A DNA stretch of 64,000 nt from a virus (IMGVR_UViG_3300048893_000042:13382-77381), one strand, 5' to 3'; positions 1-64,000 are shown, counted from the first letter of the stretch. Program-made: numbers and translations. Notes: a model not told the origin generated them from the letters alone.

Positions 1-378
1 CAGACCAACCGTGCCACCGGTCTGCTGCATGGGTGTTCCAAGTGCCGTCAGGATTGACGTGGCCCTTTGGGCTATGCGCTGGAGCAGGGCATTGAGGCTG
101 CAGGACCCGTTGTCAGTCGCACAAGCAGTCGCACCGGGTGGTCCGATGTCCGTGTTCGTGGTGCCAACCGTCGTGTCCAGGGCCAGCGCCGAGGTGTTCA
201 AGTTGGTGCCAGCGTTGGCCGTGACACTGCCCCCGCTCGCCTGCATCGGAGTGCCGAGTGCAGCAGCAATGGCATTCAGCGCCGCAAGAACGTTGGTGTA
301 CCCCGTAGCACTCCAAGCAGCACCAGCAACAGACAGTACCAGGGCAGCCGCGAGAAGCAGGCGTCTCATTGTTTTCAT
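1..378 (-). CDS. Partial gene running off the window; Ala/Gly/Thr-rich protein with a signal-peptide-like N-terminus (not in ORF track)
   Basis: GAGGAGG RBS then ATG at 378; 126 open codons: MKTMRRLLLAAALVLSVAGAAWSATG...; internal repeat ALGTPMQ(A/Q)(S/T)GG(S/T)V twice. Confidence 0.8.
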   Translation of the reverse strand, partial: MKTMRRLLLAAALVLSVAGAAWSATGYTNVLAALNAIAAALGTPMQASGGSVTANAGTNLNTSALALDTTVGTTNTDIGPPGATACATDNGSCSLNALLQRIAQRATSILTALGTPMQQTGGTVGL

Positions 379-384
379 GCCTCC

Positions 385-810
385 TCAGAGCAGGATCAGG
401 GTCAGGGTGCGGTCAGCTACTTGGTTGACCGGGACGCTACTGGTGCCCGACCTCACCTTCATCTTGCTCACCCCCAGGAAGGTGGACGGGTCCACCCGGA
501 CGTACTGAGATGCTGACACCGTCAGCAGAAGCTCATCCCCACCTCCGTCATAGAACTCCAGCCAGGTCACTCCGCCATCGACACTGACCTGAAAGGTGAG
601 ACCCGCTGTTGTCCAGGCAGCCGACATGCCGACGCCCACCAGGCTCTTGCTGCTCCCAAAGTCCACCGAGGCGGACAGCGAAGACCCACTCGCGATCAGC
701 ACGCTCTGTGACTGTGCATCAGGAGTCATCTTGAGGGTGTGGACCCCCTCCACCTCATCGGTGGCGAGGCGCACACCCGGTGACCCCAGGTGGATGCTCG
801 ATGAGGTCAT
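385..810 (-). CDS. Conserved hypothetical beta-rich protein downstream of endolysin
   Basis: ORF 385-858; ATG at 810 lies just after the endolysin stop; coding-like composition. Confidence 0.75.
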   Translation of the reverse strand: MTSSSIHLGSPGVRLATDEVEGVHTLKMTPDAQSQSVLIASGSSLSASVDFGSSKSLVGVGMSAAWTTAGLTFQVSVDGGVTWLEFYDGGGDELLLTVSASQYVRVDPSTFLGVSKMKVRSGTSSVPVNQVADRTLTLILL

Positions 811-814
811 GATT

Positions 815-1696
815 CTAAACCCCCAGTGCTGCCTTGGTTGCGGGTCCAGCGATGCCATCCACCGTCAGCTGGTGGGCATCCTGGAATGCCTCGACTGCTG
901 CCTCGGTCTGTGCGCCAAACACCCCGTCAGCCGAGGTGCCGAGTGCGGCCTGGAGCCTCTTCACGTCATCCCCAGTCATCCCGACCCTCAGCACCCTCCC
1001 GGCCGCATGGACAGGCGGCAGTGGCTCTGCGCCCGGCTGCTCAGTGCTCGCGCTCGCGGCCAGCGGAGACGGTATAGCCCCTTCGCCTGCCGAAGCATAG
1101 TGGTAGAACGCCGTCGCCAGTTTCTGATCATACCCATTCGCCCGCTCGCCGGCCCCGTTGTAGCCCACTGCCAGGTCAACAAACCCCGGCGGGTCGGACC
1201 TCAGTGCCCTTAGGAGGCCTGCCGACCTGATGAAGCTGCCAAACCCCCTGAGGTGCGCGTCCTCACTGTCGGCATAGTCAGCCCACATCTCTGAGGCGCT
1301 GGAGTAGCCCAGCATCGCAAAGTTCATCCCCATCACCTGGTACCTGCCCAGGGAGGAGCTCTGGAGGGCCGCATCCGGGTCCAGGGTGTAGGCCTGGAGG
1401 AACCGGTCCCACTGGTGTGTGCCCCCGGCCCCGTACAGCGAGCGGTCCCAGACCGGCGAGCTGAGGTTGGGGTAGCTCTCATCAAACCGGCCCTGCGTCT
1501 TGAGGTGGAAGATGCGGGCCTCGTGCAGTATCTTCAGGCGTCCATCCCCCGGGATGAAGCCGCCACCCGCACTCTCGATGTCACTGAAGGCGTGTATGAT
1601 CGCGGTCGTGCACTGGAGCAGTGCGGCCTCGCGGGTGATGTCTTCCGGCTGGAGCAGACGAGCTGCGCCCCGGAAGTCCTTCGGCAGTGTGGACAT
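815..1696 (-). CDS. Endolysin: DUF3380-type N-acetylmuramidase plus C-terminal peptidoglycan-binding domain
   Basis: DIESAGGGF..DGRLKILHE, SSLGRYQVMGMNF and GYNG motifs; C-terminal LRVGMTGDDVKRLQ..LG..ADGVFG..TEAAV..FQ..VDGIAGPAT (PG_binding_1 pattern). Confidence 0.9.
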   Translation of the reverse strand: MSTLPKDFRGAARLLQPEDITREAALLQCTTAIIHAFSDIESAGGGFIPGDGRLKILHEARIFHLKTQGRFDESYPNLSSPVWDRSLYGAGGTHQWDRFLQAYTLDPDAALQSSSLGRYQVMGMNFAMLGYSSASEMWADYADSEDAHLRGFGSFIRSAGLLRALRSDPPGFVDLAVGYNGAGERANGYDQKLATAFYHYASAGEGAIPSPLAASASTEQPGAEPLPPVHAAGRVLRVGMTGDDVKRLQAALGTSADGVFGAQTEAAVEAFQDAHQLTVDGIAGPATKAALGV

Positions 1697-1707
1697 GACT
1701 CAACTCC

Positions 1708-2118
1708 TCACATGATGAACCACCCCGTGGGGTCAACGATGACGTTGTAGGCTGCCCCAGCCGGCGTGACCGGGAGGCCAACCACATCAGTGTCCTGGAA
1801 CATGACCAGTCGCGACGTGGACGGGGTGCCACTGTCCACGAACAGGGCAAGGGCCTCAGCAGACACGCTGGTGAGCGGGTCGAACCGACCGTTGGCACTG
1901 TGGAAGGCCCCGTCGTCACCGACTGACTTGCTGGTCAGGGCACCCGAGATTGCCAGCTGGGCTCCACTGGGGATGTCCGACAGGAACTCATGGGCTGCAT
2001 CGTAGGTGTAGGTGCCTTCGTCGATCAGCACCACCTTGACGGAACCCGTCAGCAGGTTGACATTCGCCCCGCCACTCATGGAGGCCTTCTTGTACTTCGG
2101 ATACACATGGTTGGCCAT
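1708..2118 (-). CDS. Virion structural (tail-associated) protein
   Basis: MANHVYPKYK...VKVVLID..YTY...HEFLSDIP pattern seen in phage tail modules; position. Confidence 0.7.
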   Translation of the reverse strand: MANHVYPKYKKASMSGGANVNLLTGSVKVVLIDEGTYTYDAAHEFLSDIPSGAQLAISGALTSKSVGDDGAFHSANGRFDPLTSVSAEALALFVDSGTPSTSRLVMFQDTDVVGLPVTPAGAAYNVIVDPTGWFIM

Positions 2119-2124
2119 TGCGAT

Positions 2125-2268
2125 CTATCCTGTGATGACGAAGACTGAGACGTTCGTCGCTGGGGTTGGGTTGGTTAGGTTGAAGTCCACTGCGTTGCCC
2201 GCCGGTGGGGTGTAGGACCCTGACGCGTTGAAGTCCACTGCGTTGCCCGCCGGTGGGGTGTACGTCAC
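2125..2268 (-). CDS. 47-aa micro-protein with duplicated YTPPAGNAVDFN (not in ORF track)
   Basis: GTG at 2268 overlaps upstream TGA (GTGA); TAG at 2125; MTYTPPAGNAVDFNASGSYTPPAGNAVDFNLTNPTPATNVSVFVITG. Confidence 0.7.
   Translation of the reverse strand: MTYTPPAGNAVDFNASGSYTPPAGNAVDFNLTNPTPATNVSVFVITG
2179..2262. repeat. Perfect 36-bp direct repeat x2, 48-bp period (coding)
   Basis: GTTGAAGTCCACTGCGTTGCCCGCCGGTGGGGTGTA at 2179-2214 and 2227-2262. Confidence 0.95.
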
Positions 2269-3185
2269 AGCGGCACCACGTTGTCAAACACCTGGGCGTT
2301 GTATGTGGTTCCATCGAGGGCCACCACTATGGTCTTCGCCCTGCCCAGGGCAGGCATGGTGAAGTTCCCTGACCCATCAGTCAACACCTCACCCACCTTC
2401 TCACCGCTCGCCCGGTCGAAGAGCAGCACCCGCCGCCCCGACACTGCAACCCCAGCTTCCTTCATGTTGCCTGCGATGTTCAGTGACCCAGACAGCGATC
2501 CATAGCCCCCCAACCATGGCGTCCTCTGGTTGGCAATCGACACAGGGTCCTGGCGAGCTGGGCCGTCATGGGTCGCACCACTGCCCGTTATCTCGGCTGC
2601 GATGCTGACCGCTGCGCTCGTGTCCACTGAGAGGTAGCCCGTGGGTGCCGTGTGCGCGAACCCAGAGGTGAACACTGCGGTGCCCGCACCCGTGGTCGTG
2701 GACGCGGCGAAGGCTGGCAGCAATGTCCCGAACGCCATGCCCGAGAAGTCAATGCCACCCACGTTGCCGACCGGGTTCTGGTTGGCGATCACGTCATTGT
2801 TCCAGTTGCCTCCGTTGACCCTTCCCCAGAACAGCCGGGCCTGGGGGTTCACTGCCACCTCGACCACATCACCCTGGACATAGGTCGCGATGGTTGCCAG
2901 GGTGGCGTTGTTCTGCCTCACCGTGCCATTGTTCAGCCATCCCAGGCTATTCGCGTCGTTGCCCACCAACAGGCTGTTCGCGTTGTTCCAGCTGCGGTTG
3001 GCGATGCCGATGGACATCGTTGAGGCAATGGTCGTTGCCGTGACCTGCCAATAGGACGGCCCACTGAGTGCCCGGGTCGCGAACACCCCCGGGTTGGTCC
3101 CGCTCGCGGCGGTCGCAACCAGGTTGCTGCCTGACAGGGTTATGCCGGCAGCCTTGTTGTTTGGGTCCCAGGTGGTCGCCGCCAT
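2265..3185 (-). CDS. Tail fibre/adhesin-like protein with SPRY/concanavalin-like domain and C-terminal beta-sandwich
   Basis: TWDPNNKAAGITLSGSNLVAT...YWQV...IGIAN...GDVVEVAVN (SPRY-like); C-terminal GRRVLLFDRASGE...TDGSGNF. Confidence 0.7.
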   Translation of the reverse strand: MAATTWDPNNKAAGITLSGSNLVATAASGTNPGVFATRALSGPSYWQVTATTIASTMSIGIANRSWNNANSLLVGNDANSLGWLNNGTVRQNNATLATIATYVQGDVVEVAVNPQARLFWGRVNGGNWNNDVIANQNPVGNVGGIDFSGMAFGTLLPAFAASTTTGAGTAVFTSGFAHTAPTGYLSVDTSAAVSIAAEITGSGATHDGPARQDPVSIANQRTPWLGGYGSLSGSLNIAGNMKEAGVAVSGRRVLLFDRASGEKVGEVLTDGSGNFTMPALGRAKTIVVALDGTTYNAQVFDNVVPL

Positions 3186-3188
3186 GGA

Positions 3189-4268
3189 CTAGCTCCAGGT
3201 GTTCGAAGTCTCGATGTGTATCTGACCTTGATCCTGGTTGTTCGTTGACGTGGCAACCGGGATGTTCTGGACCAGGAAGCTCTTGCCGCTCATGTTACCC
3301 GTTCCACTGTAGGTGTCGTTGTGGTTCAGCGGCCTGTCATGGAGTGGCGCCCAGAGGCCCTTCAGGTAGCCTCGGATGGCGTTGTTGTGGTGTATCCAGA
3401 TCGGTGAGAGGTACAGGCCGCCATCCGGCCCATTGGGGTAGGGGAAGATGTTCGCTGACAGGGTGTTCCTGCCAATGCCGACCTGGTTGCCCGTCATCAG
3501 GGTCGTGCCCGACGTGCCCGTGCCTGCCCCACCTGTTCCGCCACCCATCTTAGCCTGGTCAATGTGCTTGCCCACGATCACAGAACCACCTGTGCCTGTC
3601 CAGGAGCGAGCCATGTAGTGACCGCCAATCGTGTTCGCCAGGAAGGTTGAGTTGCTGAGGGTCAGCAGGCCTCCCAGTGGGTTCGAGAACCCAAAGTTGT
3701 TGGTGATGTTCGCCGCGTTGTTGCCAATGATGATGCACCGGTAGGCGTCACTGGACTTGTACGAGAAGATGTCACCAAAGGCAAAGGCTAGGGCACAGGT
3801 CGGCGAGGTGACGTCACCTGTCTCAATGAACACATAGACCACCGTGTCATCTGCGATGATCGTCCAGGCCCTTGCGGTCGCATCCGCAGTGTTGGACTTG
3901 CGACAGACAAGTGCCCCCGCCGGGGCTGACCCAGTGAGGTTGATCTGACCCGATGTGGGGAACTGCCCGGTGCCAGTGCTGATGGCACTCATGGTCTCAA
4001 AGCCCACCACGAAGGCTTCCTTGGCAGTGTTCCCCGTGCCCGTGTCATCCACGTTGAGGTAGAAGCCCGTTCCATCAGTCGCCGAGTTGCGGTAGGCCTC
4101 CTTGTTGGTCGCGGTGAACGCACTGGTCCATCCCGCACCTGCCGCCTGGGCACCCGCCCCATACCCCGCGACCAGCACCGCATGGAGCAGCGCAACCAGC
4201 GATCCAGCCTGCCCCGTGAGCACAGGGGCACTGGCGTCAGTCGAGCGGAAGACGATGGGTGCGGTCAT
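3189..4268 (-). CDS. Tail fibre-associated virion protein
   Basis: N-terminal FRSTDASAPVLTGQAGSLVALLHAVLVAGYG typical of phage tail proteins; Gly/Thr-rich. Confidence 0.75.
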   Translation of the reverse strand: MTAPIVFRSTDASAPVLTGQAGSLVALLHAVLVAGYGAGAQAAGAGWTSAFTATNKEAYRNSATDGTGFYLNVDDTGTGNTAKEAFVVGFETMSAISTGTGQFPTSGQINLTGSAPAGALVCRKSNTADATARAWTIIADDTVVYVFIETGDVTSPTCALAFAFGDIFSYKSSDAYRCIIIGNNAANITNNFGFSNPLGGLLTLSNSTFLANTIGGHYMARSWTGTGGSVIVGKHIDQAKMGGGTGGAGTGTSGTTLMTGNQVGIGRNTLSANIFPYPNGPDGGLYLSPIWIHHNNAIRGYLKGLWAPLHDRPLNHNDTYSGTGNMSGKSFLVQNIPVATSTNNQDQGQIHIETSNTWS

Positions 4269-6364
4269 GTTTCATATCCTACCAAGGTTGCATAGAAGCC
4301 AGCAAAGGTCGCGTCAGGTGAAGCTGGCCCCACTATCCTGATGACGTCACCGGCTGCGAAGGTGACGGCTGCCCCGCCACTAGTGGCAAAGGTCGGTGTG
4401 ACGCCGCCGGCTGCTATGGTGATCGTGCCCACATTGCTGAATGAGTTCGGCGTGGCAGTCGCTGCCTTGTCCACACTGATGACAGTGCTCGCTGTGGCGT
4501 TGGCAGTGCCACCTGCCTGGCTGCTCAACCCCAGGTATGATCCAAAGTTCGCCGGTATGGTGACTGCCTTGGCGAACCTGTGGTACATGATCTGCTGGCT
4601 GGCAGTCAGCACCCCGGACATGGACGGTGACAGCACATACTTGGGTCGCTTGTTGGTCCACTTCGCAGAAGTGTAGACCAGCACATCATCCTCAGCGGGG
4701 GAGGTGATCGCTGCGTCGGTCGCACCCGCCAGGGTTGACGTGCCCGTGCCAGACGGCACCGAGTAGCCCCCAGCAGCATCGAGGTACTTGCCGGCTGCGG
4801 CATCTCCAGCGCCGGGAGCCGGTGCGAGGCCCTTCGTTCCGCCCGACCCGCTGTCTCCAACCATCACATCCAGGAGGGCAGTGGCTGCCATGTGTGTGCG
4901 GTTGGTCCACTGGGTGCCGCTCCAGGCGAGGAAGTCACTGGTGGCTGCCGAGGTGATCGTGACGTCAGACAGGCTGTCCAGGGTGATCGACCCCGTGACA
5001 GCCACGGGAACCCCGTCCACATAGAAGCCATGGAAGTTCAGGGTGCCCAGTCCCTCTGACGTGAGCCCGCCGACGCTCATGCCGCCATCGGACCACATCT
5101 CCAGGATGCCTATGGCGTCAACGCCACTGTCCCACGCCGACGCCCCTGAGGGCAGGGCTGCCTGGAAGGCGCTCCCACCCGCGTTCATGATCGTTGACTC
5201 AGCAATCCCGTTCTGGTTGCTGCTGAAGGCCATGGCCAGGTCAGCACTGAACGGGGTGAACGGGAACCCGTGGGTGGCTATGCTGGACGGGTCACCCAGG
5301 TTGCTGTTGTTCCCGTACCAGACGGTTGGTGCTGATGTCTTCCTCCAGAGGGCATACCCACTGGTCAGGTCCCACAGCAGACCAATCCACTCGTTGTTGG
5401 GACCAGACGTTGCCCCAGAGTGTGTCATGGTACCATTCAGGTACCAGTCGCCATTGCTTCCCACCCCGCACTTCAGGCCAACACTCTTGGCGCCACCGGA
5501 CGCCTCGGTGCCGATGCGGTCTGAGTTCAGGTGGGTCGGTCGCGCTATGCCAAAGCTGAAGTCTGCTCCCGAGGACCCACAGAACATCTCGAAGTACTTC
5601 AGGCCACTGCTGTTGAGCGAGGTCCCGATGATGGCTTCATTCGTGCTGTTGACGTTCGTGGTCGCTGTGTGGCCGCTGTTCGTTATGGTGAAGTGGGTGT
5701 TGTAGGTCGCCAGCCACTGGTCGCCCACTGCCCCAGTGGGGTTAATGCTGAACCTTACGATGGTGCCCCGCGCCGAGTGAGACCAGTTCTCTGCGGCCTC
5801 GCAGATCATCGAGCCGCCGATCTTCCACCCACTGTCGGTCTCATCCCATCCATAGAACGTCACCCCACCGAGGCGCTGCCCCGTGAGCAGGTAGGTCGGT
5901 GACCGGATCGTGCCGTCAGCACCCTCCAGTGCGATGTCAGCATAGCTTCCCGTGACTCCGTTGATGTAGTTCCTCAGCTCGATCTTGCCTGCACCCTCGT
6001 GCTCCACCACCAGGGTTGAGTAGAAGCCGTCCAGGGCCTCGTGGTAGCACCAGATTCGGCTGGTGCCAGACAGCACGATCCTCGCGTTGCTGTTCGTGGA
6101 GAACTCGACTGTGTCACGTGAGAAGGTGCTCGGTGCCCCCGCCGTCACCCGGCCTCGCCCCTTCTCCCAGCTCGTGCCATCCCCCGAGATGAGGACATAG
6201 GAGGTGTCCACCTGGTCACCCGGCGAACCCTCTCCAAAGGGGGTCAGGAGCCCAGCCACAAAGCTGCGGCACTGGAGGGTCGCACCGCCCAAGTTCACCA
6301 CCAGGGCAGAGCCGGTGTCTGTGACCACCTCCCGAACGCGCTCAGCCTTGCGGAATGGGACCAT
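4265..6364 (-). CDS. Tail fibre / receptor-binding protein (699 aa) with internal SPRY-like domain
   Basis: Fibre motifs TLDSLSDVTITSAATSDFLAWSGTQWTN and TLAGATDAAITSPAEDDVLVYTSAKWTN; KGLAPAPGAGD..KYL; SPRY-like core SGLKYFEM...FSFGIAR. Confidence 0.8.
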   Translation of the reverse strand: MVPFRKAERVREVVTDTGSALVVNLGGATLQCRSFVAGLLTPFGEGSPGDQVDTSYVLISGDGTSWEKGRGRVTAGAPSTFSRDTVEFSTNSNARIVLSGTSRIWCYHEALDGFYSTLVVEHEGAGKIELRNYINGVTGSYADIALEGADGTIRSPTYLLTGQRLGGVTFYGWDETDSGWKIGGSMICEAAENWSHSARGTIVRFSINPTGAVGDQWLATYNTHFTITNSGHTATTNVNSTNEAIIGTSLNSSGLKYFEMFCGSSGADFSFGIARPTHLNSDRIGTEASGGAKSVGLKCGVGSNGDWYLNGTMTHSGATSGPNNEWIGLLWDLTSGYALWRKTSAPTVWYGNNSNLGDPSSIATHGFPFTPFSADLAMAFSSNQNGIAESTIMNAGGSAFQAALPSGASAWDSGVDAIGILEMWSDGGMSVGGLTSEGLGTLNFHGFYVDGVPVAVTGSITLDSLSDVTITSAATSDFLAWSGTQWTNRTHMAATALLDVMVGDSGSGGTKGLAPAPGAGDAAAGKYLDAAGGYSVPSGTGTSTLAGATDAAITSPAEDDVLVYTSAKWTNKRPKYVLSPSMSGVLTASQQIMYHRFAKAVTIPANFGSYLGLSSQAGGTANATASTVISVDKAATATPNSFSNVGTITIAAGGVTPTFATSGGAAVTFAAGDVIRIVGPASPDATFAGFYATLVGYET

Positions 6365-6374
6365 GCCTCAGCTC

Positions 6375-6842
6375 CTAGATGGGGTCACTGCCAATTGGGC
6401 TGATGCCAATCGGGCCGCCATCATCATCCTCAGTCACAACCGTCCCGGTCGGGAAGGTGCTGGTGTTGACCACCCTGGATGGTCTCAAGGCCCCATCCGC
6501 AGGAGAAGCAGACACCTCGGTCCCGGTCGGGAAGGTGCTGGTGTTGACCACCCGTGACGGCTCTATGGCGCCATCGGGCGGTGACTCAGACACCTCGGTC
6601 CCGGTCGGGAAGGTGCTGGTGTTGACCACCCGTGACGGGAGGATGTCGAGGTCCGCGCCCGTCGTTATCCTGTGGTGCCCAAACGTGCTCAGGTTGATCA
6701 CCCGGGTCAGGGTGATGGTTCCGTCAGCCTCGATCCTCGTTCCCCTGGGGAACACCGACCTGTTCGCAAACGTTCTCGGCGCCAGGTCAGTGGGGTCCAG
6801 TACAGGCTTGACCTGAGGAACTATGGTGAAGTGGAGGGGCAA
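6375..6842 (-). CDS. Tail-associated protein with 26-aa tandem repeats
   Basis: PSRVVNTSTFPTGT three times at a 26-aa period plus two degenerate copies; TTG start just after upstream stop. Confidence 0.7.
   Translation of the reverse strand: MPLHFTIVPQVKPVLDPTDLAPRTFANRSVFPRGTRIEADGTITLTRVINLSTFGHHRITTGADLDILPSRVVNTSTFPTGTEVSESPPDGAIEPSRVVNTSTFPTGTEVSASPADGALRPSRVVNTSTFPTGTVVTEDDDGGPIGISPIGSDPI
6442..6631. repeat. 34-bp exact repeat x3, 78-bp period (coding)
   Basis: GTCCCGGTCGGGAAGGTGCTGGTGTTGACCACCC at 6442, 6520, 6598. Confidence 0.95.
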
Positions 6843-6843
6843 C

Positions 6844-7629
6844 TCAAATCACCCTCTTCGCGATGATGCCCACTGAGAGGCCCGCTGCCACCGCGTCTGC
6901 CGCTGCCGGCGGTCCCACCGCAAGGCGCTGCCCAACCGGGATGTCCACCAGGTCGGAACTTATCACAACTGTCCCCAGCGTCTCCCCCGCCAGCACCGTC
7001 ACCGTGCCCACAGCCCCATCATCGAGGTAGATGGTCATGACCTGGTCAACCGACACCGGTGCCTCCTGGAGGTAGGCAATGTGGTGGTCCACCCCTGTCC
7101 CATCCACCGTAAGGTGTCTCAGGGCAGGGTACTGGAAGAGATACGTGGCAGTGACGTCCGACAGCCGCCCGGGATAGTAGAACGCAACGTCATAGCTCAA
7201 GTCGCTCGGCGGGTCCACACCCAGCATCTTGAGGTATGCTGGGTTGCCCCCGATCATCAAGTCTGGGTTGAATGCCCCGGTCGTGTTGTGGTCCTGGAGC
7301 ACAAGGAAGAGGCCCTTGCCCTCCACCGTGATCACATCCAGGGTCGTGTAGAGGGTCGGGAACCCATACTCACCGCGCCAGCGGAACTCCAGGACAGGCA
7401 GGGGCAGTGGACCCAGAACTGTGCCATCCTGGAGGGTAAACTTGATCTTGGTCTCATCCACCACGTCAATCGCCGAGATGCCATTCGGCTGCGGCCGATC
7501 AGACTGCAGCGCCAGGATCGCCTGAGCGATGTTCCAGAAGTTGGTATCCAGCTGGGCAGCAGTAAGGTTGGTGCCCAGGCCCGTCCCCCACCGAGACGGA
7601 TCATCAGTGCGGAAGACGAGGTCAACCAT
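6844..7629 (-). CDS. Tail tip/fibre attachment protein
   Basis: N-terminal LVFRTDDPSRWGTG.GTNLTAAQLDTNFWNI and FRWRGEY pattern of phage tail proteins; position. Confidence 0.7.
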   Translation of the reverse strand: MVDLVFRTDDPSRWGTGLGTNLTAAQLDTNFWNIAQAILALQSDRPQPNGISAIDVVDETKIKFTLQDGTVLGPLPLPVLEFRWRGEYGFPTLYTTLDVITVEGKGLFLVLQDHNTTGAFNPDLMIGGNPAYLKMLGVDPPSDLSYDVAFYYPGRLSDVTATYLFQYPALRHLTVDGTGVDHHIAYLQEAPVSVDQVMTIYLDDGAVGTVTVLAGETLGTVVISSDLVDIPVGQRLAVGPPAAADAVAAGLSVGIIAKRVI

Positions 7630-8633
7630 CAGACAAACCCCGAGCGGTCAAACCGGGCAAGCACTGTGCCAACCGGCGCGCGGCCATCCATCTTCCTCGT
7701 GGTCTTGATCTCATTCGGATCATCCGAGGTCAACACTCTGAGCGCCCCGGCAGTATAGACCCCTCCTCCAGAGAAGTAATCTAGTTCAACTTCTGAGTTA
7801 GTTTCTCTGGTAGACTTGTCCAAAGTGACTATGACCACCTGTTCCTTGAGGTTATTCAGGCTTACCATGTAGGTGTCCCTGTTCCGGCCTTCTAAGGTCT
7901 GGGATGAATACTTGATGTAGGTGATACCGACCTGTATCGGCTGGAGGAAGTATGGCCAGACACCTTCCTGAGTGACCCACAGCTCATAGTCTGGGTGCGT
8001 GAATGTCTCGAACGTGCCCCCACCAATTCCTCCTCCCGTGATCCATTGCCCCGCCGGCAGGTAGGTCACAGAAGTAGTCCCCCACCCACCATGAGGTTCC
8101 GGGAGGACCAGACGTAGGTCCCTGGTGTAGACTATGACCCCATCCGGGTGACGCCTCTTGGCTGCATCCACGATGCCCGGCTGGAGGGCCACCGCCGCAT
8201 TGAATGCTTCTACCTGCTGCGAGTTGAAGAGGGCCACCGCCGCGTCCCAGCGGTCCTGGTCCTGCTTCCGAAACCTCTCAATCGGGTCAACCACCACTAT
8301 CGCCGGGTTCACAAATGCCACTGGGTCAGCAAACAGACCATCATAGATGTAAGGCCCCTGCACCGTGTGCTGGTCCACTGGGTTGGGCTGATTGAACTGG
8401 ACCTCGATCAGCGGAGCAGTGTCATCCACTCCCTGTCGAGGGTCTATCACCTGGCCAGGGTCATAGTGCCTCTCAGTGACTGTCGTGGTGACTGAGAAGT
8501 CAAACTGTATGTCCGCAGGGTAGTCAACCTCCAGCCTCGCAAACGCCTTCCCCCAGTGGACCTCCACGATGTTCTGGAACGGGTCCAAGCTCACTGGGCG
8601 GGCATCACTGCCCTCAACGGGGGGGTCAGACAC
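7629..8633 (-). CDS. Hypothetical tail-module protein
   Basis: 334-aa ORF coupled to neighbours; N-terminal LDPFQNIVEVHWG; lower-GC 3' half. Confidence 0.7.
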   Translation of the reverse strand: MSDPPVEGSDARPVSLDPFQNIVEVHWGKAFARLEVDYPADIQFDFSVTTTVTERHYDPGQVIDPRQGVDDTAPLIEVQFNQPNPVDQHTVQGPYIYDGLFADPVAFVNPAIVVVDPIERFRKQDQDRWDAAVALFNSQQVEAFNAAVALQPGIVDAAKRRHPDGVIVYTRDLRLVLPEPHGGWGTTSVTYLPAGQWITGGGIGGGTFETFTHPDYELWVTQEGVWPYFLQPIQVGITYIKYSSQTLEGRNRDTYMVSLNNLKEQVVIVTLDKSTRETNSEVELDYFSGGGVYTAGALRVLTSDDPNEIKTTRKMDGRAPVGTVLARFDRSGFV

Positions 8634-8634
8634 T

Positions 8635-9078
8635 TCAGTGGTTCTTCAGTGTGAAGCTGGCCTTGCACTGCCCCGGCTTCTCGGTGCCGGTAGTGCCCGT
8701 GTCGAAGCTGGCGTCGAACTCGGCGAGGGCGCGAGCCGTCTCACTCGACTCACCAAAGCAGACGTTGGTGCGGTCCAGGCCGAAGGCGATCTGGGTGACG
8801 CGCTCCACGATCACAAACTGGGTTGGATCATTCGGGTTGGTCACCTTGACCTTCTCGGTCTGCCTGTCCTGCTCGGTGTTGACGTCCTTGCAGCAGGCCA
8901 GCGTCTTGATGCCGCCGCCGGTCTGGACCTCCTCGGCCACAGGCGTGGGCATGCCGCCTGCCTGTCCCCAGATCAGCTCTGCGACCCCGGCGCTGACCTG
9001 CCGGTTCGATGACACGATCCTCTGGGTGGCCAGTGCCCCCGGGTTCTGCCATGGACGGACTATTGCCTCAAGCATCAC
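8635..9078 (-). CDS. Hypothetical virion protein
   Basis: Coupled ORF in tail module; MLEAIVRPWQ start. Confidence 0.7.
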   Translation of the reverse strand: MMLEAIVRPWQNPGALATQRIVSSNRQVSAGVAELIWGQAGGMPTPVAEEVQTGGGIKTLACCKDVNTEQDRQTEKVKVTNPNDPTQFVIVERVTQIAFGLDRTNVCFGESSETARALAEFDASFDTGTTGTEKPGQCKASFTLKNH

Positions 9079-11618
9079 GCCTCCAGGTCTATCGTCTTGG
9101 GCACGGCCATGTTGTCCACCAGCACATTGAAGAATGACAGGAAGTCACCCCCAGTGACTGGGATCAGGTCCATCACGACGCGGGTGGGGGTGTTCTTCAG
9201 TGCGGCCACAGGGTTGGGCTTGGGCAGCTTCAGGTCTGCATCTATGGCCTGCCGCTGCTCAGTCAGTCCACCCAGCACTGAGATGCCCCTCAGCACCGTG
9301 GATGGCTCCATGTTGAAGAAGTCCACCCCATCATCGTCGATCACATCAAAGTCATCAAACGGCTGGAATGTGATGTCTCCGGTCTGTGAGACCACCTTCC
9401 CACCCTTCTCAACCTGGTACCCATCCACCACGTACCCCTCGTCAACATAGACGGGAACGCCGGCCTCCTCCACAACGCTTGTGCCATGCCCCACTGTGCA
9501 CCCAATCGTGACCTCTGACCTCATGGTGCCCTGGTCGAGCACCAGCTTGTAGGCCACCACCTTCCCAGTGACTGAGCCCCCCGGGAACCGCCGGTCAGCG
9601 AGGGTGACGTTCATGCGGCAGGAGATGTCCACAGCCACGGCCCAGCTAGTCACGAACCTCACCTGTACCGCTCGCGCTCGCGCCAGCAGCTTCGCCCGGG
9701 CCAGCAGCACCAGGAACTCAAATGACTGCTGCCCCCGGTCGGTCTTGAAGTAGCTGTTGCGGCGAACGTCGCCTATCGGGGTGGCCCCGCCCAGGTCCAC
9801 TGGCTGTGAGACGAAGCTGGAGCTGAATGAGAGGTTCTCCTCCTCCATCGCCCCGGGCTCAGTCAGCACGGCCTGGACATCCGCCTCCAGGCTGAACGTG
9901 ACCACCTCGCTCCTCTTCCGGCTGGCCGAGTAGTGGGCCTCGAAGAAGATGGAGTAGACCCCCATCTCAAAGTCCACATCCATCAGCTTCCAGCCTGCCG
10001 CCACCATGGTTCCCCGCGTGGGTATCACCGGAGGCTCATAGGTCGTGATGGTGCCCGTGGATGTCTTGTCCTGTGTGGCCTTGGCCTCAACTGACTTGTC
10101 GAGGTACTTGACGGCATACCTCTTGGAATTCACCCAGTCAGCCGGCACAATGACGGAGTTCAGTCCAACCTCCCACCCACCCCCGATTGAGGTCAGTGGC
10201 TGGGGCCAGCTCGTGAACAGTCCATCCCCCGTGAATGAGGTTATGAGTGGCCAAGGTCCCGCCGACCCGACTGCCTGGAAGGCACCCCAGAGCGCATCCG
10301 TCAGGTCAACGTCGCCCTCAGCAGCCTGGTCCCACTCCACGTTGGCCGTGACGTTCACCCGCCGAAGTGGTGACTGGAGTATGCTGACATGCACCTCGCT
10401 GTAGACGCTCTGGGCCTCACTCAGCTCCAGGGTTCCATCCTCACCCGAGATGATGTCCGAGGTGGTGACCTCCAGGGTCACCCGGTCTATGTGGAAGTCC
10501 TGCGTGCGGGCCTCCAGCACCGTGTCGTCATCTGCCACATGTTCGATCAGCCACACCGGGTCCCAGTGCGGAAGGTCCCTCATGCCCCGGGCCAGTGCCG
10601 CCTTCTGGGCGAAGTAGTCCTCAGGCCGCGCGATGAACTCAAGAGTGATCACCTCTGACTGGAAGTTCGCAGGGACACCGACCAGACGCCCGTGGAGAAG
10701 TGGGTGTACCACAGAACCATCGTCCCACGACAGCCAGCACCACCTCTGCCGAGCTCCGCCAAGAAGGCCCACACGGGGGTTCTGGATCGTGACGGAGAGG
10801 GTCGCGAAGTCACCCTCACTCTGCATGATCTCCAGGCTCACCAGCTGCTCATCCTTGCGCAGGTGGACCGTGGGGTCAAATGGACCGCCATCAGGGTAGG
10901 TGACCCCCTTCCTGATCGACAGTGGAACGGCCTGACCCGTCACGGTGGCTTCCGTCAGCATCACGATCTTGTCGGTGCCATCAAACTGGCCGGTGGCACC
11001 CGCCGGGATGCCCTGCCCCAGCACCTCATAGAGGGTGGACGTGTCGAGGCCTGCCGTGCTGGACAAGTTCTTCACCACATTGCGGTCCAGGGTGCTGGCG
11101 ATCTTCACCGGCACACCCACGCCCGTCGTGGTGGCCTGGCTGGTGATCGTCACTGGGGATGACCCGCCAAACGTGAACTGGGTGCCCGACGCCAAGCCGC
11201 TTCCGCTGATGTCATAGACCTGACCCACAACCAGGCCAGTCAGGCGGTCCAGGAAGACCTCGTCACGTCCCTCGTCAGTGCTGAGGATGAAGGTCTCCGC
11301 CGTCGCAGTCTCCGTCGCCGCGAAGTCCAGCTGACCCGTCCTGCCGCCGTTGTACACCATCCCATTCAGTGACTCAGCACTTCCCAGGCCCTTCCCAGTG
11401 ATGGAGTAGTGACGCCCTGCCACCAGACCCGTGGCATCGAGGATGTTCACCACCAGGCCGCTGCCCTGCTGGATGTCACCCGAGGTCCTGAGCTGGCCTC
11501 CCCAGGTCTGGGCCGCAGCGGTGAGCTGGCCGCCCCAGACATCCCCGGTCGCAGCCAGGGTGAAGCCCGGCACCGCCGGTCCGCCGACCCAGGCGAAGTA
11601 GAACTGCTGCTGTGCCAC
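9075..11618 (-). CDS. Large tail tip/hub protein (847 aa) with three N-terminal ~60-aa repeated modules
   Basis: Size and position two genes after tape measure; repeats GL..(G/S)..Y.(I/V).G.G(L/I). Confidence 0.7.
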   Translation of the reverse strand: MAQQQFYFAWVGGPAVPGFTLAATGDVWGGQLTAAAQTWGGQLRTSGDIQQGSGLVVNILDATGLVAGRHYSITGKGLGSAESLNGMVYNGGRTGQLDFAATETATAETFILSTDEGRDEVFLDRLTGLVVGQVYDISGSGLASGTQFTFGGSSPVTITSQATTTGVGVPVKIASTLDRNVVKNLSSTAGLDTSTLYEVLGQGIPAGATGQFDGTDKIVMLTEATVTGQAVPLSIRKGVTYPDGGPFDPTVHLRKDEQLVSLEIMQSEGDFATLSVTIQNPRVGLLGGARQRWCWLSWDDGSVVHPLLHGRLVGVPANFQSEVITLEFIARPEDYFAQKAALARGMRDLPHWDPVWLIEHVADDDTVLEARTQDFHIDRVTLEVTTSDIISGEDGTLELSEAQSVYSEVHVSILQSPLRRVNVTANVEWDQAAEGDVDLTDALWGAFQAVGSAGPWPLITSFTGDGLFTSWPQPLTSIGGGWEVGLNSVIVPADWVNSKRYAVKYLDKSVEAKATQDKTSTGTITTYEPPVIPTRGTMVAAGWKLMDVDFEMGVYSIFFEAHYSASRKRSEVVTFSLEADVQAVLTEPGAMEEENLSFSSSFVSQPVDLGGATPIGDVRRNSYFKTDRGQQSFEFLVLLARAKLLARARAVQVRFVTSWAVAVDISCRMNVTLADRRFPGGSVTGKVVAYKLVLDQGTMRSEVTIGCTVGHGTSVVEEAGVPVYVDEGYVVDGYQVEKGGKVVSQTGDITFQPFDDFDVIDDDGVDFFNMEPSTVLRGISVLGGLTEQRQAIDADLKLPKPNPVAALKNTPTRVVMDLIPVTGGDFLSFFNVLVDNMAVPKTIDLEA

Positions 11619-11702
11619 TAGATTCCAGCGTCCTCGTGTACGTCAGAGCCGGCCCTGTACCCTAGTCCACGCCCGCAGAAGAAGTGCTCCTCCGGCATCC
11701 TC

Positions 11703-12131
11703 CTACGCCTCTTCCAGGTCCATGTGCCATGCCGACACCTTCTGGTACTCATCCAGCTCAACCTCGAACCCAACCACCCTCATGGACAGGCGCGGTCGGT
11801 AGAAGGTCCAGTCACCCTCGGTTCGTGAGTCAACAACCGTCCGCTCAGGGGTTCCGCTCGCAGTGAGGTAGGCCAGCTCAGCTATGCAGTCAACCGTGAC
11901 CGCCGTTCCAGGCCACATCCCTGTCGTGGCTGGTGGGTCGGTGTCACTGCCCGTGATTGTGGACTTGAACTTCTGAAACTGGGGTGCGGACAGGTCGATC
12001 AGGCCACCATCCACCGTGCGGAAGAGCTGGCTGGCCGCATCTATGGGTGCCAGGGTCTGCTTGAGACCGCGTGCTGAGTAGGGCACCACCCCGATGCCCG
12101 TCATCACTAGCAGGGTTGTCACGTCAGGCAC
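11703..12131 (-). CDS. Distal tail protein-like
   Basis: Immediately after tape measure; GTG at 12131 overlaps TMP end; YSARGLKQTL..RTVDGGLIDLS..QFQKFKSTITGSD. Confidence 0.65.
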   Translation of the reverse strand: MPDVTTLLVMTGIGVVPYSARGLKQTLAPIDAASQLFRTVDGGLIDLSAPQFQKFKSTITGSDTDPPATTGMWPGTAVTVDCIAELAYLTASGTPERTVVDSRTEGDWTFYRPRLSMRVVGFEVELDEYQKVSAWHMDLEEA

Positions 12132-14739
12132 TCTTCCACCCCGGTCTGCGGCCAGCACTTCGAACCTGCCGGGTCCGAGAGTAGCTGACCAGTCCCTGGG
12201 CCACAGATTCCGGGGCAACCAGGCCCTCGAACATGTGTCCATCTATGCTGAGGTTCACGATGCTGGTCCGGCTCGCCGTCGCTGCTGCTCCGGCTGAGAA
12301 GCCCCTCATCGGGCTCACCGGAGGGGCAACCGCGCTGATCAGACCGCCAATGTTGAACCTCGGAATCTCCAGGTTGTTGATGCGGTGCATGAACTCCACG
12401 CCATAGTGCTGGACAGCAGCCACCTTGTGGACGAACTCACCCGGGGTCAGCCACCCCAGCACCGTGTCAGTGCCCGGACCTCGCGGCCTGCCGCCGCCCG
12501 AGAAGGCCTGGATGGTCCCGCCGGCCTCGTGCCCCGCTGCTGAGCTGCCAAACAGGCCACCTGGCACCAGCCCACCGAGGGTGTTCAGCTTGTCGATCAG
12601 CTTGTCCACCCACGCCATCATGTCGCCGATCTTGTCAGCAAACCACCCGGCCATCTTGCCGAACAGTCCCATGACGTAGTTCACCGCTTCAGCGATCACC
12701 TCCTGGATGTAGGCTGCGAACTTGTCGAAGGCATCTGCCGCATCGTCGCCGATGTACTTCCGGATCAGGTCGGAGACGCGCTGTGCGTTTGCCGCCAGGG
12801 TCACCAGGGCAGCAACCACCAGCCCAATGACCAGCACCACCGCGAGGATCGGTGCAGCCACCAGCTCAAAGGTCAGCATGGCGGTGCGAGCCACACCCAC
12901 CGCAGTGGTCAGTGCGGTAAAGGCGGTTGACAGGGTGCCCACGCTTGAGCTGAGGAAGACCACAAAGGTGATCACCCGAGCTATGGCGAGCATCGCAGTG
13001 AACGCGGTGTTCAGCAGCCTGACCGCCGAACCGAGGCCCAAGAACCCGGTCGCGAGGGACACGAGCACCGGCGCGAACCTGAGCAGCAGCAGCACCGCGA
13101 GGGTGCCGCCCGTCGTGAACTCGGTTCCGAAGACCGCATTGATGGTCTTGCGCAGGACCTCTGCGGCCAGAATCACCGAACCGATCAGTGGAGCAAACCG
13201 CGCCAGCAGCAGCATCACAGCCACTGCCCCGTTCGTGAACTCACTACCAAAGGTCGCGTTGATGACCCGTCGCAGTCCATCCACGATCAGGCCCAGTGCG
13301 TGGAATGCCACCCCAACCGCCGTTATGGCCGCAGTGACCGCCGGCCTGACCCCCTGGCTGAACGCCTCGGCAAAGTCACGGATGTTCTGTGAGTTGTGGG
13401 ATAGACCCTCGGATATGGCATCAAACAGCGGGGTGAACACCTGACCAACAAGGTTGCCCACTGCCCGCTGGAGGCCTTCGACCACAGCATCCAGCTTGGC
13501 GAATGCGGCATTGAACGTGACCGCCAGCTCAGTCTCAGCTGCGGTGGAGCTGACCCCGAGCTCCCGGAACGTCTTGGACAGCTCCTCCAGGCGGTCCCTG
13601 CCCAGGTTGAGACCAGGCAGCAGGTCACGGAACTGCCGCCCGAACAGTCGCATCGCCACCTCAGCCTGCTCGGCGGGTGCCTTGATCTCCTTGAACTTGT
13701 CCACAAACTCCAGGAACGCCGGCCCCACGTCGCGCGCCGCGCCCGTGGTCGGGTCCAGGGCATCAATCTTCAGGCGGAGGAAGACATTCTTTGTGTCATC
13801 AACCACCTTCGCCACAGCACCCTGCTTGATCCTCAGTTCTTCCTGGGCGAGGGTGTACCGCCGGTGTGCGTCTGTCACCTCATTCAGCGACTGAGCCAGC
13901 TTGTCCTGCAGGTCCTTCTGATGGGACACTGAGTTGCTCGCCGCGACGGAGGCCTCACTGAGCCTGAGGTGCTGCTCCTTGCTCAGCGCCATTGACTCAC
14001 CGAGCGGGTCTATGGCACCCTTCAGCCGATCATAGGACAGCTTGGCCTTGTCAATGTTGTTCTGGCTTGCCGCCAGGGCCTCACTCGCCTCACGAGTGGC
14101 AGTCTCTGACTTCCCGATGGCCTGAGCAGCCGTGTCCACACCCAGTCGCAACCGGTCAATCTCAAGTCTAGTCTGGTCTGCCTTCTGCTGGCTCTCATGG
14201 AAGCTGTCGTTGAGCTTCTTCTGGGCATCCGCCGCCTCGCCCAGTCGCGCTGCGAAGCGGTCGATCCCCCTGACAAATGACTCACTGCTCACCCCCGCCT
14301 GCGTGAACGCGAACCGCAGGCCCTCGAACTGCTCCACCTCCATCCCAACTGCGTGGGCCTGGTTCTCAATGGACCGGGTTGCCTCAGCAGCATTCTTGCT
14401 CAGCAGGAGGAACGCACCGGCTGCCCCGCTGATGGCTGCTGCCAGGCCACCGATGCCGCTGACCAGCTCCAGGACTGCAGCACCATTTGACTCAAACCCA
14501 GACCCCATGCGGGTCAGGTTCTGGATGAGCGGTCCCAGCTCTGTGGTGAGACCTGCTGCCGACCCCCTCAGTGACCCAAACTTGTCACCCAGGTCACCGA
14601 CATGCCCGCCGGTCGAGCGGGCTGCGTCACCGATGCGGCGGACCGATGCCTCACCCGTGGCCCCCAGCTCAGACAGCCGGGCCTTTATCTCCTGGTCACC
14701 CTCAAGGGCTATCCTCTGGGAGATGGTCCCCTGGGCCAT
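12124..14739 (-). CDS. Tail tape measure protein
   Basis: 871 aa, Ala-rich helical and coiled-coil, hydrophobic repeats, C-terminal GGG..RGPGTDTV..WLTPGEFV; follows the chaperone genes. Confidence 0.92.
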   Translation of the reverse strand: MAQGTISQRIALEGDQEIKARLSELGATGEASVRRIGDAARSTGGHVGDLGDKFGSLRGSAAGLTTELGPLIQNLTRMGSGFESNGAAVLELVSGIGGLAAAISGAAGAFLLLSKNAAEATRSIENQAHAVGMEVEQFEGLRFAFTQAGVSSESFVRGIDRFAARLGEAADAQKKLNDSFHESQQKADQTRLEIDRLRLGVDTAAQAIGKSETATREASEALAASQNNIDKAKLSYDRLKGAIDPLGESMALSKEQHLRLSEASVAASNSVSHQKDLQDKLAQSLNEVTDAHRRYTLAQEELRIKQGAVAKVVDDTKNVFLRLKIDALDPTTGAARDVGPAFLEFVDKFKEIKAPAEQAEVAMRLFGRQFRDLLPGLNLGRDRLEELSKTFRELGVSSTAAETELAVTFNAAFAKLDAVVEGLQRAVGNLVGQVFTPLFDAISEGLSHNSQNIRDFAEAFSQGVRPAVTAAITAVGVAFHALGLIVDGLRRVINATFGSEFTNGAVAVMLLLARFAPLIGSVILAAEVLRKTINAVFGTEFTTGGTLAVLLLLRFAPVLVSLATGFLGLGSAVRLLNTAFTAMLAIARVITFVVFLSSSVGTLSTAFTALTTAVGVARTAMLTFELVAAPILAVVLVIGLVVAALVTLAANAQRVSDLIRKYIGDDAADAFDKFAAYIQEVIAEAVNYVMGLFGKMAGWFADKIGDMMAWVDKLIDKLNTLGGLVPGGLFGSSAAGHEAGGTIQAFSGGGRPRGPGTDTVLGWLTPGEFVHKVAAVQHYGVEFMHRINNLEIPRFNIGGLISAVAPPVSPMRGFSAGAAATASRTSIVNLSIDGHMFEGLVAPESVAQGLVSYSRTRQVRSAGRRPGWKSA

Positions 14740-14740
14740 G

Positions 14741-15421
14741 CTACCTCACCCAGCTCGGCAGGTTCTTGCGATAGGCTGGCTCAAGCGCCGCCTGCGCACT
14801 CTGGAAGACCTGCTCTAGTCCAAAGACTGCCTGCAGACGCACCTGTGTGAGGCCCACGAATATGGGCACAGAGATGACCCCTGCCCGACCCGTGTCGCTG
14901 CGTCGTGCCCTCACCCCCAGGCGAGCCAGTGCCGCCCCTGCCCGCAGCTTCGTGATGCTGATCTTCCTTCCTGCTGTGAACCGGCCTGCCTGGGCATAGG
15001 CCGCAAGCATCGGTGGCTTCCCAGGAACGTTGATGCTGTGGAGGGGACCAACCTGCTGGACGTAGTTCCTTGGGGTCAGCCGCCTTCCACCCACCCGGTT
15101 GGGTGCGTTGCCCAGGGGCACCCACATCAGGGGCTTCCCCGACAGCACCGCACCCGTCTCAAACACCCCCGCATAGGGTATCTTGTGGCGGAACACTGCC
15201 GCCGCATGAGCACTCACCCCCGTCATGGGGTACACCGTGACCCGCAGGGCATCCGTCCAGCGCTTGCTGAACCCTGCCGCCGCGATCCTGCCCCTGCCCG
15301 CCGTGAGACCCTGTGCCGCAACCTCCCTGACCGCCCCGGTCGCCGCCACCGCGATGGGGTTGTACATCATCTTGAAGGCTGTGTCCAGCTCACTCGGCTT
15401 GGCACTGTAGCTCAGCTTCAC
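14741..15421 (-). CDS. Tail completion/neck-type protein (HK97 gp10-like, basic)
   Basis: HKIPYAGVFETGAVL.GKP.MWVPL motif; Arg-rich. Confidence 0.6.
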   Translation of the reverse strand: MKLSYSAKPSELDTAFKMMYNPIAVAATGAVREVAAQGLTAGRGRIAAAGFSKRWTDALRVTVYPMTGVSAHAAAVFRHKIPYAGVFETGAVLSGKPLMWVPLGNAPNRVGGRRLTPRNYVQQVGPLHSINVPGKPPMLAAYAQAGRFTAGRKISITKLRAGAALARLGVRARRSDTGRAGVISVPIFVGLTQVRLQAVFGLEQVFQSAQAALEPAYRKNLPSWVR

Positions 15422-15765
15422 TTCTCCAGGTCCCTGAGCTTCTTGTTGATGGCGTTGGTGTCACCGCTCGCGGCCAGGGCCTGGATCGACAGGCGCTCGG
15501 CCATGCTGCGCTTCTGGCGCCGCCTCGTGATGAACAGGAACGCAGCCAGCTGCCTCGGTGTGTACCTCCATACCACCTCAGGCGGGTGGTTCGCAGCAAT
15601 CAGCTCGTCAATGGCTGCGGCGAACTCGTATCCTGGACCCTGCCAAATAAGCCGCCTGGCCCTGCGCCCCCGGGTCCGAGCATCCCCGTGAGGCGTTCTA
15701 TCAAAGGGTTTATGCCACCCGGGAAGCTCATGCGGAAGATGGCCTCCACCAGCTTCAGCTGATCC
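15418..15765 (-). CDS. -1 frame of tail assembly chaperone (gpGT-like extension; not in ORF track)
   Basis: Frame open 15765-15418 without its own start; encodes ..YEFAAAIDELIAANHPPEVVWRYTPRQLAAFLF...LRDLEK*; stop overlaps GTG of next gene. Confidence 0.75.
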   Translation of the reverse strand, partial: GSAEAGGGHLPHELPGWHKPFDRTPHGDARTRGRRARRLIWQGPGYEFAAAIDELIAANHPPEVVWRYTPRQLAAFLFITRRRQKRSMAERLSIQALAASGDTNAINKKLRDLEK

Positions 15766-16031
15766 TCAAAGACCAGGCCCCGGGCGGCAGCCTCCTCCTC
15801 CGCGTCACCCCCCTTCCCCAGGGCTTCCGCCATCAGGGCAAAGGCCACATCGGGGGCAGCCGTCAGCAGCATCATGGGGTCCACTGACTTACCCACCATC
15901 ATGCGGCGCAGGTCCTCTGACTTGGCGAGGACCCGCGCTATGGCATCGACACCGATGCCCCGCACCGTCAGTTTGGTTCCCCTGATGTCAACCTCTTCGG
16001 TCAGGGGTGCAATGTCAACAAGGCTTGGCAT
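15600..16031 (-). CDS. Tail assembly chaperone (gpG-like)
   Basis: Between tail tube and tape measure; overlapping -1 frame and slippery sequence. Confidence 0.8.
   Translation of the reverse strand: MPSLVDIAPLTEEVDIRGTKLTVRGIGVDAIARVLAKSEDLRRMMVGKSVDPMMLLTAAPDVAFALMAEALGKGGDAEEEAAARGLVFEDQLKLVEAIFRMSFPGGINPLIERLTGMLGPGGAGPGGLFGRVQDTSSPQPLTS
15702..15711 (-). other. Candidate -1 ribosomal frameshift site AAACCCTTTG
   Basis: Two overlapping in-frame X XXY YYZ heptamers (A AAC CCT and C CCT TTG) inside the open -1 frame. Confidence 0.6.
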
Positions 16032-16037
16032 GGGTTG

Positions 16038-16565
16038 TTATGTGACCTCCGCTGTGATCCCAGTGTGGACCGTTCCAAAGCTGCCCGTGGTCGGGTCGGC
16101 GGTCACCTCACCGGTGACCTCCAGCACCCCCCAGGTCTCACCAATGAGCTGGAGCGCTGCCGAGGGTGCGATGTTGACGAAGGGAAGATCCACCTGCTCC
16201 TTATCACCGACCTCATTGGTGCCAATGAAGCGCAGCGCGCACGTCACCTCATCCTGGTCCATGATGGACACCGTGGTCGGTGAGCTGCTGCCCGCCGCCG
16301 CGCCCATGAGACAGACGGCCAGGTTCTGCGGGGTCCACTCCTCCATGTGGAACTTCACCGTCAGCTGCTTCTGGATGACGATGGACTTGTCCTTGAAGCG
16401 GATGCCCCGGCGCGAGCTGTAGTGCTCCAGTCGGGTGACGTTCGGGGTCACCTCGAACAAGGGCACGTTGCCCACATCCCTGTAGTCACTGTCCACACCG
16501 TCAACCTTGATCTTGACGATGCCCTTCCCCAGGTAATAGTTCAGTGTCGAAGGCGAATCCGGCAT
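16038..16565 (-). CDS. Major tail tube protein
   Basis: NYYLGKGIV...RDVGNVPLFEVTPNV..LEHYSSRRG..KDKSIV..LTVKF.MEEWTPQNLA. Confidence 0.85.
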   Translation of the reverse strand: MPDSPSTLNYYLGKGIVKIKVDGVDSDYRDVGNVPLFEVTPNVTRLEHYSSRRGIRFKDKSIVIQKQLTVKFHMEEWTPQNLAVCLMGAAAGSSSPTTVSIMDQDEVTCALRFIGTNEVGDKEQVDLPFVNIAPSAALQLIGETWGVLEVTGEVTADPTTGSFGTVHTGITAEVT

Positions 16566-16609
16566 GTTGCAGCCCTCCAGATGTTCAGTTCAGGACGCCA
16601 GCGGGTCGC

Positions 16610-16972
16610 TCAGGGCAGCGTGATGACGGCCAGTCGAACCAGCGGGTCGGACACATCGATGTCCAGGTTGCCCGCGTCCGCCCACCCTGCCGACTGGAAC
16701 GGGCCAAACCGCGCGATCTTCCCCGCCGCAATGGAGTAGGCTGTGATGTCCCCCTTGCGGTGGAAGCTGTCCTCCACCGAGGTGAACGTGATCGTGTGCG
16801 GGTTGGTGTCCGTGTTGTGGGCCAGCACCACCGTCTTGCCGTTCACCAGTGCGGTGTAGCGGTCCGTCGGGTCATCAACTGCCGTCTCCGTCAGGTCAGC
16901 AGAGCCGCCGGCCAGGGGAAGGCTGGGGTAGGACCCAACGAGGGTCTGGGCTGTGATCACCGTGCGCGACAT
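16610..16972 (-). CDS. Hypothetical virion protein
   Basis: Good RBS (GAGGAGG); beta-rich; in structural operon. Confidence 0.7.
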   Translation of the reverse strand: MSRTVITAQTLVGSYPSLPLAGGSADLTETAVDDPTDRYTALVNGKTVVLAHNTDTNPHTITFTSVEDSFHRKGDITAYSIAAGKIARFGPFQSAGWADAGNLDIDVSDPLVRLAVITLP

Positions 16973-16985
16973 GTAGGTATCCTCC

Positions 16986-17450
16986 TCAGGTGTAGTCGGT
17001 TGGGCTCAGGACATAGCGGAAGGAGAAGTTCATGATGAGCTCCCCTTCCATGCTCCGGCCACGTGCAAAGTCCGTCACACAGCCGTCATACCGCACTTCT
17101 CCGTTCCGGCCCACCAGCTCAGGGAACACAGTGTCCGCCAGCACTGCCCTCAGCAGTGCCATCCGGAAGCTGTTGAGCATTGGTCCCAGAACATCCTCAT
17201 CCGCCGCCGTGGATGCCAGCTTCTCCACTGAGACATAGACCTCAGGGGACAGCATCACGATCAGGGGTGCCGCCGCTGGCCGGCCCCGGTCATACGAGTG
17301 AGGGTCAACAACCTCATCCGCATCGAGCACAATCACCGCCGGTCGATCACGCCCACTCACATCCGTCTTGTTCCTGGCCACCTTCTTGATGCCGGGAACC
17401 CGCACCACCTCAAGCAGGCGCGACATCAGGGCCTCGCGGCGATCCATCAC
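16986..17450 (-). CDS. Tail terminator-like protein
   Basis: MDRREALMSRL..V; RPAVIVLDADE; position before tail tube. Confidence 0.65.
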   Translation of the reverse strand: MMDRREALMSRLLEVVRVPGIKKVARNKTDVSGRDRPAVIVLDADEVVDPHSYDRGRPAAAPLIVMLSPEVYVSVEKLASTAADEDVLGPMLNSFRMALLRAVLADTVFPELVGRNGEVRYDGCVTDFARGRSMEGELIMNFSFRYVLSPTDYT

Positions 17451-17779
17451 CAGCCGCCCTCCAGGATCAGCAGCAGCTCGCCATCGGCCTCACCATTGGG
17501 GCTGGGCCTCGCCCTGGTGCTGGATATGACCCACACCTTCCCATTCATGGTGAGCTGCTGGCCATCCAGCTGCTCAGGTGTGAGGCCCTGTGACGCCAGC
17601 TCGCTGACCAGCACCACTGCAGCGGGGAGCACGCTCTGTATCTCTAGGCCGCTCCCCACCACCATGCCCGCCGTCTTGTCCAGAGCGGTCAGGCTGTAGT
17701 CGGTGTTGCCCAGGCGCACAGATGCTGGGACACCCAGCAGGCTGTGCGTCGGGCCATAGAGGAGGGCCTGGTAGTCCAC
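17447..17779 (-). CDS. Head-tail joining/closure protein
   Basis: 110 aa; position; C-terminal RPSPNGEADGELLLILE. Confidence 0.65.
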   Translation of the reverse strand: MDYQALLYGPTHSLLGVPASVRLGNTDYSLTALDKTAGMVVGSGLEIQSVLPAAVVLVSELASQGLTPEQLDGQQLTMNGKVWVISSTRARPSPNGEADGELLLILEGGW

Positions 17780-17785
17780 GGGTGG

Positions 17786-18979
17786 TTACGAATCCGTACC
17801 GATGCCCACCGCCGTGATCGTGGCAGTGGTGGCGCTGTCGATGGACGCCACGAAGTCGCGCCAGGTGTTCTGGGCCACGGTCATGGTCCCCGCGAGGGTC
17901 ACGGTGGCGCCGCTGTCAGCGGTCAGGGTCAGGGTGCCAGCCCCATTGTTGATGATGCGGAACTCCCAGGTGAAGCCCACGTGGGCACCCGGGATGTCGG
18001 CGAGCATCTGGGCTGCGGTCCTGACCAGCTGGGCACCAGGCACCGCGTTGGTGCTTCTCCAGTGGACCTTCCTGGCGCCGGTGATCGTGCCGGCGGCCAG
18101 CGAACCGGTCGTGACGCTGGAGGTGCTGTACTTCGTGTTGGGCAGTGGGGTGAGCTCCCCGGCCGCAACCGACTGGACCGACGCTGTGGTGGCCGACAGG
18201 ATCGTGCCGATGAAGTCGCGCCAGGTGTTCTGTGGAACCGTCATGTCGCCAGACATGGTCACGGTCGCGCCCGCATCGGTCGTCAGCGTCAGGGTGCCCG
18301 CACCGGTGTTGGCAATGCGGAACCTCCAGCTCGTGCCCACCCTGCCATTGGGGATGTCGGCGAGCATCTGGGCTGCCGTCCTGACCAGCTGGGCACCGGG
18401 GGTTGCCCCGGTCTGCTGCCATACGCACATGCGAGCTCCGGTGATCAGGCCGGCGGCCAGCGAGCCGGTCGTGACGCTGGAGGTGCTGTACTTGGCATTC
18501 GGGAGCGGGGTGTACTCGCCGCCAGCAATCCAGTAGATGGTGGCCGTGTTGGTCCCGGTCCAGACCACCAGGAACCTCGCCCAGCTGTTGGCCGGAACGA
18601 TGGTGTTGCCCGACATCGTGACCCCCGAGCCGGCGGCCAGCGTGGCGTCGAAGTTCGTGGTGTTCTTGTAGGTGAACTGGAACGAATCACTCGCCGCACC
18701 CTTCCAGGCTGCCTGGAGCAGCGCCGCCGTGGATGTGGTGTCAGTGAAGGCCCCGGTGGGCCCACTGCGCAGCACGTCGCCACTGAGCAGCATGGCCGCC
18801 GTGATCGTGCCCGCACCCACCGTGGTGAGGGTTGCTTCCGACTGGTCGCCGACCAGCAGGTCCTTGATCATGTCCATGGTGGCACGCTTGTTGGTGCCAC
18901 CCTGCAGCACCTCGAACTCATCCGCAAGGGCCACCGCCGTCGCGGCATCCTCTTCGCTCAGCTTCTTGAACTCAGCCAT
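17786..18979 (-). CDS. Head fibre/minor capsid protein with 120-aa internal duplication
   Basis: LPN(A/T)KYSTSSVTTGSLAAG...GAQLVRTAAQMLADIP...QNTWRDF twice, 360-bp period; N-terminal TLTTVGAGTITAA module. Confidence 0.75.
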   Translation of the reverse strand: MAEFKKLSEEDAATAVALADEFEVLQGGTNKRATMDMIKDLLVGDQSEATLTTVGAGTITAAMLLSGDVLRSGPTGAFTDTTSTAALLQAAWKGAASDSFQFTYKNTTNFDATLAAGSGVTMSGNTIVPANSWARFLVVWTGTNTATIYWIAGGEYTPLPNAKYSTSSVTTGSLAAGLITGARMCVWQQTGATPGAQLVRTAAQMLADIPNGRVGTSWRFRIANTGAGTLTLTTDAGATVTMSGDMTVPQNTWRDFIGTILSATTASVQSVAAGELTPLPNTKYSTSSVTTGSLAAGTITGARKVHWRSTNAVPGAQLVRTAAQMLADIPGAHVGFTWEFRIINNGAGTLTLTADSGATVTLAGTMTVAQNTWRDFVASIDSATTATITAVGIGTDS

Positions 18980-19008
18980 TTCCCGCTCCTCGTGTCAGTT
19001 GTGCTGCC

Positions 19009-19170
19009 CTACTCGTTGATGCGGAGCAGGCCGTCCTCGGTGGTGCGCAGCGCACCCGCCTCGGTGGTGCGCACCACCACGTCACCCAGCCCCGGCCTCT
19101 GGCGCCGGGGTGAGTTGAACGGAGGCTTCGGGATGTGCGCCGTGTCCCGGGTGTGCGGCACAGTCGTCAT
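19009..19170 (-). CDS. 53-aa small virion-type protein (not in ORF track)
   Basis: GGAGGAAACC-ATG; ends RTTEAGALRTTEDGLLRINE*. Confidence 0.7.
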   Translation of the reverse strand: MTTVPHTRDTAHIPKPPFNSPRRQRPGLGDVVVRTTEAGALRTTEDGLLRINE

Positions 19171-19206
19171 GGTTTCCTCCAGCAGCCAGAGTTCAGGAGA
19201 AGCCGC

Positions 19207-20232
19207 CTATGAGGCGAGGCGGCTGACCTTCACCAGGGCATTCGGTCGGGTGCAGATGTCCAGCGCATTCATCTGGGCATCCAGGTTGACCCCCTTGCCG
19301 TTGTCCATGGGGTACTGCTTGGAGTAGAGGCGCTGGCCGATGGTGTTGACCGTTTCGATGTAGTCCGCCGGCGCATAGTAGGTGCGGAAGAACCCAGGGA
19401 CACCGACCGGGAAGACGTGGGCAAGGTCCGGGTCGATGAATGGGGTGATGTCCACCGCCCCACGGTAGTTCTCCCACACGATGCCGCCGAAGGGGAACGC
19501 ACCCCAGCTCAGGCCGCTGCCGCTGACGAACCCGGTGCGCAGCTCCTGGGCCGCCAGCCAGCCCAGGTAGGTCTCACGCACCTCCGGGTGGCTGACCAGG
19601 TCATCGAAGAAGTCATCGCCGCAGAAGGCGTACAGCGACTGGAGCGGGATGCCCCCGAGCTGAGACGCCACGGTGCGCGCGATGCCGGCGCACGCCCGGC
19701 GCAGCACGCCCGGCGTGGGGTCCACGTTCGCCAGGTCCAGGAAGACCTCGCTCGGTGCCGACACCTTGAACTCATCGATCAGGTCCAGCGTGGAGCCGTC
19801 CGCGTAGGTCACGAGGCCCTTGATGGCGCCAATTCGGGAGAACTCCTGCGTCATGCCCATGGACTGGGAATGGATCGCCAGGCGGTCCGCCACCAGGGTC
19901 TGGACGGTCTGCACCGCCGTCTCCTGACCCCAGGCACGCACCCCCTGGACCTCCTCCGCCATGATGGCGTCGTTGATCTCGAAGTGGGGAACGCGGATGC
20001 TGCGGGCTGCCCTCAGGGGCTTCAGGATCGTCTGGCCCGGCCCACCGCGCGGTGACGGACTGACCAGGGTCAGGACGCCGTTGCGCTCTTCGATGACCAC
20101 CGAGGTTGTGGCAACCCCGGTCGCGGTGAACAGGTTCAGCTCACCGATCCTGCCGGGCACGAACTTGATCTTGTTGATCGTGTCGGTGAGGGTCGTGACG
20201 CTGAATGCGTCATTGTTGAAGATGTCGAGCAT
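19207..20232 (-). CDS. Major capsid protein, lambda gpE family
   Basis: MLDIFNNDAFSVTTLTDTIN..KFVPGRIGELNLF; FRTYYAPADYIETVNTIG; QMNALDICTRPNALV. Confidence 0.93.
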   Translation of the reverse strand: MLDIFNNDAFSVTTLTDTINKIKFVPGRIGELNLFTATGVATTSVVIEERNGVLTLVSPSPRGGPGQTILKPLRAARSIRVPHFEINDAIMAEEVQGVRAWGQETAVQTVQTLVADRLAIHSQSMGMTQEFSRIGAIKGLVTYADGSTLDLIDEFKVSAPSEVFLDLANVDPTPGVLRRACAGIARTVASQLGGIPLQSLYAFCGDDFFDDLVSHPEVRETYLGWLAAQELRTGFVSGSGLSWGAFPFGGIVWENYRGAVDITPFIDPDLAHVFPVGVPGFFRTYYAPADYIETVNTIGQRLYSKQYPMDNGKGVNLDAQMNALDICTRPNALVKVSRLAS

Positions 20233-20273
20233 GGTCTGGTGTCCCCTTCAGGGTTGACGGGTTGGCGGTCGTC

Positions 20274-20852
20274 CTAGCGGACGATGATATTGAGGTCGGC
20301 CAGGCCGGACGCCACCTCCGCGTCGGTGCCGCTGGGGAAGATCAGGGCGTTCTTGTTGACCGTCGCCAGGCGAGCGATGTACATGGCCGGCACATCGGCA
20401 TCCTGTCCGCCCTGCCCGCTGCTGCTGTCACAGCGGTAGCCCAGGATGCCCAGGACCGTCTGACCCGTCACCCAGGCCTCGATCTGCCCGATGTCCTGGG
20501 TGATGGTGATCGCAGTGCCGGTCTCATCCGCCGTGGACGCCCGGTCCATGATCACCTCGTCCGCACCGCTCTCCCCCATGACAAAGGTCGCGCCCGCCGG
20601 GATGCCGGTGCCCGCCACCTCATAGGTGCGGCCCGGCAGCAGCCCTGTCGAGGACGCCAGGTTGGACAGCGTGCGGTCGCCGGCCTGCAGGTCGCCGGTG
20701 GTGACCAGGGAGAACGCCGGGGTGAGCTGGATGACCGTGCCGGCCTCCAGCACCTGACCCGCCGCAACCACGCCATTCTCGCGGCTGATGTTGCCGTCCC
20801 CCTCCGACAGGAGGAACTGGAGCGGCGAACGGAACTCGGTGAAAGACGTCAT
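20274..20852 (-). CDS. Head decoration protein (gpD-like) with inserted domain
   Basis: FLLSEGDGNISRE..V.AAGQVLEAGTV; C-terminal IARLATVNKNALIFP; between protease and capsid. Confidence 0.8.
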   Translation of the reverse strand: MTSFTEFRSPLQFLLSEGDGNISRENGVVAAGQVLEAGTVIQLTPAFSLVTTGDLQAGDRTLSNLASSTGLLPGRTYEVAGTGIPAGATFVMGESGADEVIMDRASTADETGTAITITQDIGQIEAWVTGQTVLGILGYRCDSSSGQGGQDADVPAMYIARLATVNKNALIFPSGTDAEVASGLADLNIIVR

Positions 20853-22540
20853 GGTGCCTTACCTCCTGTGACCCTCTGATTCACGCGATCAATGACTGGA
20901 CCCCAGGAGGCCTCAGTCTCGGTCAGCCCAGTGTGCCTGGCACTGACATCATCGGCACCTCGGTCCGTCCGGGTGCCCCGGGGCATGCCCCTCAGCTCCG
21001 ACTTGACCTGTGACGGTGTCTTGTCCGAGTTGATGAAGCCTGCGGCCTTCCCTGGGTGGCCTGCCAGCTCACAGGCCGCCACGATCTCAGCACAGCGGTC
21101 GCGCTCGGCCTTGGCGTGGTCCACCGGCGGGGCTTCCTCCTCCACCGGCTTCCTCTTCGCCTTGTTCTGGGTGTCAGTGACGATCTGGGTAAGCAGCAGC
21201 TGGGCCTGGTCCGCCGCCTCATCCGGCTCCGTTCCATCCAGTGCCGCCGCCGCATCATCGAGCAGGGCACGTGCAGACTGGAACAGGGCCTGGGCCTCTG
21301 CAGCATCATCCGGGTCATACGGGGGAAGCACCGCCGCACGTGCCTCAAGCTCCTGGGCAGCCGCGAGGATCGCAGCACCCGGCTTCTCCGCCTCCGCCTT
21401 GGACTTCTTGGCCCTGGCGTTCGCCGGGTGGTCTTCCTTGGCCTGGTAGTGGTCGATCACCCCCCGGGCCTCGGTGCGGACGTTGTCCGGTATGTCGGTC
21501 TGGGGCAGGCGCGAGGCGGCTGCCCGCAGCCCACCGGCGCTCGCCTTCAGCTCACCACCGATGATGTCGGCGAAGGGGAGCTTGTAGCTCCCCTTCAGCC
21601 TTGGCGCCGCCGCGTCGTGGACCAGGAAGCCGCGCTGCGCTGCCGCCGTGTCCGGGTTGTCACCGTTGAACCCCGCCTTGTCGAGCATGCGCTCCGCCGC
21701 CGCCGGTCCATCCCACGTGTAGCTCGGGTCGATTGCCAGGTCCCTGGCCGCACCGACCTTCCAATCCGGCGACACCATCTTGGGTGGGTCCTTGTACATC
21801 GACAGGTCGAACAGGTTGGTGAAGCTGCGGCGCGATGTCACCTTGTCGGCGAACCCCATGTCCACGGCTTCCTTGGCCGTCATCCACGTGGTGGCGTCCA
21901 TCAGCGCGATGATCTCATCCGGGGTCTTGCCGGTCTTGCTGACGTAGCTCGTGACCACGGAGTCCCTGATCTTGTCGAGGGCATCCGCCAGCTCGCGCAT
22001 GACGCTCGCGTCCCCCATCGCCATGCCGGCGGGGTTGTGGATCATCATCATGGCGTTCTCGGGCATCTCCACCGTGTCGCCGCACATGGCGATCAGGCTG
22101 GCGATGGACGCCGCGAGGCCATCAACCGTGACGTTCACCGTCGCCGGGTGGCGCGCCAGCATGTTGTAGATGGCGATGCCGTCGAAGACCTCTCCACCCG
22201 GCGAGTTGATCCGCAGGTTGATGGTCTTGGGGTCACCCAGGGCCGCCAGGCCATCACGGAAGTCCTGCGACGTGATCCCCCAGAAGCCGATCTGGTCATA
22301 GATCGCGATGTCCGACACCGCCGGGTCCGCTGCCGACGCCGCCATGGTGAACCACGTCTTGCCCTGGGCCTTCTTCTTCAGCATGTCGGCGCAGTTCGGG
22401 TTCTCAGGGTCCGGGTTGTCCGGGTCACAGGCAGGGTAGTTGGGGTCATCCGCCATCATGCGGATGTCCCACCGCTGGAAGAAGGGGTCGAGCGCTTCAA
22501 GCGTGATGGTTGGGCGGGTCCTCATGTCTCTGCTCCTCAT
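20849..22540 (-). CDS. Prohead protease (ClpP/S14 type) fused to an extra domain and scaffold
   Basis: INSPGGEVFDGIAIYN, GLAASIASLI (Ser), MMIHNP (His), TWMTAKEAVDMGFAD; C-terminal ERDRCAEIVAAC scaffold-like region. Confidence 0.9.
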   Translation of the reverse strand: MRSRDMRTRPTITLEALDPFFQRWDIRMMADDPNYPACDPDNPDPENPNCADMLKKKAQGKTWFTMAASAADPAVSDIAIYDQIGFWGITSQDFRDGLAALGDPKTINLRINSPGGEVFDGIAIYNMLARHPATVNVTVDGLAASIASLIAMCGDTVEMPENAMMMIHNPAGMAMGDASVMRELADALDKIRDSVVTSYVSKTGKTPDEIIALMDATTWMTAKEAVDMGFADKVTSRRSFTNLFDLSMYKDPPKMVSPDWKVGAARDLAIDPSYTWDGPAAAERMLDKAGFNGDNPDTAAAQRGFLVHDAAAPRLKGSYKLPFADIIGGELKASAGGLRAAASRLPQTDIPDNVRTEARGVIDHYQAKEDHPANARAKKSKAEAEKPGAAILAAAQELEARAAVLPPYDPDDAAEAQALFQSARALLDDAAAALDGTEPDEAADQAQLLLTQIVTDTQNKAKRKPVEEEAPPVDHAKAERDRCAEIVAACELAGHPGKAAGFINSDKTPSQVKSELRGMPRGTRTDRGADDVSARHTGLTETEASWGPVIDRVNQRVTGGKAP

Positions 22541-24081
22541 GGTGTGAGCGCCGGCTTGGGTGCCCCGGCCTGGGCAGGGGTCAGAACGGCCTGCCCTGGC
22601 TCCGGCGGACCACGGGTGATCCCCAGCTGCTTCTCGCGGGTCTCATCCTCCAGGATGCGCTGGTCCACCTCCTCCGGATCGTAGCCACCCTCCTCGATGG
22701 TCTGGCTGCGTGGCTTGAAGTGGTTGTCCACGGCCAGCACCTCGGCACCGATGTCCTTCAGCGGGTCTATCCACTCCCAGGCTGGTGGGACCCACTTCAC
22801 CTTCTGCAGTTCACGCTGCCGCTTGAGGTACTCGGCGGCTGACAGGCTGAGCTGCTCGGCCAGCACTGCCTCATCCAGCCAGCGGTTCCAGACCGGGCGG
22901 CACAGCTGGTAGACCATGACCCCGTGCTGCATAGCGGTGATCTTGCGGCGGAAGGTGATCAGTCCCGCCCGTATGGACCCATAGTTGGCCCGGTGGAGGT
23001 CACCAGTCACCTCGGCATAGGGCACTCCGAACCCCACCGCCACCCTCAGCAGGTTGCGGTACTGGAAGGGCTCATAGGTCATACCCACGTCAGCCGGCTC
23101 AGAGAACTTCACATCCTCACCCGGCTGGAGGTCAATGGTCGCGCCCGGCTCCATAGTGGGCGAGGAGTTCGTGATGCGTGGGTTGCCCCAGGCGTCCCAG
23201 TCCATGGTGGACGGGCTCACGGTCTCACTGCCGAGCGGGTGGTCATCCTCGTCCGTGGGGTTGCGCGTGACGAAGGCTGCGAACAGGGCTGCGATGCGCT
23301 TGCGCTCCAGCTCGGCGTCATCGTACAGGTCCAGCAGGGCCAGGGTGGTGATTGCCGACAGGGTGTGCGGTATGCCCCTGATCTGACCTGCCCTCACCGG
23401 CCTGTAGAGGTGGAGCACCTCATCCGCTGGCACCGGCACCGTGGTGTTCACCATGTCCCCATAGTAGAAGCCACTGCCCGGGTGGACCTTGTAGAAGTGG
23501 TAGGCGGTCCTGCGCCCGATGGGGTCGAACTCAATGCCACACTCCACCCGTCGCCCGTTCCCCAGGTCCTCGTTCTTCTGGATGGGGCACATCTCCGAGG
23601 GCAGCACCTGGAGCTGGAAGGGCACGGCCAGACCGTCCTCAGGCCGGCGTGTGCGGAAGCGCACAAAGCACTCGCCCGCATCGAACATCTCACCCGCGAT
23701 CATGGTCTGCTGGCCATAGAAGTCGGTCAACCAGTCCGCATCCGCCTGGTCGGTCCAGTCGTCAAAGGCCTCCCTGAGCTCCTTCTTGACTGCAGCATCC
23801 GTGGTCTTGGGCGAAGGCCTGATGCCCGTACCCACCAGCGAGGACACGAAGGCATCCTTCGCTGCGGCCGCATAGGAGTTGTTGGCCGCGAGGTAGCGCG
23901 AGCGGGCCAGCACCGTGGCCCCGTACTGCCTGATCTGCTGGTTGATCGCCTGTGTGGAGGATGGAATGGCCCGCAGCCGTCGCCCGAGCAGGTTGCCCGC
24001 GTCGAACATGGCACGGGCCTTCGGTGCCACGCTCGGCTGCACCCTCTGCATGGGACGCCCCATGACATCAACCAAGGACAT
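22537..24081 (-). CDS. Portal protein, lambda family
   Basis: RSRYLAANNSYA, GECFVRFR, RAGQIRGIP, LTGD-like VTGDLHRANYGSIRAG, WEWIDPLKD. Confidence 0.95.
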   Translation of the reverse strand: MSLVDVMGRPMQRVQPSVAPKARAMFDAGNLLGRRLRAIPSSTQAINQQIRQYGATVLARSRYLAANNSYAAAAKDAFVSSLVGTGIRPSPKTTDAAVKKELREAFDDWTDQADADWLTDFYGQQTMIAGEMFDAGECFVRFRTRRPEDGLAVPFQLQVLPSEMCPIQKNEDLGNGRRVECGIEFDPIGRRTAYHFYKVHPGSGFYYGDMVNTTVPVPADEVLHLYRPVRAGQIRGIPHTLSAITTLALLDLYDDAELERKRIAALFAAFVTRNPTDEDDHPLGSETVSPSTMDWDAWGNPRITNSSPTMEPGATIDLQPGEDVKFSEPADVGMTYEPFQYRNLLRVAVGFGVPYAEVTGDLHRANYGSIRAGLITFRRKITAMQHGVMVYQLCRPVWNRWLDEAVLAEQLSLSAAEYLKRQRELQKVKWVPPAWEWIDPLKDIGAEVLAVDNHFKPRSQTIEEGGYDPEEVDQRILEDETREKQLGITRGPPEPGQAVLTPAQAGAPKPALTP

Positions 24082-24287
24082 CAGAGGCCCTTCCTCGGCT
24101 GCATGATGTAGCGCAACCTCTTGTGCCCTGTGGTCACCCCGGTGCGGCGCTCCAGGTCTGCGATGATCTGTTCCATCTCGGCGAGCGAGCGGAAGGTGGT
24201 GCTCGTGTCCCCATGGCGCACCATGAGCACCCCGGCATCACGCGCTGCCCTCAGGTCTGCGAGCCTCTGTGCTTCCGATGCGGCCAT
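24081..24287 (-). CDS. Head-tail joining protein, gpW-like (68 aa)
   Basis: QRLADLRAARDAGVLMVRHGD..TTFRSLAEM; between terL and portal; TGATG coupling to portal. Confidence 0.85.
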   Translation of the reverse strand: MAASEAQRLADLRAARDAGVLMVRHGDTSTTFRSLAEMEQIIADLERRTGVTTGHKRLRYIMQPRKGL

Positions 24288-24288
24288 C

Positions 24289-26310
24289 TCAGTGAGCCCT
24301 CGTGATCCAGCTGCTGGTGCGGATCGACTGCTGCTGGCGCTGGACCACTGCAGCGGGGGGAACGCGTGCCGGCGCTGGGGGTGGTGGTACCTCATGGATC
24401 GCATGGTGGAGGCGGTCCAGGCGGAGGCGGCGCACGTGGTACAGGCCCCACAGTGCCGTGTAGGCGTACACCCGGGTGTCCAGGGCCTCGTTCGACTTGT
24501 GGTTGGAGATGGTCCAGCGGCGCACCATGGCACCGCCCCGGCGCTCCACCACCAGGCGCTCGGACGTCAGCTGGTCAAAATAGGCACTTGGCCGCCCGGT
24601 CGGGAAGTGGCAGAACCCTGGCCCGGGTTCCTTGATCAGCAGGCGCTGGCGCACCGCCTCCTTGGCGGCGCTCACCCCGATGATGATTGGTCGGTAGCCC
24701 GCCCTGTACCTCTTGTTCTTCTGGAGGGCAGGCCATATGGGAGACCACTGCTCGCGGTCACTGGACCCCTTGATTGCCCACACATTCCGGCCCGTGCGCT
24801 GGCGTGCGAAGTTGTACGCCTCCTGGGTGTTGTGCCCGCCGCTGTCCACGCACACCGCTCGGATGGACATCGGTCGTCCGTCCTGGCGGGTCATGGGCGT
24901 CAGCAGGTACTCATCCAGCTCATCCCACACCTTCGACTGGGCTGGGTCCCCCGTGAACACCTGGTAATCCAGTGACCAGCTCTCCTCCCCCAGGCCCCAT
25001 CCAACGGCCTCCAGCTCGATCCGGCCCTCCTGGCCGCCGGTCGTGCTCGGGTGGATGTCCACACCCACAGTGATGACCAGCACCTCATCGGGCACCTGCT
25101 CCCATGTCTCACGGCGCGCCATGAGGGTCGTGGGGTCTGCCTCCTTGGTGGCCTCCACCCGGTAGGGCAGTGCGAGCTGGGTGTTGTAGAAGGTCTGGGT
25201 CGATTCGATGTCCTTCTTGGCCTCCAGCCACGCCGCCGCCAGCTCACCCATGGTCAGGAGGGGACTGTACAGCTTGGACGCGGTGAAGCCTGCGTGCTGG
25301 TTGCTCACCGTCCTGGACCCACAGTGGACACAGGTGGCCCAGCCAACCTGGTTCTCAGTGTCCCACTCCCATGAGCGGGTCTGCCTGGGGTCCTGGCCCT
25401 CGCCGCAGCACACGAAGGTGCGGGTCTGGTGCCAGCGGATCGTGTGCAGGGCCTGGATGCGCTGCTGCTCGCTCCAGCCGGCCCCACAGTGCTCACAGAA
25501 GACCTGGGCCTGCTGGGAGTAGTGGATGCCACCCTTCTTGGGCCACTGAACATGGCGGAAGAACTCCAGGGTCTGTGACTCACCGCAGTGGGGGCACGTG
25601 ACATAGGCCCGGCGCTGGTCACTTTCCTGATATGAGCGGTAGATGCGGCTTGTCTCTTCCCACGTGGGTGAGCAGGACCGTATGGACAGGCGGTTGCGGA
25701 AGGTGGATGACCGCTCCTCAGCCAGCTTGATCGGGTCGCCTTCCTTCGTCACCTCATACTTGTCCACCTCGTCCAGCAGCGTGATCCTGATCGCCCGCAT
25801 GGCCAGGTTGGTCGGCGAGCCGGCGCTGGCTATGGCGAGGAAGCCGCCTGGGAAGGCCTTGAACCTGAGGGTGTCGTCGGTCCTGCGCGTCCTGCGGTCT
25901 CCCATCACCTCCCGCAGCACAGGAGTGGCGGTGATCATCGGGGCCAGCCTCTCCTTGGAGAAGGCGTCCACCGCCTCGTCCTTGGGCAGGACCATCAGCA
26001 TGGGGCAGGGGTCCAGGTGGGCCTGCCGCCCAATCACGTTGAGCAGCAGCTCTGTCTTCAGCAGCTGGGTGGCCACCATGACCGTGATGATCTGGACACC
26101 CGGCTCGGTCGTGGACATCATCGGCCCACGGGCCACCTCATGCCGGCTGGTGCGCCACGCACCCCCGACAGCACCCGAGGACATCGACAGCCGGCGGTTG
26201 GTGTCAGCCCACTCAGGCAGCCGCATCTTGACCGGGGGTCGCAGGCTCCGCTGCACCGCCAGCGCGACCATGGCCCGCATCTCGGCCTGGGCCTCACGCG
26301 GCGTCCGCAT
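24289..26310 (-). CDS. terL: Terminase large subunit, lambda gpA family
   Basis: ATQLLKTE Walker A variant, LLDEVDKY Walker B, SPT, CPHCGE, ITVGVD, VCVDSGGH, NEALDTRVYA. Confidence 0.95.
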   Translation of the reverse strand: MRTPREAQAEMRAMVALAVQRSLRPPVKMRLPEWADTNRRLSMSSGAVGGAWRTSRHEVARGPMMSTTEPGVQIITVMVATQLLKTELLLNVIGRQAHLDPCPMLMVLPKDEAVDAFSKERLAPMITATPVLREVMGDRRTRRTDDTLRFKAFPGGFLAIASAGSPTNLAMRAIRITLLDEVDKYEVTKEGDPIKLAEERSSTFRNRLSIRSCSPTWEETSRIYRSYQESDQRRAYVTCPHCGESQTLEFFRHVQWPKKGGIHYSQQAQVFCEHCGAGWSEQQRIQALHTIRWHQTRTFVCCGEGQDPRQTRSWEWDTENQVGWATCVHCGSRTVSNQHAGFTASKLYSPLLTMGELAAAWLEAKKDIESTQTFYNTQLALPYRVEATKEADPTTLMARRETWEQVPDEVLVITVGVDIHPSTTGGQEGRIELEAVGWGLGEESWSLDYQVFTGDPAQSKVWDELDEYLLTPMTRQDGRPMSIRAVCVDSGGHNTQEAYNFARQRTGRNVWAIKGSSDREQWSPIWPALQKNKRYRAGYRPIIIGVSAAKEAVRQRLLIKEPGPGFCHFPTGRPSAYFDQLTSERLVVERRGGAMVRRWTISNHKSNEALDTRVYAYTALWGLYHVRRLRLDRLHHAIHEVPPPPAPARVPPAAVVQRQQQSIRTSSWITRAH

Positions 26311-26806
26311 AGTCCACCTGGTCGAGGGTGAGTTCGGTCAGGGCCTCACGGACCTCATCGGCGATCAGGCGCTCAACGGCACCCTCGTCCTGCAGGGCTG
26401 CGACCTCTGCGGCGATCCTGCCCGGCATGGCCAGCAGGCGCTGGCGAACATGGGCGAGCTGGTCTTCGAGGAGCACCTTGACCTCATCGACATAGACCGT
26501 CTGCCCCAGCTTCTGGGCCAGCTCGAACTCCTTGAGCTGCGCCGTGGCCAGGGATGAGCGCCGCCGGCCCTCTTCGGCCTCAGTCTTGGCAGGGTCTGCA
26601 GTGGCCCGGCCACGGCCCAGGGCCTCGCGCTCACGGACCCAGGCGAAGACCTGAGAGGTGTCGAGCTGGTACGAGATGCCCGGGCCACCCTTCCTCACGA
26701 CAGGGCAGCCGGCGCGGATGTAGTTCATCACAACGGTGTCGCTGACACCCAGGAGCTGGGCCAGCTCATCCTTCGTGACGATCTGACCTCCGTCAATCCT
26801 GGCCAT
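26294..26806 (-). CDS. terS: Terminase small subunit, Nu1-like
   Basis: N-terminal wHTH (VTKDELAQLLGVSDTVVMNYIRAGCP), coiled coil; directly upstream of terL. Confidence 0.88.
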   Translation of the reverse strand: MARIDGGQIVTKDELAQLLGVSDTVVMNYIRAGCPVVRKGGPGISYQLDTSQVFAWVREREALGRGRATADPAKTEAEEGRRRSSLATAQLKEFELAQKLGQTVYVDEVKVLLEDQLAHVRQRLLAMPGRIAAEVAALQDEGAVERLIADEVREALTELTLDQVDYADAA

Positions 26807-26899
26807 CAGGGAGCCTTTTGACCACTTTTGAAATTTGGTTGCTGGTGTGGAGATGTGCTTCGCCTGACCCACATAGCGCCGCACCTGCAACAGGGACCC

Positions 26900-27730
26900 G
26901 CAGGTGGTGGGTGTCTCCCTGGGGGTGCGCAGGTCCGGGTCTACTCCAGCCCAACAGAATCACTCCTCAAGACTCAGCACAGGGGTGACAAGCACGCTAC
27001 CCTATAGCAAACAACTACCCAAAGTAAAGCCCCCATTTTAGTTGATGATAAATATATCTCTCCCAACAACACCAGGTGTCTCTTGAGTATTGACCCGAGA
27101 CATTACTTCACCTCATCAACATACAGTCCTCAACTCATGTATCCGATCCCTCATCTTACCCTGTCAATCAAGCACTCGGCATACACCAGTCACCTGCTCA
27201 ATACCCTTGTGACCTAGTTCTCCAACAACAACGGGGGAGGTCAGTCGCCTCTCCCTCAAACAACAACCGTGAGCATCACCAGCACGACACTCGTCATATA
27301 CTCAACCTATCCAAGATGAGTATTGTTCTTGGGTGGAGGAAGACCTGACGAATACTCAACACTCAACACCGCACATCCAGGTGAGGTTATTGGTTATTGA
27401 AACGCTGCGCGCGATCGGGAAGCGCGCGCGCCGCGACCCGTAAGGAACCAATAACTAATAGCGCGGGCAATTTCCCCCGTCTCTTCAGTGGCTTAGTGGG
27501 TATTAGAAAGTTATTGCCCGCAGGCCCCACAATAACCACTTTACCTTTCCGCACATGGACTTACGCACCTGAAGTTTATAGCACCCCACTCGTGCTCTAC
27601 CTCCGATAACCCAGTTATCACGCCTTCCACGCTACATACAGGCCACAGTCCGCTACCTACACGATATTTTCGCAACCGGCAGTAGAACGTCCGCAGGACT
27701 CATCTCTACCTCCGCGCGACGCAGCGAGGC
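26900..27730. other. Non-coding divergent control region upstream of terS; candidate cos/origin
   Basis: No credible ORF, lower GC, A/C-rich plus strand, several repeated motifs; gene direction flips across it. Confidence 0.6.
27386..27455. repeat. 10-bp inverted repeat GTTATTGGTT/AACCAATAAC flanking a GC-only dyad
   Basis: 27386-27395 and 27446-27455; core GCGCGCG(27407-27413)-9 nt-CGCGCGC(27423-27429). Confidence 0.85.
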
Positions 27731-27882
27731 CCTTGCCTTCCCGAGCAGTCGGCGCTAGGCTGCGTAGTGCGAGAACTACCCGTAGCGATGCTCATGGAGG
27801 GGACGCCATGATTTCAAGCACTTACGACAGGCTCAGTGCACCAGCGAGGCTCTACCTCACCTCAAGCCTGGGTATTAGAAAG
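27497..27882 (+). repeat. 14-bp direct repeat TGGGTATTAGAAAG x2
   Basis: Exact copies at 27497-27510 and 27869-27882. Confidence 0.85.
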
Positions 27883-28329
27883 ACGGCACGCAATATCGAA
27901 TTCAATAACCTCAAGCCGGTGTCGGCGATGGTGGAGGAGGCGCACCTCGACCAGGTGGACATCGCCCTCATGCTCCTTCGCGCGAACTACCTCAGCGATG
28001 TCGAGCTGCTGGTGGGGCACGCGGTCACGGTGTGCCCGCCCGGCGAGGCCAGGGGCCTCAGGGCTGAGACCCTCCAGGACCGTGCCGACTGGCTCGATGA
28101 CTGGCTGCGCCGGCACCCTGACCCCTGGGAGATCGACAACTGGAGGGTCGTCCACCGTGCTCCCGACCCGCCGCCCAACGCCAACTCTGAGCAGGCCGCA
28201 GCCCACCGCCTGGTGCGCATCGGCTACACCGTGCGGCAGCTGATCGTGCGTGGCTTCACCTATGAGGACATCGAGGTGTCGCAGCGCCACAGCTGGATGC
28301 GCCTCGCCCCGCAGCAGGTGCCGGCATGA
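27808..28329 (+). CDS. Hypothetical protein
   Basis: GGAGGGG RBS then ATG 27808; coupled to next gene. Confidence 0.7.
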   Translation: MISSTYDRLSAPARLYLTSSLGIRKTARNIEFNNLKPVSAMVEEAHLDQVDIALMLLRANYLSDVELLVGHAVTVCPPGEARGLRAETLQDRADWLDDWLRRHPDPWEIDNWRVVHRAPDPPPNANSEQAAAHRLVRIGYTVRQLIVRGFTYEDIEVSQRHSWMRLAPQQVPA

Positions 28330-28739
28330 TCACCCTCATTCCCGGACACATGTACAAGGTCCGCAGCTACCCCGCCCGCGAGGTGGATGGTCCTTTCCGC
28401 TTCCACGCCACCAATCCCATCATCTTCCGCCACCGGGTCGGTGACGAGTACCCTGGCAACAGGGGTGACCCGTTCGACGGCACCACGACGCAGGAGCTGC
28501 TGCGTGTGATCATCGCCCGCACGAAGTACGTGGACCAGCAGCAGCCGGACCCGGCGAACGGCACCGTTCTGGGATGTGCCCGCGCAGCCATCGCTGCCCT
28601 GGAGACACGCGCTGCGCAGCGCCGGGGTCCAGGCTACCTCGCACTGTTCCGGCAGGAGCTCGCCCTCTGGGAGCTGGACATCGAGGACGCCGCACCGTGC
28701 ACCACCTGCGGGCACATCTTCTGCGGGAGGCACAAGTGA
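28326..28739 (+). CDS. Hypothetical protein, possibly distant Tad1-like
   Basis: ATGA and GTGA overlaps; IIFRHRVGDEYPGN...DGTTTQELLRVIIART; C-terminal CxxCxxxxC. Confidence 0.7.
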   Translation: MITLIPGHMYKVRSYPAREVDGPFRFHATNPIIFRHRVGDEYPGNRGDPFDGTTTQELLRVIIARTKYVDQQQPDPANGTVLGCARAAIAALETRAAQRRGPGYLALFRQELALWELDIEDAAPCTTCGHIFCGRHK

Positions 28740-29785
28740 GCGGCAGGGCGCACCCCCTCAAGCACCACCGTGAGACGATGCAGTGGCTCAAGGACTACGG
28801 TGCGACGGACGTCAGGTTCGACCCGACGCATGACCACCCGCGCCTCACGTACCACTTCCGGGGCACCTCGCGCACCCTGTCGCTCGCGCGCACCCCATCA
28901 GACGTCAACCACATGCGGGTGCTGAAGCGCCGGCTGCGTGCCGAGCTGGGTGACCCCGTCACCCGGCACCCCAGGGACAGGAGGAAGCTGGCCGACATGG
29001 ATCCACAGGTCACCCCAGGCATCACTCATGACCACAACGGGTCGGTCGCCTACTACAACAACGGCAGCCTGCGGTTCTTCCCACCGGATGACTTCTTCGA
29101 GGTGGGCACGTCGGTGAGCATCGAGCACCTGGGTCGTGACGCCCGGGGCATCGTCTGGGCTGTGCGGTCCGTCAAGACCCCAGCACCCGGCGAGAAGGCA
29201 CCCACGGTGCGGCCTGATGGCTCAGCCAAGACGTTCGAGAAGCACCTGTCGGCCATGCACTCTGGCCTCGCGCTCGGTCTGGAGAAGCCCACGGGTCGCT
29301 CCCCGGCTGTGTGGGTGCAGGCAGACCCCACCACGTGGATGGTGCACTTCGACCCGGCCAACCGGCAGGTCGGCCCAAACATGGGTTCATCCGTCGCCCG
29401 CCGCAAGCCACCGCCACCACAGCCGGCCCACCAGCCGGCACCAGCACCTGCCAACTGGGCTCATGGACCGGTCCACATCCCAAATGTCGGACCGTACCAT
29501 CCAGGCAACCCCAGGCACTGCGTGAAGTGCGGGAAGGTCGGGAACTGGCATATGACGGAACTGTGCCCGGGGGAACCACCACCCCAGCACCCGGTATTCG
29601 GTGATCACTACGTCGCCAGCGAGGTCATCTCACGCCTGGGTGCCGAGGACGCGATGGAGTTCTGCCTGGACCTCATCGCCGACCTGGAGGCCCTGGGCAC
29701 CCACCACCTGATCCTCGACAAGGCCACCCGCGAGCGGGCCTTCAGCCCGGTCGGGAAGGTCATCCGCCGGAGGCCACGGGCATGA
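28736..29785 (+). CDS. Multidomain protein with N-terminal HicA-like domain
   Basis: GTG overlaps previous TGA; WLKDYGA..VRF...HPRL...LARTPSDVNHMR.LKRRLRAELG; Pro-rich linker; CxxC near C-terminus. Confidence 0.65.
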   Translation: MSGRAHPLKHHRETMQWLKDYGATDVRFDPTHDHPRLTYHFRGTSRTLSLARTPSDVNHMRVLKRRLRAELGDPVTRHPRDRRKLADMDPQVTPGITHDHNGSVAYYNNGSLRFFPPDDFFEVGTSVSIEHLGRDARGIVWAVRSVKTPAPGEKAPTVRPDGSAKTFEKHLSAMHSGLALGLEKPTGRSPAVWVQADPTTWMVHFDPANRQVGPNMGSSVARRKPPPPQPAHQPAPAPANWAHGPVHIPNVGPYHPGNPRHCVKCGKVGNWHMTELCPGEPPPQHPVFGDHYVASEVISRLGAEDAMEFCLDLIADLEALGTHHLILDKATRERAFSPVGKVIRRRPRA

Positions 29786-29952
29786 CACTGGAGCAGGTGC
29801 GCTGTGCCATGGCCAAGACCGCCCGCGACCCCAGCCGGCCGCAGCTGGCTCAGGGGCTGGACCTGCGCACCGACCGCTGCCAGGCCTACCTCAGCGTCCT
29901 CAGGCACAGCACACGCTGCTGGGACGAGTTCCACATCGACAGGTGGAAGTGA
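29782..29952 (+). CDS. 56-aa hypothetical protein (not in ORF track)
   Basis: ATGA overlap at start, TGATG at end; MTLEQVRCAMAK... Confidence 0.6.
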   Translation: MTLEQVRCAMAKTARDPSRPQLAQGLDLRTDRCQAYLSVLRHSTRCWDEFHIDRWK

Positions 29953-30317
29953 TGAGGCGCTGCTGGGAGGTGGTGCGGGCGCTGCTGCTCGCCCACGAGC
30001 ACCCACCCTTCAGGCCGGCGGACGTGGCCCGCAGCCTTGAGCTGCCGGAGCAGCTGGTCAAGGAGAACATGCTCATGCTCGATGGCTCCGGCCTCGTGGA
30101 GCCCAACCTGCTGCTAACCACGTCTGAGGGTGGAAGCCGCGAGCCGGTGGAGGCCTTCGGCACCCTGACGTGGCGAGGCATGGAGCTGCTGGACATAATC
30201 CGCCATCCCACCCACTGGGAGCGCGTCGTCCAGGCCTCACTCCACCACGGGGTGCCCCTCACCGAGGAGACCATCAGGCTGATCGCCCACAGCTCATTCA
30301 TGAGGAGGCTCGATTGA
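29952..30317 (+). CDS. DUF2513-family protein
   Basis: MRRCWEVVRALLLAHE...LTWRGMELLDIIRH..HWERV. Confidence 0.75.
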   Translation: MRRCWEVVRALLLAHEHPPFRPADVARSLELPEQLVKENMLMLDGSGLVEPNLLLTTSEGGSREPVEAFGTLTWRGMELLDIIRHPTHWERVVQASLHHGVPLTEETIRLIAHSSFMRRLD

Positions 30318-30553
30318 GAGGTGCCCCACCCGGTCGCCCACGCGGTGGCGCAGCGTTCCTGTGCCCCGCCTGCCTCACCACGTCGCAGGTCGCTGAGACG
30401 CGCCGCATGGAGGGTGGTGTGACGGTCCGCCGCCGCCGCGTGTGCATCAACGGTCACTCGTTCTGGACCCAGGAGGACTGCCTGGAACCCCAGGTCGGCA
30501 TCACAGCCCCGTGGCTCCAGGCCGCGCGCTCGGGCAGCAGGTCACCACCATGA
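30314..30553 (+). CDS. NrdR-like zinc-ribbon protein without ATP-cone
   Basis: CPAC..TSQVAETRR....TVRRRRVCINGHSFWTQE; TTGA coupling. Confidence 0.7.
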   Translation: MRGAPPGRPRGGAAFLCPACLTTSQVAETRRMEGGVTVRRRRVCINGHSFWTQEDCLEPQVGITAPWLQAARSGSRSPP

Positions 30554-30726
30554 GCCGCTTCATGGCCTGGTACATCTTCTGGTCCATCGCCTTTGGTGTG
30601 ATGGCCGAGTACAAGCTGCTCCACCCCGACAGCACCCCACTGCGGAGCATCGCTGCCGGGGTCGTCTGGCCCGTGGGCGCAGGCTTCCTCCTGGAGCACC
30701 ACATCTACCACACACTCAGCAAGTAG
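30550..30726 (+). CDS. Small membrane protein
   Basis: Two hydrophobic segments; ATGA coupling. Confidence 0.65.
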   Translation: MSRFMAWYIFWSIAFGVMAEYKLLHPDSTPLRSIAAGVVWPVGAGFLLEHHIYHTLSK

Positions 30727-30740
30727 GGAGAGCTGTCGAG

Positions 30741-30980
30741 ATGTCACCCAAGGTCGCAGCCGGTGCCGGTGCAGCCGGCGCATCGTCACCCCTGTCCATC
30801 ATCGTCATCTGGCTGATTGGCCTGACCCACGTCACCCTGCCGCCAGAGGTGGCCGTGGCCATCGGGTCGCTGGTGGCCGCCGGGGCCTCGCTGCTGGCAG
30901 GCTACCTGGTGCCCCATGACCCAACCACCGCTCGCCTGATCGCTGAGGATGCAGCCAAGAATGGCCAGGGCAATGTTTGA
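30741..30980 (+). CDS. Holin-like two-TM membrane protein
   Basis: KVAAGAGAAG...IIVIWLIGL..VTLPPEVAVAI...LLAGYLVP resembles small phage holins. Confidence 0.55.
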   Translation: MSPKVAAGAGAAGASSPLSIIVIWLIGLTHVTLPPEVAVAIGSLVAAGASLLAGYLVPHDPTTARLIAEDAAKNGQGNV

Positions 30981-31926
30981 GACCACAACCATCGACACTG
31001 AGACCACGGGCATGGAGCCTCATGACGTGGTCATCGAGATGGCCGCAGTCCGCCGTGACTGGCACTACCACTTCATGGTCAACCCGGGTGACGTGCCCGT
31101 GGTCCCTGAGGCCCGGGCGGCACACCACATCACCGATGCTGAGCTGGCCGTCTGTGCCACCGCAGAGGTGTGGCTGCCGACCGTCATGGAGCTGACCGGC
31201 AGGCCAGACCATGTGCTAGTGTTCCACAACGCGGAGTTCGACACCCGCATGATCCAGCAGACCTGGCCGCAGATCGGTGGCGCACCACACATCTGCACCT
31301 ACCGCTGCTCGCTCCAGCTCTGGCCCGACGCACCCAGCCACTCGAACCAGGTGCTGCGCTACTGGCTGAGCCTCCACGTGGAGAAGACCCGCCTCCACCC
31401 ACACCGCGCCCTGCCCGACGCCCTGGTGACTCACGCCCTCGTGATGCGCATGATCGAGGACCTAGTGTATGGGCGGAACGAGCACGTCCGGCTGCCCGAT
31501 CTCCCAGCGGAGGAGCTGCGGGACGCGGCCATAGAACGCCTCGTGCACCTTACCACAGCCCCGGTCGTCCTCCACCGCGTCCGCTTCGGGAAGCACCAGG
31601 GTCTGCTCTGGAAGGATGTGCCCCGCGACTACCTCCAGTGGATCATCCGCCAGGCGGACTTCGACCGTGACGTGCTCCACACAGCCCGCACCCTGATTGG
31701 CAGCCCCCCGGCCACGCCAGCGGGGGAGCACGCATGGCTGGGTCAGCGGTTCTGCCTGGTCATGAACCTGGAACAGGATGGGTTCGGGTCCGAGCTGGGT
31801 GACTACACCGCCCACCAGGGTCAGGTCGTCACCGTCACCCGCGAGCTGCCCGACAGCATGGTGGCTGTGCAGGCCTCAGACGGCTGGGTGGGCAACGTGT
31901 TCAAGAATGAGCTGAGGGCGCCATGA
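30973..31926 (+). CDS. DEDDh 3'-5' exonuclease (ExoX/DnaQ-like) with extra C-terminal domain
   Basis: IDTETTG, FHNAEFD, HRALPDA; RFGKHQG..WKDVPRDYLQW. Confidence 0.9.
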   Translation: MFETTTIDTETTGMEPHDVVIEMAAVRRDWHYHFMVNPGDVPVVPEARAAHHITDAELAVCATAEVWLPTVMELTGRPDHVLVFHNAEFDTRMIQQTWPQIGGAPHICTYRCSLQLWPDAPSHSNQVLRYWLSLHVEKTRLHPHRALPDALVTHALVMRMIEDLVYGRNEHVRLPDLPAEELRDAAIERLVHLTTAPVVLHRVRFGKHQGLLWKDVPRDYLQWIIRQADFDRDVLHTARTLIGSPPATPAGEHAWLGQRFCLVMNLEQDGFGSELGDYTAHQGQVVTVTRELPDSMVAVQASDGWVGNVFKNELRAP

Positions 31927-32180
31927 AGATGACCCCCTGGTGGCATGCCCTGCGGCCCTCGGTCACGCCCAATCAGAAGCGCAGCCGTATGCTCAAGATC
32001 GTGCTGGACAACGTCGCGCGAGGTCACCCATCAGGTCGCCACAGCGCCCTCGGTCACACCCTGCCGTACCTCATCTGCGGCCTGGAGGAGCGGAAGGTGC
32101 CGTACCAGATCAATGCGATGCCTGGCGTGGGGTACACGATCCAGGGCATGCCGCCGCTTGTTCCTCAGGAAGATGAGTGA
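31923..32180 (+). CDS. Hypothetical protein
   Basis: ATGA coupling; 85 aa. Confidence 0.6.
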   Translation: MKMTPWWHALRPSVTPNQKRSRMLKIVLDNVARGHPSGRHSALGHTLPYLICGLEERKVPYQINAMPGVGYTIQGMPPLVPQEDE

Positions 32181-32282
32181 TCTACTTTGTCCATGAGAAC
32201 TCGTCAGGTATATCCTCAAGTAATTCCACGCACCGGGGTGCACGGCATGCCCATCACTTGGGGATATTCTGGTCCAAGACAC

Positions 32283-32400
32283 CCAGTTCTTCCCATTACT
32301 TGACCATGAATACTGAATAACCCCAAGTTTCACTAGGAACCAAGGTCACCTGCACTACCCTGCATGAGTTTGTGCCACCGTGCTCCTCCGCCAGCGGAGG
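32283..32400 (+). promoter_or_regulatory. 118-bp conserved regulatory element, copy A
   Basis: Ungapped match (90/118) to reverse complement of 49900-50017; ends in CCTCCG-N4-CGGAGG hairpin containing SD, 6 nt before ATG 32407. Confidence 0.8.
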
Positions 32401-32422
32401 GGACGTATGATGGAGATCACCC

Positions 32423-32584
32423 TTGAAGCGATTGCCTGAGGCAGTGTTCATCATCTGTGCCTTCGTCTACCTGGTGCTGACCGATGACGGCAGCAGCTGG
32501 TCGAGAGGCTACCTGTGGGGCAGCGCCCAGCCAACGCACAGGCCCCTGATCGTTGTCATTGCTGAACGTCTGGAGAGGAAGTGA
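32423..32584 (+). CDS. 53-aa membrane protein (not in ORF track)
   Basis: GGAG..TTG; MKRLPEAVFIICAFVYLVLT...; TGATG coupling. Confidence 0.55.
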   Translation: MKRLPEAVFIICAFVYLVLTDDGSSWSRGYLWGSAQPTHRPLIVVIAERLERK

Positions 32585-32745
32585 TGCTGCGTGTCATTGT
32601 CCTGATCCTGCTGCTGCTCGTGCTGGCCGCACTCATCAATGAGGAGGGGCAGGTTGAGCTGTGTGCGAAGGCCACACTCATGACCTGGCGGCAGTGCTTC
32701 AATGATCGCCACCCGGCGCTCCGTGTCACCACACCAGAGGACTGA
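32584..32745 (+). CDS. 53-aa membrane protein (not in ORF track)
   Basis: MLRVIVLILLLLVLAALINEEG... Confidence 0.65.
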   Translation: MLRVIVLILLLLVLAALINEEGQVELCAKATLMTWRQCFNDRHPALRVTTPED

Positions 32746-32751
32746 GACATC

Positions 32752-32997
32752 ATGAGGAAGGTCACACGATACCCCCTGCCGGCCACGGCGGGTCGCTTCA
32801 CCATCGTCACGCCCGGGGGTGCCCAGTTCATCGGCATCACCGCCCAGAGCATCCACGCGCTCGCCGACACCAGCCGGCCTGAGGTACCACGCACCCTGCT
32901 GCTCGTGGACACGGAGCAGAACATCCCAGGCCGCAGCCGGCTGGCCCACATCGGCACCTCTGGAAATCGCCACCTGTTCGAGGAGAACCCAAGGTGA
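32752..32997 (+). CDS. Hypothetical protein
   Basis: 81 aa, coupled. Confidence 0.65.
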   Translation: MRKVTRYPLPATAGRFTIVTPGGAQFIGITAQSIHALADTSRPEVPRTLLLVDTEQNIPGRSRLAHIGTSGNRHLFEENPR

Positions 32998-33341
32998 GCA
33001 TGCGCCCGATCAGCCCGCTGGACATCTCAGGGGACCAGCGCAGCACCGACCTGCCCGACCGGGTGATTGAGGTGTGGAACCGCCTGATCGCACAGAACCA
33101 CAACGGCACCATGTCCACCGTGCTCCAGGTGGACGCGGTGGCCGCGATGCGTGACCTGGTGCCTCCTGACTTCCCGCGCTCGGCGGCAGCCTTCATGATC
33201 GAGCAGGGCTGGCTGGACATCGAGCCGGTCTACCGCGCCCAGGGGTGGGAGGTCACCTACCACAAGCCTGCTGCCGAGGAGCACCCGGCGCGCTTCACGT
33301 TCTATGGCTCAGCGAGGAAGAAGCATGAAGAAGGCAGATGA
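32994..33341 (+). CDS. Conserved hypothetical phage protein
   Basis: PDRVIEVWNRLIAQN...WLDIEPVYRAQGWEVTYHKP. Confidence 0.75.
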   Translation: MSMRPISPLDISGDQRSTDLPDRVIEVWNRLIAQNHNGTMSTVLQVDAVAAMRDLVPPDFPRSAAAFMIEQGWLDIEPVYRAQGWEVTYHKPAAEEHPARFTFYGSARKKHEEGR

Positions 33342-33756
33342 TGACCTGAGGGCCATCTTCCACGAGCACCTGCACCAGGTCCACTGGCAGGCCATCGAGA
33401 GTGGCCTGACCGGCCTCGGAATCCCCGACAGCAACGGGTGCCTCCACCGTGAGTTCTGGGTGGAGCACAAGTGGACCCCCGAGTGGTGGGTGTCCCTGAC
33501 CCCTGAGCAGGTGGGCTGGCACCTTCGCCGCTACCGGGCAGGTGGCCACACGTTCATCGCGGTGCGGCGCCACTGTGATGCGGGTCCACGCCGGCCCGCT
33601 GCCGATGACCTGTACCTCTTCCCCGGGCGGCTCGCCCGCGAGCTGAAGGACGTGGGCCTGCGGTTGGACGCACCTCCCCTGGTGATGTCCACCGGTGGGC
33701 CTGCGGCCTGGGACTGGTCTGCGGTGCTCGGTGTGCTGACCGGCAGGCCGGCATGA
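33325..33756 (+). CDS. PD-(D/E)xK nuclease, Holliday junction resolvase-like
   Basis: IESG.TG.GIPDSNG...FWVEHK...LTPEQVGWH.R...GG..FIAVR. Confidence 0.8.
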   Translation: MKKADDDLRAIFHEHLHQVHWQAIESGLTGLGIPDSNGCLHREFWVEHKWTPEWWVSLTPEQVGWHLRRYRAGGHTFIAVRRHCDAGPRRPAADDLYLFPGRLARELKDVGLRLDAPPLVMSTGGPAAWDWSAVLGVLTGRPA

Positions 33757-33977
33757 TTGACCTGCGGTCATCCCAGGTCGTGGTCCGCAGCCGCCAGACC
33801 ATGGAGCCGGCCTTCGTGCTGCAGTTCTATGGCGTGCCATCGCTGGCCTTCATCGAGGTGCCGGACCGACGCGGCCATCGTCCGCCACAGACCGGCGGCA
33901 GGCTCATCCAGCAGGCCCTCCGTGAGCACGGCCTGCACCCGGATGACTGGATCGCCAGCATCTTTGAGTGCTATTGA
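33753..33977 (+). CDS. Hypothetical protein
   Basis: ATGA coupling. Confidence 0.6.
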   Translation: MIDLRSSQVVVRSRQTMEPAFVLQFYGVPSLAFIEVPDRRGHRPPQTGGRLIQQALREHGLHPDDWIASIFECY

Positions 33978-34022
33978 CTTTGCCTCTGGCCGGGCACATG
34001 CTCGCCAGCACAGGAGCAGGGA

Positions 34023-34406
34023 GTGCATGTCATGATGTTGCGAGCTAGCTGGCGCCATGCGGCCCCCTGCCTCCTCCTGCTGACCGCGAGCTGCGGCCCA
34101 GCCGGCCCACTGATCATCGCCGGCATCTCAGCCGCCAAGTCTGGGTATGACCTCGCGAAGGAGGTCAGCCAGGTCGTGGACCCGGTGATCGAGAAGGCCT
34201 GTGCGGTGTATGAGTCACGCAAGGCCACGGCGCTCGCCCGCATCGCGCTCGGTGCGGCCAGACCGGCGGCAGGCCCCCGCGTCATGGCCATGGTCCGCAT
34301 GGCAGACGCCGCATGCGTGGCACCACCCCAGGGTGGTAGCCCACTGGAGACAGCCATGTGGGTGGTCGGGGTCGCCGGCCAGGTGGAGGCGGAGGCGCGG
34401 CCATGA
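34023..34406 (+). CDS. Putative lipoprotein
   Basis: Basic N-terminus, hydrophobic stretch, LTASC lipobox-like. Confidence 0.6.
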   Translation: MHVMMLRASWRHAAPCLLLLTASCGPAGPLIIAGISAAKSGYDLAKEVSQVVDPVIEKACAVYESRKATALARIALGAARPAAGPRVMAMVRMADAACVAPPQGGSPLETAMWVVGVAGQVEAEARP

Positions 34407-34603
34407 GGGTGCCCCTGATCTGCCTCGTCTGGACCCTCTGGCTCATCGTGTGCATCTGGGGGTTCGAGGACATCGTCAAAGGTGACCCGAGCTATGACAC
34501 CGCTGTCAAGAACGTCAAGTTCTGGGGTGGCCTGCTCGTGTTCACCTGCCCGATCTACATGGCCTGGTTCCTCACTGCCGCCATACTGAGGTGGGTGCCA
34601 TGA
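34403..34603 (+). CDS. Small two-TM membrane protein
   Basis: Hydrophobic segments; ATGA coupling. Confidence 0.65.
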   Translation: MRVPLICLVWTLWLIVCIWGFEDIVKGDPSYDTAVKNVKFWGGLLVFTCPIYMAWFLTAAILRWVP

Positions 34604-35007
34604 CCTGGCAGGACATCACTCTGATGGTTCTGAACGGGGTGTTCTGCGTGTCGCTGATGCCGACCATCTGGGGTGGCAGCAAGCCTCCACTCAGCACCAG
34701 CCTCACCACAGGCCCAGCCCTCATCACAGTGGCCGCCGTCTACACTACCCTGGGCCTGTGGGGTGCGGCAGCGGTCCAGCTCGCGGTCGGTGTGCAGTGG
34801 CTCATCCTCGCGTGGCAGCGCCACCAGATGCAGGATGAGCTGCAGCGCGCCCAGGTCTTCCTCGACATGTTCCCATGCTACCACTCGGTCCGCCGGGCCT
34901 CGTGCTGGTACTTCCAGCGTGGCAGGTGCCGCTGCCAGGACATCGTGGAGCACAACGCGCGCCAGGCCATAGACCGGGCACTGGTGTGGGATGAGAGCGA
35001 TGCCTGA
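34600..35007 (+). CDS. Membrane protein with PQ-loop-like N-terminus
   Basis: MTWQDITLMVLNGVFCVSLMPTIW; three hydrophobic segments. Confidence 0.6.
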   Translation: MTWQDITLMVLNGVFCVSLMPTIWGGSKPPLSTSLTTGPALITVAAVYTTLGLWGAAAVQLAVGVQWLILAWQRHQMQDELQRAQVFLDMFPCYHSVRRASCWYFQRGRCRCQDIVEHNARQAIDRALVWDESDA

Positions 35008-35212
35008 GCGCTGTGAAGGCTGCCCAGACCCCATCCTGCCAGGCCAGGCCCGCTACACCGGTGGTGAGGGTGCTGACCCACCGAAGTACTGGCACTGGGA
35101 GTGCCATGAGCGCTTCCTCGCCGACTGCCGCAAGGCACTGCACGACATCCCGGGCCTCGCGGAAAGGGCCCAGCAGATCATCAGGAGGCTGCAGCATGGC
35201 AAGCGTGACTGA
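35000..35212 (+). CDS. Small Cys/His protein
   Basis: CEGC...WHWECH. Confidence 0.6.
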   Translation: MPERCEGCPDPILPGQARYTGGEGADPPKYWHWECHERFLADCRKALHDIPGLAERAQQIIRRLQHGKRD

Positions 35213-35456
35213 GGATGTGGCCAAGACCCGCTGGTGCCCATTCACCCGGGTCATCGCCGGCACACTGGATGGGAAGGGCGGCATGGACTGCAAGCCCCAC
35301 CAGGCACCCTGGAACCGCATCCAGACCGGTGGGGAGAACTTCAACCTGCCGACCGGCACCCAGTGCGTCGGCAGCCTCTGCATGGCCTGGAAGTGGATCA
35401 GCGACGGCGCGGACCCCAGCACCAAGCATGGTGACTGCCGGCTGATGACCAGATGA
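35196..35456 (+). CDS. Cys-rich hypothetical phage protein
   Basis: AKTRWCPF...CVGSLCMAWKW...GDC. Confidence 0.7.
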   Translation: MASVTEDVAKTRWCPFTRVIAGTLDGKGGMDCKPHQAPWNRIQTGGENFNLPTGTQCVGSLCMAWKWISDGADPSTKHGDCRLMTR

Positions 35457-35710
35457 GCCGCCCGCAGATCACGAAGGCCATGCGGTCTGCCCTGCTGTGG
35501 CTGCGACGCCGCAACGGTGACGGTGGGTTCGACACCAATGGGGTGCTCGTGGCCGCCGGTGAGAAGGCTCCAGTGATGCGGGCCACCTGGAACCACCTGG
35601 TGGGAGCCGGCCTGGTGCGTGAGTACCAGGGCAGGAAGCGCCTGGGCGTCACCGAGGCTGGGTCCAGGTTTGACCTCACAGGGGTCACTGAGTCAGGAGA
35701 CGAGTGTTGA
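35453..35710 (+). CDS. Hypothetical protein, possible winged helix
   Basis: ATGA coupling; 85 aa. Confidence 0.6.
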   Translation: MSRPQITKAMRSALLWLRRRNGDGGFDTNGVLVAAGEKAPVMRATWNHLVGAGLVREYQGRKRLGVTEAGSRFDLTGVTESGDEC

Positions 35711-36771
35711 CCCAGTCCGTCGTCTTCGTCACCCCAGGCCTGATCGACATCCGGGCCTTCACCACCTTCGGGGTCAACGCCAAGCCGCTCACCTCCAGCC
35801 CCATTGGCTTCTTCGGCACCGGCCTGAAGTACGCCATCGCGGTGTTGGTGCGGGCGGGTGCCTCCCCGGTGCTGTGGATCGGTCGCGACAGGTACGAGTT
35901 CTCACAGCATGCCACCCAGTTCCGTGACCGCGAGTTCTCCATGGTGAGGATGCGGCGCCAGAGGTGGAACCTGCTGCGGGCCTCGAACCATGACCTGCCC
36001 TTCACCACCGAGCTGGGGAAGAACTGGAAGATGTGGATGGCCTACCGCGAGCTGGAGGCCAACACCCGGGACGAGGGTGGCGAGACACACGTGGTGGAGG
36101 GCACCTGGATGGACGTGGACGGGGGGCACACGGTCCTCCAGGTCGCGAACGATGAGTTCGTCCAGGCACACCTCGACAGGGACCAGACGTTCCTGCCCGG
36201 AGGCCTCACTCTCCGTGAGGAGGACGCGAGGCTCCAGGTTCTGGACCGTCCTGCCAAGCACCTGTACTACCGTGGCCTCCGCGTGGCGGACCTGGAGAAG
36301 CCCACGCTCCACAGCTACAACTTCCTGGGCGCGCTGGAGCTGACCGAGGACCGCACCCTCAAGTACGAGTTCCTGGCGCGCTCGGAGGTGGCCCGGCACA
36401 TCGCGACGTGCCATGATGAGGCCCTGATCGAGGAGGTGCTGACCGCGCCCGACAGCCGGTGGGAGCATGGCCTGGACTTTGACTTCCAGCACGAGGCCCC
36501 GAGTGACGAGTTCTCGGCAGTCATCGAGCGGCGCAGGGGCATGGTGTCGAGGTCCGCCCTGAGGTACTACAGCGGCTGGGCCATGTCCACGGGTCGCGCA
36601 CCCCCGGCGGGCACGTTCACCCTCCACCCCAGGCCCTGGCGTGCGTCCGGCTCCTATGCCTTTGACGCCTCTGACCAGATGGTGCTGTCGGCCAGCGGCA
36701 CGGCACCCCGGCCTGACCAGCTGATGACAGACGTTGTTGACGCGGTGAATGGAGCGGGTGATGGATCGTGA
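35704..36771 (+). CDS. GHKL (HSP90/HATPase-like) ATPase-domain protein
   Basis: SSPIGFFGTGLKYAIAVL and AYRELEANTRDEG motifs. Confidence 0.75.
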   Translation: MLTQSVVFVTPGLIDIRAFTTFGVNAKPLTSSPIGFFGTGLKYAIAVLVRAGASPVLWIGRDRYEFSQHATQFRDREFSMVRMRRQRWNLLRASNHDLPFTTELGKNWKMWMAYRELEANTRDEGGETHVVEGTWMDVDGGHTVLQVANDEFVQAHLDRDQTFLPGGLTLREEDARLQVLDRPAKHLYYRGLRVADLEKPTLHSYNFLGALELTEDRTLKYEFLARSEVARHIATCHDEALIEEVLTAPDSRWEHGLDFDFQHEAPSDEFSAVIERRRGMVSRSALRYYSGWAMSTGRAPPAGTFTLHPRPWRASGSYAFDASDQMVLSASGTAPRPDQLMTDVVDAVNGAGDGS

Positions 36772-37123
36772 GATGACTGAGTTCCTGGACGGCGTGGTGG
36801 GTGTCGTGGAGGCCAACTCGTTCGAGCAGCACATGCTCTGGAGTGAGAACCGGCAGCGCACCCACCCACGGACGTGGGAGCAGCTGAACCCGGGCCTCCT
36901 GGAGACGGTTGGCGTGCTTGACGGCAGGCCCGTGTGCGTCAGCCTCCACAAGGTCAGGGTTGGCGGTCACCTGATCCTGTTCGTGGATGCCACCAGTCAG
37001 GTCGTGGACCACGAGATGATCGCGAGGTGGATGGCGGACACCATGCCAAGGTCGGCACTTCGAGAAAATGGCATCGTCAACCGCACCGACGCTATGAACT
37101 TCCACAACGTCTTTCCTCGTTGA
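36761..37123 (+). CDS. Conserved hypothetical protein
   Basis: VVEANSFEQHMLW...GRPVCVSL...ILFVDATSQVVDHEMI. Confidence 0.7.
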   Translation: MDREMTEFLDGVVGVVEANSFEQHMLWSENRQRTHPRTWEQLNPGLLETVGVLDGRPVCVSLHKVRVGGHLILFVDATSQVVDHEMIARWMADTMPRSALRENGIVNRTDAMNFHNVFPR

Positions 37124-37174
37124 CCTTCGTCACCAGGCAGGGTAGAAGGTGGGTGTCACCAACTGGAGGACACC

Positions 37175-37420
37175 ATGAGGGCCACCATCACCAGCAAGAA
37201 CGACGAACTCCACCCCGACACCGCCGAGCAGATCGAACCCGGCGAGGAGGTGCTGTACTACAAGGACTACAAGAAGTCAGGCGAGGATGACATACTGCTC
37301 ACCCGCAAGGCGAACGGGGCCATCGAACTCTGGGTCAACGGGTGCGTCGTCTACAGCGAGGCGGGTGACGCAGAACTCACCGAGGCGGAGCGCCAGAGGA
37401 ACGGCGCGGCCCACCACTAG
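37175..37420 (+). CDS. Hypothetical protein; last gene of the rightward block
   Basis: GGAGG RBS; 81 aa. Confidence 0.75.
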   Translation: MRATITSKNDELHPDTAEQIEPGEEVLYYKDYKKSGEDDILLTRKANGAIELWVNGCVVYSEAGDAELTEAERQRNGAAHH

Positions 37421-37531
37421 GTCGCCGCGCCAGCTGCCGCCTCAGGGCCTCTACCCTCGCCCGGTTGCGGTCCAGGATCGCCCGGGCCAGCGCCCTGACG
37501 GCAGCTCGCCGCTCGGCACAGCCGGCACAGC

Positions 37532-37687
37532 TCACCGGCTGCCCAGCAGCAGGAGGATGAGCAGGATCACAACCACCAGGCCCACCCCGCCGCCACCCCA
37601 GTGGCGGTAGGGCACCCCCGTGTAGTAGCCCCCACCGACCCCACCAAGCAGCACCACTATCAGAATCACAATCAGAACTGTCGTCAC
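37532..37687 (-). CDS. DUF3309-like small membrane protein
   Basis: MTTVLIVILIVVLLGGVGGGYY...WGGGGVGLVVVILLILLLLG. Confidence 0.7.
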   Translation of the reverse strand: MTTVLIVILIVVLLGGVGGGYYTGVPYRHWGGGGVGLVVVILLILLLLGSR

Positions 37688-37872
37688 CACGTCCTCCTCT
37701 GGTACTCGCGGTTGTCTCGCAGGGCAGCCTCGATCTGCTCCACCGTGCCGAGGCTCCATGGGCTGTCAGGATGGGGTGCGGCCTGGAGGCCCTGTCTGAC
37801 ATTCTCCAGTTCCTGAGCAGTCAGGTGGACCACAAACCCACACACGTTGTCACGATCTGGGTATATCTTCAA
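37684..37872 (-). CDS. Hypothetical protein
   Basis: 62 aa; GTGA coupling to next gene. Confidence 0.55.
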   Translation of the reverse strand: MKIYPDRDNVCGFVVHLTAQELENVRQGLQAAPHPDSPWSLGTVEQIEAALRDNREYQRRTW

Positions 37873-37974
37873 AGGCCTGCTCCCGTGCCGCTCCGCATGG
37901 CGGTCCTCCGTCGTGCACTACCCTGCATCACACCCCTGAACTCGTGGCTCCTCCGTGGGGAGCGCTGCACACTA

Positions 37975-38007
37975 CTCAGCCCCTCCCGCTGGGCGGAAGG
38001 GGCTGAG
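37975..38007. terminator. GC-rich hairpin after gene 38028
   Basis: CTCAGCCCCT(37975-84)/AGGGGCTGAG(37998-38007) stem; no U-tract. Confidence 0.45.
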
Positions 38008-38027
38008 GGGTCGTGGCGCCGATCCTT

Positions 38028-38600
38028 TTACGCGGCGGGTTCGGGCTGTGCCGTGGTCTCCGGGTTCTGCAGGTCCAGGCCGATGGCGCGTGCCGTGTGG
38101 TCGGTGGAGATGTCCACCAGCCCGTCGAAGACCGTCAGCCCGGCGCTGTCCTTGACCTCGAACGCGAGGCCCGTGGCCTCGCGGACCAGGGGCTGCATCT
38201 CCACCGCCGGCGAACCATCGGCCATCGTGCTGACGGAGACGGTCCAGCTGGTGGTGTCGGGGCTGCTGACGGTGAACGTGTCGCCGGTCGGTGCCGACAC
38301 GACGTTGCCGTCCGCGTCCTTTGCCAGGATGCGGTACTTGGTGACCTCGGTGTTTTTGAGTGCGATGTTGGTCAAGAGTGTTCCTCCTTCGGTGCAGCGC
38401 TCGGGCACCTCCAGCCAGAGGCTGGTGGGCTCCGAGCACCCGGGCTCAATGTTCGTGAGGTAATCCTCGATGCGCTGCAGCTCCACCAGTATGGACTGGA
38501 GCATGCGGCGGCGGACCCAGCGGCTCATCCGCTCCCAGCTGGGCCGAAGCGGGTGCGTCTCAGGCAGCATGGCTCGCCCTCCCAAACCCAATGACGTCAT
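38028..38600 (-). CDS. Hypothetical protein with Ig-like C-terminal part; alternative TTG start at 38375
   Basis: Beta-rich YRILAKDADGNVV..; GAAGGAGG RBS before in-frame TTG 38375. Confidence 0.65.
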   Translation of the reverse strand: MTSLGLGGRAMLPETHPLRPSWERMSRWVRRRMLQSILVELQRIEDYLTNIEPGCSEPTSLWLEVPERCTEGGTLLTNIALKNTEVTKYRILAKDADGNVVSAPTGDTFTVSSPDTTSWTVSVSTMADGSPAVEMQPLVREATGLAFEVKDSAGLTVFDGLVDISTDHTARAIGLDLQNPETTAQPEPAA

Positions 38601-38781
38601 CCAGGGTCAGTTCGGGTCCCTGGTCCTCAGGCCGCACCTTCCAGCCCTCGACTACAATGACATCGGGTGCGAACGGGGTGACCCGGAAGAATGTGGCACC
38701 CAGGCGTTCCAGCTCGTGCGACATGTCGCGCACTGCTGCCGTGCAGCTCTGGGCGTCCACACCTAGGACGCGGTGGGACAC
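38560..38781 (-). CDS. Hypothetical protein
   Basis: Part of ORF 38560-38817; GTG just after upstream stop. Confidence 0.55.
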   Translation of the reverse strand: MSHRVLGVDAQSCTAAVRDMSHELERLGATFFRVTPFAPDVIVVEGWKVRPEDQGPELTLDDVIGFGRASHAA

Positions 38782-38785
38782 CCAG

Positions 38786-38971
38786 TCAGCTGGCTGGGGC
38801 ACCGGGCGGACGCCCATTGGGGAAGCTCACCGGTGGCCCACCCTGCGGCTGCATTGGGGTGGTGGACTGGGAGGGCGTTCCCACGGCATAGGACCGTGGT
38901 GCCGGCTGCAGAGTGTCCGCACGCTTGGATGGCGCCGCTGGCTGGTGGGTGATCGTGCTCATGGAACTCAT
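38786..38971 (-). CDS. Pro/Ser/Thr-rich small protein
   Basis: GAGGAG RBS; low-complexity 61 aa. Confidence 0.55.
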   Translation of the reverse strand: MSSMSTITHQPAAPSKRADTLQPAPRSYAVGTPSQSTTPMQPQGGPPVSFPNGRPPGAPAS

Positions 38972-38994
38972 GTTGATCTCCTCTGGTAAAAAGG

Positions 38995-39525
38995 TCAGGG
39001 CCAGTGGCGGGCCATCCACTCGTCCACTGACCCCGGCGACAGGTCATACCACTGGAAGTTGCCACCGTACTGGTCGGTGCAGGCCAGCTCATAGACCCCG
39101 GCTGCGGCATTCCACCCGCCGGCCATGACCCACGTCCCGAAGCAGGCGAACACCGCCTCCGAGGTGGCATGTGACATGAGGTGGATGATACCGGTGTTGG
39201 GTGGTCCCTGCGAGGCAACAGGCCAGGTGTAGATGTCGAAGGTGCCGTTGCCGTCGTCCGACGCAACCACCACGTTGCCATTCGAGTTGTCGAGCTGTGG
39301 CCGGTGGAGGCCATAGGTGGCCTGGACGTTGCACGGCGTGATGAAGCCGGTGTTGAAGTCATAAATCCAAAGCCAGATGCGGTTGGCATCGACCCAGATG
39401 AGCTTTGTGCCATCGGGTGACAGTGACGGGTCATAGCCATCCATTGGGAAGCGGTGGTAGGGCTGCCAGTCCCCATCCGAGATGAAGATGCGACCGTGGC
39501 CGTCGCCTGCTGCCTTTCGGGTCAT
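38995..39525 (-). CDS. TolB/PD40-like beta-propeller fragment protein
   Basis: YDPSLSPDGTKLIWV; HRPQL...VVVASDDGNGTFDIYTW. Confidence 0.65.
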   Translation of the reverse strand: MTRKAAGDGHGRIFISDGDWQPYHRFPMDGYDPSLSPDGTKLIWVDANRIWLWIYDFNTGFITPCNVQATYGLHRPQLDNSNGNVVVASDDGNGTFDIYTWPVASQGPPNTGIIHLMSHATSEAVFACFGTWVMAGGWNAAAGVYELACTDQYGGNFQWYDLSPGSVDEWMARHWP

Positions 39526-39686
39526 TGAGCTGTCTCTCCTGTGATGGCGCGCAGCCTGTCGATCTCCTCCAGCAGCGCGTCGATGTGGGCCTCGGTCCAC
39601 CCATCTCCATAGGTGGCCTCACCCCGCTGCTGGCGATCCTTCGCCTCCCTGCGCCTCTGGCGAACCTCTTCCACCATGTCGGTCAC
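39522..39686 (-). CDS. Hypothetical protein
   Basis: GTGA and ATGA coupling; HIDALLEEIDRLR. Confidence 0.6.
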   Translation of the reverse strand: MTDMVEEVRQRRREAKDRQQRGEATYGDGWTEAHIDALLEEIDRLRAITGETAQ

Positions 39687-40327
39687 TGCTTGACCTCCAT
39701 CGGTTTGAACATCGTGGGCACCACCGCCTCGCGGAACCGCGACACGTCGTTGCTGCACTCGTTGGTGTTGCCTGGGAAGGCGCGGCTGACCACCTGCTCC
39801 TCGTGCCCGCCACTCAGCACAGCCGTGCCCTTGGCATGGTGGAGCACGATGTCCTTCCCCGGTCCCGTGATGCGTGTCACCTGGCAGAGCTGTCGTGCGT
39901 GGGGCTTGTCGTGCTCCCAGGCGAAGATCATGCCCGGCTCGATGGGCCCAGTGTAGGGTCGCGGCACGTCCAGGCACAGCACAGCCGGGGGGATCGGCGG
40001 CAGCTCAGGCAGGCCACTGCGCGCCGGCTCCAGGCGCTCGCCCGCGATCCAGGCCGTGTCCACCACGTCCCCGTCGCTTAGTGAGTCCCAGAGCTGAGTG
40101 ATGTACTGGTGGGCCAGGCAGAGGGTCTGGTTGCCCCAGGCCCGGGGGTCGAACTCAGCCACGTCACCACCCACCAGCGGAGTCATGAGCACCCGGGTCC
40201 TGCGGCCCTGGTGACCGGCACAGCACAGCAGGTGCTCCTGCGCCGGGTCGCTGGGCGACAGACGCACGGCCAGCACCGGGATGAACGCACCCGCGTCCCT
40301 GACCTCAAGCAGCTTGCACTGTGTCAC
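39683..40327 (-). CDS. Hypothetical two-domain protein
   Basis: KLLEVRDAGAFIPVLAVRL...AHQYI..LWDSLSDGDVVD. Confidence 0.7.
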   Translation of the reverse strand: MTQCKLLEVRDAGAFIPVLAVRLSPSDPAQEHLLCCAGHQGRRTRVLMTPLVGGDVAEFDPRAWGNQTLCLAHQYITQLWDSLSDGDVVDTAWIAGERLEPARSGLPELPPIPPAVLCLDVPRPYTGPIEPGMIFAWEHDKPHARQLCQVTRITGPGKDIVLHHAKGTAVLSGGHEEQVVSRAFPGNTNECSNDVSRFREAVVPTMFKPMEVKQ

Positions 40328-40351
40328 TGATCACCTCGGATGACAGTATAA

Positions 40352-40648
40352 TCACGGCACCCCACTGAGGGCCATGGACCCCGGCACCTGGGCCAGGAAG
40401 CGCTCGCGCTGTAGGTGTGTCTGGAAGCACCACACGCGGGTGCCGGTCTGGATGACAGCTGAGCAGTGCCCCAGGCCTCCTTCCCACTGGTGGGGCTGGA
40501 GGCCCTTTGGTCCAGGAGAGGGTGCCTGGGCGAGGTATGGGTGGGTCGGCAGCCAGGCCCTCAGGAGGGCACGGCTGACCTCAGGGTGTGTGCGCAGGCC
40601 CTGGACGAAGTCCGGGTGGGCCTGCCGCAGGGCTGACTGGAGGCTCAC
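40352..40648 (-). CDS. Hypothetical protein
   Basis: 98 aa, GTGA coupling. Confidence 0.6.
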   Translation of the reverse strand: MSLQSALRQAHPDFVQGLRTHPEVSRALLRAWLPTHPYLAQAPSPGPKGLQPHQWEGGLGHCSAVIQTGTRVWCFQTHLQRERFLAQVPGSMALSGVP

Positions 40649-40773
40649 CGCCGGCTCCTACAGCTTCGGCTGGGATGACGCCTGCGGCTGTGCTTGAGCA
40701 GCCGTCGCCACAGCTCACAGGCACCCATCGAGGGTGCTGCTGCGGTGGTCTTCCTCTTGAACAACTGGCACAT
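40645..40773 (-). CDS. 42-aa Arg-rich micro-protein (not in ORF track)
   Basis: GGAG..ATG; MCQLFKRK...RSCRSRR*; stop overlaps next GTG. Confidence 0.45.
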   Translation of the reverse strand: MCQLFKRKTTAAAPSMGACELWRRLLKHSRRRHPSRSCRSRR

Positions 40774-40818
40774 GTGACTCACCACCTTGGTGGGGACTCA
40801 GCTGGGTCAGTCTGGACA

Positions 40819-40848
40819 ACCCCCACCCCTGCGTCTTAGGGTGGGGGT
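40819..40848. terminator. Hairpin downstream of gene 40922
   Basis: ACCCCCACCC/GGGTGGGGGT 10-bp stem. Confidence 0.45.
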
Positions 40849-40921
40849 GCCGTCCCATCTGTCTCTCATCTCGCGTAGCTGGCATGGGCCGGACCCATGG
40901 GCCAGGGTCGATGATGGCGCA

Positions 40922-41431
40922 TCAGTCGGCTGCGGCCTTCTTGGCGTCCGCCGCCGGCTTGGGCTTCTTGGCCTCGGCGATGGCCTCCTTGAGCTTGTCG
41001 GTCATCTTCAGCGCGCCGTCGCGGCTGGCGAAGTCCGAGGTGTGGTGCTTGACCCAGGCACCGGTCACGCCGGCCTTGATCGCTTCGGGCACCAGCTCAT
41101 TGAACGCCTCGGTCAGGGCATGGATCGTCGGCGGCTTGTTCGGGTCCGCCGCTTTCGGTGCTGCCGCCGTCTTGTCCTTCGGCGCTGCCGCCGCCTTCTT
41201 GTCGTCCGCCGGCTTCGCACCCGCCGGGTGGGTCGCAGGCTCGGTGTTCGGTTCCACTTGTTCCTCCAGCTTGTTTGCGAGGTTCCGGCAGCGGCGCAGA
41301 GCCGTCTCCCGGTCCTTGAAGCGCTTGACGGGGGTGAACCCCTCCAGACCCATCTGGCCTGCCAGGCCAACCATGCGGTTGTACTCGCTCACCAACTGGG
41401 GTGCCCCAAGGGTCGTCAGGTCGGTCGTCAT
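40922..41431 (-). CDS. Ala/Lys-rich two-domain protein, possibly nucleic-acid binding
   Basis: AAGGAGG RBS; two related helical domains joined by AAPK-rich linker. Confidence 0.75.
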   Translation of the reverse strand: MTTDLTTLGAPQLVSEYNRMVGLAGQMGLEGFTPVKRFKDRETALRRCRNLANKLEEQVEPNTEPATHPAGAKPADDKKAAAAPKDKTAAAPKAADPNKPPTIHALTEAFNELVPEAIKAGVTGAWVKHHTSDFASRDGALKMTDKLKEAIAEAKKPKPAADAKKAAAD

Positions 41432-41514
41432 GTAGTCATCCTCCTTGCTGATAATAGGGTCGGCCAGAAGCATAGTAAAGCCCCTGGTCCATGGGAAGTT
41501 AGGCATGCGTCGTC

Positions 41515-41880
41515 TCACTCTTCCGTCACAACAACCTTGGCCGGCAGCTTCCCCAATTCTTCGGGGTGGTCCGACCTCATGCTCCACATGGCCAGTTCTA
41601 CTGCCCTGACCCAGTCCCTGGCCATGCTCAGGTGCCGGATCACCTCTCCGCTCTGGGTCGTGGTCCTTGTGGTGAAGTTCCTTGACCGTCCCACCGGCTC
41701 GTGGCGGTGGACCGGTGTGGCACCACTCAGTTCCTTCCTCAGCTTCTCCAGCTGGGCATCCGCCACCGCTCGGCTGGAGAAGTCCGACCGGTGGTGGCGG
41801 GCCCAGGCAGCCACGCCCTTGTCATGGGCCTCAGCCGCCAGCTGGTTGAACAGTTCGGTCAGCTCATGGACCGTCGCCAT
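41515..41880 (-). CDS. Hypothetical protein paralogous to C-terminal domain of 40922-41431
   Basis: TVHELTELFNQL...AWARHHRSDFSSR. Confidence 0.75.
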   Translation of the reverse strand: MATVHELTELFNQLAAEAHDKGVAAWARHHRSDFSSRAVADAQLEKLRKELSGATPVHRHEPVGRSRNFTTRTTTQSGEVIRHLSMARDWVRAVELAMWSMRSDHPEELGKLPAKVVVTEE

Positions 41881-42106
41881 GGATGGCCTCCTTGGCCTCG
41901 CGCTTGCCCCGGCGGACCACCTGGGCCACGATGGTGCCGAAGAGGACCAGGGGCCAGAACGGCACCGCCGACCCGCACATGACGCGGTCCCAGAAGTGGT
42001 CCGCGTTGGGGCACCGGGGCTGGTAGTCGCGCAGGCCCCGGTAGGTGCCGAGGGCACCCGCGAGGTAGAACGAATCCAGGATGATGTGCAGGGCAGTCTG
42101 GTTCAT
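41864..42106 (-). CDS. Small membrane protein
   Basis: Two hydrophobic segments; VPFWPLVLF. Confidence 0.65.
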   Translation of the reverse strand: MNQTALHIILDSFYLAGALGTYRGLRDYQPRCPNADHFWDRVMCGSAVPFWPLVLFGTIVAQVVRRGKREAKEAIHGDGP

Positions 42107-42354
42107 CTCATCAACTCCGCCTTGTGGTGGCCCCGCAGGACCAGGAGCACGGCCCAGCTGTCCGTCGTGAGGCCCCTGCGGTGCTCGTTGGGCTGTGCCA
42201 TGGTTGCTTCCCGCCGTGCGGCAGCTATGGCTGACCTCATGTCAGGAGCCTCTATGCAGTTGGCCCAGTAGCACTGACCCGCCGCATCGAGGTCAAGTTC
42301 CATCTGCTCGGTCAACCAGGTGGGGTATCGCAGGAGCACCGACCACTCACTCAT
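42103..42354 (-). CDS. Hypothetical protein
   Basis: WSVLLRYP...VLLVLRGHH; coupled. Confidence 0.65.
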   Translation of the reverse strand: MSEWSVLLRYPTWLTEQMELDLDAAGQCYWANCIEAPDMRSAIAAARREATMAQPNEHRRGLTTDSWAVLLVLRGHHKAELMR

Positions 42355-42526
42355 GATGCCGCACCGGTGCCATGGAGATGAGTGTGTGGTCATCCTTGGC
42401 CAGCCTCACCTCGCAGTCCTCGTACTGGGTCATGACGCGGTCAAGACCCCTGGCAGCGTCGTCAGTGCTGTGGAACTCGGCCACGTACTTCACCACGCCG
42501 TCCTTCTGTGCTGTGATCGTCACCAT
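42347..42526 (-). CDS. 59-aa hypothetical protein (not in ORF track)
   Basis: GGAGGAG RBS; MVTITAQKDGVVKYVAEFHS... Confidence 0.65.
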   Translation of the reverse strand: MVTITAQKDGVVKYVAEFHSTDDAARGLDRVMTQYEDCEVRLAKDDHTLISMAPVRHHE

Positions 42527-42570
42527 GTTGGCTCACTCCTCCAGGTCCGGTGCCGCCGTCCGCGCTCGGG

Positions 42571-42604
42571 AGGGTCCAGCTGTACTACCCTACAGCTGGA
42601 CCCT
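42571..42604. promoter_or_regulatory. Perfect 14-bp-stem hairpin with CTACCC loop
   Basis: AGGGTCCAGCTGTA-CTACCC-TACAGCTGGACCCT, intergenic. Confidence 0.7.
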
Positions 42605-42650
42605 GAACCCGTGGCTCCTGCGACACCGGAGCAGGTCAGTTTTCTGAGGC

Positions 42651-43739
42651 TCAGGCTGCCTTGGCCAGGACCTCCCACTCGGTCTTCGGGAGCTCGATCA
42701 ACCGGCCACCGAACTGCTCGAACTGCGAGGCCCGGTCATAGTTGTCGAGGTCTTCCGCCGTCCGGGTGATCGCGTTCATCAGACCGTACTGGGTCAGGTC
42801 GCCCCCACGCACCAGGTGGTGCAGGATGCTGCCGCGCTCAGTGTCGGTCATGTCGAACTTCTTGGCCGTGACCTCCACCACCTGCACCGGGTCGCCAGTG
42901 ATCTGGTTCTTCGCGGTCGCGGCGATCTTGTCCACCGTGGCCTCGAACTGGGCCTCCTGGAAGGCACCCTGAACCACGTCACCGATCTGGGCCCACAGGG
43001 CCGCATCGGTCAGCCTGCGGGTGTTGTCAGTCAGCAGCCGATAGGTGTCCTCACCGACCTGCTCGCGCCCGCCCAGGTGCATGGTGCGCTTCGAACGCTC
43101 GCTGATCACGAGCAGGTTGGTGCACCCCCCGGTGTAGATGCTTGTGTGGACCGCCAGGGCGCCATAGCCCACCTCGCTGTTTGACAGCACCAGGGCGGGG
43201 GACACGGTGTCGAAGCGGTGGTGGCCCTCACCCAGGCTGACCCCGGTGGGAAGGTCGCGCTTGATGCGGCTGTCCACCACCTTGAGGTACAGCTTGGTCT
43301 CCGTCACCTCGCAGCTCAGCACCTCCACGCCCAGCCGCAGCAGCGGTGGGAGCGCCGCCTCCATGAGCTGGTCGTTGTCCAGTGCCCGGAAGGCGTTGGA
43401 CAGGAAGGCCCGTGCGGTGCCGGCAGTGCCGTCGTTGAAGGTCCGGATCATCCTGGTGTCCGCCTTCTTGTGGAGCCAGGTGTTGATGTTGGAGGCCAGC
43501 AGGTCGGGTGCTTCGGCGGCCATCCGATCATAGTAGGCCTTCGGCACCTTGGTGTACTCGCTGAGCTGCCCGTGGATCACGCCGGTGGTCTGCAGGTCCA
43601 CGGGCAGGCCGCGCACGGTGAGGTGCCGCCCGTCCTGCTCCATGACGATGTTCCGGGTGTCGGCGAGGTAGTCATGCTTGAGGTCACGCTGGCGCTCAAT
43701 CTCCTTGGCCAGGTCGGTCAGTGTGCGTCCGATCTTCAT
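42651..43739 (-). CDS. DUF932-family phage protein
   Basis: ARAFLSNAFRALDN, LSNSEVGYGAL, CTNLLV, GDLTQYGLMNAITRTA. Confidence 0.8.
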   Translation of the reverse strand: MKIGRTLTDLAKEIERQRDLKHDYLADTRNIVMEQDGRHLTVRGLPVDLQTTGVIHGQLSEYTKVPKAYYDRMAAEAPDLLASNINTWLHKKADTRMIRTFNDGTAGTARAFLSNAFRALDNDQLMEAALPPLLRLGVEVLSCEVTETKLYLKVVDSRIKRDLPTGVSLGEGHHRFDTVSPALVLSNSEVGYGALAVHTSIYTGGCTNLLVISERSKRTMHLGGREQVGEDTYRLLTDNTRRLTDAALWAQIGDVVQGAFQEAQFEATVDKIAATAKNQITGDPVQVVEVTAKKFDMTDTERGSILHHLVRGGDLTQYGLMNAITRTAEDLDNYDRASQFEQFGGRLIELPKTEWEVLAKAA

Positions 43740-43812
43740 CTCAGTTCCTCCAATGCAGCGGGTGTGCTGCCACCTGCCCTCGCTGTGCGCGCGAGGGCAG
43801 AGGGCAGGGCAC

Positions 43813-44151
43813 TCAGCCTTGCTTCTTCGCTTCGATCCACCACCCCAGCAGGGGCAAGGGCTTGTTGTCAGGGTCGGTCAGGTCGTCCTCCAGGTGGACT
43901 TTGTCACCAGCTAGGGCACGCATGACGGCCATGGACAGGCGGCTGGACCGTTCGAGCAGGGCCAGCTCAACCGGGTCCGTGGTCTCCGCCCTCGCGGCCT
44001 CAACCGCCGCGAGGTAGCGCGTGTTCTCGTCGCCCGTCGCCCAGAGGGTCTGGACGTGGGTGAAGGCCTTCTTGACCCGCTCTTCGAGGGTTGTCGCACC
44101 GGCGCAGGCCGGGCGGGTGTCCACCACCGCGATGCTCATGATGTTGCTCAC
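43813..44151 (-). CDS. Hypothetical protein
   Basis: GGAGG RBS; GTGA coupling. Confidence 0.65.
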   Translation of the reverse strand: MSNIMSIAVVDTRPACAGATTLEERVKKAFTHVQTLWATGDENTRYLAAVEAARAETTDPVELALLERSSRLSMAVMRALAGDKVHLEDDLTDPDNKPLPLLGWWIEAKKQG

Positions 44152-44402
44152 TGTCCTATCCTCCGTTGCCCCAGTTGGGAAGGCAAGCGCCCAAGGCCCA
44201 CTGCCCTCGCGGCGTCCTCGATGGTGGAGGTCACGGGTGGGTTGCCCGGGGTCGGTGCGACCACCGCACCTGTGCCCCAACGGTTGTAGCTCTGGACGCA
44301 GCCAGCGGGCACCACCTCCCCCACTGGATAGTAGCTCTTGCATGGTGCCTGTGCCAGGGCTGGCAGTGCCAGCAAGCACAGGGCCGCAGCGATCCTCATC
44401 AT
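44148..44402 (-). CDS. Small exported protein
   Basis: MRIAAALCLLALPALAQA signal-peptide-like. Confidence 0.6.
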   Translation of the reverse strand: MMRIAAALCLLALPALAQAPCKSYYPVGEVVPAGCVQSYNRWGTGAVVAPTPGNPPVTSTIEDAARAVGLGRLPSQLGQRRIGQ

Positions 44403-44405
44403 GAC

Positions 44406-45299
44406 TCACATCCCCATCTCTTCAAGCATGTTGTCGAAGGTATCGAGGTCCTCAGCCTCGCGGGCCAGGGCCTTGTTCCAGGCGTCTGGGTCCCGCAGCC
44501 GACCCACTGCTGTGCTGATCAGCTCGCGGATGGTGCGCGGGTCCAGGGCATCGAGCTCCCACGATTCGTCGCCGAACTCCTCCTGGTAGGCCTGGAACCG
44601 GCTGTCGCTGTGCTTGGCCGGGTCGGGCGGCAGGTTGTGCTGTTCCACCTGGTCCTTGTTGAGGGCCAGCCGCTGGACGGCCACGGGCACGCCGCAGAAG
44701 ACCTGCAGCCGCTCGCGGTTGTCGCGGGTCATGTCCAGGCCGCTCGGGTCGTGGTCACCGAGGTGGAGCACAATGGGCCGCTGGCCCCGCTGGTAGTACC
44801 CAGCGAAGCGCTGGCCGGCTCGCCACTGCTCGCTCTGTGAGTTGTAGCCCCGGCACGAGAAGAAGTCCACCCTCAGCTCGTTGCAGATGCCGGCGATCAC
44901 ACCCGACAGGGCCTCCTTCTCGATCCAGACCTCAGGCCGCATCGGCTGACCCTCCCACAGGTCGCGACGGTATCCCGCCTTGGCCTCGCGGATGGCCTCC
45001 CCCGGGTGACGGTAGGTCCGCAGGCCCATCAGGTTGCGGGTGCGGTCCTCGATGCCGTCCCAGGGCAGCAGGCCCGCCATGCGGCCGTCGCTCACCGCGT
45101 TGCCGATGCGGTTGTAGCTGCTCATCGTGTTCGGTAGCACCTTGCGCTGCACGAACTGGTAGTACAGCTGGCGCAGCGTGAGCACCAGGTTCTGCTGCCG
45201 GTACTCGGCCATGATGGAGCCGGCGACACGCACCAGCTCCAGGGTTCCCGCCGACAGCTTCTTGTCGCTGTAGCGGATCAGTGTGCCTTCGTTGCTCAC
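44406..45299 (-). CDS. Topoisomerase VI subunit A-like (wHTH plus TOPRIM) protein
   Basis: LTLRQLYYQ (putative catalytic Tyr), EVWIEKEAL, CRGYNS, HLGDHDPSG, RLALN, SWELDAL. Confidence 0.8.
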   Translation of the reverse strand: MSNEGTLIRYSDKKLSAGTLELVRVAGSIMAEYRQQNLVLTLRQLYYQFVQRKVLPNTMSSYNRIGNAVSDGRMAGLLPWDGIEDRTRNLMGLRTYRHPGEAIREAKAGYRRDLWEGQPMRPEVWIEKEALSGVIAGICNELRVDFFSCRGYNSQSEQWRAGQRFAGYYQRGQRPIVLHLGDHDPSGLDMTRDNRERLQVFCGVPVAVQRLALNKDQVEQHNLPPDPAKHSDSRFQAYQEEFGDESWELDALDPRTIRELISTAVGRLRDPDAWNKALAREAEDLDTFDNMLEEMGM

Positions 45300-45544
45300 C
45301 TGACCTGACTCCTCTTCCTGAGCACCGGCGGCAGCACCACCGCCCGTGCGGCGATCTGCCGCCGGGGTTCGGTGCTGCACCGGTCTGGAAACTTCTTCAC
45401 CCTGACGGGCAGTGGGAACTTGTAGCGTGCGATCTTGACGGGGGGCAGGTCGCGCGCCACCTCCAGGGCACGCTGCCTGGTTGGCCACTCAGACACCGTC
45501 TCCCAGTCCCCCGGTGCGAAGCCGAGCTGGATGCGATATGTCAC
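45296..45544 (-). CDS. Hypothetical protein
   Basis: GTGA couplings. Confidence 0.65.
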   Translation of the reverse strand: MTYRIQLGFAPGDWETVSEWPTRQRALEVARDLPPVKIARYKFPLPVRVKKFPDRCSTEPRRQIAARAVVLPPVLRKRSQVR

Positions 45545-46512
45545 CGTCCAATCCTCCTCACTGCCTGGCCGCCGCCGACCTGGCCATCCAGGCTGATGCG
45601 GCTGCCCACGTCGCTGCCCGCCCGGTAGGCGGAGCGGTCGATGCTGTCGTCACTGCGGCGGCCACCGCCACGGTTGTAGCGCCAGCCGTTCGTCTTCCAC
45701 CACCGCTCGTCCGCCTCCTTGCGCTGACGCTCCTGCTCGGCAGCCTCCTCAGGGTGCTCGGAAGCCCAGCGTGTGTGGGCCTCGCGCTCCAGCCGGCGTT
45801 GCTCAGCGAACCTGGCTCTCTGGGCACGCTGCTCGGCACTCCATCCCTCGCCATAGAGGAAGTCGTTGTTGGCATCCTCCTCCAGCTGCTGGACATCGGC
45901 GATGGTCAGGGCGCGCGACGTGGATGCGCCGGTCGTGTCCACCTGCCGGGCCTCGGCAAGCTTCTGCTGCCGGCGCTCGGCCAGGCGTTCGACCAGCCTG
46001 TCGGCCATGCCAGCCCGGAAGGACATCGCCCAGTTCGAGTACCGCAGGTTGTTGTTCCACTCCTGGAGGCCTGAGATGGCCTCAACCATCGCCCGCTCGA
46101 CAGCCTCCTCCAGGTAGAAGGCCATGTGCTGGGTGGCGGTCGTGTTGACCACCCTGCCGACCAGCCGGTGTCGCTTCTGCTTGAGGCGCTTCTCACGGGT
46201 GCCACCCCAGTCGCGGTCTGCGACCGTCTTCCACTCGGTGACGTCCTGGGTCCAGTACATGCAGAAGTGCAGCTCGGCCACTGAGCGCCAGAGCTGGCGC
46301 TGCCACTTGTAGAAGCCGCCACGCACCCGCGCATCCTCGCGCTTGCCGTCCTGGCCGCTGTTCCGTTCGACCTCAGCCGTGGTCAGGTTCCACTCGTCCA
46401 TCAGCTCCTGGGCCTTGGCCGCTGCCACTGATGCTTCGTTCTCGTTCGGGCTGTCCGCCAGGTTCAGCAGCTTCTGTATCCTCGCCAGTATCGTGTCAGG
46501 TGCGTCAGCCAT
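45541..46512 (-). CDS. DUF2786-domain protein
   Basis: ILARIQKLLNLA.SPNENEASVAAAKAQELMDEWNL. Confidence 0.85.
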   Translation of the reverse strand: MADAPDTILARIQKLLNLADSPNENEASVAAAKAQELMDEWNLTTAEVERNSGQDGKREDARVRGGFYKWQRQLWRSVAELHFCMYWTQDVTEWKTVADRDWGGTREKRLKQKRHRLVGRVVNTTATQHMAFYLEEAVERAMVEAISGLQEWNNNLRYSNWAMSFRAGMADRLVERLAERRQQKLAEARQVDTTGASTSRALTIADVQQLEEDANNDFLYGEGWSAEQRAQRARFAEQRRLEREAHTRWASEHPEEAAEQERQRKEADERWWKTNGWRYNRGGGRRSDDSIDRSAYRAGSDVGSRISLDGQVGGGQAVRRIGR

Positions 46513-46572
46513 GGTTCACTCCTCCAAGCAAAGTGGACGGCGGCACAGGCCACCGTCCACGGGGCAGGTCAG

Positions 46573-46983
46573 TCAGGCAGCAGCATCGTCCATGGCGCTG
46601 TCCGCCTCGTCAATGGCGTCCAGCACCTCGCCGATGGTGTCCTCGAAGCCATCGGCCAGGGGGTCGATGTCGTTGAGGGCATCGCGGGCCTCGCCGATCT
46701 TCTCGGCAGCCGTTTCCAGGTTGTCCGCAGCCTGCTGAGCGTTCTCGCCGCGTTCGCTGCCCTGGAGCGCTTCGGGCATGTTGTCGTAGTATTCCTGCTC
46801 CTCGTCCTTGAGGCTGTCCACCTCGCTGGCGATGTTGTCGAGGCCCGCGTCACCGAGTTCGTCCACGGCAGCCTTCAGGGCCTCGCCCTCCAGCTCACCG
46901 TCCCGGATGGCCTCGATGGCGGCCTTGGCCTCGCCCAGCGCCTTCTGCTGGGCCGCGATGTCCTTCCTGCGCTTCTGGTTCAT
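46573..46983 (-). CDS. Acidic helical phage protein
   Basis: MNQKRRKDI...EEQEYYDNMPEALQGSERGE. Confidence 0.8.
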   Translation of the reverse strand: MNQKRRKDIAAQQKALGEAKAAIEAIRDGELEGEALKAAVDELGDAGLDNIASEVDSLKDEEQEYYDNMPEALQGSERGENAQQAADNLETAAEKIGEARDALNDIDPLADGFEDTIGEVLDAIDEADSAMDDAAA

Positions 46984-47050
46984 GTCACTCTCCTGCAGCG
47001 TGAGTGCTGCCCACTGCCCACCTCACGGATGGGCAGACGGCACCGCTCAC

Positions 47051-47302
47051 CTAGTCGTTGATGATCAGCAGGCCTGCGATGATGTTGCGGGCCTCGCTCC
47101 TGTAACGCCAGCCAGCCACATCCTCGCCACTGGCGTCCATCTCCACGTGGCTGTAGGTGAAGTGGTGCTCAGCGCCGCTGGCGGCACGCACCACCACCTC
47201 ATCCGGCGGGAACTCCACGGCACAGATGCCCAGGTCACTGGCCTCGGCAACGTACCATCCCTCAGAGGTGAGGGTGAACTGGTCTGCGCGGTACTCAGCC
47301 AT
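47051..47302 (-). CDS. Hypothetical protein
   Basis: AEASDLG...EDVAGWRY. Confidence 0.7.
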   Translation of the reverse strand: MAEYRADQFTLTSEGWYVAEASDLGICAVEFPPDEVVVRAASGAEHHFTYSHVEMDASGEDVAGWRYRSEARNIIAGLLIIND

Positions 47303-47765
47303 GCATCATCTCCCAGCAGTCGGGTCCGATCCCCCGGTCAATGCTCTCCGGGTGGGTCAGCTCGCGGCCACATCGGCCGCAGTGGTTGTGGTGCCTGACC
47401 TCCAGGCAAGGGGCCAGCTCACCGCCCTCCAGGTGTTCCCAGAAGTAGGTCCAGGCCCGCACCGCGAAGCTGGAGGCGGTCAGCCGGCTGGACTTCGTGA
47501 GGCGGAATCGGGGGAACAGGTCACCATCCATCACACCCATGTAGGTGTACTGGTCTCCATCGGTCAGCACCTTGACGAACCAGCGGTCCTGCGGCTCACC
47601 CGCGTCGTCGGTGGCCCGGTCCACCCGGTAGGTGTAGTGTGAGCCGGTGCGCTGGCTGCGCAGCGTCAGGGTGGCGTGCCCGGCGAGGGCATACTGCCGC
47701 ACCTCGCCGGGGTCGGTCATGAGGTGGCCGTCGATCCGCTCGGCCAGTTCCGTCAGTGCTCCCAT
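47295..47765 (-). CDS. DUF6011-domain protein
   Basis: C-terminal CGRCGRELTHPESIDRGIGPDC. Confidence 0.8.
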   Translation of the reverse strand: MGALTELAERIDGHLMTDPGEVRQYALAGHATLTLRSQRTGSHYTYRVDRATDDAGEPQDRWFVKVLTDGDQYTYMGVMDGDLFPRFRLTKSSRLTASSFAVRAWTYFWEHLEGGELAPCLEVRHHNHCGRCGRELTHPESIDRGIGPDCWEMMHG

Positions 47766-47775
47766 CTGGGCCTCC

Positions 47776-48000
47776 TCAGCTCAGCACAACGGCGGTCTGC
47801 CGTTCGTCGCGGTCACCATCCTCAGGGTCCGTGACCTTGGGCATGCGGTGGTACGCACTCCAGACCACCTGCTGCACCTCAACCTGCTCTACCTTGGGGG
47901 CCACGGTCGTGTGCCAGTGGTCACCGTAGTTGTAGCTGAAGTGGACCTCAGCATCCGGGTCCATCAGGCCCAGCTCTTCGATCAGCTCACTTACCTTCAT
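47776..48000 (-). CDS. Hypothetical protein
   Basis: GGAGG RBS; MKVSELIEELGLMDPDAEV. Confidence 0.75.
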   Translation of the reverse strand: MKVSELIEELGLMDPDAEVHFSYNYGDHWHTTVAPKVEQVEVQQVVWSAYHRMPKVTDPEDGDRDERQTAVVLS

Positions 48001-48068
48001 GTCATCCTCCGTTCTCAGCTCAGTGCTGACCGCTGGACCGGCGTGCCGGCCCAGACGTCAGAACTCAG

Positions 48069-48197
48069 TCAGTCGTCATCGTGCTCTCTGTTCGACAGTG
48101 TGCGAACGAACACGCTGACGAACCCACAGCTGGTGGAGTAGCACCGGAAGAGGAACCGATGCCCCCACTCATTCTCGGTGGTGAGGTAGTAGCTCAT
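48069..48197 (-). CDS. 42-aa hypothetical protein (not in ORF track)
   Basis: ATGA coupling; MSYYLTTENEWGHRFLFRC... Confidence 0.55.
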   Translation of the reverse strand: MSYYLTTENEWGHRFLFRCYSTSCGFVSVFVRTLSNREHDDD

Positions 48198-48409
48198 GCC
48201 GCATCCTCCTGGTGGCAGTCCACGAACACGTCCACCCAGTCGCGGGCTTCGAGGATGTTGTCACCCTGCCAGCCCATGCTCATGTCGTGGAGGTGGACGA
48301 AGACCGCCAGCCCACCGAAGCGGGTCAGGGTCGCAATGATCAGGAAGCCTGACCGCTCCTCGCGGTGGACCTGCCGGACCAGCTTCACGTCGTGGGTCAT
48401 CGTCAGCAC
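48194..48409 (-). CDS. Hypothetical protein
   Basis: 71 aa, coupled. Confidence 0.6.
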   Translation of the reverse strand: MLTMTHDVKLVRQVHREERSGFLIIATLTRFGGLAVFVHLHDMSMGWQGDNILEARDWVDVFVDCHQEDAA

Positions 48410-48612
48410 TCCTCAATGATGTCGTGGACCGCATCGAGTGCGGTGTGGAAGGGCAGTTCCATCAGGGTGGATCGCACCCACTGCCATGCGCTGCTGAGCG
48501 GGTCGTGCCCGTTCACCAGCCGGCTCCTGAAGTAGTCCACCTGGACCCCGTGTCGGTCTTCGGTGACCACCGCGCGGCGCTTGCCGTCACTCGACAGGAT
48601 CGTGATGCTCAT
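48403..48612 (-). CDS. Hypothetical protein
   Basis: Part of ORF 48403-48672; ATG 48612. Confidence 0.6.
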   Translation of the reverse strand: MSITILSSDGKRRAVVTEDRHGVQVDYFRSRLVNGHDPLSSAWQWVRSTLMELPFHTALDAVHDIIEEC

Positions 48613-48724
48613 TGTTCCGCTCCTGCAGTCGGGTGAAGAAGCCTGGGTGCTCAACCGCAGCCAGGTCGGCATCCGTGCGCTCGCGCACCCGGTCCGCCTC
48701 GATCAGCTTGTCAATTGGGTTCAT
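48587..48724 (-). CDS. 45-aa hypothetical protein
   Basis: AGGAGG RBS; MNPIDKLIEADR. Confidence 0.55.
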   Translation of the reverse strand: MNPIDKLIEADRVRERTDADLAAVEHPGFFTRLQERNNEHHDPVE

Positions 48725-48959
48725 CGCTCGCCTCCTTGTAGTCGGGTTCGATGTTGACCTCCTCGCGGGCCCAGGTCCACTCGGCCATGTGACCCTCGGC
48801 ATCGAACCGCATCTCGTGGAGCTGGTGGCTGCTTGGGTCGAAGAGCAGCACCGTCACACCGTCGTCCAGGTGGCAGATCAGGGTGCCCGGCTCTGCGCCC
48901 GCGAAGGCGTACCAGTCCTGCCGGGTCATCTCGTGGAACTCGTGTCCAAGAACCTTCAT
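48711..48959 (-). CDS. Hypothetical protein
   Basis: GGAGG RBS; TGATG coupling. Confidence 0.65.
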   Translation of the reverse strand: MKVLGHEFHEMTRQDWYAFAGAEPGTLICHLDDGVTVLLFDPSSHQLHEMRFDAEGHMAEWTWAREEVNIEPDYKEASDEPN

Positions 48960-49141
48960 CACTTCCTCCACGCTGGGTGCGCTTCGCTGAGGCACCAGGT
49001 CGGCACCCCGGGTCTCATATCAACCAGGGCCCAGAAGGCCTTCGCCGCTTCGGCCTGGTCGTCATAGTCGCGGCTGACCTTGGTCAGCGTCTGGGTGAGC
49101 GCTGACTGCTGTCCGCGCTGACCTTCGATTGCCCACTTCAT
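48959..49141 (-). CDS. Hypothetical protein
   Basis: ATGA coupling; 60 aa. Confidence 0.6.
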   Translation of the reverse strand: MKWAIEGQRGQQSALTQTLTKVSRDYDDQAEAAKAFWALVDMRPGVPTWCLSEAHPAWRK

Positions 49142-49296
49142 TGCTTCACCTCGATCACGGTGATGTTCGGCTTGTTCTGGTCCCGATGGGTGTACATCCG
49201 GCTGCGTCCATCATAGAAGGACACAACGTAGCCCTCAGACCGCAGTTCCTGGTCTGTCTTGACCAGGTCGGTGGTTTCGATCCGCTTGGTTCTCAC
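49138..49296 (-). CDS. 52-aa hypothetical protein
   Basis: AAGGAGAG RBS then GTG 49296. Confidence 0.65.
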   Translation of the reverse strand: MRTKRIETTDLVKTDQELRSEGYVVSFYDGRSRMYTHRDQNKPNITVIEVKQ

Positions 49297-49319
49297 GGTG
49301 CTCTCCTTGGTTGGCTTGC

Positions 49320-49670
49320 CGCAGCGCCGGTGGCCGGCGCTCGGGCAAGACAACGAGGCCCGCCGGGTGGCGGGCCTGTCGTCTTATATCTCAGTTGTCA
49401 TCCCCGGCTGGGCCGGGCTGCGCCGGGATCGACCCGGTTGCGCGGTAGACGGGGTGTGACCCGTGGCCCCACTTTTGGAGGGTGGCGGCCTGGCGCTCGC
49501 ATAACCCGTTATCCGCAGCCCGTTAGTACGGGGGGCCACTTCGTGGCGGGTGGGGGTTTTAGCTTTGCGGTGAATTCCGCCAGCGCTCCGGTTCCAGGCC
49601 GGTTCAACGAAGCGGACCATACCCGGGTGGTTGATGAAGGTCAACCTCGAAGTTGAGGTTTCCTCACCCA
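49320..49670 (-). ncRNA. Candidate structured leader/ncRNA (dense hairpin array)
   Basis: About ten short stems in 350 bp, no RBS-led ORF; strand inferred from flanking genes. Confidence 0.4.
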
Positions 49671-49683
49671 ATCAGTTTGATTT

Positions 49684-49893
49684 TTATCCATCACCAGCGT
49701 CGTCCTCCCGCGAGCTATCTCCCGCGAAGGAGGCCCGCTCCAGCTGCTCGGCGACACGCCGGAGCTCGGCGGACCACTCCACCAGATGGCGCCGGGTGAC
49801 GTGCCGCTTGACGATGGCGAGGCTCATGGCACCCACGACACGGGCCACCCTGCGGTGCCACCCTTCGACCTGCGATCCGAGGCCTTGGCTCAA
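49684..49893 (-). CDS. First gene of the leftward block (69 aa)
   Basis: TTG 6 nt after the GGAGG of regulatory copy B. Confidence 0.55.
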   Translation of the reverse strand: MSQGLGSQVEGWHRRVARVVGAMSLAIVKRHVTRRHLVEWSAELRRVAEQLERASFAGDSSREDDAGDG

Positions 49894-49899
49894 AGAGTG

Positions 49900-50017
49900 C
49901 CTCCGGTGCCGGAGGAGCAAAGTTCCATCAGATGATGCACTATCCTGCAGGTGAAGTTGGTTCCCTGTAATACTTGGGGTTATTCAGTAATGACCCTCAA
50001 GTAATGGGAAGCACTGG
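49900..50017 (-). promoter_or_regulatory. 118-bp conserved regulatory element, copy B
   Basis: Inverted ungapped homologue of 32283-32400. Confidence 0.8.
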
Positions 50018-50114
50018 TGAGAGGAGTGGCCCAATCCTCAAGTGCTCGATGCCCATCACTTGAGGCCCTCGGTCCCCCGCACCCAGTCTACTTGAGCGAG
50101 CACTTGATGAATAC

Positions 50115-52298
50115 TCAGGCCGGTGACTTCTTCTTCCGGTCACGCATCGTCTTGTTGAACCCACGTGCATCCGCCCGGCGCTTCTCCTCAGGCATGGCCG
50201 CCGGCTCGGACACTCGGACCTCGGTCACCGCGAGGCCCGCCCTGATCTCCTCGAACTGTGCGTCCGTCACCGGCCCATACGGCACCTTGGCCGTCTTGTC
50301 ACCGTCGATCTTGCGGGTGGCCACACCCCAGGTTGACCCCAACTCACAGTCCACCTTCATCGGCACAGACAGCTGGACCACATCACGCATCAGCTCAGAG
50401 GCTCGCCGGGCCTCGCCCAGGCTCTGGAAGCTGAACCCCAGCTCATCGTGCATCTGGATGCGGGGCACCAGACCCTCGCGCCAGCAGGCCCGCATTGCCA
50501 GCTTGGTCTGCCGGGCGGCGGACCCCTGGATCAGCCGGTTCATCGCCTTGTGCCCCCAGGCCCGCTTCAGCCGGCGCTCCTTGCCCCAGTGTTCCTGAGC
50601 GCTCGCCAGGGGTCGTGGTGTGACATAGGATTCGTCGCGCTCGCGCCAGGCCGGCTCCCAGAAGTCGAAGTGCGACCGGGCACCGTCCAGCAGGCGTATG
50701 TACCCCCGCTTCTCTGCCACGTTCTGGCACACCTTCGCCGCCTCCTTGACGAACGGCAGCTCACGGTCATACTGCGCATATATCTCAGCCGCTCGCTCGA
50801 CCGACTGCCCGATCATCTGAGCGAACTTGGGGATGCCCGCCCCGAAGGCCTTCGCGAAGTTGGTGTCCTTCGCCGGCTTGCGCTCCAGGCTGGTCCACTC
50901 GCTCACCAGGATGTGGAAGTCAGTGTCGGGGTTGTCGATGTACAGCCGCACCGCCTCCTCTGCCCGCCCACACTTGAGTAGGTAGGCGAAGTGAACGATG
51001 AGCCTGTACTCCTGCTGGCTGTAGTCACAGGCACCCCAGACCTGGCCGGGCTCAGGCAGGAACAGACCCCGGATGATCTCCGCCAGCTCACCGTCGCGGG
51101 CGGGCATCTGCTGGAGCGGGGGGTCAGAGTAGCTGAACCTGTGCGAGCGAGTGCCACCCTCCTCGCCACGGAACTGGTTGATGCCGGCGTGGATGCGGCC
51201 TCGGTGGGTGGTGTAGTCCAGGATGAAGCCCTGGATGAACTTCTGGGCAGCCTCCTCCAGCTGCTCGGCCTTGGCCACCATGGATGGAAGCCAGTGGGAG
51301 TGCCGCCGCATCCACGAGGCCTGGAACGACGGCTGGCCATCCGGGTGGCCCCGGGTCGGTGCCGTCATGGGCATCGTCTCACGGGTGAACACACCCTGGT
51401 CCAGGTGCCACTCCACCAGCACCCGTGGCGAGCGGCACTGCTCTATCGTGACGTTCGGAACACCCAGCCGCCGGGCCAGCTCGGCGAGGACCTCGTCCCT
51501 CCGCTGGCGGAGGTTCGCCTTTGCCTGGATCGCTCCGTCCACGTCCACCCGGATGCCGTCGCGGCGCATCTGGAGGACCATCGGCATGATATCCATCTCC
51601 AGCTGGTATGCTGGACCGAGCTCCTGCCGCTCAACCTCCTCCGCCAGGTCGTCCCTCAGGGCCAGGGTGGACACTGCGTCCTGCTCGGCATAGGGTCCGA
51701 TGTACCTGGCTGGCATCTTGTGCATATTGGCCTTGACATTGCTGAAGCCATAGGCCGCAGCCGCCTCACGCAGCTTGTCCTCATCCTTGCCCGGGATGCC
51801 GCGCCACCGGCACAGGTCATCGAGCCGGTAGCTGAGCCGGTTCTCATCCACCAGGGCTGCCATGCCCTCGGTGTCATCAATGTGCTCGGGCACCGGGATA
51901 CCCCACTCAGTACCCATCCAGCCCCAGTCGTGCGAGCCGTGGTGCGTGACGAACCGAACGCCGGCCTTGGCGTGGTCACTCACCCACTGGGCAACCACAT
52001 CCGGGTCCATGCATTCGGTGTCGGGGTGCCGCACCGGGGCATAGAACGATCCACCCGGCCACGCCACTGAGACCCCGCACAGGAAGCCCCCACCGAATGG
52101 CCAGCTAGAGCCGGTGCCCGCACCCAGTCCATCGTCCTTGCCCTCGGTGTCGATGGCCACTGTGGGCACCCGGCGCAGGTCGGGCAGGCTGGTCGGTGCC
52201 ACCCACTCAGACGGTGGGGTGATGAGGGGCAGCTGCTCACCCCCCACGTGTGGGTCCTTCTGCGGCCTGTACCTCGCATTCACCAGTCCGCCGGCCAT
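50115..52298 (-). CDS. polA: DNA polymerase family A with 3'-5' exonuclease
   Basis: Exo VAIDTEG/YAEQD; motif A CDYSQQEYR; motif B RKPAKDTNFAKAFG; motif C QMHDEL. Confidence 0.95.
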   Translation of the reverse strand: MAGGLVNARYRPQKDPHVGGEQLPLITPPSEWVAPTSLPDLRRVPTVAIDTEGKDDGLGAGTGSSWPFGGGFLCGVSVAWPGGSFYAPVRHPDTECMDPDVVAQWVSDHAKAGVRFVTHHGSHDWGWMGTEWGIPVPEHIDDTEGMAALVDENRLSYRLDDLCRWRGIPGKDEDKLREAAAAYGFSNVKANMHKMPARYIGPYAEQDAVSTLALRDDLAEEVERQELGPAYQLEMDIMPMVLQMRRDGIRVDVDGAIQAKANLRQRRDEVLAELARRLGVPNVTIEQCRSPRVLVEWHLDQGVFTRETMPMTAPTRGHPDGQPSFQASWMRRHSHWLPSMVAKAEQLEEAAQKFIQGFILDYTTHRGRIHAGINQFRGEEGGTRSHRFSYSDPPLQQMPARDGELAEIIRGLFLPEPGQVWGACDYSQQEYRLIVHFAYLLKCGRAEEAVRLYIDNPDTDFHILVSEWTSLERKPAKDTNFAKAFGAGIPKFAQMIGQSVERAAEIYAQYDRELPFVKEAAKVCQNVAEKRGYIRLLDGARSHFDFWEPAWRERDESYVTPRPLASAQEHWGKERRLKRAWGHKAMNRLIQGSAARQTKLAMRACWREGLVPRIQMHDELGFSFQSLGEARRASELMRDVVQLSVPMKVDCELGSTWGVATRKIDGDKTAKVPYGPVTDAQFEEIRAGLAVTEVRVSEPAAMPEEKRRADARGFNKTMRDRKKKSPA

Positions 52299-52301
52299 GA
52301 T

Positions 52302-52859
52302 TCAGGCCCGGTCGGTGCCGTCGTGCCCTGGCTCGGCGCCAGGCTCCCAGTCGCCGGTCTGGTGACGTGGGACCAGGCGCTCGGTGGTGATGAACTGCCG
52401 GGGGTCGTCCGGGTTCTTGATCACGATCTTCGGATTGACCACCTTCCCCGCTGCGATCATCTCAGCCTCGACCAGCAGCAGGTAGCGCCGCAGGTCGCGC
52501 ACCTCAGCGAGTACCGACCCGTCCTCACCCCCGGGCTTCTCGGCGATCTTGGCGAAGATGTCCTCCGACACCAGGGCACCCCTGATCCAGGCCATGGTGG
52601 CCTCGCTCAGGCGGAACTCACGAACTCCTGCGACCTCGCTGGGAGCGAAGTTGTGGACCGCTTCCTGCAGGTCAGATGCGGGCCTGCTCAGCATCGTGAT
52701 CATGCGGTCCATCTTGCGGCGCAGCATGAACCATGCCGACCTGCCGCCGGCCAGCTTCCAGCTCGCTCCATAGCTGCGGTCCTTCTCCAGGACGAACCTC
52801 ACGTCTTCGTCGGCCACCGCCTGGAGGTAGTCGTGGTGCCGGTACAGGTCGCTGCTCAT
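52302..52859 (-). CDS. DUF1599/Nmad1-like all-alpha nucleotide pyrophosphatase
   Basis: EKDRSYGASW...WFMLRRKMDR and EVRDLRRYLLLVEAE. Confidence 0.7.
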   Translation of the reverse strand: MSSDLYRHHDYLQAVADEDVRFVLEKDRSYGASWKLAGGRSAWFMLRRKMDRMITMLSRPASDLQEAVHNFAPSEVAGVREFRLSEATMAWIRGALVSEDIFAKIAEKPGGEDGSVLAEVRDLRRYLLLVEAEMIAAGKVVNPKIVIKNPDDPRQFITTERLVPRHQTGDWEPGAEPGHDGTDRA

Positions 52860-52941
52860 CTCGCATCACCTCTGCCATGGTCCTGTGTTCAGTGAAGGCC
52901 CAGAGGTCACCGGGCCTCACGTCACGTGCTGCTGTCGCAGT

Positions 52942-54669
52942 CTAGGCGCACTCCATCTGGCCGGTCTGCTGGTCGAGGACGCACATGGCACCCTCGTCCT
53001 CAGACGCCACCATGACGCCCCGGCGCTCGCCGCTCACGTTGAACGTGCTGCAGCTCTTGCACCCGGTCTTCCAGGCGGTCATGTAGACCTCCTTGAACTC
53101 GTCCCAGCTCATCTTGGAGCTGTCCATCACCACGGTCTTGCTGACCGCGCTGTCGGTCCAGCGCTGCTGGTGGGCCAGCACCGCCAGGTGCTCCTCCACG
53201 GTGACGTCAGCAGCCAGCTTGCCCCTGACGCCCAGGACAGCCGCACCGTAGTCCTCCACCCGCATCGTCACCTTGCCGTCTGGCGTGTTGATGTCGCGGT
53301 CTGCCGTGTAGGCGAAGACCGGCTCGATGGCGGAGCTCACGCAGTCCGCCGTCATGCTGATCGTGCCGGTCGGTGCCGTGCTCGTGAGGTGAGAGTTGCG
53401 GATGCCGTGCTCGAAGATCAGCTCGCGGATGTCCTCCGGCAGGGTCTGGACGAACTCGCCTCTCAGGTACTTGTCGCGGTCGAAGAGTGGGAAGGCACCC
53501 TTCTCCTTGGCCAGCAGCGCGCTCGCCCGGTAGCACTCGTCACGGATGGTCTGCATGACCTCGTCCTGGGCCTCCAGGAACAGGGCCTCGCCATAGGGTC
53601 GCCCGGTCGCCTCCAAGCAGTTCGCGAGGCCCGCCACCCCGAGGCCCATGCGGCGCTTCGTCACTGCCTCCGCCTTCTGCTGGGGCAGGGGGTACAGGGC
53701 ACGGTCCACCACGTTATCCATGGCGCGGACGATGGGTGGGATGTCCGCCCGCAGCTGGTCCAGGTTGATGGCCCAGCGGGCACTCAGGTCACGAGGCCCC
53801 GGCGCTGGCACCAGGTACTTAGGAAGGCAGAAGGAACCGAGGAGGCAGGCCCCATACGGGGGCAGCGGCTGCTCGGCGCAGGGGTTCGTCGCCGCGATCT
53901 GCTCACAGTACCACAGGTTGTTTGCACGGTTGATGCGGTCGATGAAGATGATGCCCGGCTCCGCCCAGTCGTGGGTGGAGCGCATGATCATCTCCCACAG
54001 CGCCCTCGCGTCAACGGTGGTGTAGACCTTGCCGCCGAAGCGCAGGTCGAACGGCTGACCATCGACCACGGCCTGCATGAACTCATCCGTCACCGCGACG
54101 GACATGTTGAAGCCGCGCAGGTTGTCCTCGTTGTGCTTGACCCGCACGTACTCCTCGATGTCGGGGTGGTCCACCCGCATGACCGCCATCTGGGCACCAC
54201 GCCGGTGGCCGCTCGATGAGGTGCACAGACACACCTCATTGAACACCCGCATGAAGCTCACCGGCCCGCTGCTGCTGCTCTGGAGCCGCTTGATCAGGTC
54301 GTGGCGCGGCCGCAGGGTGGAGAAGTCATAGCCAATCCCCCCGCCCATGCGCATGGTGGCAGCCGCCTCGTGGGCACACTCCATGATCGAGTGCGGCCCA
54401 TCCACGAAGCTGTCAGCGATGGTTGCGCTCACAAAGCAGTTGTAGGGAGTGACCTGCCGCAGGGCGCCAATGGCGCTCTGGATGCGGCCACCGGGCAGGA
54501 AGCGCTGGGGCAGCAGGATGCTGCGCACCTGGTGGTAGTGGTCGTCACTGTCCTTCAGGCCGAAGCTGATGCGGTTGACCTTCTCCCGGAAGTCCTCGCC
54601 GGGTCCCCGGTACTTCATCGCATCCAGCTGGTCGCTGAACTCACTCCGGGGTCCGATTGACTGCGTCAT
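52942..54669 (-). CDS. nrdJ: Ribonucleotide reductase, class II (B12-dependent)
   Basis: NCFV, ATNPCAEQPL..YGACLLGS, RRMGLGV.GLA, TAPTGTIS, C-terminal Cys pair; no small subunit in window. Confidence 0.88.
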   Translation of the reverse strand: MTQSIGPRSEFSDQLDAMKYRGPGEDFREKVNRISFGLKDSDDHYHQVRSILLPQRFLPGGRIQSAIGALRQVTPYNCFVSATIADSFVDGPHSIMECAHEAAATMRMGGGIGYDFSTLRPRHDLIKRLQSSSSGPVSFMRVFNEVCLCTSSSGHRRGAQMAVMRVDHPDIEEYVRVKHNEDNLRGFNMSVAVTDEFMQAVVDGQPFDLRFGGKVYTTVDARALWEMIMRSTHDWAEPGIIFIDRINRANNLWYCEQIAATNPCAEQPLPPYGACLLGSFCLPKYLVPAPGPRDLSARWAINLDQLRADIPPIVRAMDNVVDRALYPLPQQKAEAVTKRRMGLGVAGLANCLEATGRPYGEALFLEAQDEVMQTIRDECYRASALLAKEKGAFPLFDRDKYLRGEFVQTLPEDIRELIFEHGIRNSHLTSTAPTGTISMTADCVSSAIEPVFAYTADRDINTPDGKVTMRVEDYGAAVLGVRGKLAADVTVEEHLAVLAHQQRWTDSAVSKTVVMDSSKMSWDEFKEVYMTAWKTGCKSCSTFNVSGERRGVMVASEDEGAMCVLDQQTGQMECA

Positions 54670-55213
54670 GTGCCTTGTCCCTCTTCCTGATGTATGCCCA
54701 AGCTCGGTGTATCACGTCCTCGGGCACCTCGCTGGTGCCTGGGATGGTGGGGTCGCGTTCGAGGTAGCGGTGGGACTGCTGGCGGCAGCGCTCCAGAACC
54801 AGCCTCGCATTCTGGTTGCCCAGGGTGATCTCATCCATGGCCCACTCGGCCATCTCAATGAAGTGAACCAGCTTGAAGATCGCCTGCTGGACCGGGTCCC
54901 TGAGGCGCAGCACCGGGGGAGGCATGCCCCAGGGCAGGGTCATCTTGAGGACAGCGGCCTCCTCGACCTTGGCGTGCTCGGTCCCGAAGGCTGGGTTCAT
55001 GACCTTGCTGGGGTAGGGTGGGTCACCCGCGACCACCTCACCGATGTCGTGGAACAGGCAGTAGTCCATCACCTCGGTGGGCGCGCTCGGCCAGATGACG
55101 CGCATGAGCCGTGCCACCTGCCAGCTGTGCTCGGCGACAGACTGCTCCTTGATGTGCGGCCAGGTGTGGTAGCGTTGGACCCGGCCCGCGCGCCTCGGAT
55201 CGTGCATAGGCAT
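54641..55213 (-). CDS. HD-domain 5'-deoxynucleotidase-like (YfbR-like)
   Basis: RYHT...QSVAEHS...LFHDIGE...GDPP. Confidence 0.85.
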   Translation of the reverse strand: MPMHDPRRAGRVQRYHTWPHIKEQSVAEHSWQVARLMRVIWPSAPTEVMDYCLFHDIGEVVAGDPPYPSKVMNPAFGTEHAKVEEAAVLKMTLPWGMPPPVLRLRDPVQQAIFKLVHFIEMAEWAMDEITLGNQNARLVLERCRQQSHRYLERDPTIPGTSEVPEDVIHRAWAYIRKRDKAHDAVNRTPE

Positions 55214-55214
55214 G

Positions 55215-55457
55215 TCACATGTCCTCCAGGCACAGGCATCGGCGGAAGACCCACAGGATGCCCCGGTGGGCCTTCTGCACTCGCTCCCAACCCCGGGTGG
55301 CCATGGCCCGGGTCTGGTCCATCGGCGCTTGGGTCCACTGGAGGCGCAGGCACTCCTCAAGTGACTCCCGCACCGCAGCCTCCGCCTGGGCCCTCTGGGT
55401 GTAGGTCCGACCATCCACCACGTAGCTGCCGTCACGCATCACCATGATGAGGCTCAT
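55215..55457 (-). CDS. Hypothetical protein
   Basis: ATGA coupling to TS-family gene. Confidence 0.55.
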   Translation of the reverse strand: MSLIMVMRDGSYVVDGRTYTQRAQAEAAVRESLEECLRLQWTQAPMDQTRAMATRGWERVQKAHRGILWVFRRCLCLEDM

Positions 55458-56509
55458 GCCCGGCGCTCCAGCCACTCGCAGCAGGCCCGGCGCCAGTCGG
55501 CAGCCATGATGCGCTGGGCTACCTGGCGGGCACCAACGGTGTTGCGGTCGGTCTTCCAGATCATGTGGGCAAGGAGCATGGGCCTCGCGGTGCGTTCCAG
55601 GAAGAGGTTGAAGAACCTGGGTCCATCCTCCAGGCCCTTCCGGCTGAGGGCCAGGATGTCCCGCACCTCCATGTCGAACAGGTCCATGTCGTCAACGAGT
55701 GGGACATGCTCACTCACAAACTGACCATAGCGGTCGTCCCACAGCACCTTCGAGAGGTGGGTGTAGTCCACCCTGCTGCCGGCCTGCGCACCAGATGCCC
55801 GGCCCAGCAGCTTCGACAGGGTGTCCTCATAAGCGTGGAAGTTGTTGCTGACCTGGGTGTAGGTGCCGACCGGTACTCTGATCTTGGCGGCCATGTACTC
55901 GTGGAGGATGCTGAAGTGGACCGCGTTGGCCCCATAGCAACCCCAGATGATGTCGTTGGACCGGCAGCACACGGTGATGTCCAGGCAGCCGGTCGGCTGC
56001 ACCCGGAAGTAGGCGTGGGTGTTGCAGGGGATGTCGCGCAGGCCCTTGCGCCCCAGGTCAGACATCGGGTCCCACATCGCCAGGACGCACTGGCGGCTGG
56101 TCGGGTCGCCACGCAGAGTGGTAGCGATGCTCTCCAGCTGGTCCACTGGGGCCTCGCCACCACCATCCATGTCGAAGTGCTGGCGCCAGCGGAACCCATA
56201 GGCCCCGTGCTGGACCCCGTCCGGCTCGGCGAACCGCCGGCTGTAGTCATGGACGAAGCGGTCCAGCACCCTCGCATCGTTCTGGCCGGCCAGCATCCAC
56301 AGGGCCTCGCCCAGGTGGAAGAACGGGTTGGCGTCCCTCACGTGACTGGTCAGCACCCGCTCCACCGGGTTGTGGTAGACCGTGGACACTGGGGTGGGTG
56401 CCACGATGACCCGGCCTGCCCGGCTGTCCTCCCACCTGCCGACATCCACCAGATGTCTGAGACCATCGGACAGGCCCTGGCAGACGTTCCTCACGTCGAT
56501 CACGTGCAT
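55454..56509 (-). CDS. Thymidylate-synthase family; likely dUMP hydroxymethyltransferase
   Basis: ANPFFHLGEALWML.G, DIPCN (catalytic Cys), RSNDIIWGCYGANAVHF (Asn, dUMP-type), NFHAYE; hypermodification gene context. Confidence 0.85.
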   Translation of the reverse strand: MHVIDVRNVCQGLSDGLRHLVDVGRWEDSRAGRVIVAPTPVSTVYHNPVERVLTSHVRDANPFFHLGEALWMLAGQNDARVLDRFVHDYSRRFAEPDGVQHGAYGFRWRQHFDMDGGGEAPVDQLESIATTLRGDPTSRQCVLAMWDPMSDLGRKGLRDIPCNTHAYFRVQPTGCLDITVCCRSNDIIWGCYGANAVHFSILHEYMAAKIRVPVGTYTQVSNNFHAYEDTLSKLLGRASGAQAGSRVDYTHLSKVLWDDRYGQFVSEHVPLVDDMDLFDMEVRDILALSRKGLEDGPRFFNLFLERTARPMLLAHMIWKTDRNTVGARQVAQRIMAADWRRACCEWLERRA

Positions 56510-56949
56510 GCCTTCGCTCCCTCAAAGAGTTCGGCCAGCAGCATGCCGGCCATGGACACGTTCGTCGGGTCGTTGTACCACAGGTTCATGCCGCTCGGGT
56601 GGGGCAGCTGTCTCCACACCACTCCGTCCACCTCCTGTGGGTGTATGAGCAATTTCGGCACCCCAAAGCTAGATCTTACGTCCTGCCCGAGGAGCACCAC
56701 CACTCTGCCCCGGAGCATGGGCCGCAGCCTCTGGGCCTCACGCCGCCCCTCGGCAGCGCTCCACTGCTTGCCCGTGACCAGGTTCATGCGGTCAAAGGCC
56801 CGGATGTAGTCGTGCTTCGTCGCGCCGCAGCGGTCGTGGAGCATCTTCCAGAGCCGCCAGCCCGTGCAGTTCGGTGGGTCAGGCCAGAGCACATATTCCG
56901 GCCTGCTGCTTATCGGGTTGTTCATGCCGATCAGGAGGGGCTTGCTCAC
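56500..56949 (-). CDS. Uracil-DNA glycosylase-superfamily-like protein
   Basis: LLIGMNNP, TGWRLW, VVLLG, LPHPSGMNLWYN. Confidence 0.7.
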   Translation of the reverse strand: MSKPLLIGMNNPISSRPEYVLWPDPPNCTGWRLWKMLHDRCGATKHDYIRAFDRMNLVTGKQWSAAEGRREAQRLRPMLRGRVVVLLGQDVRSSFGVPKLLIHPQEVDGVVWRQLPHPSGMNLWYNDPTNVSMAGMLLAELFEGAKACT

Positions 56950-57104
56950 AGGCCACCCTCTTCCCTGATGATCTTGTCGAGATGGGCACCGACCACCCGC
57001 AGCTTCTCGATGTTGTTCCGGCACAGCACCAGCTCGGCCACCAAGCCATCCGGTGGGTTGTGGAGCACAGCCTGGAGCCGGCGGACCACGTTCTCCCAGT
57101 CCAC
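56946..57104 (-). CDS. 52-aa hypothetical protein
   Basis: GTG just after kinase stop; GTGA coupling. Confidence 0.5.
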   Translation of the reverse strand: MDWENVVRRLQAVLHNPPDGLVAELVLCRNNIEKLRVVGAHLDKIIREEGGL

Positions 57105-57105
57105 G

Positions 57106-57666
57106 TCAGCACCCCAGAAGGGTGCGGGCAGCCTGCAGGGCACCCTCGCGGTCCAGGTCCAACAGGGTGACCGCACCCTCCAGGAGCCGCTGGTGGGTCC
57201 TCCGCAGCGTCCGTGCCCGTCCCTCTGTGTTCGCCGGGTTGAATGGACGGGTGTCGCCCCGTGCGTCGCGGCGCTCCTGCACTGCCCGGAGGCACTCCTC
57301 GACCGGCGTGGTCAGGAAGATCACGCGCACAGTGTCCACACCCGAGTTCGCCAGCTCAACCATCCGGGTCACGTCGTCCTGGACCATGATGCCCTCGAAC
57401 AGGACGTTGTGGGCCTCCCCGATCCCCTGGCGCACCAGGCGGTAGACCTCGTCAACCGTCTTGATCGTGTCGCAGCCGCCGCATGCGGTCTCATAGTGTC
57501 CCAGGACCATGAGTGGCCGGGGGGAAGAGGGGTCGCTCAGGCGGTAGAACAGTGGCTGGCGCCGTCGCTCAACCGTGACGGCTTTCCGGTTGAGGTAGCG
57601 CGCCATGACCGACCGGACGAGGTGTGACTTGCCGGCACCTGAGGTGCCCCGGATGTTTATGATCAC
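57106..57666 (-). CDS. P-loop kinase, paralogue 1
   Basis: IINIRGTSGAGKS; GHYE..CGGCDTIK; VLFEG. Confidence 0.85.
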   Translation of the reverse strand: MIINIRGTSGAGKSHLVRSVMARYLNRKAVTVERRRQPLFYRLSDPSSPRPLMVLGHYETACGGCDTIKTVDEVYRLVRQGIGEAHNVLFEGIMVQDDVTRMVELANSGVDTVRVIFLTTPVEECLRAVQERRDARGDTRPFNPANTEGRARTLRRTHQRLLEGAVTLLDLDREGALQAARTLLGC

Positions 57667-58301
57667 CCTCGCGCTCCTGCTCTGTAGGTGAGGAGGCATG
57701 TGGCCGCCTCGACACACTTTGATGACATCGGACAACCCTGGGGGTTTCCGCACTGGGGCACCCGCTCCGGGAACAGGACGCTCGCCCGCTCGGCGACATG
57801 GTCCTGCTCGAACCTCGCCGGCTGCGGACCCGCGCCCTGCTCCTGGTACTTGCCCTCATAGGGCTGCGCAGTGGCCTCATCGAGCCGGTGGAAGATGACC
57901 TGGGCGATCCCCGTACCACCATGCACCCAGAAGACTGGCCACCACCACAGCAGCCACTTCTCGACCCAGTTGCGCCGTGGCCTGCGCCAGAAGCTGGACT
58001 TGGTGAGTTCGAGGGTGAGGTGCCCGCACCAGCCCGGCTCGATGACAGTGTTCTGGACCAGCAGGAAGACCCTGGCCCAGGTGGACTTGTCGTGGACCAC
58101 GCCCAGCAGGTCGTTGGGCATCTGGAACCACTCCACCGAGCCGGCCAGGACAGCCCGACCTGGCCACACCAGGAAGTCATGGTCCGTGCGGATGTCGTAG
58201 CCCGCAGGCCCTAGTCCAAAGGTCACGCCACGGTAGCGTGTCCTGGGCTGTATCGGGGCCAGTGGGCACACACGTTCGATTGTCTGTGAGGACAGTATCA
58301 T
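57663..58301 (-). CDS. dcd: dCTP deaminase
   Basis: GLGPAGYDIR, HDKSTWAR, NTVIEPGWCGHLTLEL, IAQVIF, YEGKYQEQ. Confidence 0.88.
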   Translation of the reverse strand: MILSSQTIERVCPLAPIQPRTRYRGVTFGLGPAGYDIRTDHDFLVWPGRAVLAGSVEWFQMPNDLLGVVHDKSTWARVFLLVQNTVIEPGWCGHLTLELTKSSFWRRPRRNWVEKWLLWWWPVFWVHGGTGIAQVIFHRLDEATAQPYEGKYQEQGAGPQPARFEQDHVAERASVLFPERVPQCGNPQGCPMSSKCVEAATCLLTYRAGARG

Positions 58302-58350
58302 TGTCTGTCTACTCTCCACCCGTCTGGTCGGGAAGTAAAGGGCCAGCGAA

Positions 58351-58581
58351 CTAGTGTCGCGTCGGGTCGCCTATGCGTGATTCGCCTGGCGCCAGGGGCA
58401 CCATGACCTTGGTGATGTGTGTTGCCTGGCAGAGCGGTGACCGCTGGGTGTGGTCCAGGCCAATCGTGTGGGTCAGGGTTGTCATCCAGTCACGGATGTC
58501 CTCCTGAGGACCGCGCTCGCGCACATCCACCGCAGCATCCTTGATGCCGCACTCGTCACAGATGTAGAGGACCCGGATCAT
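58351..58581 (-). CDS. Small Cys/His (zinc-binding-like) protein
   Basis: YICDECG...DHTQRSPLC; ATGA coupling. Confidence 0.7.
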   Translation of the reverse strand: MIRVLYICDECGIKDAAVDVRERGPQEDIRDWMTTLTHTIGLDHTQRSPLCQATHITKVMVPLAPGESRIGDPTRH

Positions 58582-59138
58582 ACCCTCATCACCTCCAGCA
58601 CCCGGCTGACCACCTCGTCCCGACTGACCAGATGGGTGCGGGCACCCGCCGTGTCCATCCTCTGGGTGTAGTTCCGCGCTCGGATGACGTGGCCTTCGGT
58701 GTTCTTCCAGGTGGTCAGTGGAGGCTCACCCTGCTCAGCACGCCGGGCATTGACCCCACGCTTGCACTCGGTGATGTGGGTGTCGAGCCGGAAGACCACG
58801 ACACACCCCGGGAACTCGCGCACCATCTCGGGTCCGCGCGTCATGTTCATGACGAACAGGCCCTCATAGAGCACGTGGAACTCCATCAGGTGGAAGTCCT
58901 TGACCAGGCGGAAGATGCGCGGGATGTCCTTGATGGTGTCGCAGCCTCCCGTCACCGCCTCATAGTGGCCGGGCACGAAGACCGGCTTCCGCACATCCGG
59001 CAGGTGGAACGTGTAGCCTATCGGCTGCTTGCGGCCGTCGTTGCTGCGCACGGCCTCGCGTTCCGGCGCCAGGTCCATGACCGCGCGGACTGCGGTGCTC
59101 TTGCCCGATCCGCTGGTGCCGCAGATGTTTATGATCAT
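58578..59138 (-). CDS. P-loop kinase, paralogue 2
   Basis: IINICGTSGSGKS; GHYE..TGGCDTIK; VLYEG. Confidence 0.85.
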   Translation of the reverse strand: MIINICGTSGSGKSTAVRAVMDLAPEREAVRSNDGRKQPIGYTFHLPDVRKPVFVPGHYEAVTGGCDTIKDIPRIFRLVKDFHLMEFHVLYEGLFVMNMTRGPEMVREFPGCVVVFRLDTHITECKRGVNARRAEQGEPPLTTWKNTEGHVIRARNYTQRMDTAGARTHLVSRDEVVSRVLEVMRV

Positions 59139-59635
59139 GAGAACTTATACTCCAGGTAGCGCCGCCAGTCAGGTATGCGGGTGACCAAGCTTCTGCTAAC
59201 CTGGTCGTGGATGTCCCTCAGCTCATGCCCAACCGGCACCTTGTTGAGCCAGTGCTCACTGGACTGGGATGCTCGGGTGAGGGGATCGTGGTCTGGTCCT
59301 CTCGCCGATGACCCATTGTACGCTGCGGCCTTGTACACTCGATTGAGCAGCAGTCGCTCATAGGTGCTGGCTCGTTCACCCAAGATGTCAGCCATCTCTT
59401 CCCAGAAGCCCTCACACAGCTCTTCCATCATCTCATGGAAGCGCTGGGCAGACACCCTCATGCTGCGGTCCTTGACCATGGCATCACGGGTGCCCTTGAC
59501 CCTGAGTATAACTGCCTCGCCCATCATCTTGGCAAACATGGGCCATGCCCCCTGGGGCTTGCCCTTCTCTGACCCACCGCCCTTGCCGGTGGGTCGAAAT
59601 GGACGCACCCCTGACTCAATGGGACCTATTGTCAT
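59135..59635 (-). CDS. Hypothetical protein; probably an independent gene although in frame with the upstream PRTase
   Basis: ATG 59635 overlaps a TGA in another frame (TGATG). Confidence 0.55.
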   Translation of the reverse strand: MTIGPIESGVRPFRPTGKGGGSEKGKPQGAWPMFAKMMGEAVILRVKGTRDAMVKDRSMRVSAQRFHEMMEELCEGFWEEMADILGERASTYERLLLNRVYKAAAYNGSSARGPDHDPLTRASQSSEHWLNKVPVGHELRDIHDQVSRSLVTRIPDWRRYLEYKFS

Positions 59636-59995
59636 CACCCCACCCCCGTTCCAAGGGCCTGCGTCCAGGTGCTGGCGGTGAACACGGGTGACCTGAAGCT
59701 TCGGGTCGCCAGCAGCTTGCCGCAGGTGCTCCCGAGCTCCGATCATCGAACCGCCCGTGGTCAGCACATCATCCACCAGCAGCGGTGGGTAGCCCTCCTT
59801 CCGGTAGGGCATCAGCGCCGCAGCGAGGCGCAGGCCACCCGTGGGTATGCCATAGACCTGGCTGAAGAAGAACTTGTGCGAGATGATCTTGGCCAGGGCT
59901 TCCATGTCGCTGTCCGCCAGGAAGTCACAGTCAACCTTCCAGGGCAGCATGAGGCCTGAGTGACCGGCGAACATCCCATATTCGATCAGGCTCAT
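59635..59995 (-). CDS. Type I phosphoribosyltransferase-like protein with apparent frameshift near 59742
   Basis: F.GHSG..LPWKVDCD, VYGIPTGG, LLVDDVLTTGGS PRPP-binding motif. Confidence 0.75.
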
Positions 59996-60813
59996 GGCGC
60001 GTGCCCGTTGATGACGGGCGGGGGCATGGCAGCCGCGAGGCGGTCCGCCGTCTCACCCCACCCACGCAGACCCTCGCCCACCTCATGGATGTCCTTGCCG
60101 ACATGATAGTGGCCTGTGCCCATGCTCTTCCACTTGCACAGGATGGTCTCAAGTTCCTGCGGACCGCAGCGGCGGTCCTCGGATGGGGGTGCGGAGTAGC
60201 GCTCAAAGAACCCCAGCAGCCGGTCATAGATGCGACGCTCCGCCTCTGAGGCATCCGGCTGCTCGTGGTCCGCCTCGCGACCACGCAGGATGCCGAGTGC
60301 CGCTCGGGGCTCACTGTACATCAGGATGGTGCCCGGGCTGAACTGGATGGAGGCACCGTAGCAGCGCTCCATCATGTCGGCCACCTTGAAGGCTATCCAG
60401 GGGCCAAACAACATCCAACCCTGGACCTCACGCATGACCAGCTGCTCGGTGCCCAGGTCGGCCAGCCGGCGGACACGGTCCTCCGGAGACTGGTGGCTGA
60501 GGCGGTTGACTGCCTCCACGCACTTGCCACCCCTGAAGTGCCGGCGCTCGGCAGACCGGGGCCAGCGGCCACTGGCACCCAGGCCCAAGGGAATGCTCAC
60601 ACGGTTGTCTGCAGCCACACTCATCCAGTGCCAGTACTCCTCGCCCTTGTGCTCGCTGAGCCATGCAGCCGAACCAAGGTGGTAGAAGCACCAGTAGGCC
60701 AGCAGCAGCCGGCACATCTGCGGCTCCTCGATGCCAGCCCCGTGGATTGCCACATACACCGGGTCCAGGTCGCCGGTCTGGATCAGGGCCTGCCCAAAGT
60801 CTCGTATGTCCAT
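59992..60813 (-). CDS. Amino acid:DNA transferase (aGPT-Pplase2 clade, M6 gp51-like)
   Basis: FGQALIQTGDLDPVY, AYWCFYH.G, ERRHFRG, FGPWIAFKVADM, QELETILCKWKS...Y.VGKD. Confidence 0.85.
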   Translation of the reverse strand: MDIRDFGQALIQTGDLDPVYVAIHGAGIEEPQMCRLLLAYWCFYHLGSAAWLSEHKGEEYWHWMSVAADNRVSIPLGLGASGRWPRSAERRHFRGGKCVEAVNRLSHQSPEDRVRRLADLGTEQLVMREVQGWMLFGPWIAFKVADMMERCYGASIQFSPGTILMYSEPRAALGILRGREADHEQPDASEAERRIYDRLLGFFERYSAPPSEDRRCGPQELETILCKWKSMGTGHYHVGKDIHEVGEGLRGWGETADRLAAAMPPPVINGHAP

Positions 60814-60932
60814 CACCGTTGCCTCACAAGCACGACCACAAGGATGACCGCCACGATGGCGAGGATGCCGGCCCACTCAAGTCGCCCACAGGACACCATG
60901 AAGGTTCCCAGGCACTGGTATGGGTACAGCAT
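60813..60932 (-). CDS. 39-aa membrane micro-protein (not in ORF track)
   Basis: TGATG coupling at both ends; WAGILAIVAVILVVVLVRQR. Confidence 0.6.
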   Translation of the reverse strand: MLYPYQCLGTFMVSCGRLEWAGILAIVAVILVVVLVRQR

Positions 60933-61207
60933 CAGAGATACCTCAGCAGCTTGCGGCGCAGGTCTTCGGTCGCGCTCGCAATGATGCGACCCCTCCCATG
61001 CCTCGGTGTGACCGACGCGAACTGCTTGATCTGTGCGACCAGAGCGATCATCGCGATGGCCGTCTTCTCAGACGCATCCAGGTCGGTCTGCTGCTCCAGG
61101 TACTCGTGGATGTGCTTGAGGTGCGGCATGTACCTGCCGCTCTCCGGCTCCGCAACGTAGCCCGGGATGATGAGGTGCGGACCTCCCCCGTTGGTGCCCT
61201 CGTTCAC
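60932..61207 (-). CDS. Hypothetical protein
   Basis: Coupled at both ends; 91 aa. Confidence 0.65.
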   Translation of the reverse strand: MNEGTNGGGPHLIIPGYVAEPESGRYMPHLKHIHEYLEQQTDLDASEKTAIAMIALVAQIKQFASVTPRHGRGRIIASATEDLRRKLLRYL

Positions 61208-62562
61208 AGCGGCCTCCTGAGGTCCGACAGGGTCAGGGCCTTGGCCTGTCCGAGCAGCTCAGACCCACAGGGCACTGGACCCTTGTCACCGCAGGACAGG
61301 CACCCAGACGGGGGGCAGAACGCGAGCGGCATGAACTGGCCGCCGACCCGCGTGTGCATCGGGACGCGGTGCCCGTGGCACTGGTCTGAGGTGATGAACT
61401 CGGGTCCCATGGAGTGCCACGTGCCACCGGCCTTCGTGTACTCATAGCACAGGCTGTAGGTCATGCCCAGCTCGGTGGCGCGGCGCATGTAGCGGGTGTG
61501 GCCCTCGCGGCGGTACTCCTCGGTGATGGTCTTCTGCCCGCCACAGCTGTTCTCGGTGAACAGGTCGCGGAAGGCTGCCGCTCGGTTCTCACCGAAGCGC
61601 TTCGTCACCCGCTGGACCATTGCTGGTGCCCACGGGTGGTTGGCCTCCACGAACTTGACGATCACGTGGTTGGCGCCGGCCTCCGCGAGCATCCCAAACA
61701 GCTGCTCCACGTCATCGTGGGTCACGATCCCCGCGATGATGGGGTTGACCTGGATGGACACATAGATGCCCGCCGCCCGCAGCGCCCTGATCTCCTCCAT
61801 GTGGTCGAGCAGGGGCAGCGCGCCCGGCGACAGCCGCTTCCAGTCCTCCGGGTCCGGCGTGTTGATGCTCTTCTGGGCGTAGCTGTAGGGGTTCTTTCGC
61901 AGCAGGTCGAAGGCCCAGTCTGGGTAGGACAGCCGGCTGAGGAAGAAGATCGGCAGGCCCGCGTCCACGAACGCCTGAGCACCGCCCTGGGTGTTGTGGT
62001 AGAAGTCCTCCAGTGGCAGGAACGGGTCGGTGAAGCTGGAGAAGTAGCCCGCTGTGCTGACGTTCATCGAGGCCAGCTGTCGCCTGACCTGGGTGCCGTA
62101 GTCCAGGGGCACCGTGATGAGGCCTGAGCCCCGGTAGCCTCGGAAACCGCTGTTGATGTAGCAGAACGTGCAGCCCACGGTGCAGTATCCCCCATAGGGT
62201 TCCGTGAGGATGGCGTCTGTCATGCAGGGCCTCGTCCGGCCACCCGCGCCCTTCGGCTGCTTGCCCTGGTACCAGCCCTGGAGGTCCTTGCCCTTGCCGA
62301 GGCGGATGTGGGGCAGCGGGTCCAGGTACACGTCCGTGGTCGTCATGTTCTCCGGCTTCTGGCCCCGGAGGGTTGAGACCTTGGAGCCGCGACGCACACG
62401 CATCTGCCGGCCCGTGACCGGGTCCTCGATGTGCTCGATCTCACCCAGCAGCTCGCGCATCGCTGGGTCAGGCCTCATGTAGTACTGGTAGGCCTGGACA
62501 GCCGCCTCATCCGCCCCGTCCAAGCCGTCGCGCAGCCACGCTGCATGGTCCATTTGTGTCAA
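61204..62562 (-). CDS. Radical SAM enzyme (M6 gp53-like, inferred)
   Basis: YGGYCTVGCTFCY (CxxxCxxC), YFSSFTDPF, VNPII.G, Cys-rich C-terminus; next to AADT and PLP genes. Confidence 0.88.
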   Translation of the reverse strand: MTQMDHAAWLRDGLDGADEAAVQAYQYYMRPDPAMRELLGEIEHIEDPVTGRQMRVRRGSKVSTLRGQKPENMTTTDVYLDPLPHIRLGKGKDLQGWYQGKQPKGAGGRTRPCMTDAILTEPYGGYCTVGCTFCYINSGFRGYRGSGLITVPLDYGTQVRRQLASMNVSTAGYFSSFTDPFLPLEDFYHNTQGGAQAFVDAGLPIFFLSRLSYPDWAFDLLRKNPYSYAQKSINTPDPEDWKRLSPGALPLLDHMEEIRALRAAGIYVSIQVNPIIAGIVTHDDVEQLFGMLAEAGANHVIVKFVEANHPWAPAMVQRVTKRFGENRAAAFRDLFTENSCGGQKTITEEYRREGHTRYMRRATELGMTYSLCYEYTKAGGTWHSMGPEFITSDQCHGHRVPMHTRVGGQFMPLAFCPPSGCLSCGDKGPVPCGSELLGQAKALTLSDLRRPL

Positions 62563-63020
62563 TCCTTCTGAAGTCGCCTTGCCTTGTCCTGGGCCGCAGA
62601 CAGAAGCTGCTCATAGTTCTCACGCTGGCTGGGAAACATCGTCAGCAGCCCCTCCAGCACCCCCTCGGTGCTGCCGTGTTCGTCCACCCGGGCCTGGGCC
62701 AGCAGGGACAGAACCGCCTCCACTGGGATCAGGACGCTCATGACGTTCACCGGGTCGGAGGTCACCCTCTCAACCACCACGGTGCCGTCCTCGTAGCTCT
62801 TGACCCACCGCCAGGGCACCCCATCGAGGTGCTCCCAGTCGGTGAAGTCAGTGAACCGACCCATGACCTCATCCCGCTGCTCCTGGGTGGGCTCATGGTA
62901 GTGAACATCAACCACTGCCTGGCAGATTGACTTCCACCCCACATGGAGGGTCGTCCCCTGGCCGTCGCCGAGGGTCGTCAGCACAAACCACTTGCCGCTG
63001 AGAGGATGCTGCTCACTCAT
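62559..63020 (-). CDS. Hypothetical protein
   Basis: ATGA couplings. Confidence 0.65.
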   Translation of the reverse strand: MSEQHPLSGKWFVLTTLGDGQGTTLHVGWKSICQAVVDVHYHEPTQEQRDEVMGRFTDFTDWEHLDGVPWRWVKSYEDGTVVVERVTSDPVNVMSVLIPVEAVLSLLAQARVDEHGSTEGVLEGLLTMFPSQRENYEQLLSAAQDKARRLQKD

Positions 63021-63517
63021 CTCTTCGTCCTCATCCTGACCCACGTGCTCAGGCGCTCAGTGATCAGCTGGCACCCCTGACGCCACTGCGGGTGGTTCAC
63101 CTCAACCTCGTGGACCTCATGGAGCACCGCTGCCAGGGGCAGGTTCTCCCCCAGGTGAGGTTCCTGCTCCAAGTCGGCATAGAGGGTGGCCTGGGCCGCG
63201 TCGAAGAACCTGGCCTTCGCGGCATCGGTCCAGTCCACCTCATGCTGCACGGTGGGCATCGGCCTGGGTGGAATAACCTCAAGCAGCCGGAGCAGCCGGC
63301 GCTCGGCCTCGCGCGCCGCCCTGAGCTCCCAGGCCAGGGACATGATCATGTTGCTGCCCGGCGTGCTCGTCAGGTCCAGCCACCTCTCGCCATACCTCAG
63401 GGCACGGCAGTGACCGCTGCTGTCCTGGATCACCGTGTACTTGTTCCCATCCACGTCAACGCGCAGGCTCTCAGTCGCTGGCTCCGAACCCCTCATCTCG
63501 ATCACCCTATGTTCCAC
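63017..63517 (-). CDS. Hypothetical protein
   Basis: DGNKYTVIQD....ALRYGERW.D. Confidence 0.65.
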   Translation of the reverse strand: MEHRVIEMRGSEPATESLRVDVDGNKYTVIQDSSGHCRALRYGERWLDLTSTPGSNMIMSLAWELRAAREAERRLLRLLEVIPPRPMPTVQHEVDWTDAAKARFFDAAQATLYADLEQEPHLGENLPLAAVLHEVHEVEVNHPQWRQGCQLITERLSTWVRMRTKR

Positions 63518-63999
63518 ATCAGGGCCTCACCGTACTGCTGGATGCCCGTTCTCATCCACCACTGGAAGGCCTTCAGGTCATAGAACTGGTTGCAGGGGAA
63601 GGGTGGTCGGTCAACGTACCTCGCCCGGTCGGCATAGGCGTAGCCCTCGTCGATCACCCGCACGCAGAGGCCCCGCTTCCCGAAGTGCCAGCCACCGCAC
63701 CCAACCTCTTCCCCCGGCTCAGCGATCATCTTGGACATGTAGCTCACCACCGCACCGGGGGGTCGCGAGTAGCCCATGTGGACCAGCAGGTGCCCGCTCC
63801 ATCCCTCGGTCAGCAGGCCCTGGAGGACGCCAGCAGCTATCGTGCCGGAGCTGGCGGAGACGAGCACGGCACCGACCTTCGGCAGGGTAGTGCGCTGCAG
63901 TTCGTTCCGTGTCTCCTCGACACTCTCCGGCAGCTTCAGTGCATTGGGCATCATGTAGCCACCGGCTGACTGGACTGCGGCCTTGGCCTGGTGGTAGAG
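63502..63999 (-). CDS. PLP-dependent enzyme, fold type II (M6 gp52-like, inferred); 5' end outside window
   Basis: Frame open to window edge (LYHQAKA...YMMPNALKL); VLVSASSGTIAAG; FPCN.FYDLKA..W; LMWNIG. Confidence 0.78.
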   Translation of the reverse strand, partial: LYHQAKAAVQSAGGYMMPNALKLPESVEETRNELQRTTLPKVGAVLVSASSGTIAAGVLQGLLTEGWSGHLLVHMGYSRPPGAVVSYMSKMIAEPGEEVGCGGWHFGKRGLCVRVIDEGYAYADRARYVDRPPFPCNQFYDLKAFQWWMRTGIQQYGEALMWNIG

Positions 64000-64000
64000 G

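Follow-up and report, generated by a model that had tools for sequence, protein, structure and literature searches.

The nutL and nutR sites of phage lambda and the putL and putR sites of HK022 are related cis elements that lie in opposite orientation in the leaders of two oppositely directed early operons. These sites are short hairpins with conserved flanks that act as RNA, and both copies carry the same loop. The C1 operators of phage P1 are asymmetric, occur scattered in either orientation and provide multi-operator control. The promoter-early stem-loop (PeSL) cassettes of T4-type phages have experimentally shown promoter and terminator activity and undergo recombination, marked by mini-circles and by indels between close relatives (Arbiol et al. 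2010, PMC2839356; PMC4122927). The PeSL cassette is the closest described analogue of the inverted sequence pair analyzed here. An earlier note had stated that no described element matches this pair; this held at the sequence level, but at the level of kind PeSLs had already been described (PMC2839356).

The pair lies in a 64,000-nt stretch of DNA (the window) from the 77,381-bp genome of an uncultured, siphovirus-like phage, which has a high GC content (about 0.65) and hypermodifies its own thymidines. The databases searched held a single contig of this phage. The 118-nt cores of copy 1 (32283..32400, plus strand) and copy 2 (49900..50017, minus strand) aligned without gaps, and recounting confirmed the 90 of 118 identities claimed before. 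An inverted-repeat search ranked this pair (76%) as the longest by far, the runner-up being 41 nt. Among 200,000 random inverted 118-nt pairs from the window, the mean was 31.9 identities (SD 5.3, maximum 58), placing the observed value 11 SD above random pairs. Self-blastn of the entire genome returned the twin pair as the sole dispersed repeat.

The conservation between the copies was block-wise. The blocks and spacings listed earlier could all be read directly in both copies: CTTCCCATTACTTGA, TACTGAATAACCCCAAGT, GGAACCAA and TCACCTGCA-N6-TGCAT, followed after exactly 15 nt by TGCTCCTCCG-N4-CGGAGG. The 15 nt between the two hairpins and the 6 nt from the Shine-Dalgarno (SD) sequence CGGAGG to the start codon (ATG 32407 and TTG 49893) were kept exactly, and no insertion or deletion occurred within the 118 nt. 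Identical runs measured 18, 15, 10, 9 and 8 nt. The mismatches were clustered rather than evenly spread (permutation, P about 0.03), which fits constraint on discrete sites. Weak similarity extended about 80-100 nt upstream of the core, to about 32205 and 50115, and local alignment of the two extensions gave P~0.025.

A GC3-based gene map placed plus-strand genes (32423-37816) and minus-strand genes (49920-38028) in convergent arrays, which meet at about 37.9 kb around a hairpin at 37975-38008. The 17.5-kb block between the copies contains about 40 genes, and the genes around both copies are for the most part ORFans. Only three AT-rich gaps exist in the genome, and two of them house the copies; GC falls to 0.52 in these intergenic gaps. 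Each copy sits right 3' of a DNA-polymerase gene, the exonuclease subunit in one case and PolA in the other, and is sense-oriented relative to the genes downstream. The upstream genes run in the same direction as the copy that follows them, with no predicted terminator in between. The copies are thus internal heads rather than isolated operon starts. The gene map agreed with the proposal that each copy faces inward. The further proposal of a single operon behind each copy did not hold as well, because a hairpin resembling a terminator lies beyond the first ORF of copy 2, as does a separate promoter-like site of the sigma70 kind, so that the minus-strand array probably does not form a single transcript.

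The start codons claimed 6 nt beyond CGGAGG were found at that spacing, but the ORF that begins with ATG 32407 is a mere 10 codons long (32407..32439, plus strand). The first real ORF runs to 32584, and its candidate starts (TTG 32423, TTG 32432 and GTG 32444) are overlapped by the end of the short one. The first ORF behind copy 2 (49684..49893, minus strand) encodes 69 aa from TTG 49893. It is a real gene, and its homologue directly follows PolA in relative L170.

Upstream, both regions carried CCYCAAGTRAT boxes in both orientations, four to six per region. In the weakly similar extension of copy 1 (32205..32282, plus strand) they occupied 32208-32230 (+) and 32247-32269 (-). The extension of copy 2 (50018..50115, minus strand) had four, at 50030-50052 (+), 50049-50071 (-), centred on 50092 (-) and at 50093-50115 (-). 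The core of each copy contained an everted box pair. That of copy 1 (32289..32337, plus strand; ACTTGACC ... CCCCAAGT) included a -35-like TTGACC (32300-32305) 18 nt ahead of CAAGTT (32324-32329), and that of copy 2 (49963..50011, minus strand; ACTTGAGG ... CCCCAAGT) had TTGAGG and, after an equal gap of 18 nt, CAAGTA. The motif C[CT]CAAGT occurred 18 times in 77 kb, and eight of these fell inside two regions of about 115-125 bp (three in one, five in the other); the first region held an additional near-match, GGTCAAGT. The pattern CTTGRSS-N15-19-C[AC]AGT, which was picked post hoc, had seven of its eight genomic occurrences in the twin regions, compared with 0.84 in shuffles. The hexamer pairs in the everted boxes may be read as a candidate promoter. 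A consensus scan, which required TTGACA-like and TATAAT-like hexamers with a 16-18 nt spacer and a -10 with A2 and T6, scored no site in either copy, in line with the statement that no clear sigma70 pair is conserved. The best candidate by eye had a good -35, and its proposed -10 matched at only two to three of six positions.

Downstream of the boxes, the leader contains two hairpins. Hairpin 1 has a stem of just 4 bp in both copies, with TGCA-CTACCC-TGCA at 32351..32364 (plus strand) in copy 1 and TGCA-CTATCC-TGCA at 49936..49949, read on the plus strand, in copy 2. The 6-nt centre in copy 2 is, at five of six positions, the reverse complement of the sequence predicted from the orientation of that copy. 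At the RNA level, one leader has the loop CUACCC and its counterpart GGAUAG. Hairpin 2 carries GGAGG in its 3' arm and base-pairs all of it in both copies (32379..32405, plus strand, -16.4 kcal/mol; 49900..49915, minus strand, -10.1 kcal/mol). The leaders as a whole had no extra stability over shuffles, either in 91-nt windows (z = -0.6 and +0.3) or in 77-nt windows (z = -1.3 and +0.5). The 3' half, composed of the TGCA-CTAYCC-TGCA and GCTCC...GGAGC hairpins, is not unique to the twin pair, since it recurs at 37914, at 42581 and beyond the window at 11531-11616 of the genome. The first of these modules (37914..37963, plus strand) has no upstream boxes and adjoins the convergence hairpin. The second (42571..42632, plus strand; folding z = -4.5) occupies an intergenic gap within the minus-strand array, and its hairpin 1 has a 14-bp stem with a compensatory TGTA/TACA change. 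Stem-flanked CTAYCC loops numbered four in the genome, all read on the plus strand, and none was found in about 250 kb of DNA from relatives.

Most likely the pair is an ordinary kind of phage feature, neither an inversion switch nor twin origins. Our preferred reading, to which we give somewhat better than even chances, is a duplicated regulatory cassette, which combines promoter and operator boxes with a 5' leader whose hairpin would sequester the SD sequence. One cassette copied in inverted orientation would place two facing arrays of small, largely ORFan genes under shared control. At the DNA layer, the four to six asymmetric CCYCAAGTRAT(GGG) boxes, spread over about 150 bp, would be bound by a sequence-specific protein, by RNA polymerase or by both. 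The innermost everted pair would act as a weak sigma70-type promoter that probably requires a factor, and transcription would be expected to start near the conserved GGAACCAA. At the RNA layer, the leader of about 70 nt would end in the hairpin CUCCUCCG-N4-CGGAGG, burying GGAGG 6 nt before the start codon. This hairpin may limit or gate translation, stabilize the 5' end, or both. The earlier alternative of a promoter/operator/leader unit or twin origins thus stood in its first half, which fits all that could be tested; the intergenic AT-rich site, the sense orientation, the SD and start spacing, the clustered boxes and the block-wise conservation support such a unit. The genome yielded neither a phage RNA polymerase nor a sigma factor, which leaves transcription to the host polymerase. 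The tests run lent the origins no support.

Some observations weigh against the cassette, among them the missing consensus sigma70 site and the lack of sequence conservation in relatives described below. Both copies lack a preceding terminator, so the downstream genes could be supplied by transcripts reading through from the polymerase operons, without a local promoter. The leaders disagree in the centre of hairpin 1 and, taken whole, fold no better than shuffles. A scan of about 50 ORFs identified no DNA-binding regulator, the sole match being a DUF2513 protein (29943-30317).

Taken further, read-through would leave the pair as a leader or processing element only, transcribed from upstream and acting in cis on the RNA. 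It could serve in antitermination of the nut/put kind, in RNase processing that uncouples replication and ORFan genes, or as a translational operator to which a phage protein binds. The lack of a predicted terminator and of a consensus promoter, the stable SD-bearing hairpin, the recurrence of the two-hairpin module at other intergenic sites and the nutL/nutR-like geometry of two copies each leading into its own operon all suit this explanation. We nevertheless consider it rather unlikely, as boxes in both orientations suggest recognition of double-stranded DNA, a single RNA-binding protein could not read both CUACCC and GGAUAG, hairpin 1 has a stem of no more than 4 bp, the leader folds like shuffled sequence, and no Rfam family matched at E<=1. 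The loops could instead matter in the DNA, either within twin origins built of iterons and an AT-rich stretch or as strand-specific priming or nicking hairpins on CTAYCC. The AT-rich gaps adjoin polymerase genes, the boxes repeat as iterons do, and the strand uniformity of the loops, their absence from the relatives, the covarying stem at 42581 and the copy-2 loop turned back to the plus strand relative to its flanks would be accounted for. An origin has no need of a conserved SD hairpin, start spacing or sense orientation, however, and cumulative GC skew ran monotonically through 32 and 50 kb without a turn. Inspection by eye revealed no DnaA-box-like or clear unwinding element. The box orientations are mixed, and no initiator gene was identified. 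Four loops would share one strand by chance in 1 of 8 cases if orientation were random, and the bias is limited to the mini-hairpin, the copy 2 module as a whole being inverted. Replication signals of either type are therefore improbable in our judgement. A composite idea, in which the CTAYCC hairpin is a strand-specific DNA signal, such as a plus-strand nick or priming site, kept by loop flipping and the twins are PeSL-like linkers able to invert or exchange the 17.5-kb ORFan block with expression preserved, seemed to us unlikely.

Three further explanations treat the pair as a product or substrate of rearrangement. The earlier note proposed that recombination between the copies inverts the block and gives genome isomers; the copies could also shuffle ORFan modules as PeSL-like linkers. 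The copies do lie inverted around an ORFan-rich block, a crossover within the shared leader would leave both arrays expressed, PeSL cassettes do recombine (PMC2839356), and the block gene at 33304-33756 is found in the opposite operon in relatives L170 and L172. The evidence nonetheless leans against the proposal, which we regard as very unlikely: identity is 76% with no identical run beyond 18 nt, the copies are not homogenized as frequent exchange would predict, and a six-frame search of the complete genome matched neither serine nor tyrosine recombinases (PF00239, PF00589) at E<=0.1. The databases searched document no second orientation, and the relocated gene mismatches the outcome of a whole-block flip. 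Terminal inverted repeats of a mobile island would likewise be imperfect, face inward, carry several subterminal boxes each and enclose an accessory-looking block. This is extremely unlikely here, where the similarity fades outward without sharp ends, the flanks (AGACAC and TGAGAG) have no direct duplication, transposase families had no match among the genes scanned, and the block is ancestral, as relatives carry homologues of several of its genes in the corresponding region. Alternatively, the pair could be what remains of a segmental duplication, decaying and without function, which would explain why only two full copies exist, with 24% divergence and no conservation in relatives. Such a remnant would hardly yield clustered mismatches, exact spacings and an indel-free core, with both copies placed precisely ahead of an SD sequence and start codon, and we find it very doubtful.

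The conservation in relatives or viral contigs that was expected to back the element did not materialize, as its sequence had no match in Rfam, phage records, viral contigs or metagenomes. The phage has no close relative, the best PolA identity being 66%. The more distant relatives G002 and L172 have duplicated cassettes of their own in comparable places, unrelated in sequence; as architectural analogues, these and a site in L171 favour the cassette reading. In G002, one copy of an 80-nt twin occupies the post-PolA gap, and the twin combines TTGACT-17-TAAGTA/TATGTA with an AT-rich tract on its upstream side and a hairpin in the leader. In L172 a 150-nt twin heads two operons and includes an operator-like palindrome, and L171 has TTGACC-18-TAGTCT and a hairpin 3' of PolA.

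If the cassette reading is true, it reveals control logic of an uncultured, thymidine-hypermodifying phage, in which about 40 genes, mostly unknown and split between two facing arrays, would answer to a single regulator or polymerase-recognition unit that was copied once. Their roles are probably early, host-takeover or anti-defence. The boxes would then be a concrete handle for finding the regulator, and the SD-sequestering hairpin a simple, testable candidate for a translational gate. The element is not new in kind and opens no long-standing question. It would show that duplicated promoter and hairpin cassettes in plastic regions, familiar from T4-type myoviruses, also occur in a quite dissimilar lineage of phages.

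Compared with known systems, the pair shares with Hin/Gin/Cin and fim-type switches a DNA block flanked by inverted repeats. The twins are long and 76% identical, whereas the crossover sites of those switches are short and near-identical; the block spans 17.5 kb and about 40 genes, and no recombinase gene was found. The likeness to nut and put sites is limited by hairpin 1 loops that are reverse complements of each other at five of six positions on a 4-bp stem, by operons that converge rather than diverge, and by additional double-stranded-DNA boxes upstream, without an Rfam match. As with P1 C1 operators, the repeated box is asymmetric, measures about 15-20 bp and occurs in both orientations, and some boxes pair into imperfect palindromes overlapping promoter-like hexamers; unlike those operators, the boxes are confined to two loci, with no repressor gene identified and no lysogeny functions detected. 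PeSLs differ in having a strong sigma70 consensus, dozens of mostly direct copies instead of two full inverted copies and three partial modules, and a stem-loop that is an upstream terminator rather than one that sequesters the SD sequence. They have no sequence similarity to the twins, which are known from sequence alone. Nonetheless, both are composite intergenic motifs conserved over about 100 bp that combine transcription signals with a stable stem-loop just ahead of an SD sequence and start codon, which here is hairpin 2. Both are repeated in plastic, ORFan-rich parts of the genome and also occur near polymerase genes, and PeSLs have been proposed to let gene modules move with their expression kept.

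The inverted pair formed by copy 1 (32283-32400, plus strand) and copy 2 (49900-50017, minus strand) was the longest in the window, with 76% identity over 118 nt; the next pair spanned 41 nt. The gapless alignment contained 90 identities in 118 positions, against 31.9 ± 5.3 (maximum 58) for random 118-nt inverted pairs. All of the blocks and distances listed in the earlier note were present, and its statement that both copies point inward over small genes held up on mapping. A scan for sigma70-type sites found none in either copy. Self-blastn of the whole genome revealed no other dispersed repeats. The mismatches were clustered and left discrete blocks (P about 0.03), there was no indel in the 118 nt, the distance between the Shine-Dalgarno sequence and the start codon was fixed, and the conserved features lay in sense orientation. 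Similarity of low identity reached further upstream, to about 32205 and 50115. The copies filled two of only three gaps with a GC content near 0.52. Copy 1 directly followed the exonuclease subunit gene and an 85-aa ORF, copy 2 directly followed PolA, and no terminator was predicted between the upstream genes and either copy.

The window spans bases 13382-77381 of its source IMG/VR record, which is 77,381 bp long, is rated 100% complete and has a GC content of about 65%. A GC3-based gene map and family scans identified it as a tailed phage. The structural and packaging genes, including the large terminase (24289-26310), occupied the minus strand from 385 to 26890, and the plus-strand operon (27733-32180) had the DNA-polymerase exonuclease subunit (30949-31926) as its last gene. 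The block between the copies consisted of small plus-strand genes (32423-37816) and minus-strand genes (49920 down to 38028), which converged on a hairpin at 37975-38008. Upstream of copy 2, the replication and nucleotide block ran on the minus strand from 63954 down to 50115, with PolA (50115-52298), ribonucleotide reductase, a thymidylate-synthase-like enzyme and a radical-SAM enzyme, and continued round to a primase and helicases encoded at the record's left end. HMUDK and ADDT domains were present in relatives, in keeping with a thymidine-hypermodification pathway. No tRNA or tmRNA gene was detected, and Rfam gave no match at E<=1 between 26.8 and 51 kb.

Among some 50 ORFs near the elements, Pfam and PHROGs revealed no repressor, sigma factor, RNA polymerase, recombinase or transposase, and the only domains named were DUF2513 (protein at 29943-30317), DUF2786/DUF7168 and DUF6011. 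The genes between the copies were mostly ORFans; the exceptions were a helicase-related 150-aa protein, the DUF2786/DUF7168 and DUF6011 proteins, a phrog_8203 protein and a topoisomerase-VI-A-like protein of 360 aa (44406-45488, minus strand), which matched phrog_6247, annotated as DNA topoisomerase (E = 4e-95). Several block genes had homologues in the same neighborhood of relatives, so the block is not a recent foreign island. Within the nucleotide-modification operon and well away from the packaging genes, a 215-aa minus-strand protein (57106-57753) matched the phrog_800 'terminase small subunit' (E = 7e-21). The minus-strand structural genes carried tandem coding repeats at 6431-6664 (3 x 78 nt) and 17808-18979 (360-nt units, 74-79% identity); these probably encode domains that recur within tail or decoration proteins. 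A segment of about 1 kb inside the tail-gene block (7630-8634, GC 0.58) failed the GC3 gene test, yet was coding-like on the minus strand and may be a gene of different composition, recently acquired; it held one of the genome's four GAATAACCYCAAG 13-mers.

The largest AT-rich gap (26891-27732; 842 bp, GC 0.52) separated the minus-strand structural genes from the divergent plus-strand operon, and was bordered on its left by a minus-strand ORF (26294-26890) directly downstream of the large-terminase gene. It contained several AATACTCAA repeats and, at 27386-27460, the AT-rich arms GTTATTGGTTATTG and CAATAACTAATA around a GC-only palindrome. The sigma70 scan of this gap found no consensus site. 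The gap may serve in packaging, as an origin or as a divergent-promoter region.

At the leader end of each copy, a hairpin paired the entire GGAGG of the Shine-Dalgarno sequence, with a folding energy of -16.4 kcal/mol in copy 1 (z = -2.9) and -10.1 kcal/mol in copy 2. The plainest functional prediction from this folding is that the leader hairpin would gate or damp translation, stabilize the 5' end, or both. The ATG at 32407 opened an ORF of MMEITLEAIA-stop only. The first substantial ORF after copy 1 (to 32584) lay in another frame and started at TTG 32423 or 32432 or at GTG 32444, overlapping or just past the MMEITLEAIA stop, which suggests coupling between the two. Behind copy 2, the 69-aa ORF starting at TTG 49893 is a real gene, and its homologue directly followed PolA in the related contig L170. 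The first ORF had no match in the ESM Atlas. Behind the 69-aa ORF lay 330 bp of non-coding sequence, equipped with a sigma70-like promoter and a terminator-like hairpin of its own and containing a candidate for a structured non-coding RNA about 250 nt long (49350-49644, minus strand). The promoter was TTGACC-17-TATGGT at 49644-49616, and a GC hairpin of 9 bp at 49377-49356 carried a T-rich tail. The minimum free energy of the candidate was -120 kcal/mol, compared with -104 kcal/mol in shuffles (z = -3.3); this region contained no gene by the GC3 test and no Rfam, tRNA or tmRNA match.

In each twin region, an asymmetric box with a consensus near ATCCYCAAGTRATGGG was repeated in a cluster. Copy 1 had four boxes, centered at 32219 and 32326 in forward and at 32258 and 32300 in reverse orientation, and copy 2 had six. 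Eight of the 18 occurrences of C[CT]CAAGT in the 77-kb genome, and one near-match, fell within the two short twin stretches, and a matrix trained on the boxes found nothing comparable in other intergenic DNA. The presence of both orientations suggests that the boxes are recognized as double-stranded DNA. The innermost two formed an everted pair, ACTTGRSS...SSYCAAGT. The genome contained eight instances of CTTGRSS-N15-19-C[AC]AGT, a pattern chosen post hoc, and seven of these lay at the twin regions, against 0.84 in shuffles. In copy 1, two units of about 42 bp were weakly alike (P about 0.02).

The searches detected neither a phage RNA polymerase nor a sigma factor, so the host polymerase must be recruited. 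The best candidate for the core promoter is TTGACC or TTGAGG followed, after 18 nt, by CAAGTT or CAAGTA; with its good -35 and poor -10, it would suit a promoter that depends on a factor. We infer a promoter here, from which transcripts would begin near the conserved GGAACCAA (about 32336 and 49964). Known consensus sequences were also compared by eye. For sigma54 the GG-N10-GC spacing was off by one and the GG was absent; for an ECF promoter with a GGAAC -35, a conserved -10 at 16-17 nt was absent; the DnaA box was dismissed because CCYCA stood where CCACA is expected, and LexA, CtrA and IHF sites were considered and dropped.

The 3' half of the twin was a module of two hairpins, a TGCA-CTAYCC-TGCA mini-hairpin followed by the leader hairpin. 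Further copies lay at 37914-37963 and 42571-42632. A degenerate fifth copy, TTGGCTCCTCCGTGGCCGGAGCCAGTCAG, sat outside the window at genome 11531-11616, some 1.8 kb to its left; the minus-strand ORF that contains it had weak support, and another hairpin of different sequence, CGGAGGAA...TTCCTCCG, came before it. Across the five copies, the leader hairpin used two pairing registers. The hairpin at 42581 (42571-42604) had a perfect 14-bp stem with a compensatory TGTA/TACA change (z = -4.5), which favors a genuine hairpin over a fixed half-site. Only four of the 37 CTAYCC in the genome were flanked by a stem of at least 4 bp (32355, 37918, 42585 and 49940), and none was in about 250 kb of relatives' DNA. 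All four were on the plus strand. In copy 2 the mini-hairpin center differed from copy 1 at five of six bases in the cassette sense and matched the copy 1 reverse complement at five of six, so by sequence it looks like a loop flip. For four sites, the odds of all sharing a strand are only 1 in 8 under neutral flipping, so a strand-specific DNA signal, such as a nick or priming site, is possible but unproven.

The discrete blocks, the lack of indels, the fixed spacing between Shine-Dalgarno sequence and start codon and the sense orientation are what a unit controlling transcription and translation needs, and such a unit is the most likely reading of the twin. The interpretation in the earlier note was supported in part: its promoter/operator/leader unit was favored, whereas its twin origins and genome isomers were unlikely. 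As origins, the copies would not be expected to carry Shine-Dalgarno and start-codon constraints; the boxes were of mixed orientation and the cumulative skew ran straight through both sites, so this reading is disfavored. Homologous exchange between the copies, which would flip the block, is unlikely to be frequent. One block gene did lie in the opposite operon in the phage represented by L170 and L172, but the pattern was unlike a flip of the whole block. Moreover, the copies were not homogenized, their longest identical run was 18 nt at 76% identity, and no serine or tyrosine recombinase was detectable in six frames. Transposon ends were rejected, as the ends faded and both flank duplication and a transposase were absent.

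A blastn search of 50,697 phage records with the element gave no match, nor did its 23-base gapped pattern in metagenome contigs; about 150 matches of its exact 14- and 16-mers in IMG/VR turned out to be chance on re-blast. Boxes, CTAYCC hairpin and twin were all absent from the PolA-linked relatives covered (17 IMG/VR loci, six protein-collection contigs and two whole relatives' genomes), and alignments of the relatives' post-PolA gaps to the twin were not significant. The earlier note had counted a lack of conservation in relatives among the observations that would refute it, and at the level of sequence this was the outcome, as no relative carried the element. The missing sequence conservation weighs little, however, because the nearest PolA among 5.8 billion proteins was only 66% identical. 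In architecture, parallels exist. In the search for a host, PolA identity to cultured phages was at most 39% and 185,579 species genomes contained no relative. Literature searches for regulatory repeats already reported from YuA/M6-like phages yielded nothing useful.

The parallels took several forms. In G002, a more distant relative (IMGVR_UViG_3300047319_000798; PolA 47%), an 80-nt direct twin lay at C1:51837-51916 and 66529-66607 (L185, L186), with one copy in the gap immediately after PolA, and comprised an AT-rich tract, TTGACT-17-TAAGTA/TATGTA and a leader hairpin around CGGCAATCGGGCCGCT. In the L170/L172 phage (L172 is Logan SRR9179563 contig; PolA 63%), a 150-nt direct twin headed two operons. 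The operator-like palindrome TCGGTGATT-N7-AATCACCGA occupied at least five intergenic sites in L172, and the direct twin, palindrome and repeats were located at 1590-1840 and 3900-4150, and also at 62-133, 4176-4202 and 5542-5568. L172 also held four copies of TGTACCCT[CA]GT[AG]TGG, one within the convergence terminator; the motif TGTACCCT/CACCTGYAC, common to this phage and L172, was tempting but overall not enriched. After PolA, L171 had TTGACC-18-TAGTCT and a hairpin and L177 a perfect TATAAT, while in other relatives PolA overlapped the next gene and left no gap. Given these arrangements, lineage-specific duplicated promoter-plus-hairpin cassettes look like a habit of the clade.

Among described kinds, the PeSL cassettes of T4-type phages come closest. 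Each is a composite motif about 100 bp long in which an early promoter is combined with a stem-loop; they recur among ORFans and have been shown to drive and terminate transcription and to recombine (PMC2839356). The twin has the same composite design and genomic niche, but lacks a consensus promoter, falls short on copy number and is inverted rather than direct. The nut and put sites share its two-operon geometry but differ in the RNA identity between copies. We therefore filed the twin under the general kind of repeated phage regulatory cassette, outside any named family, and its novelty is modest.
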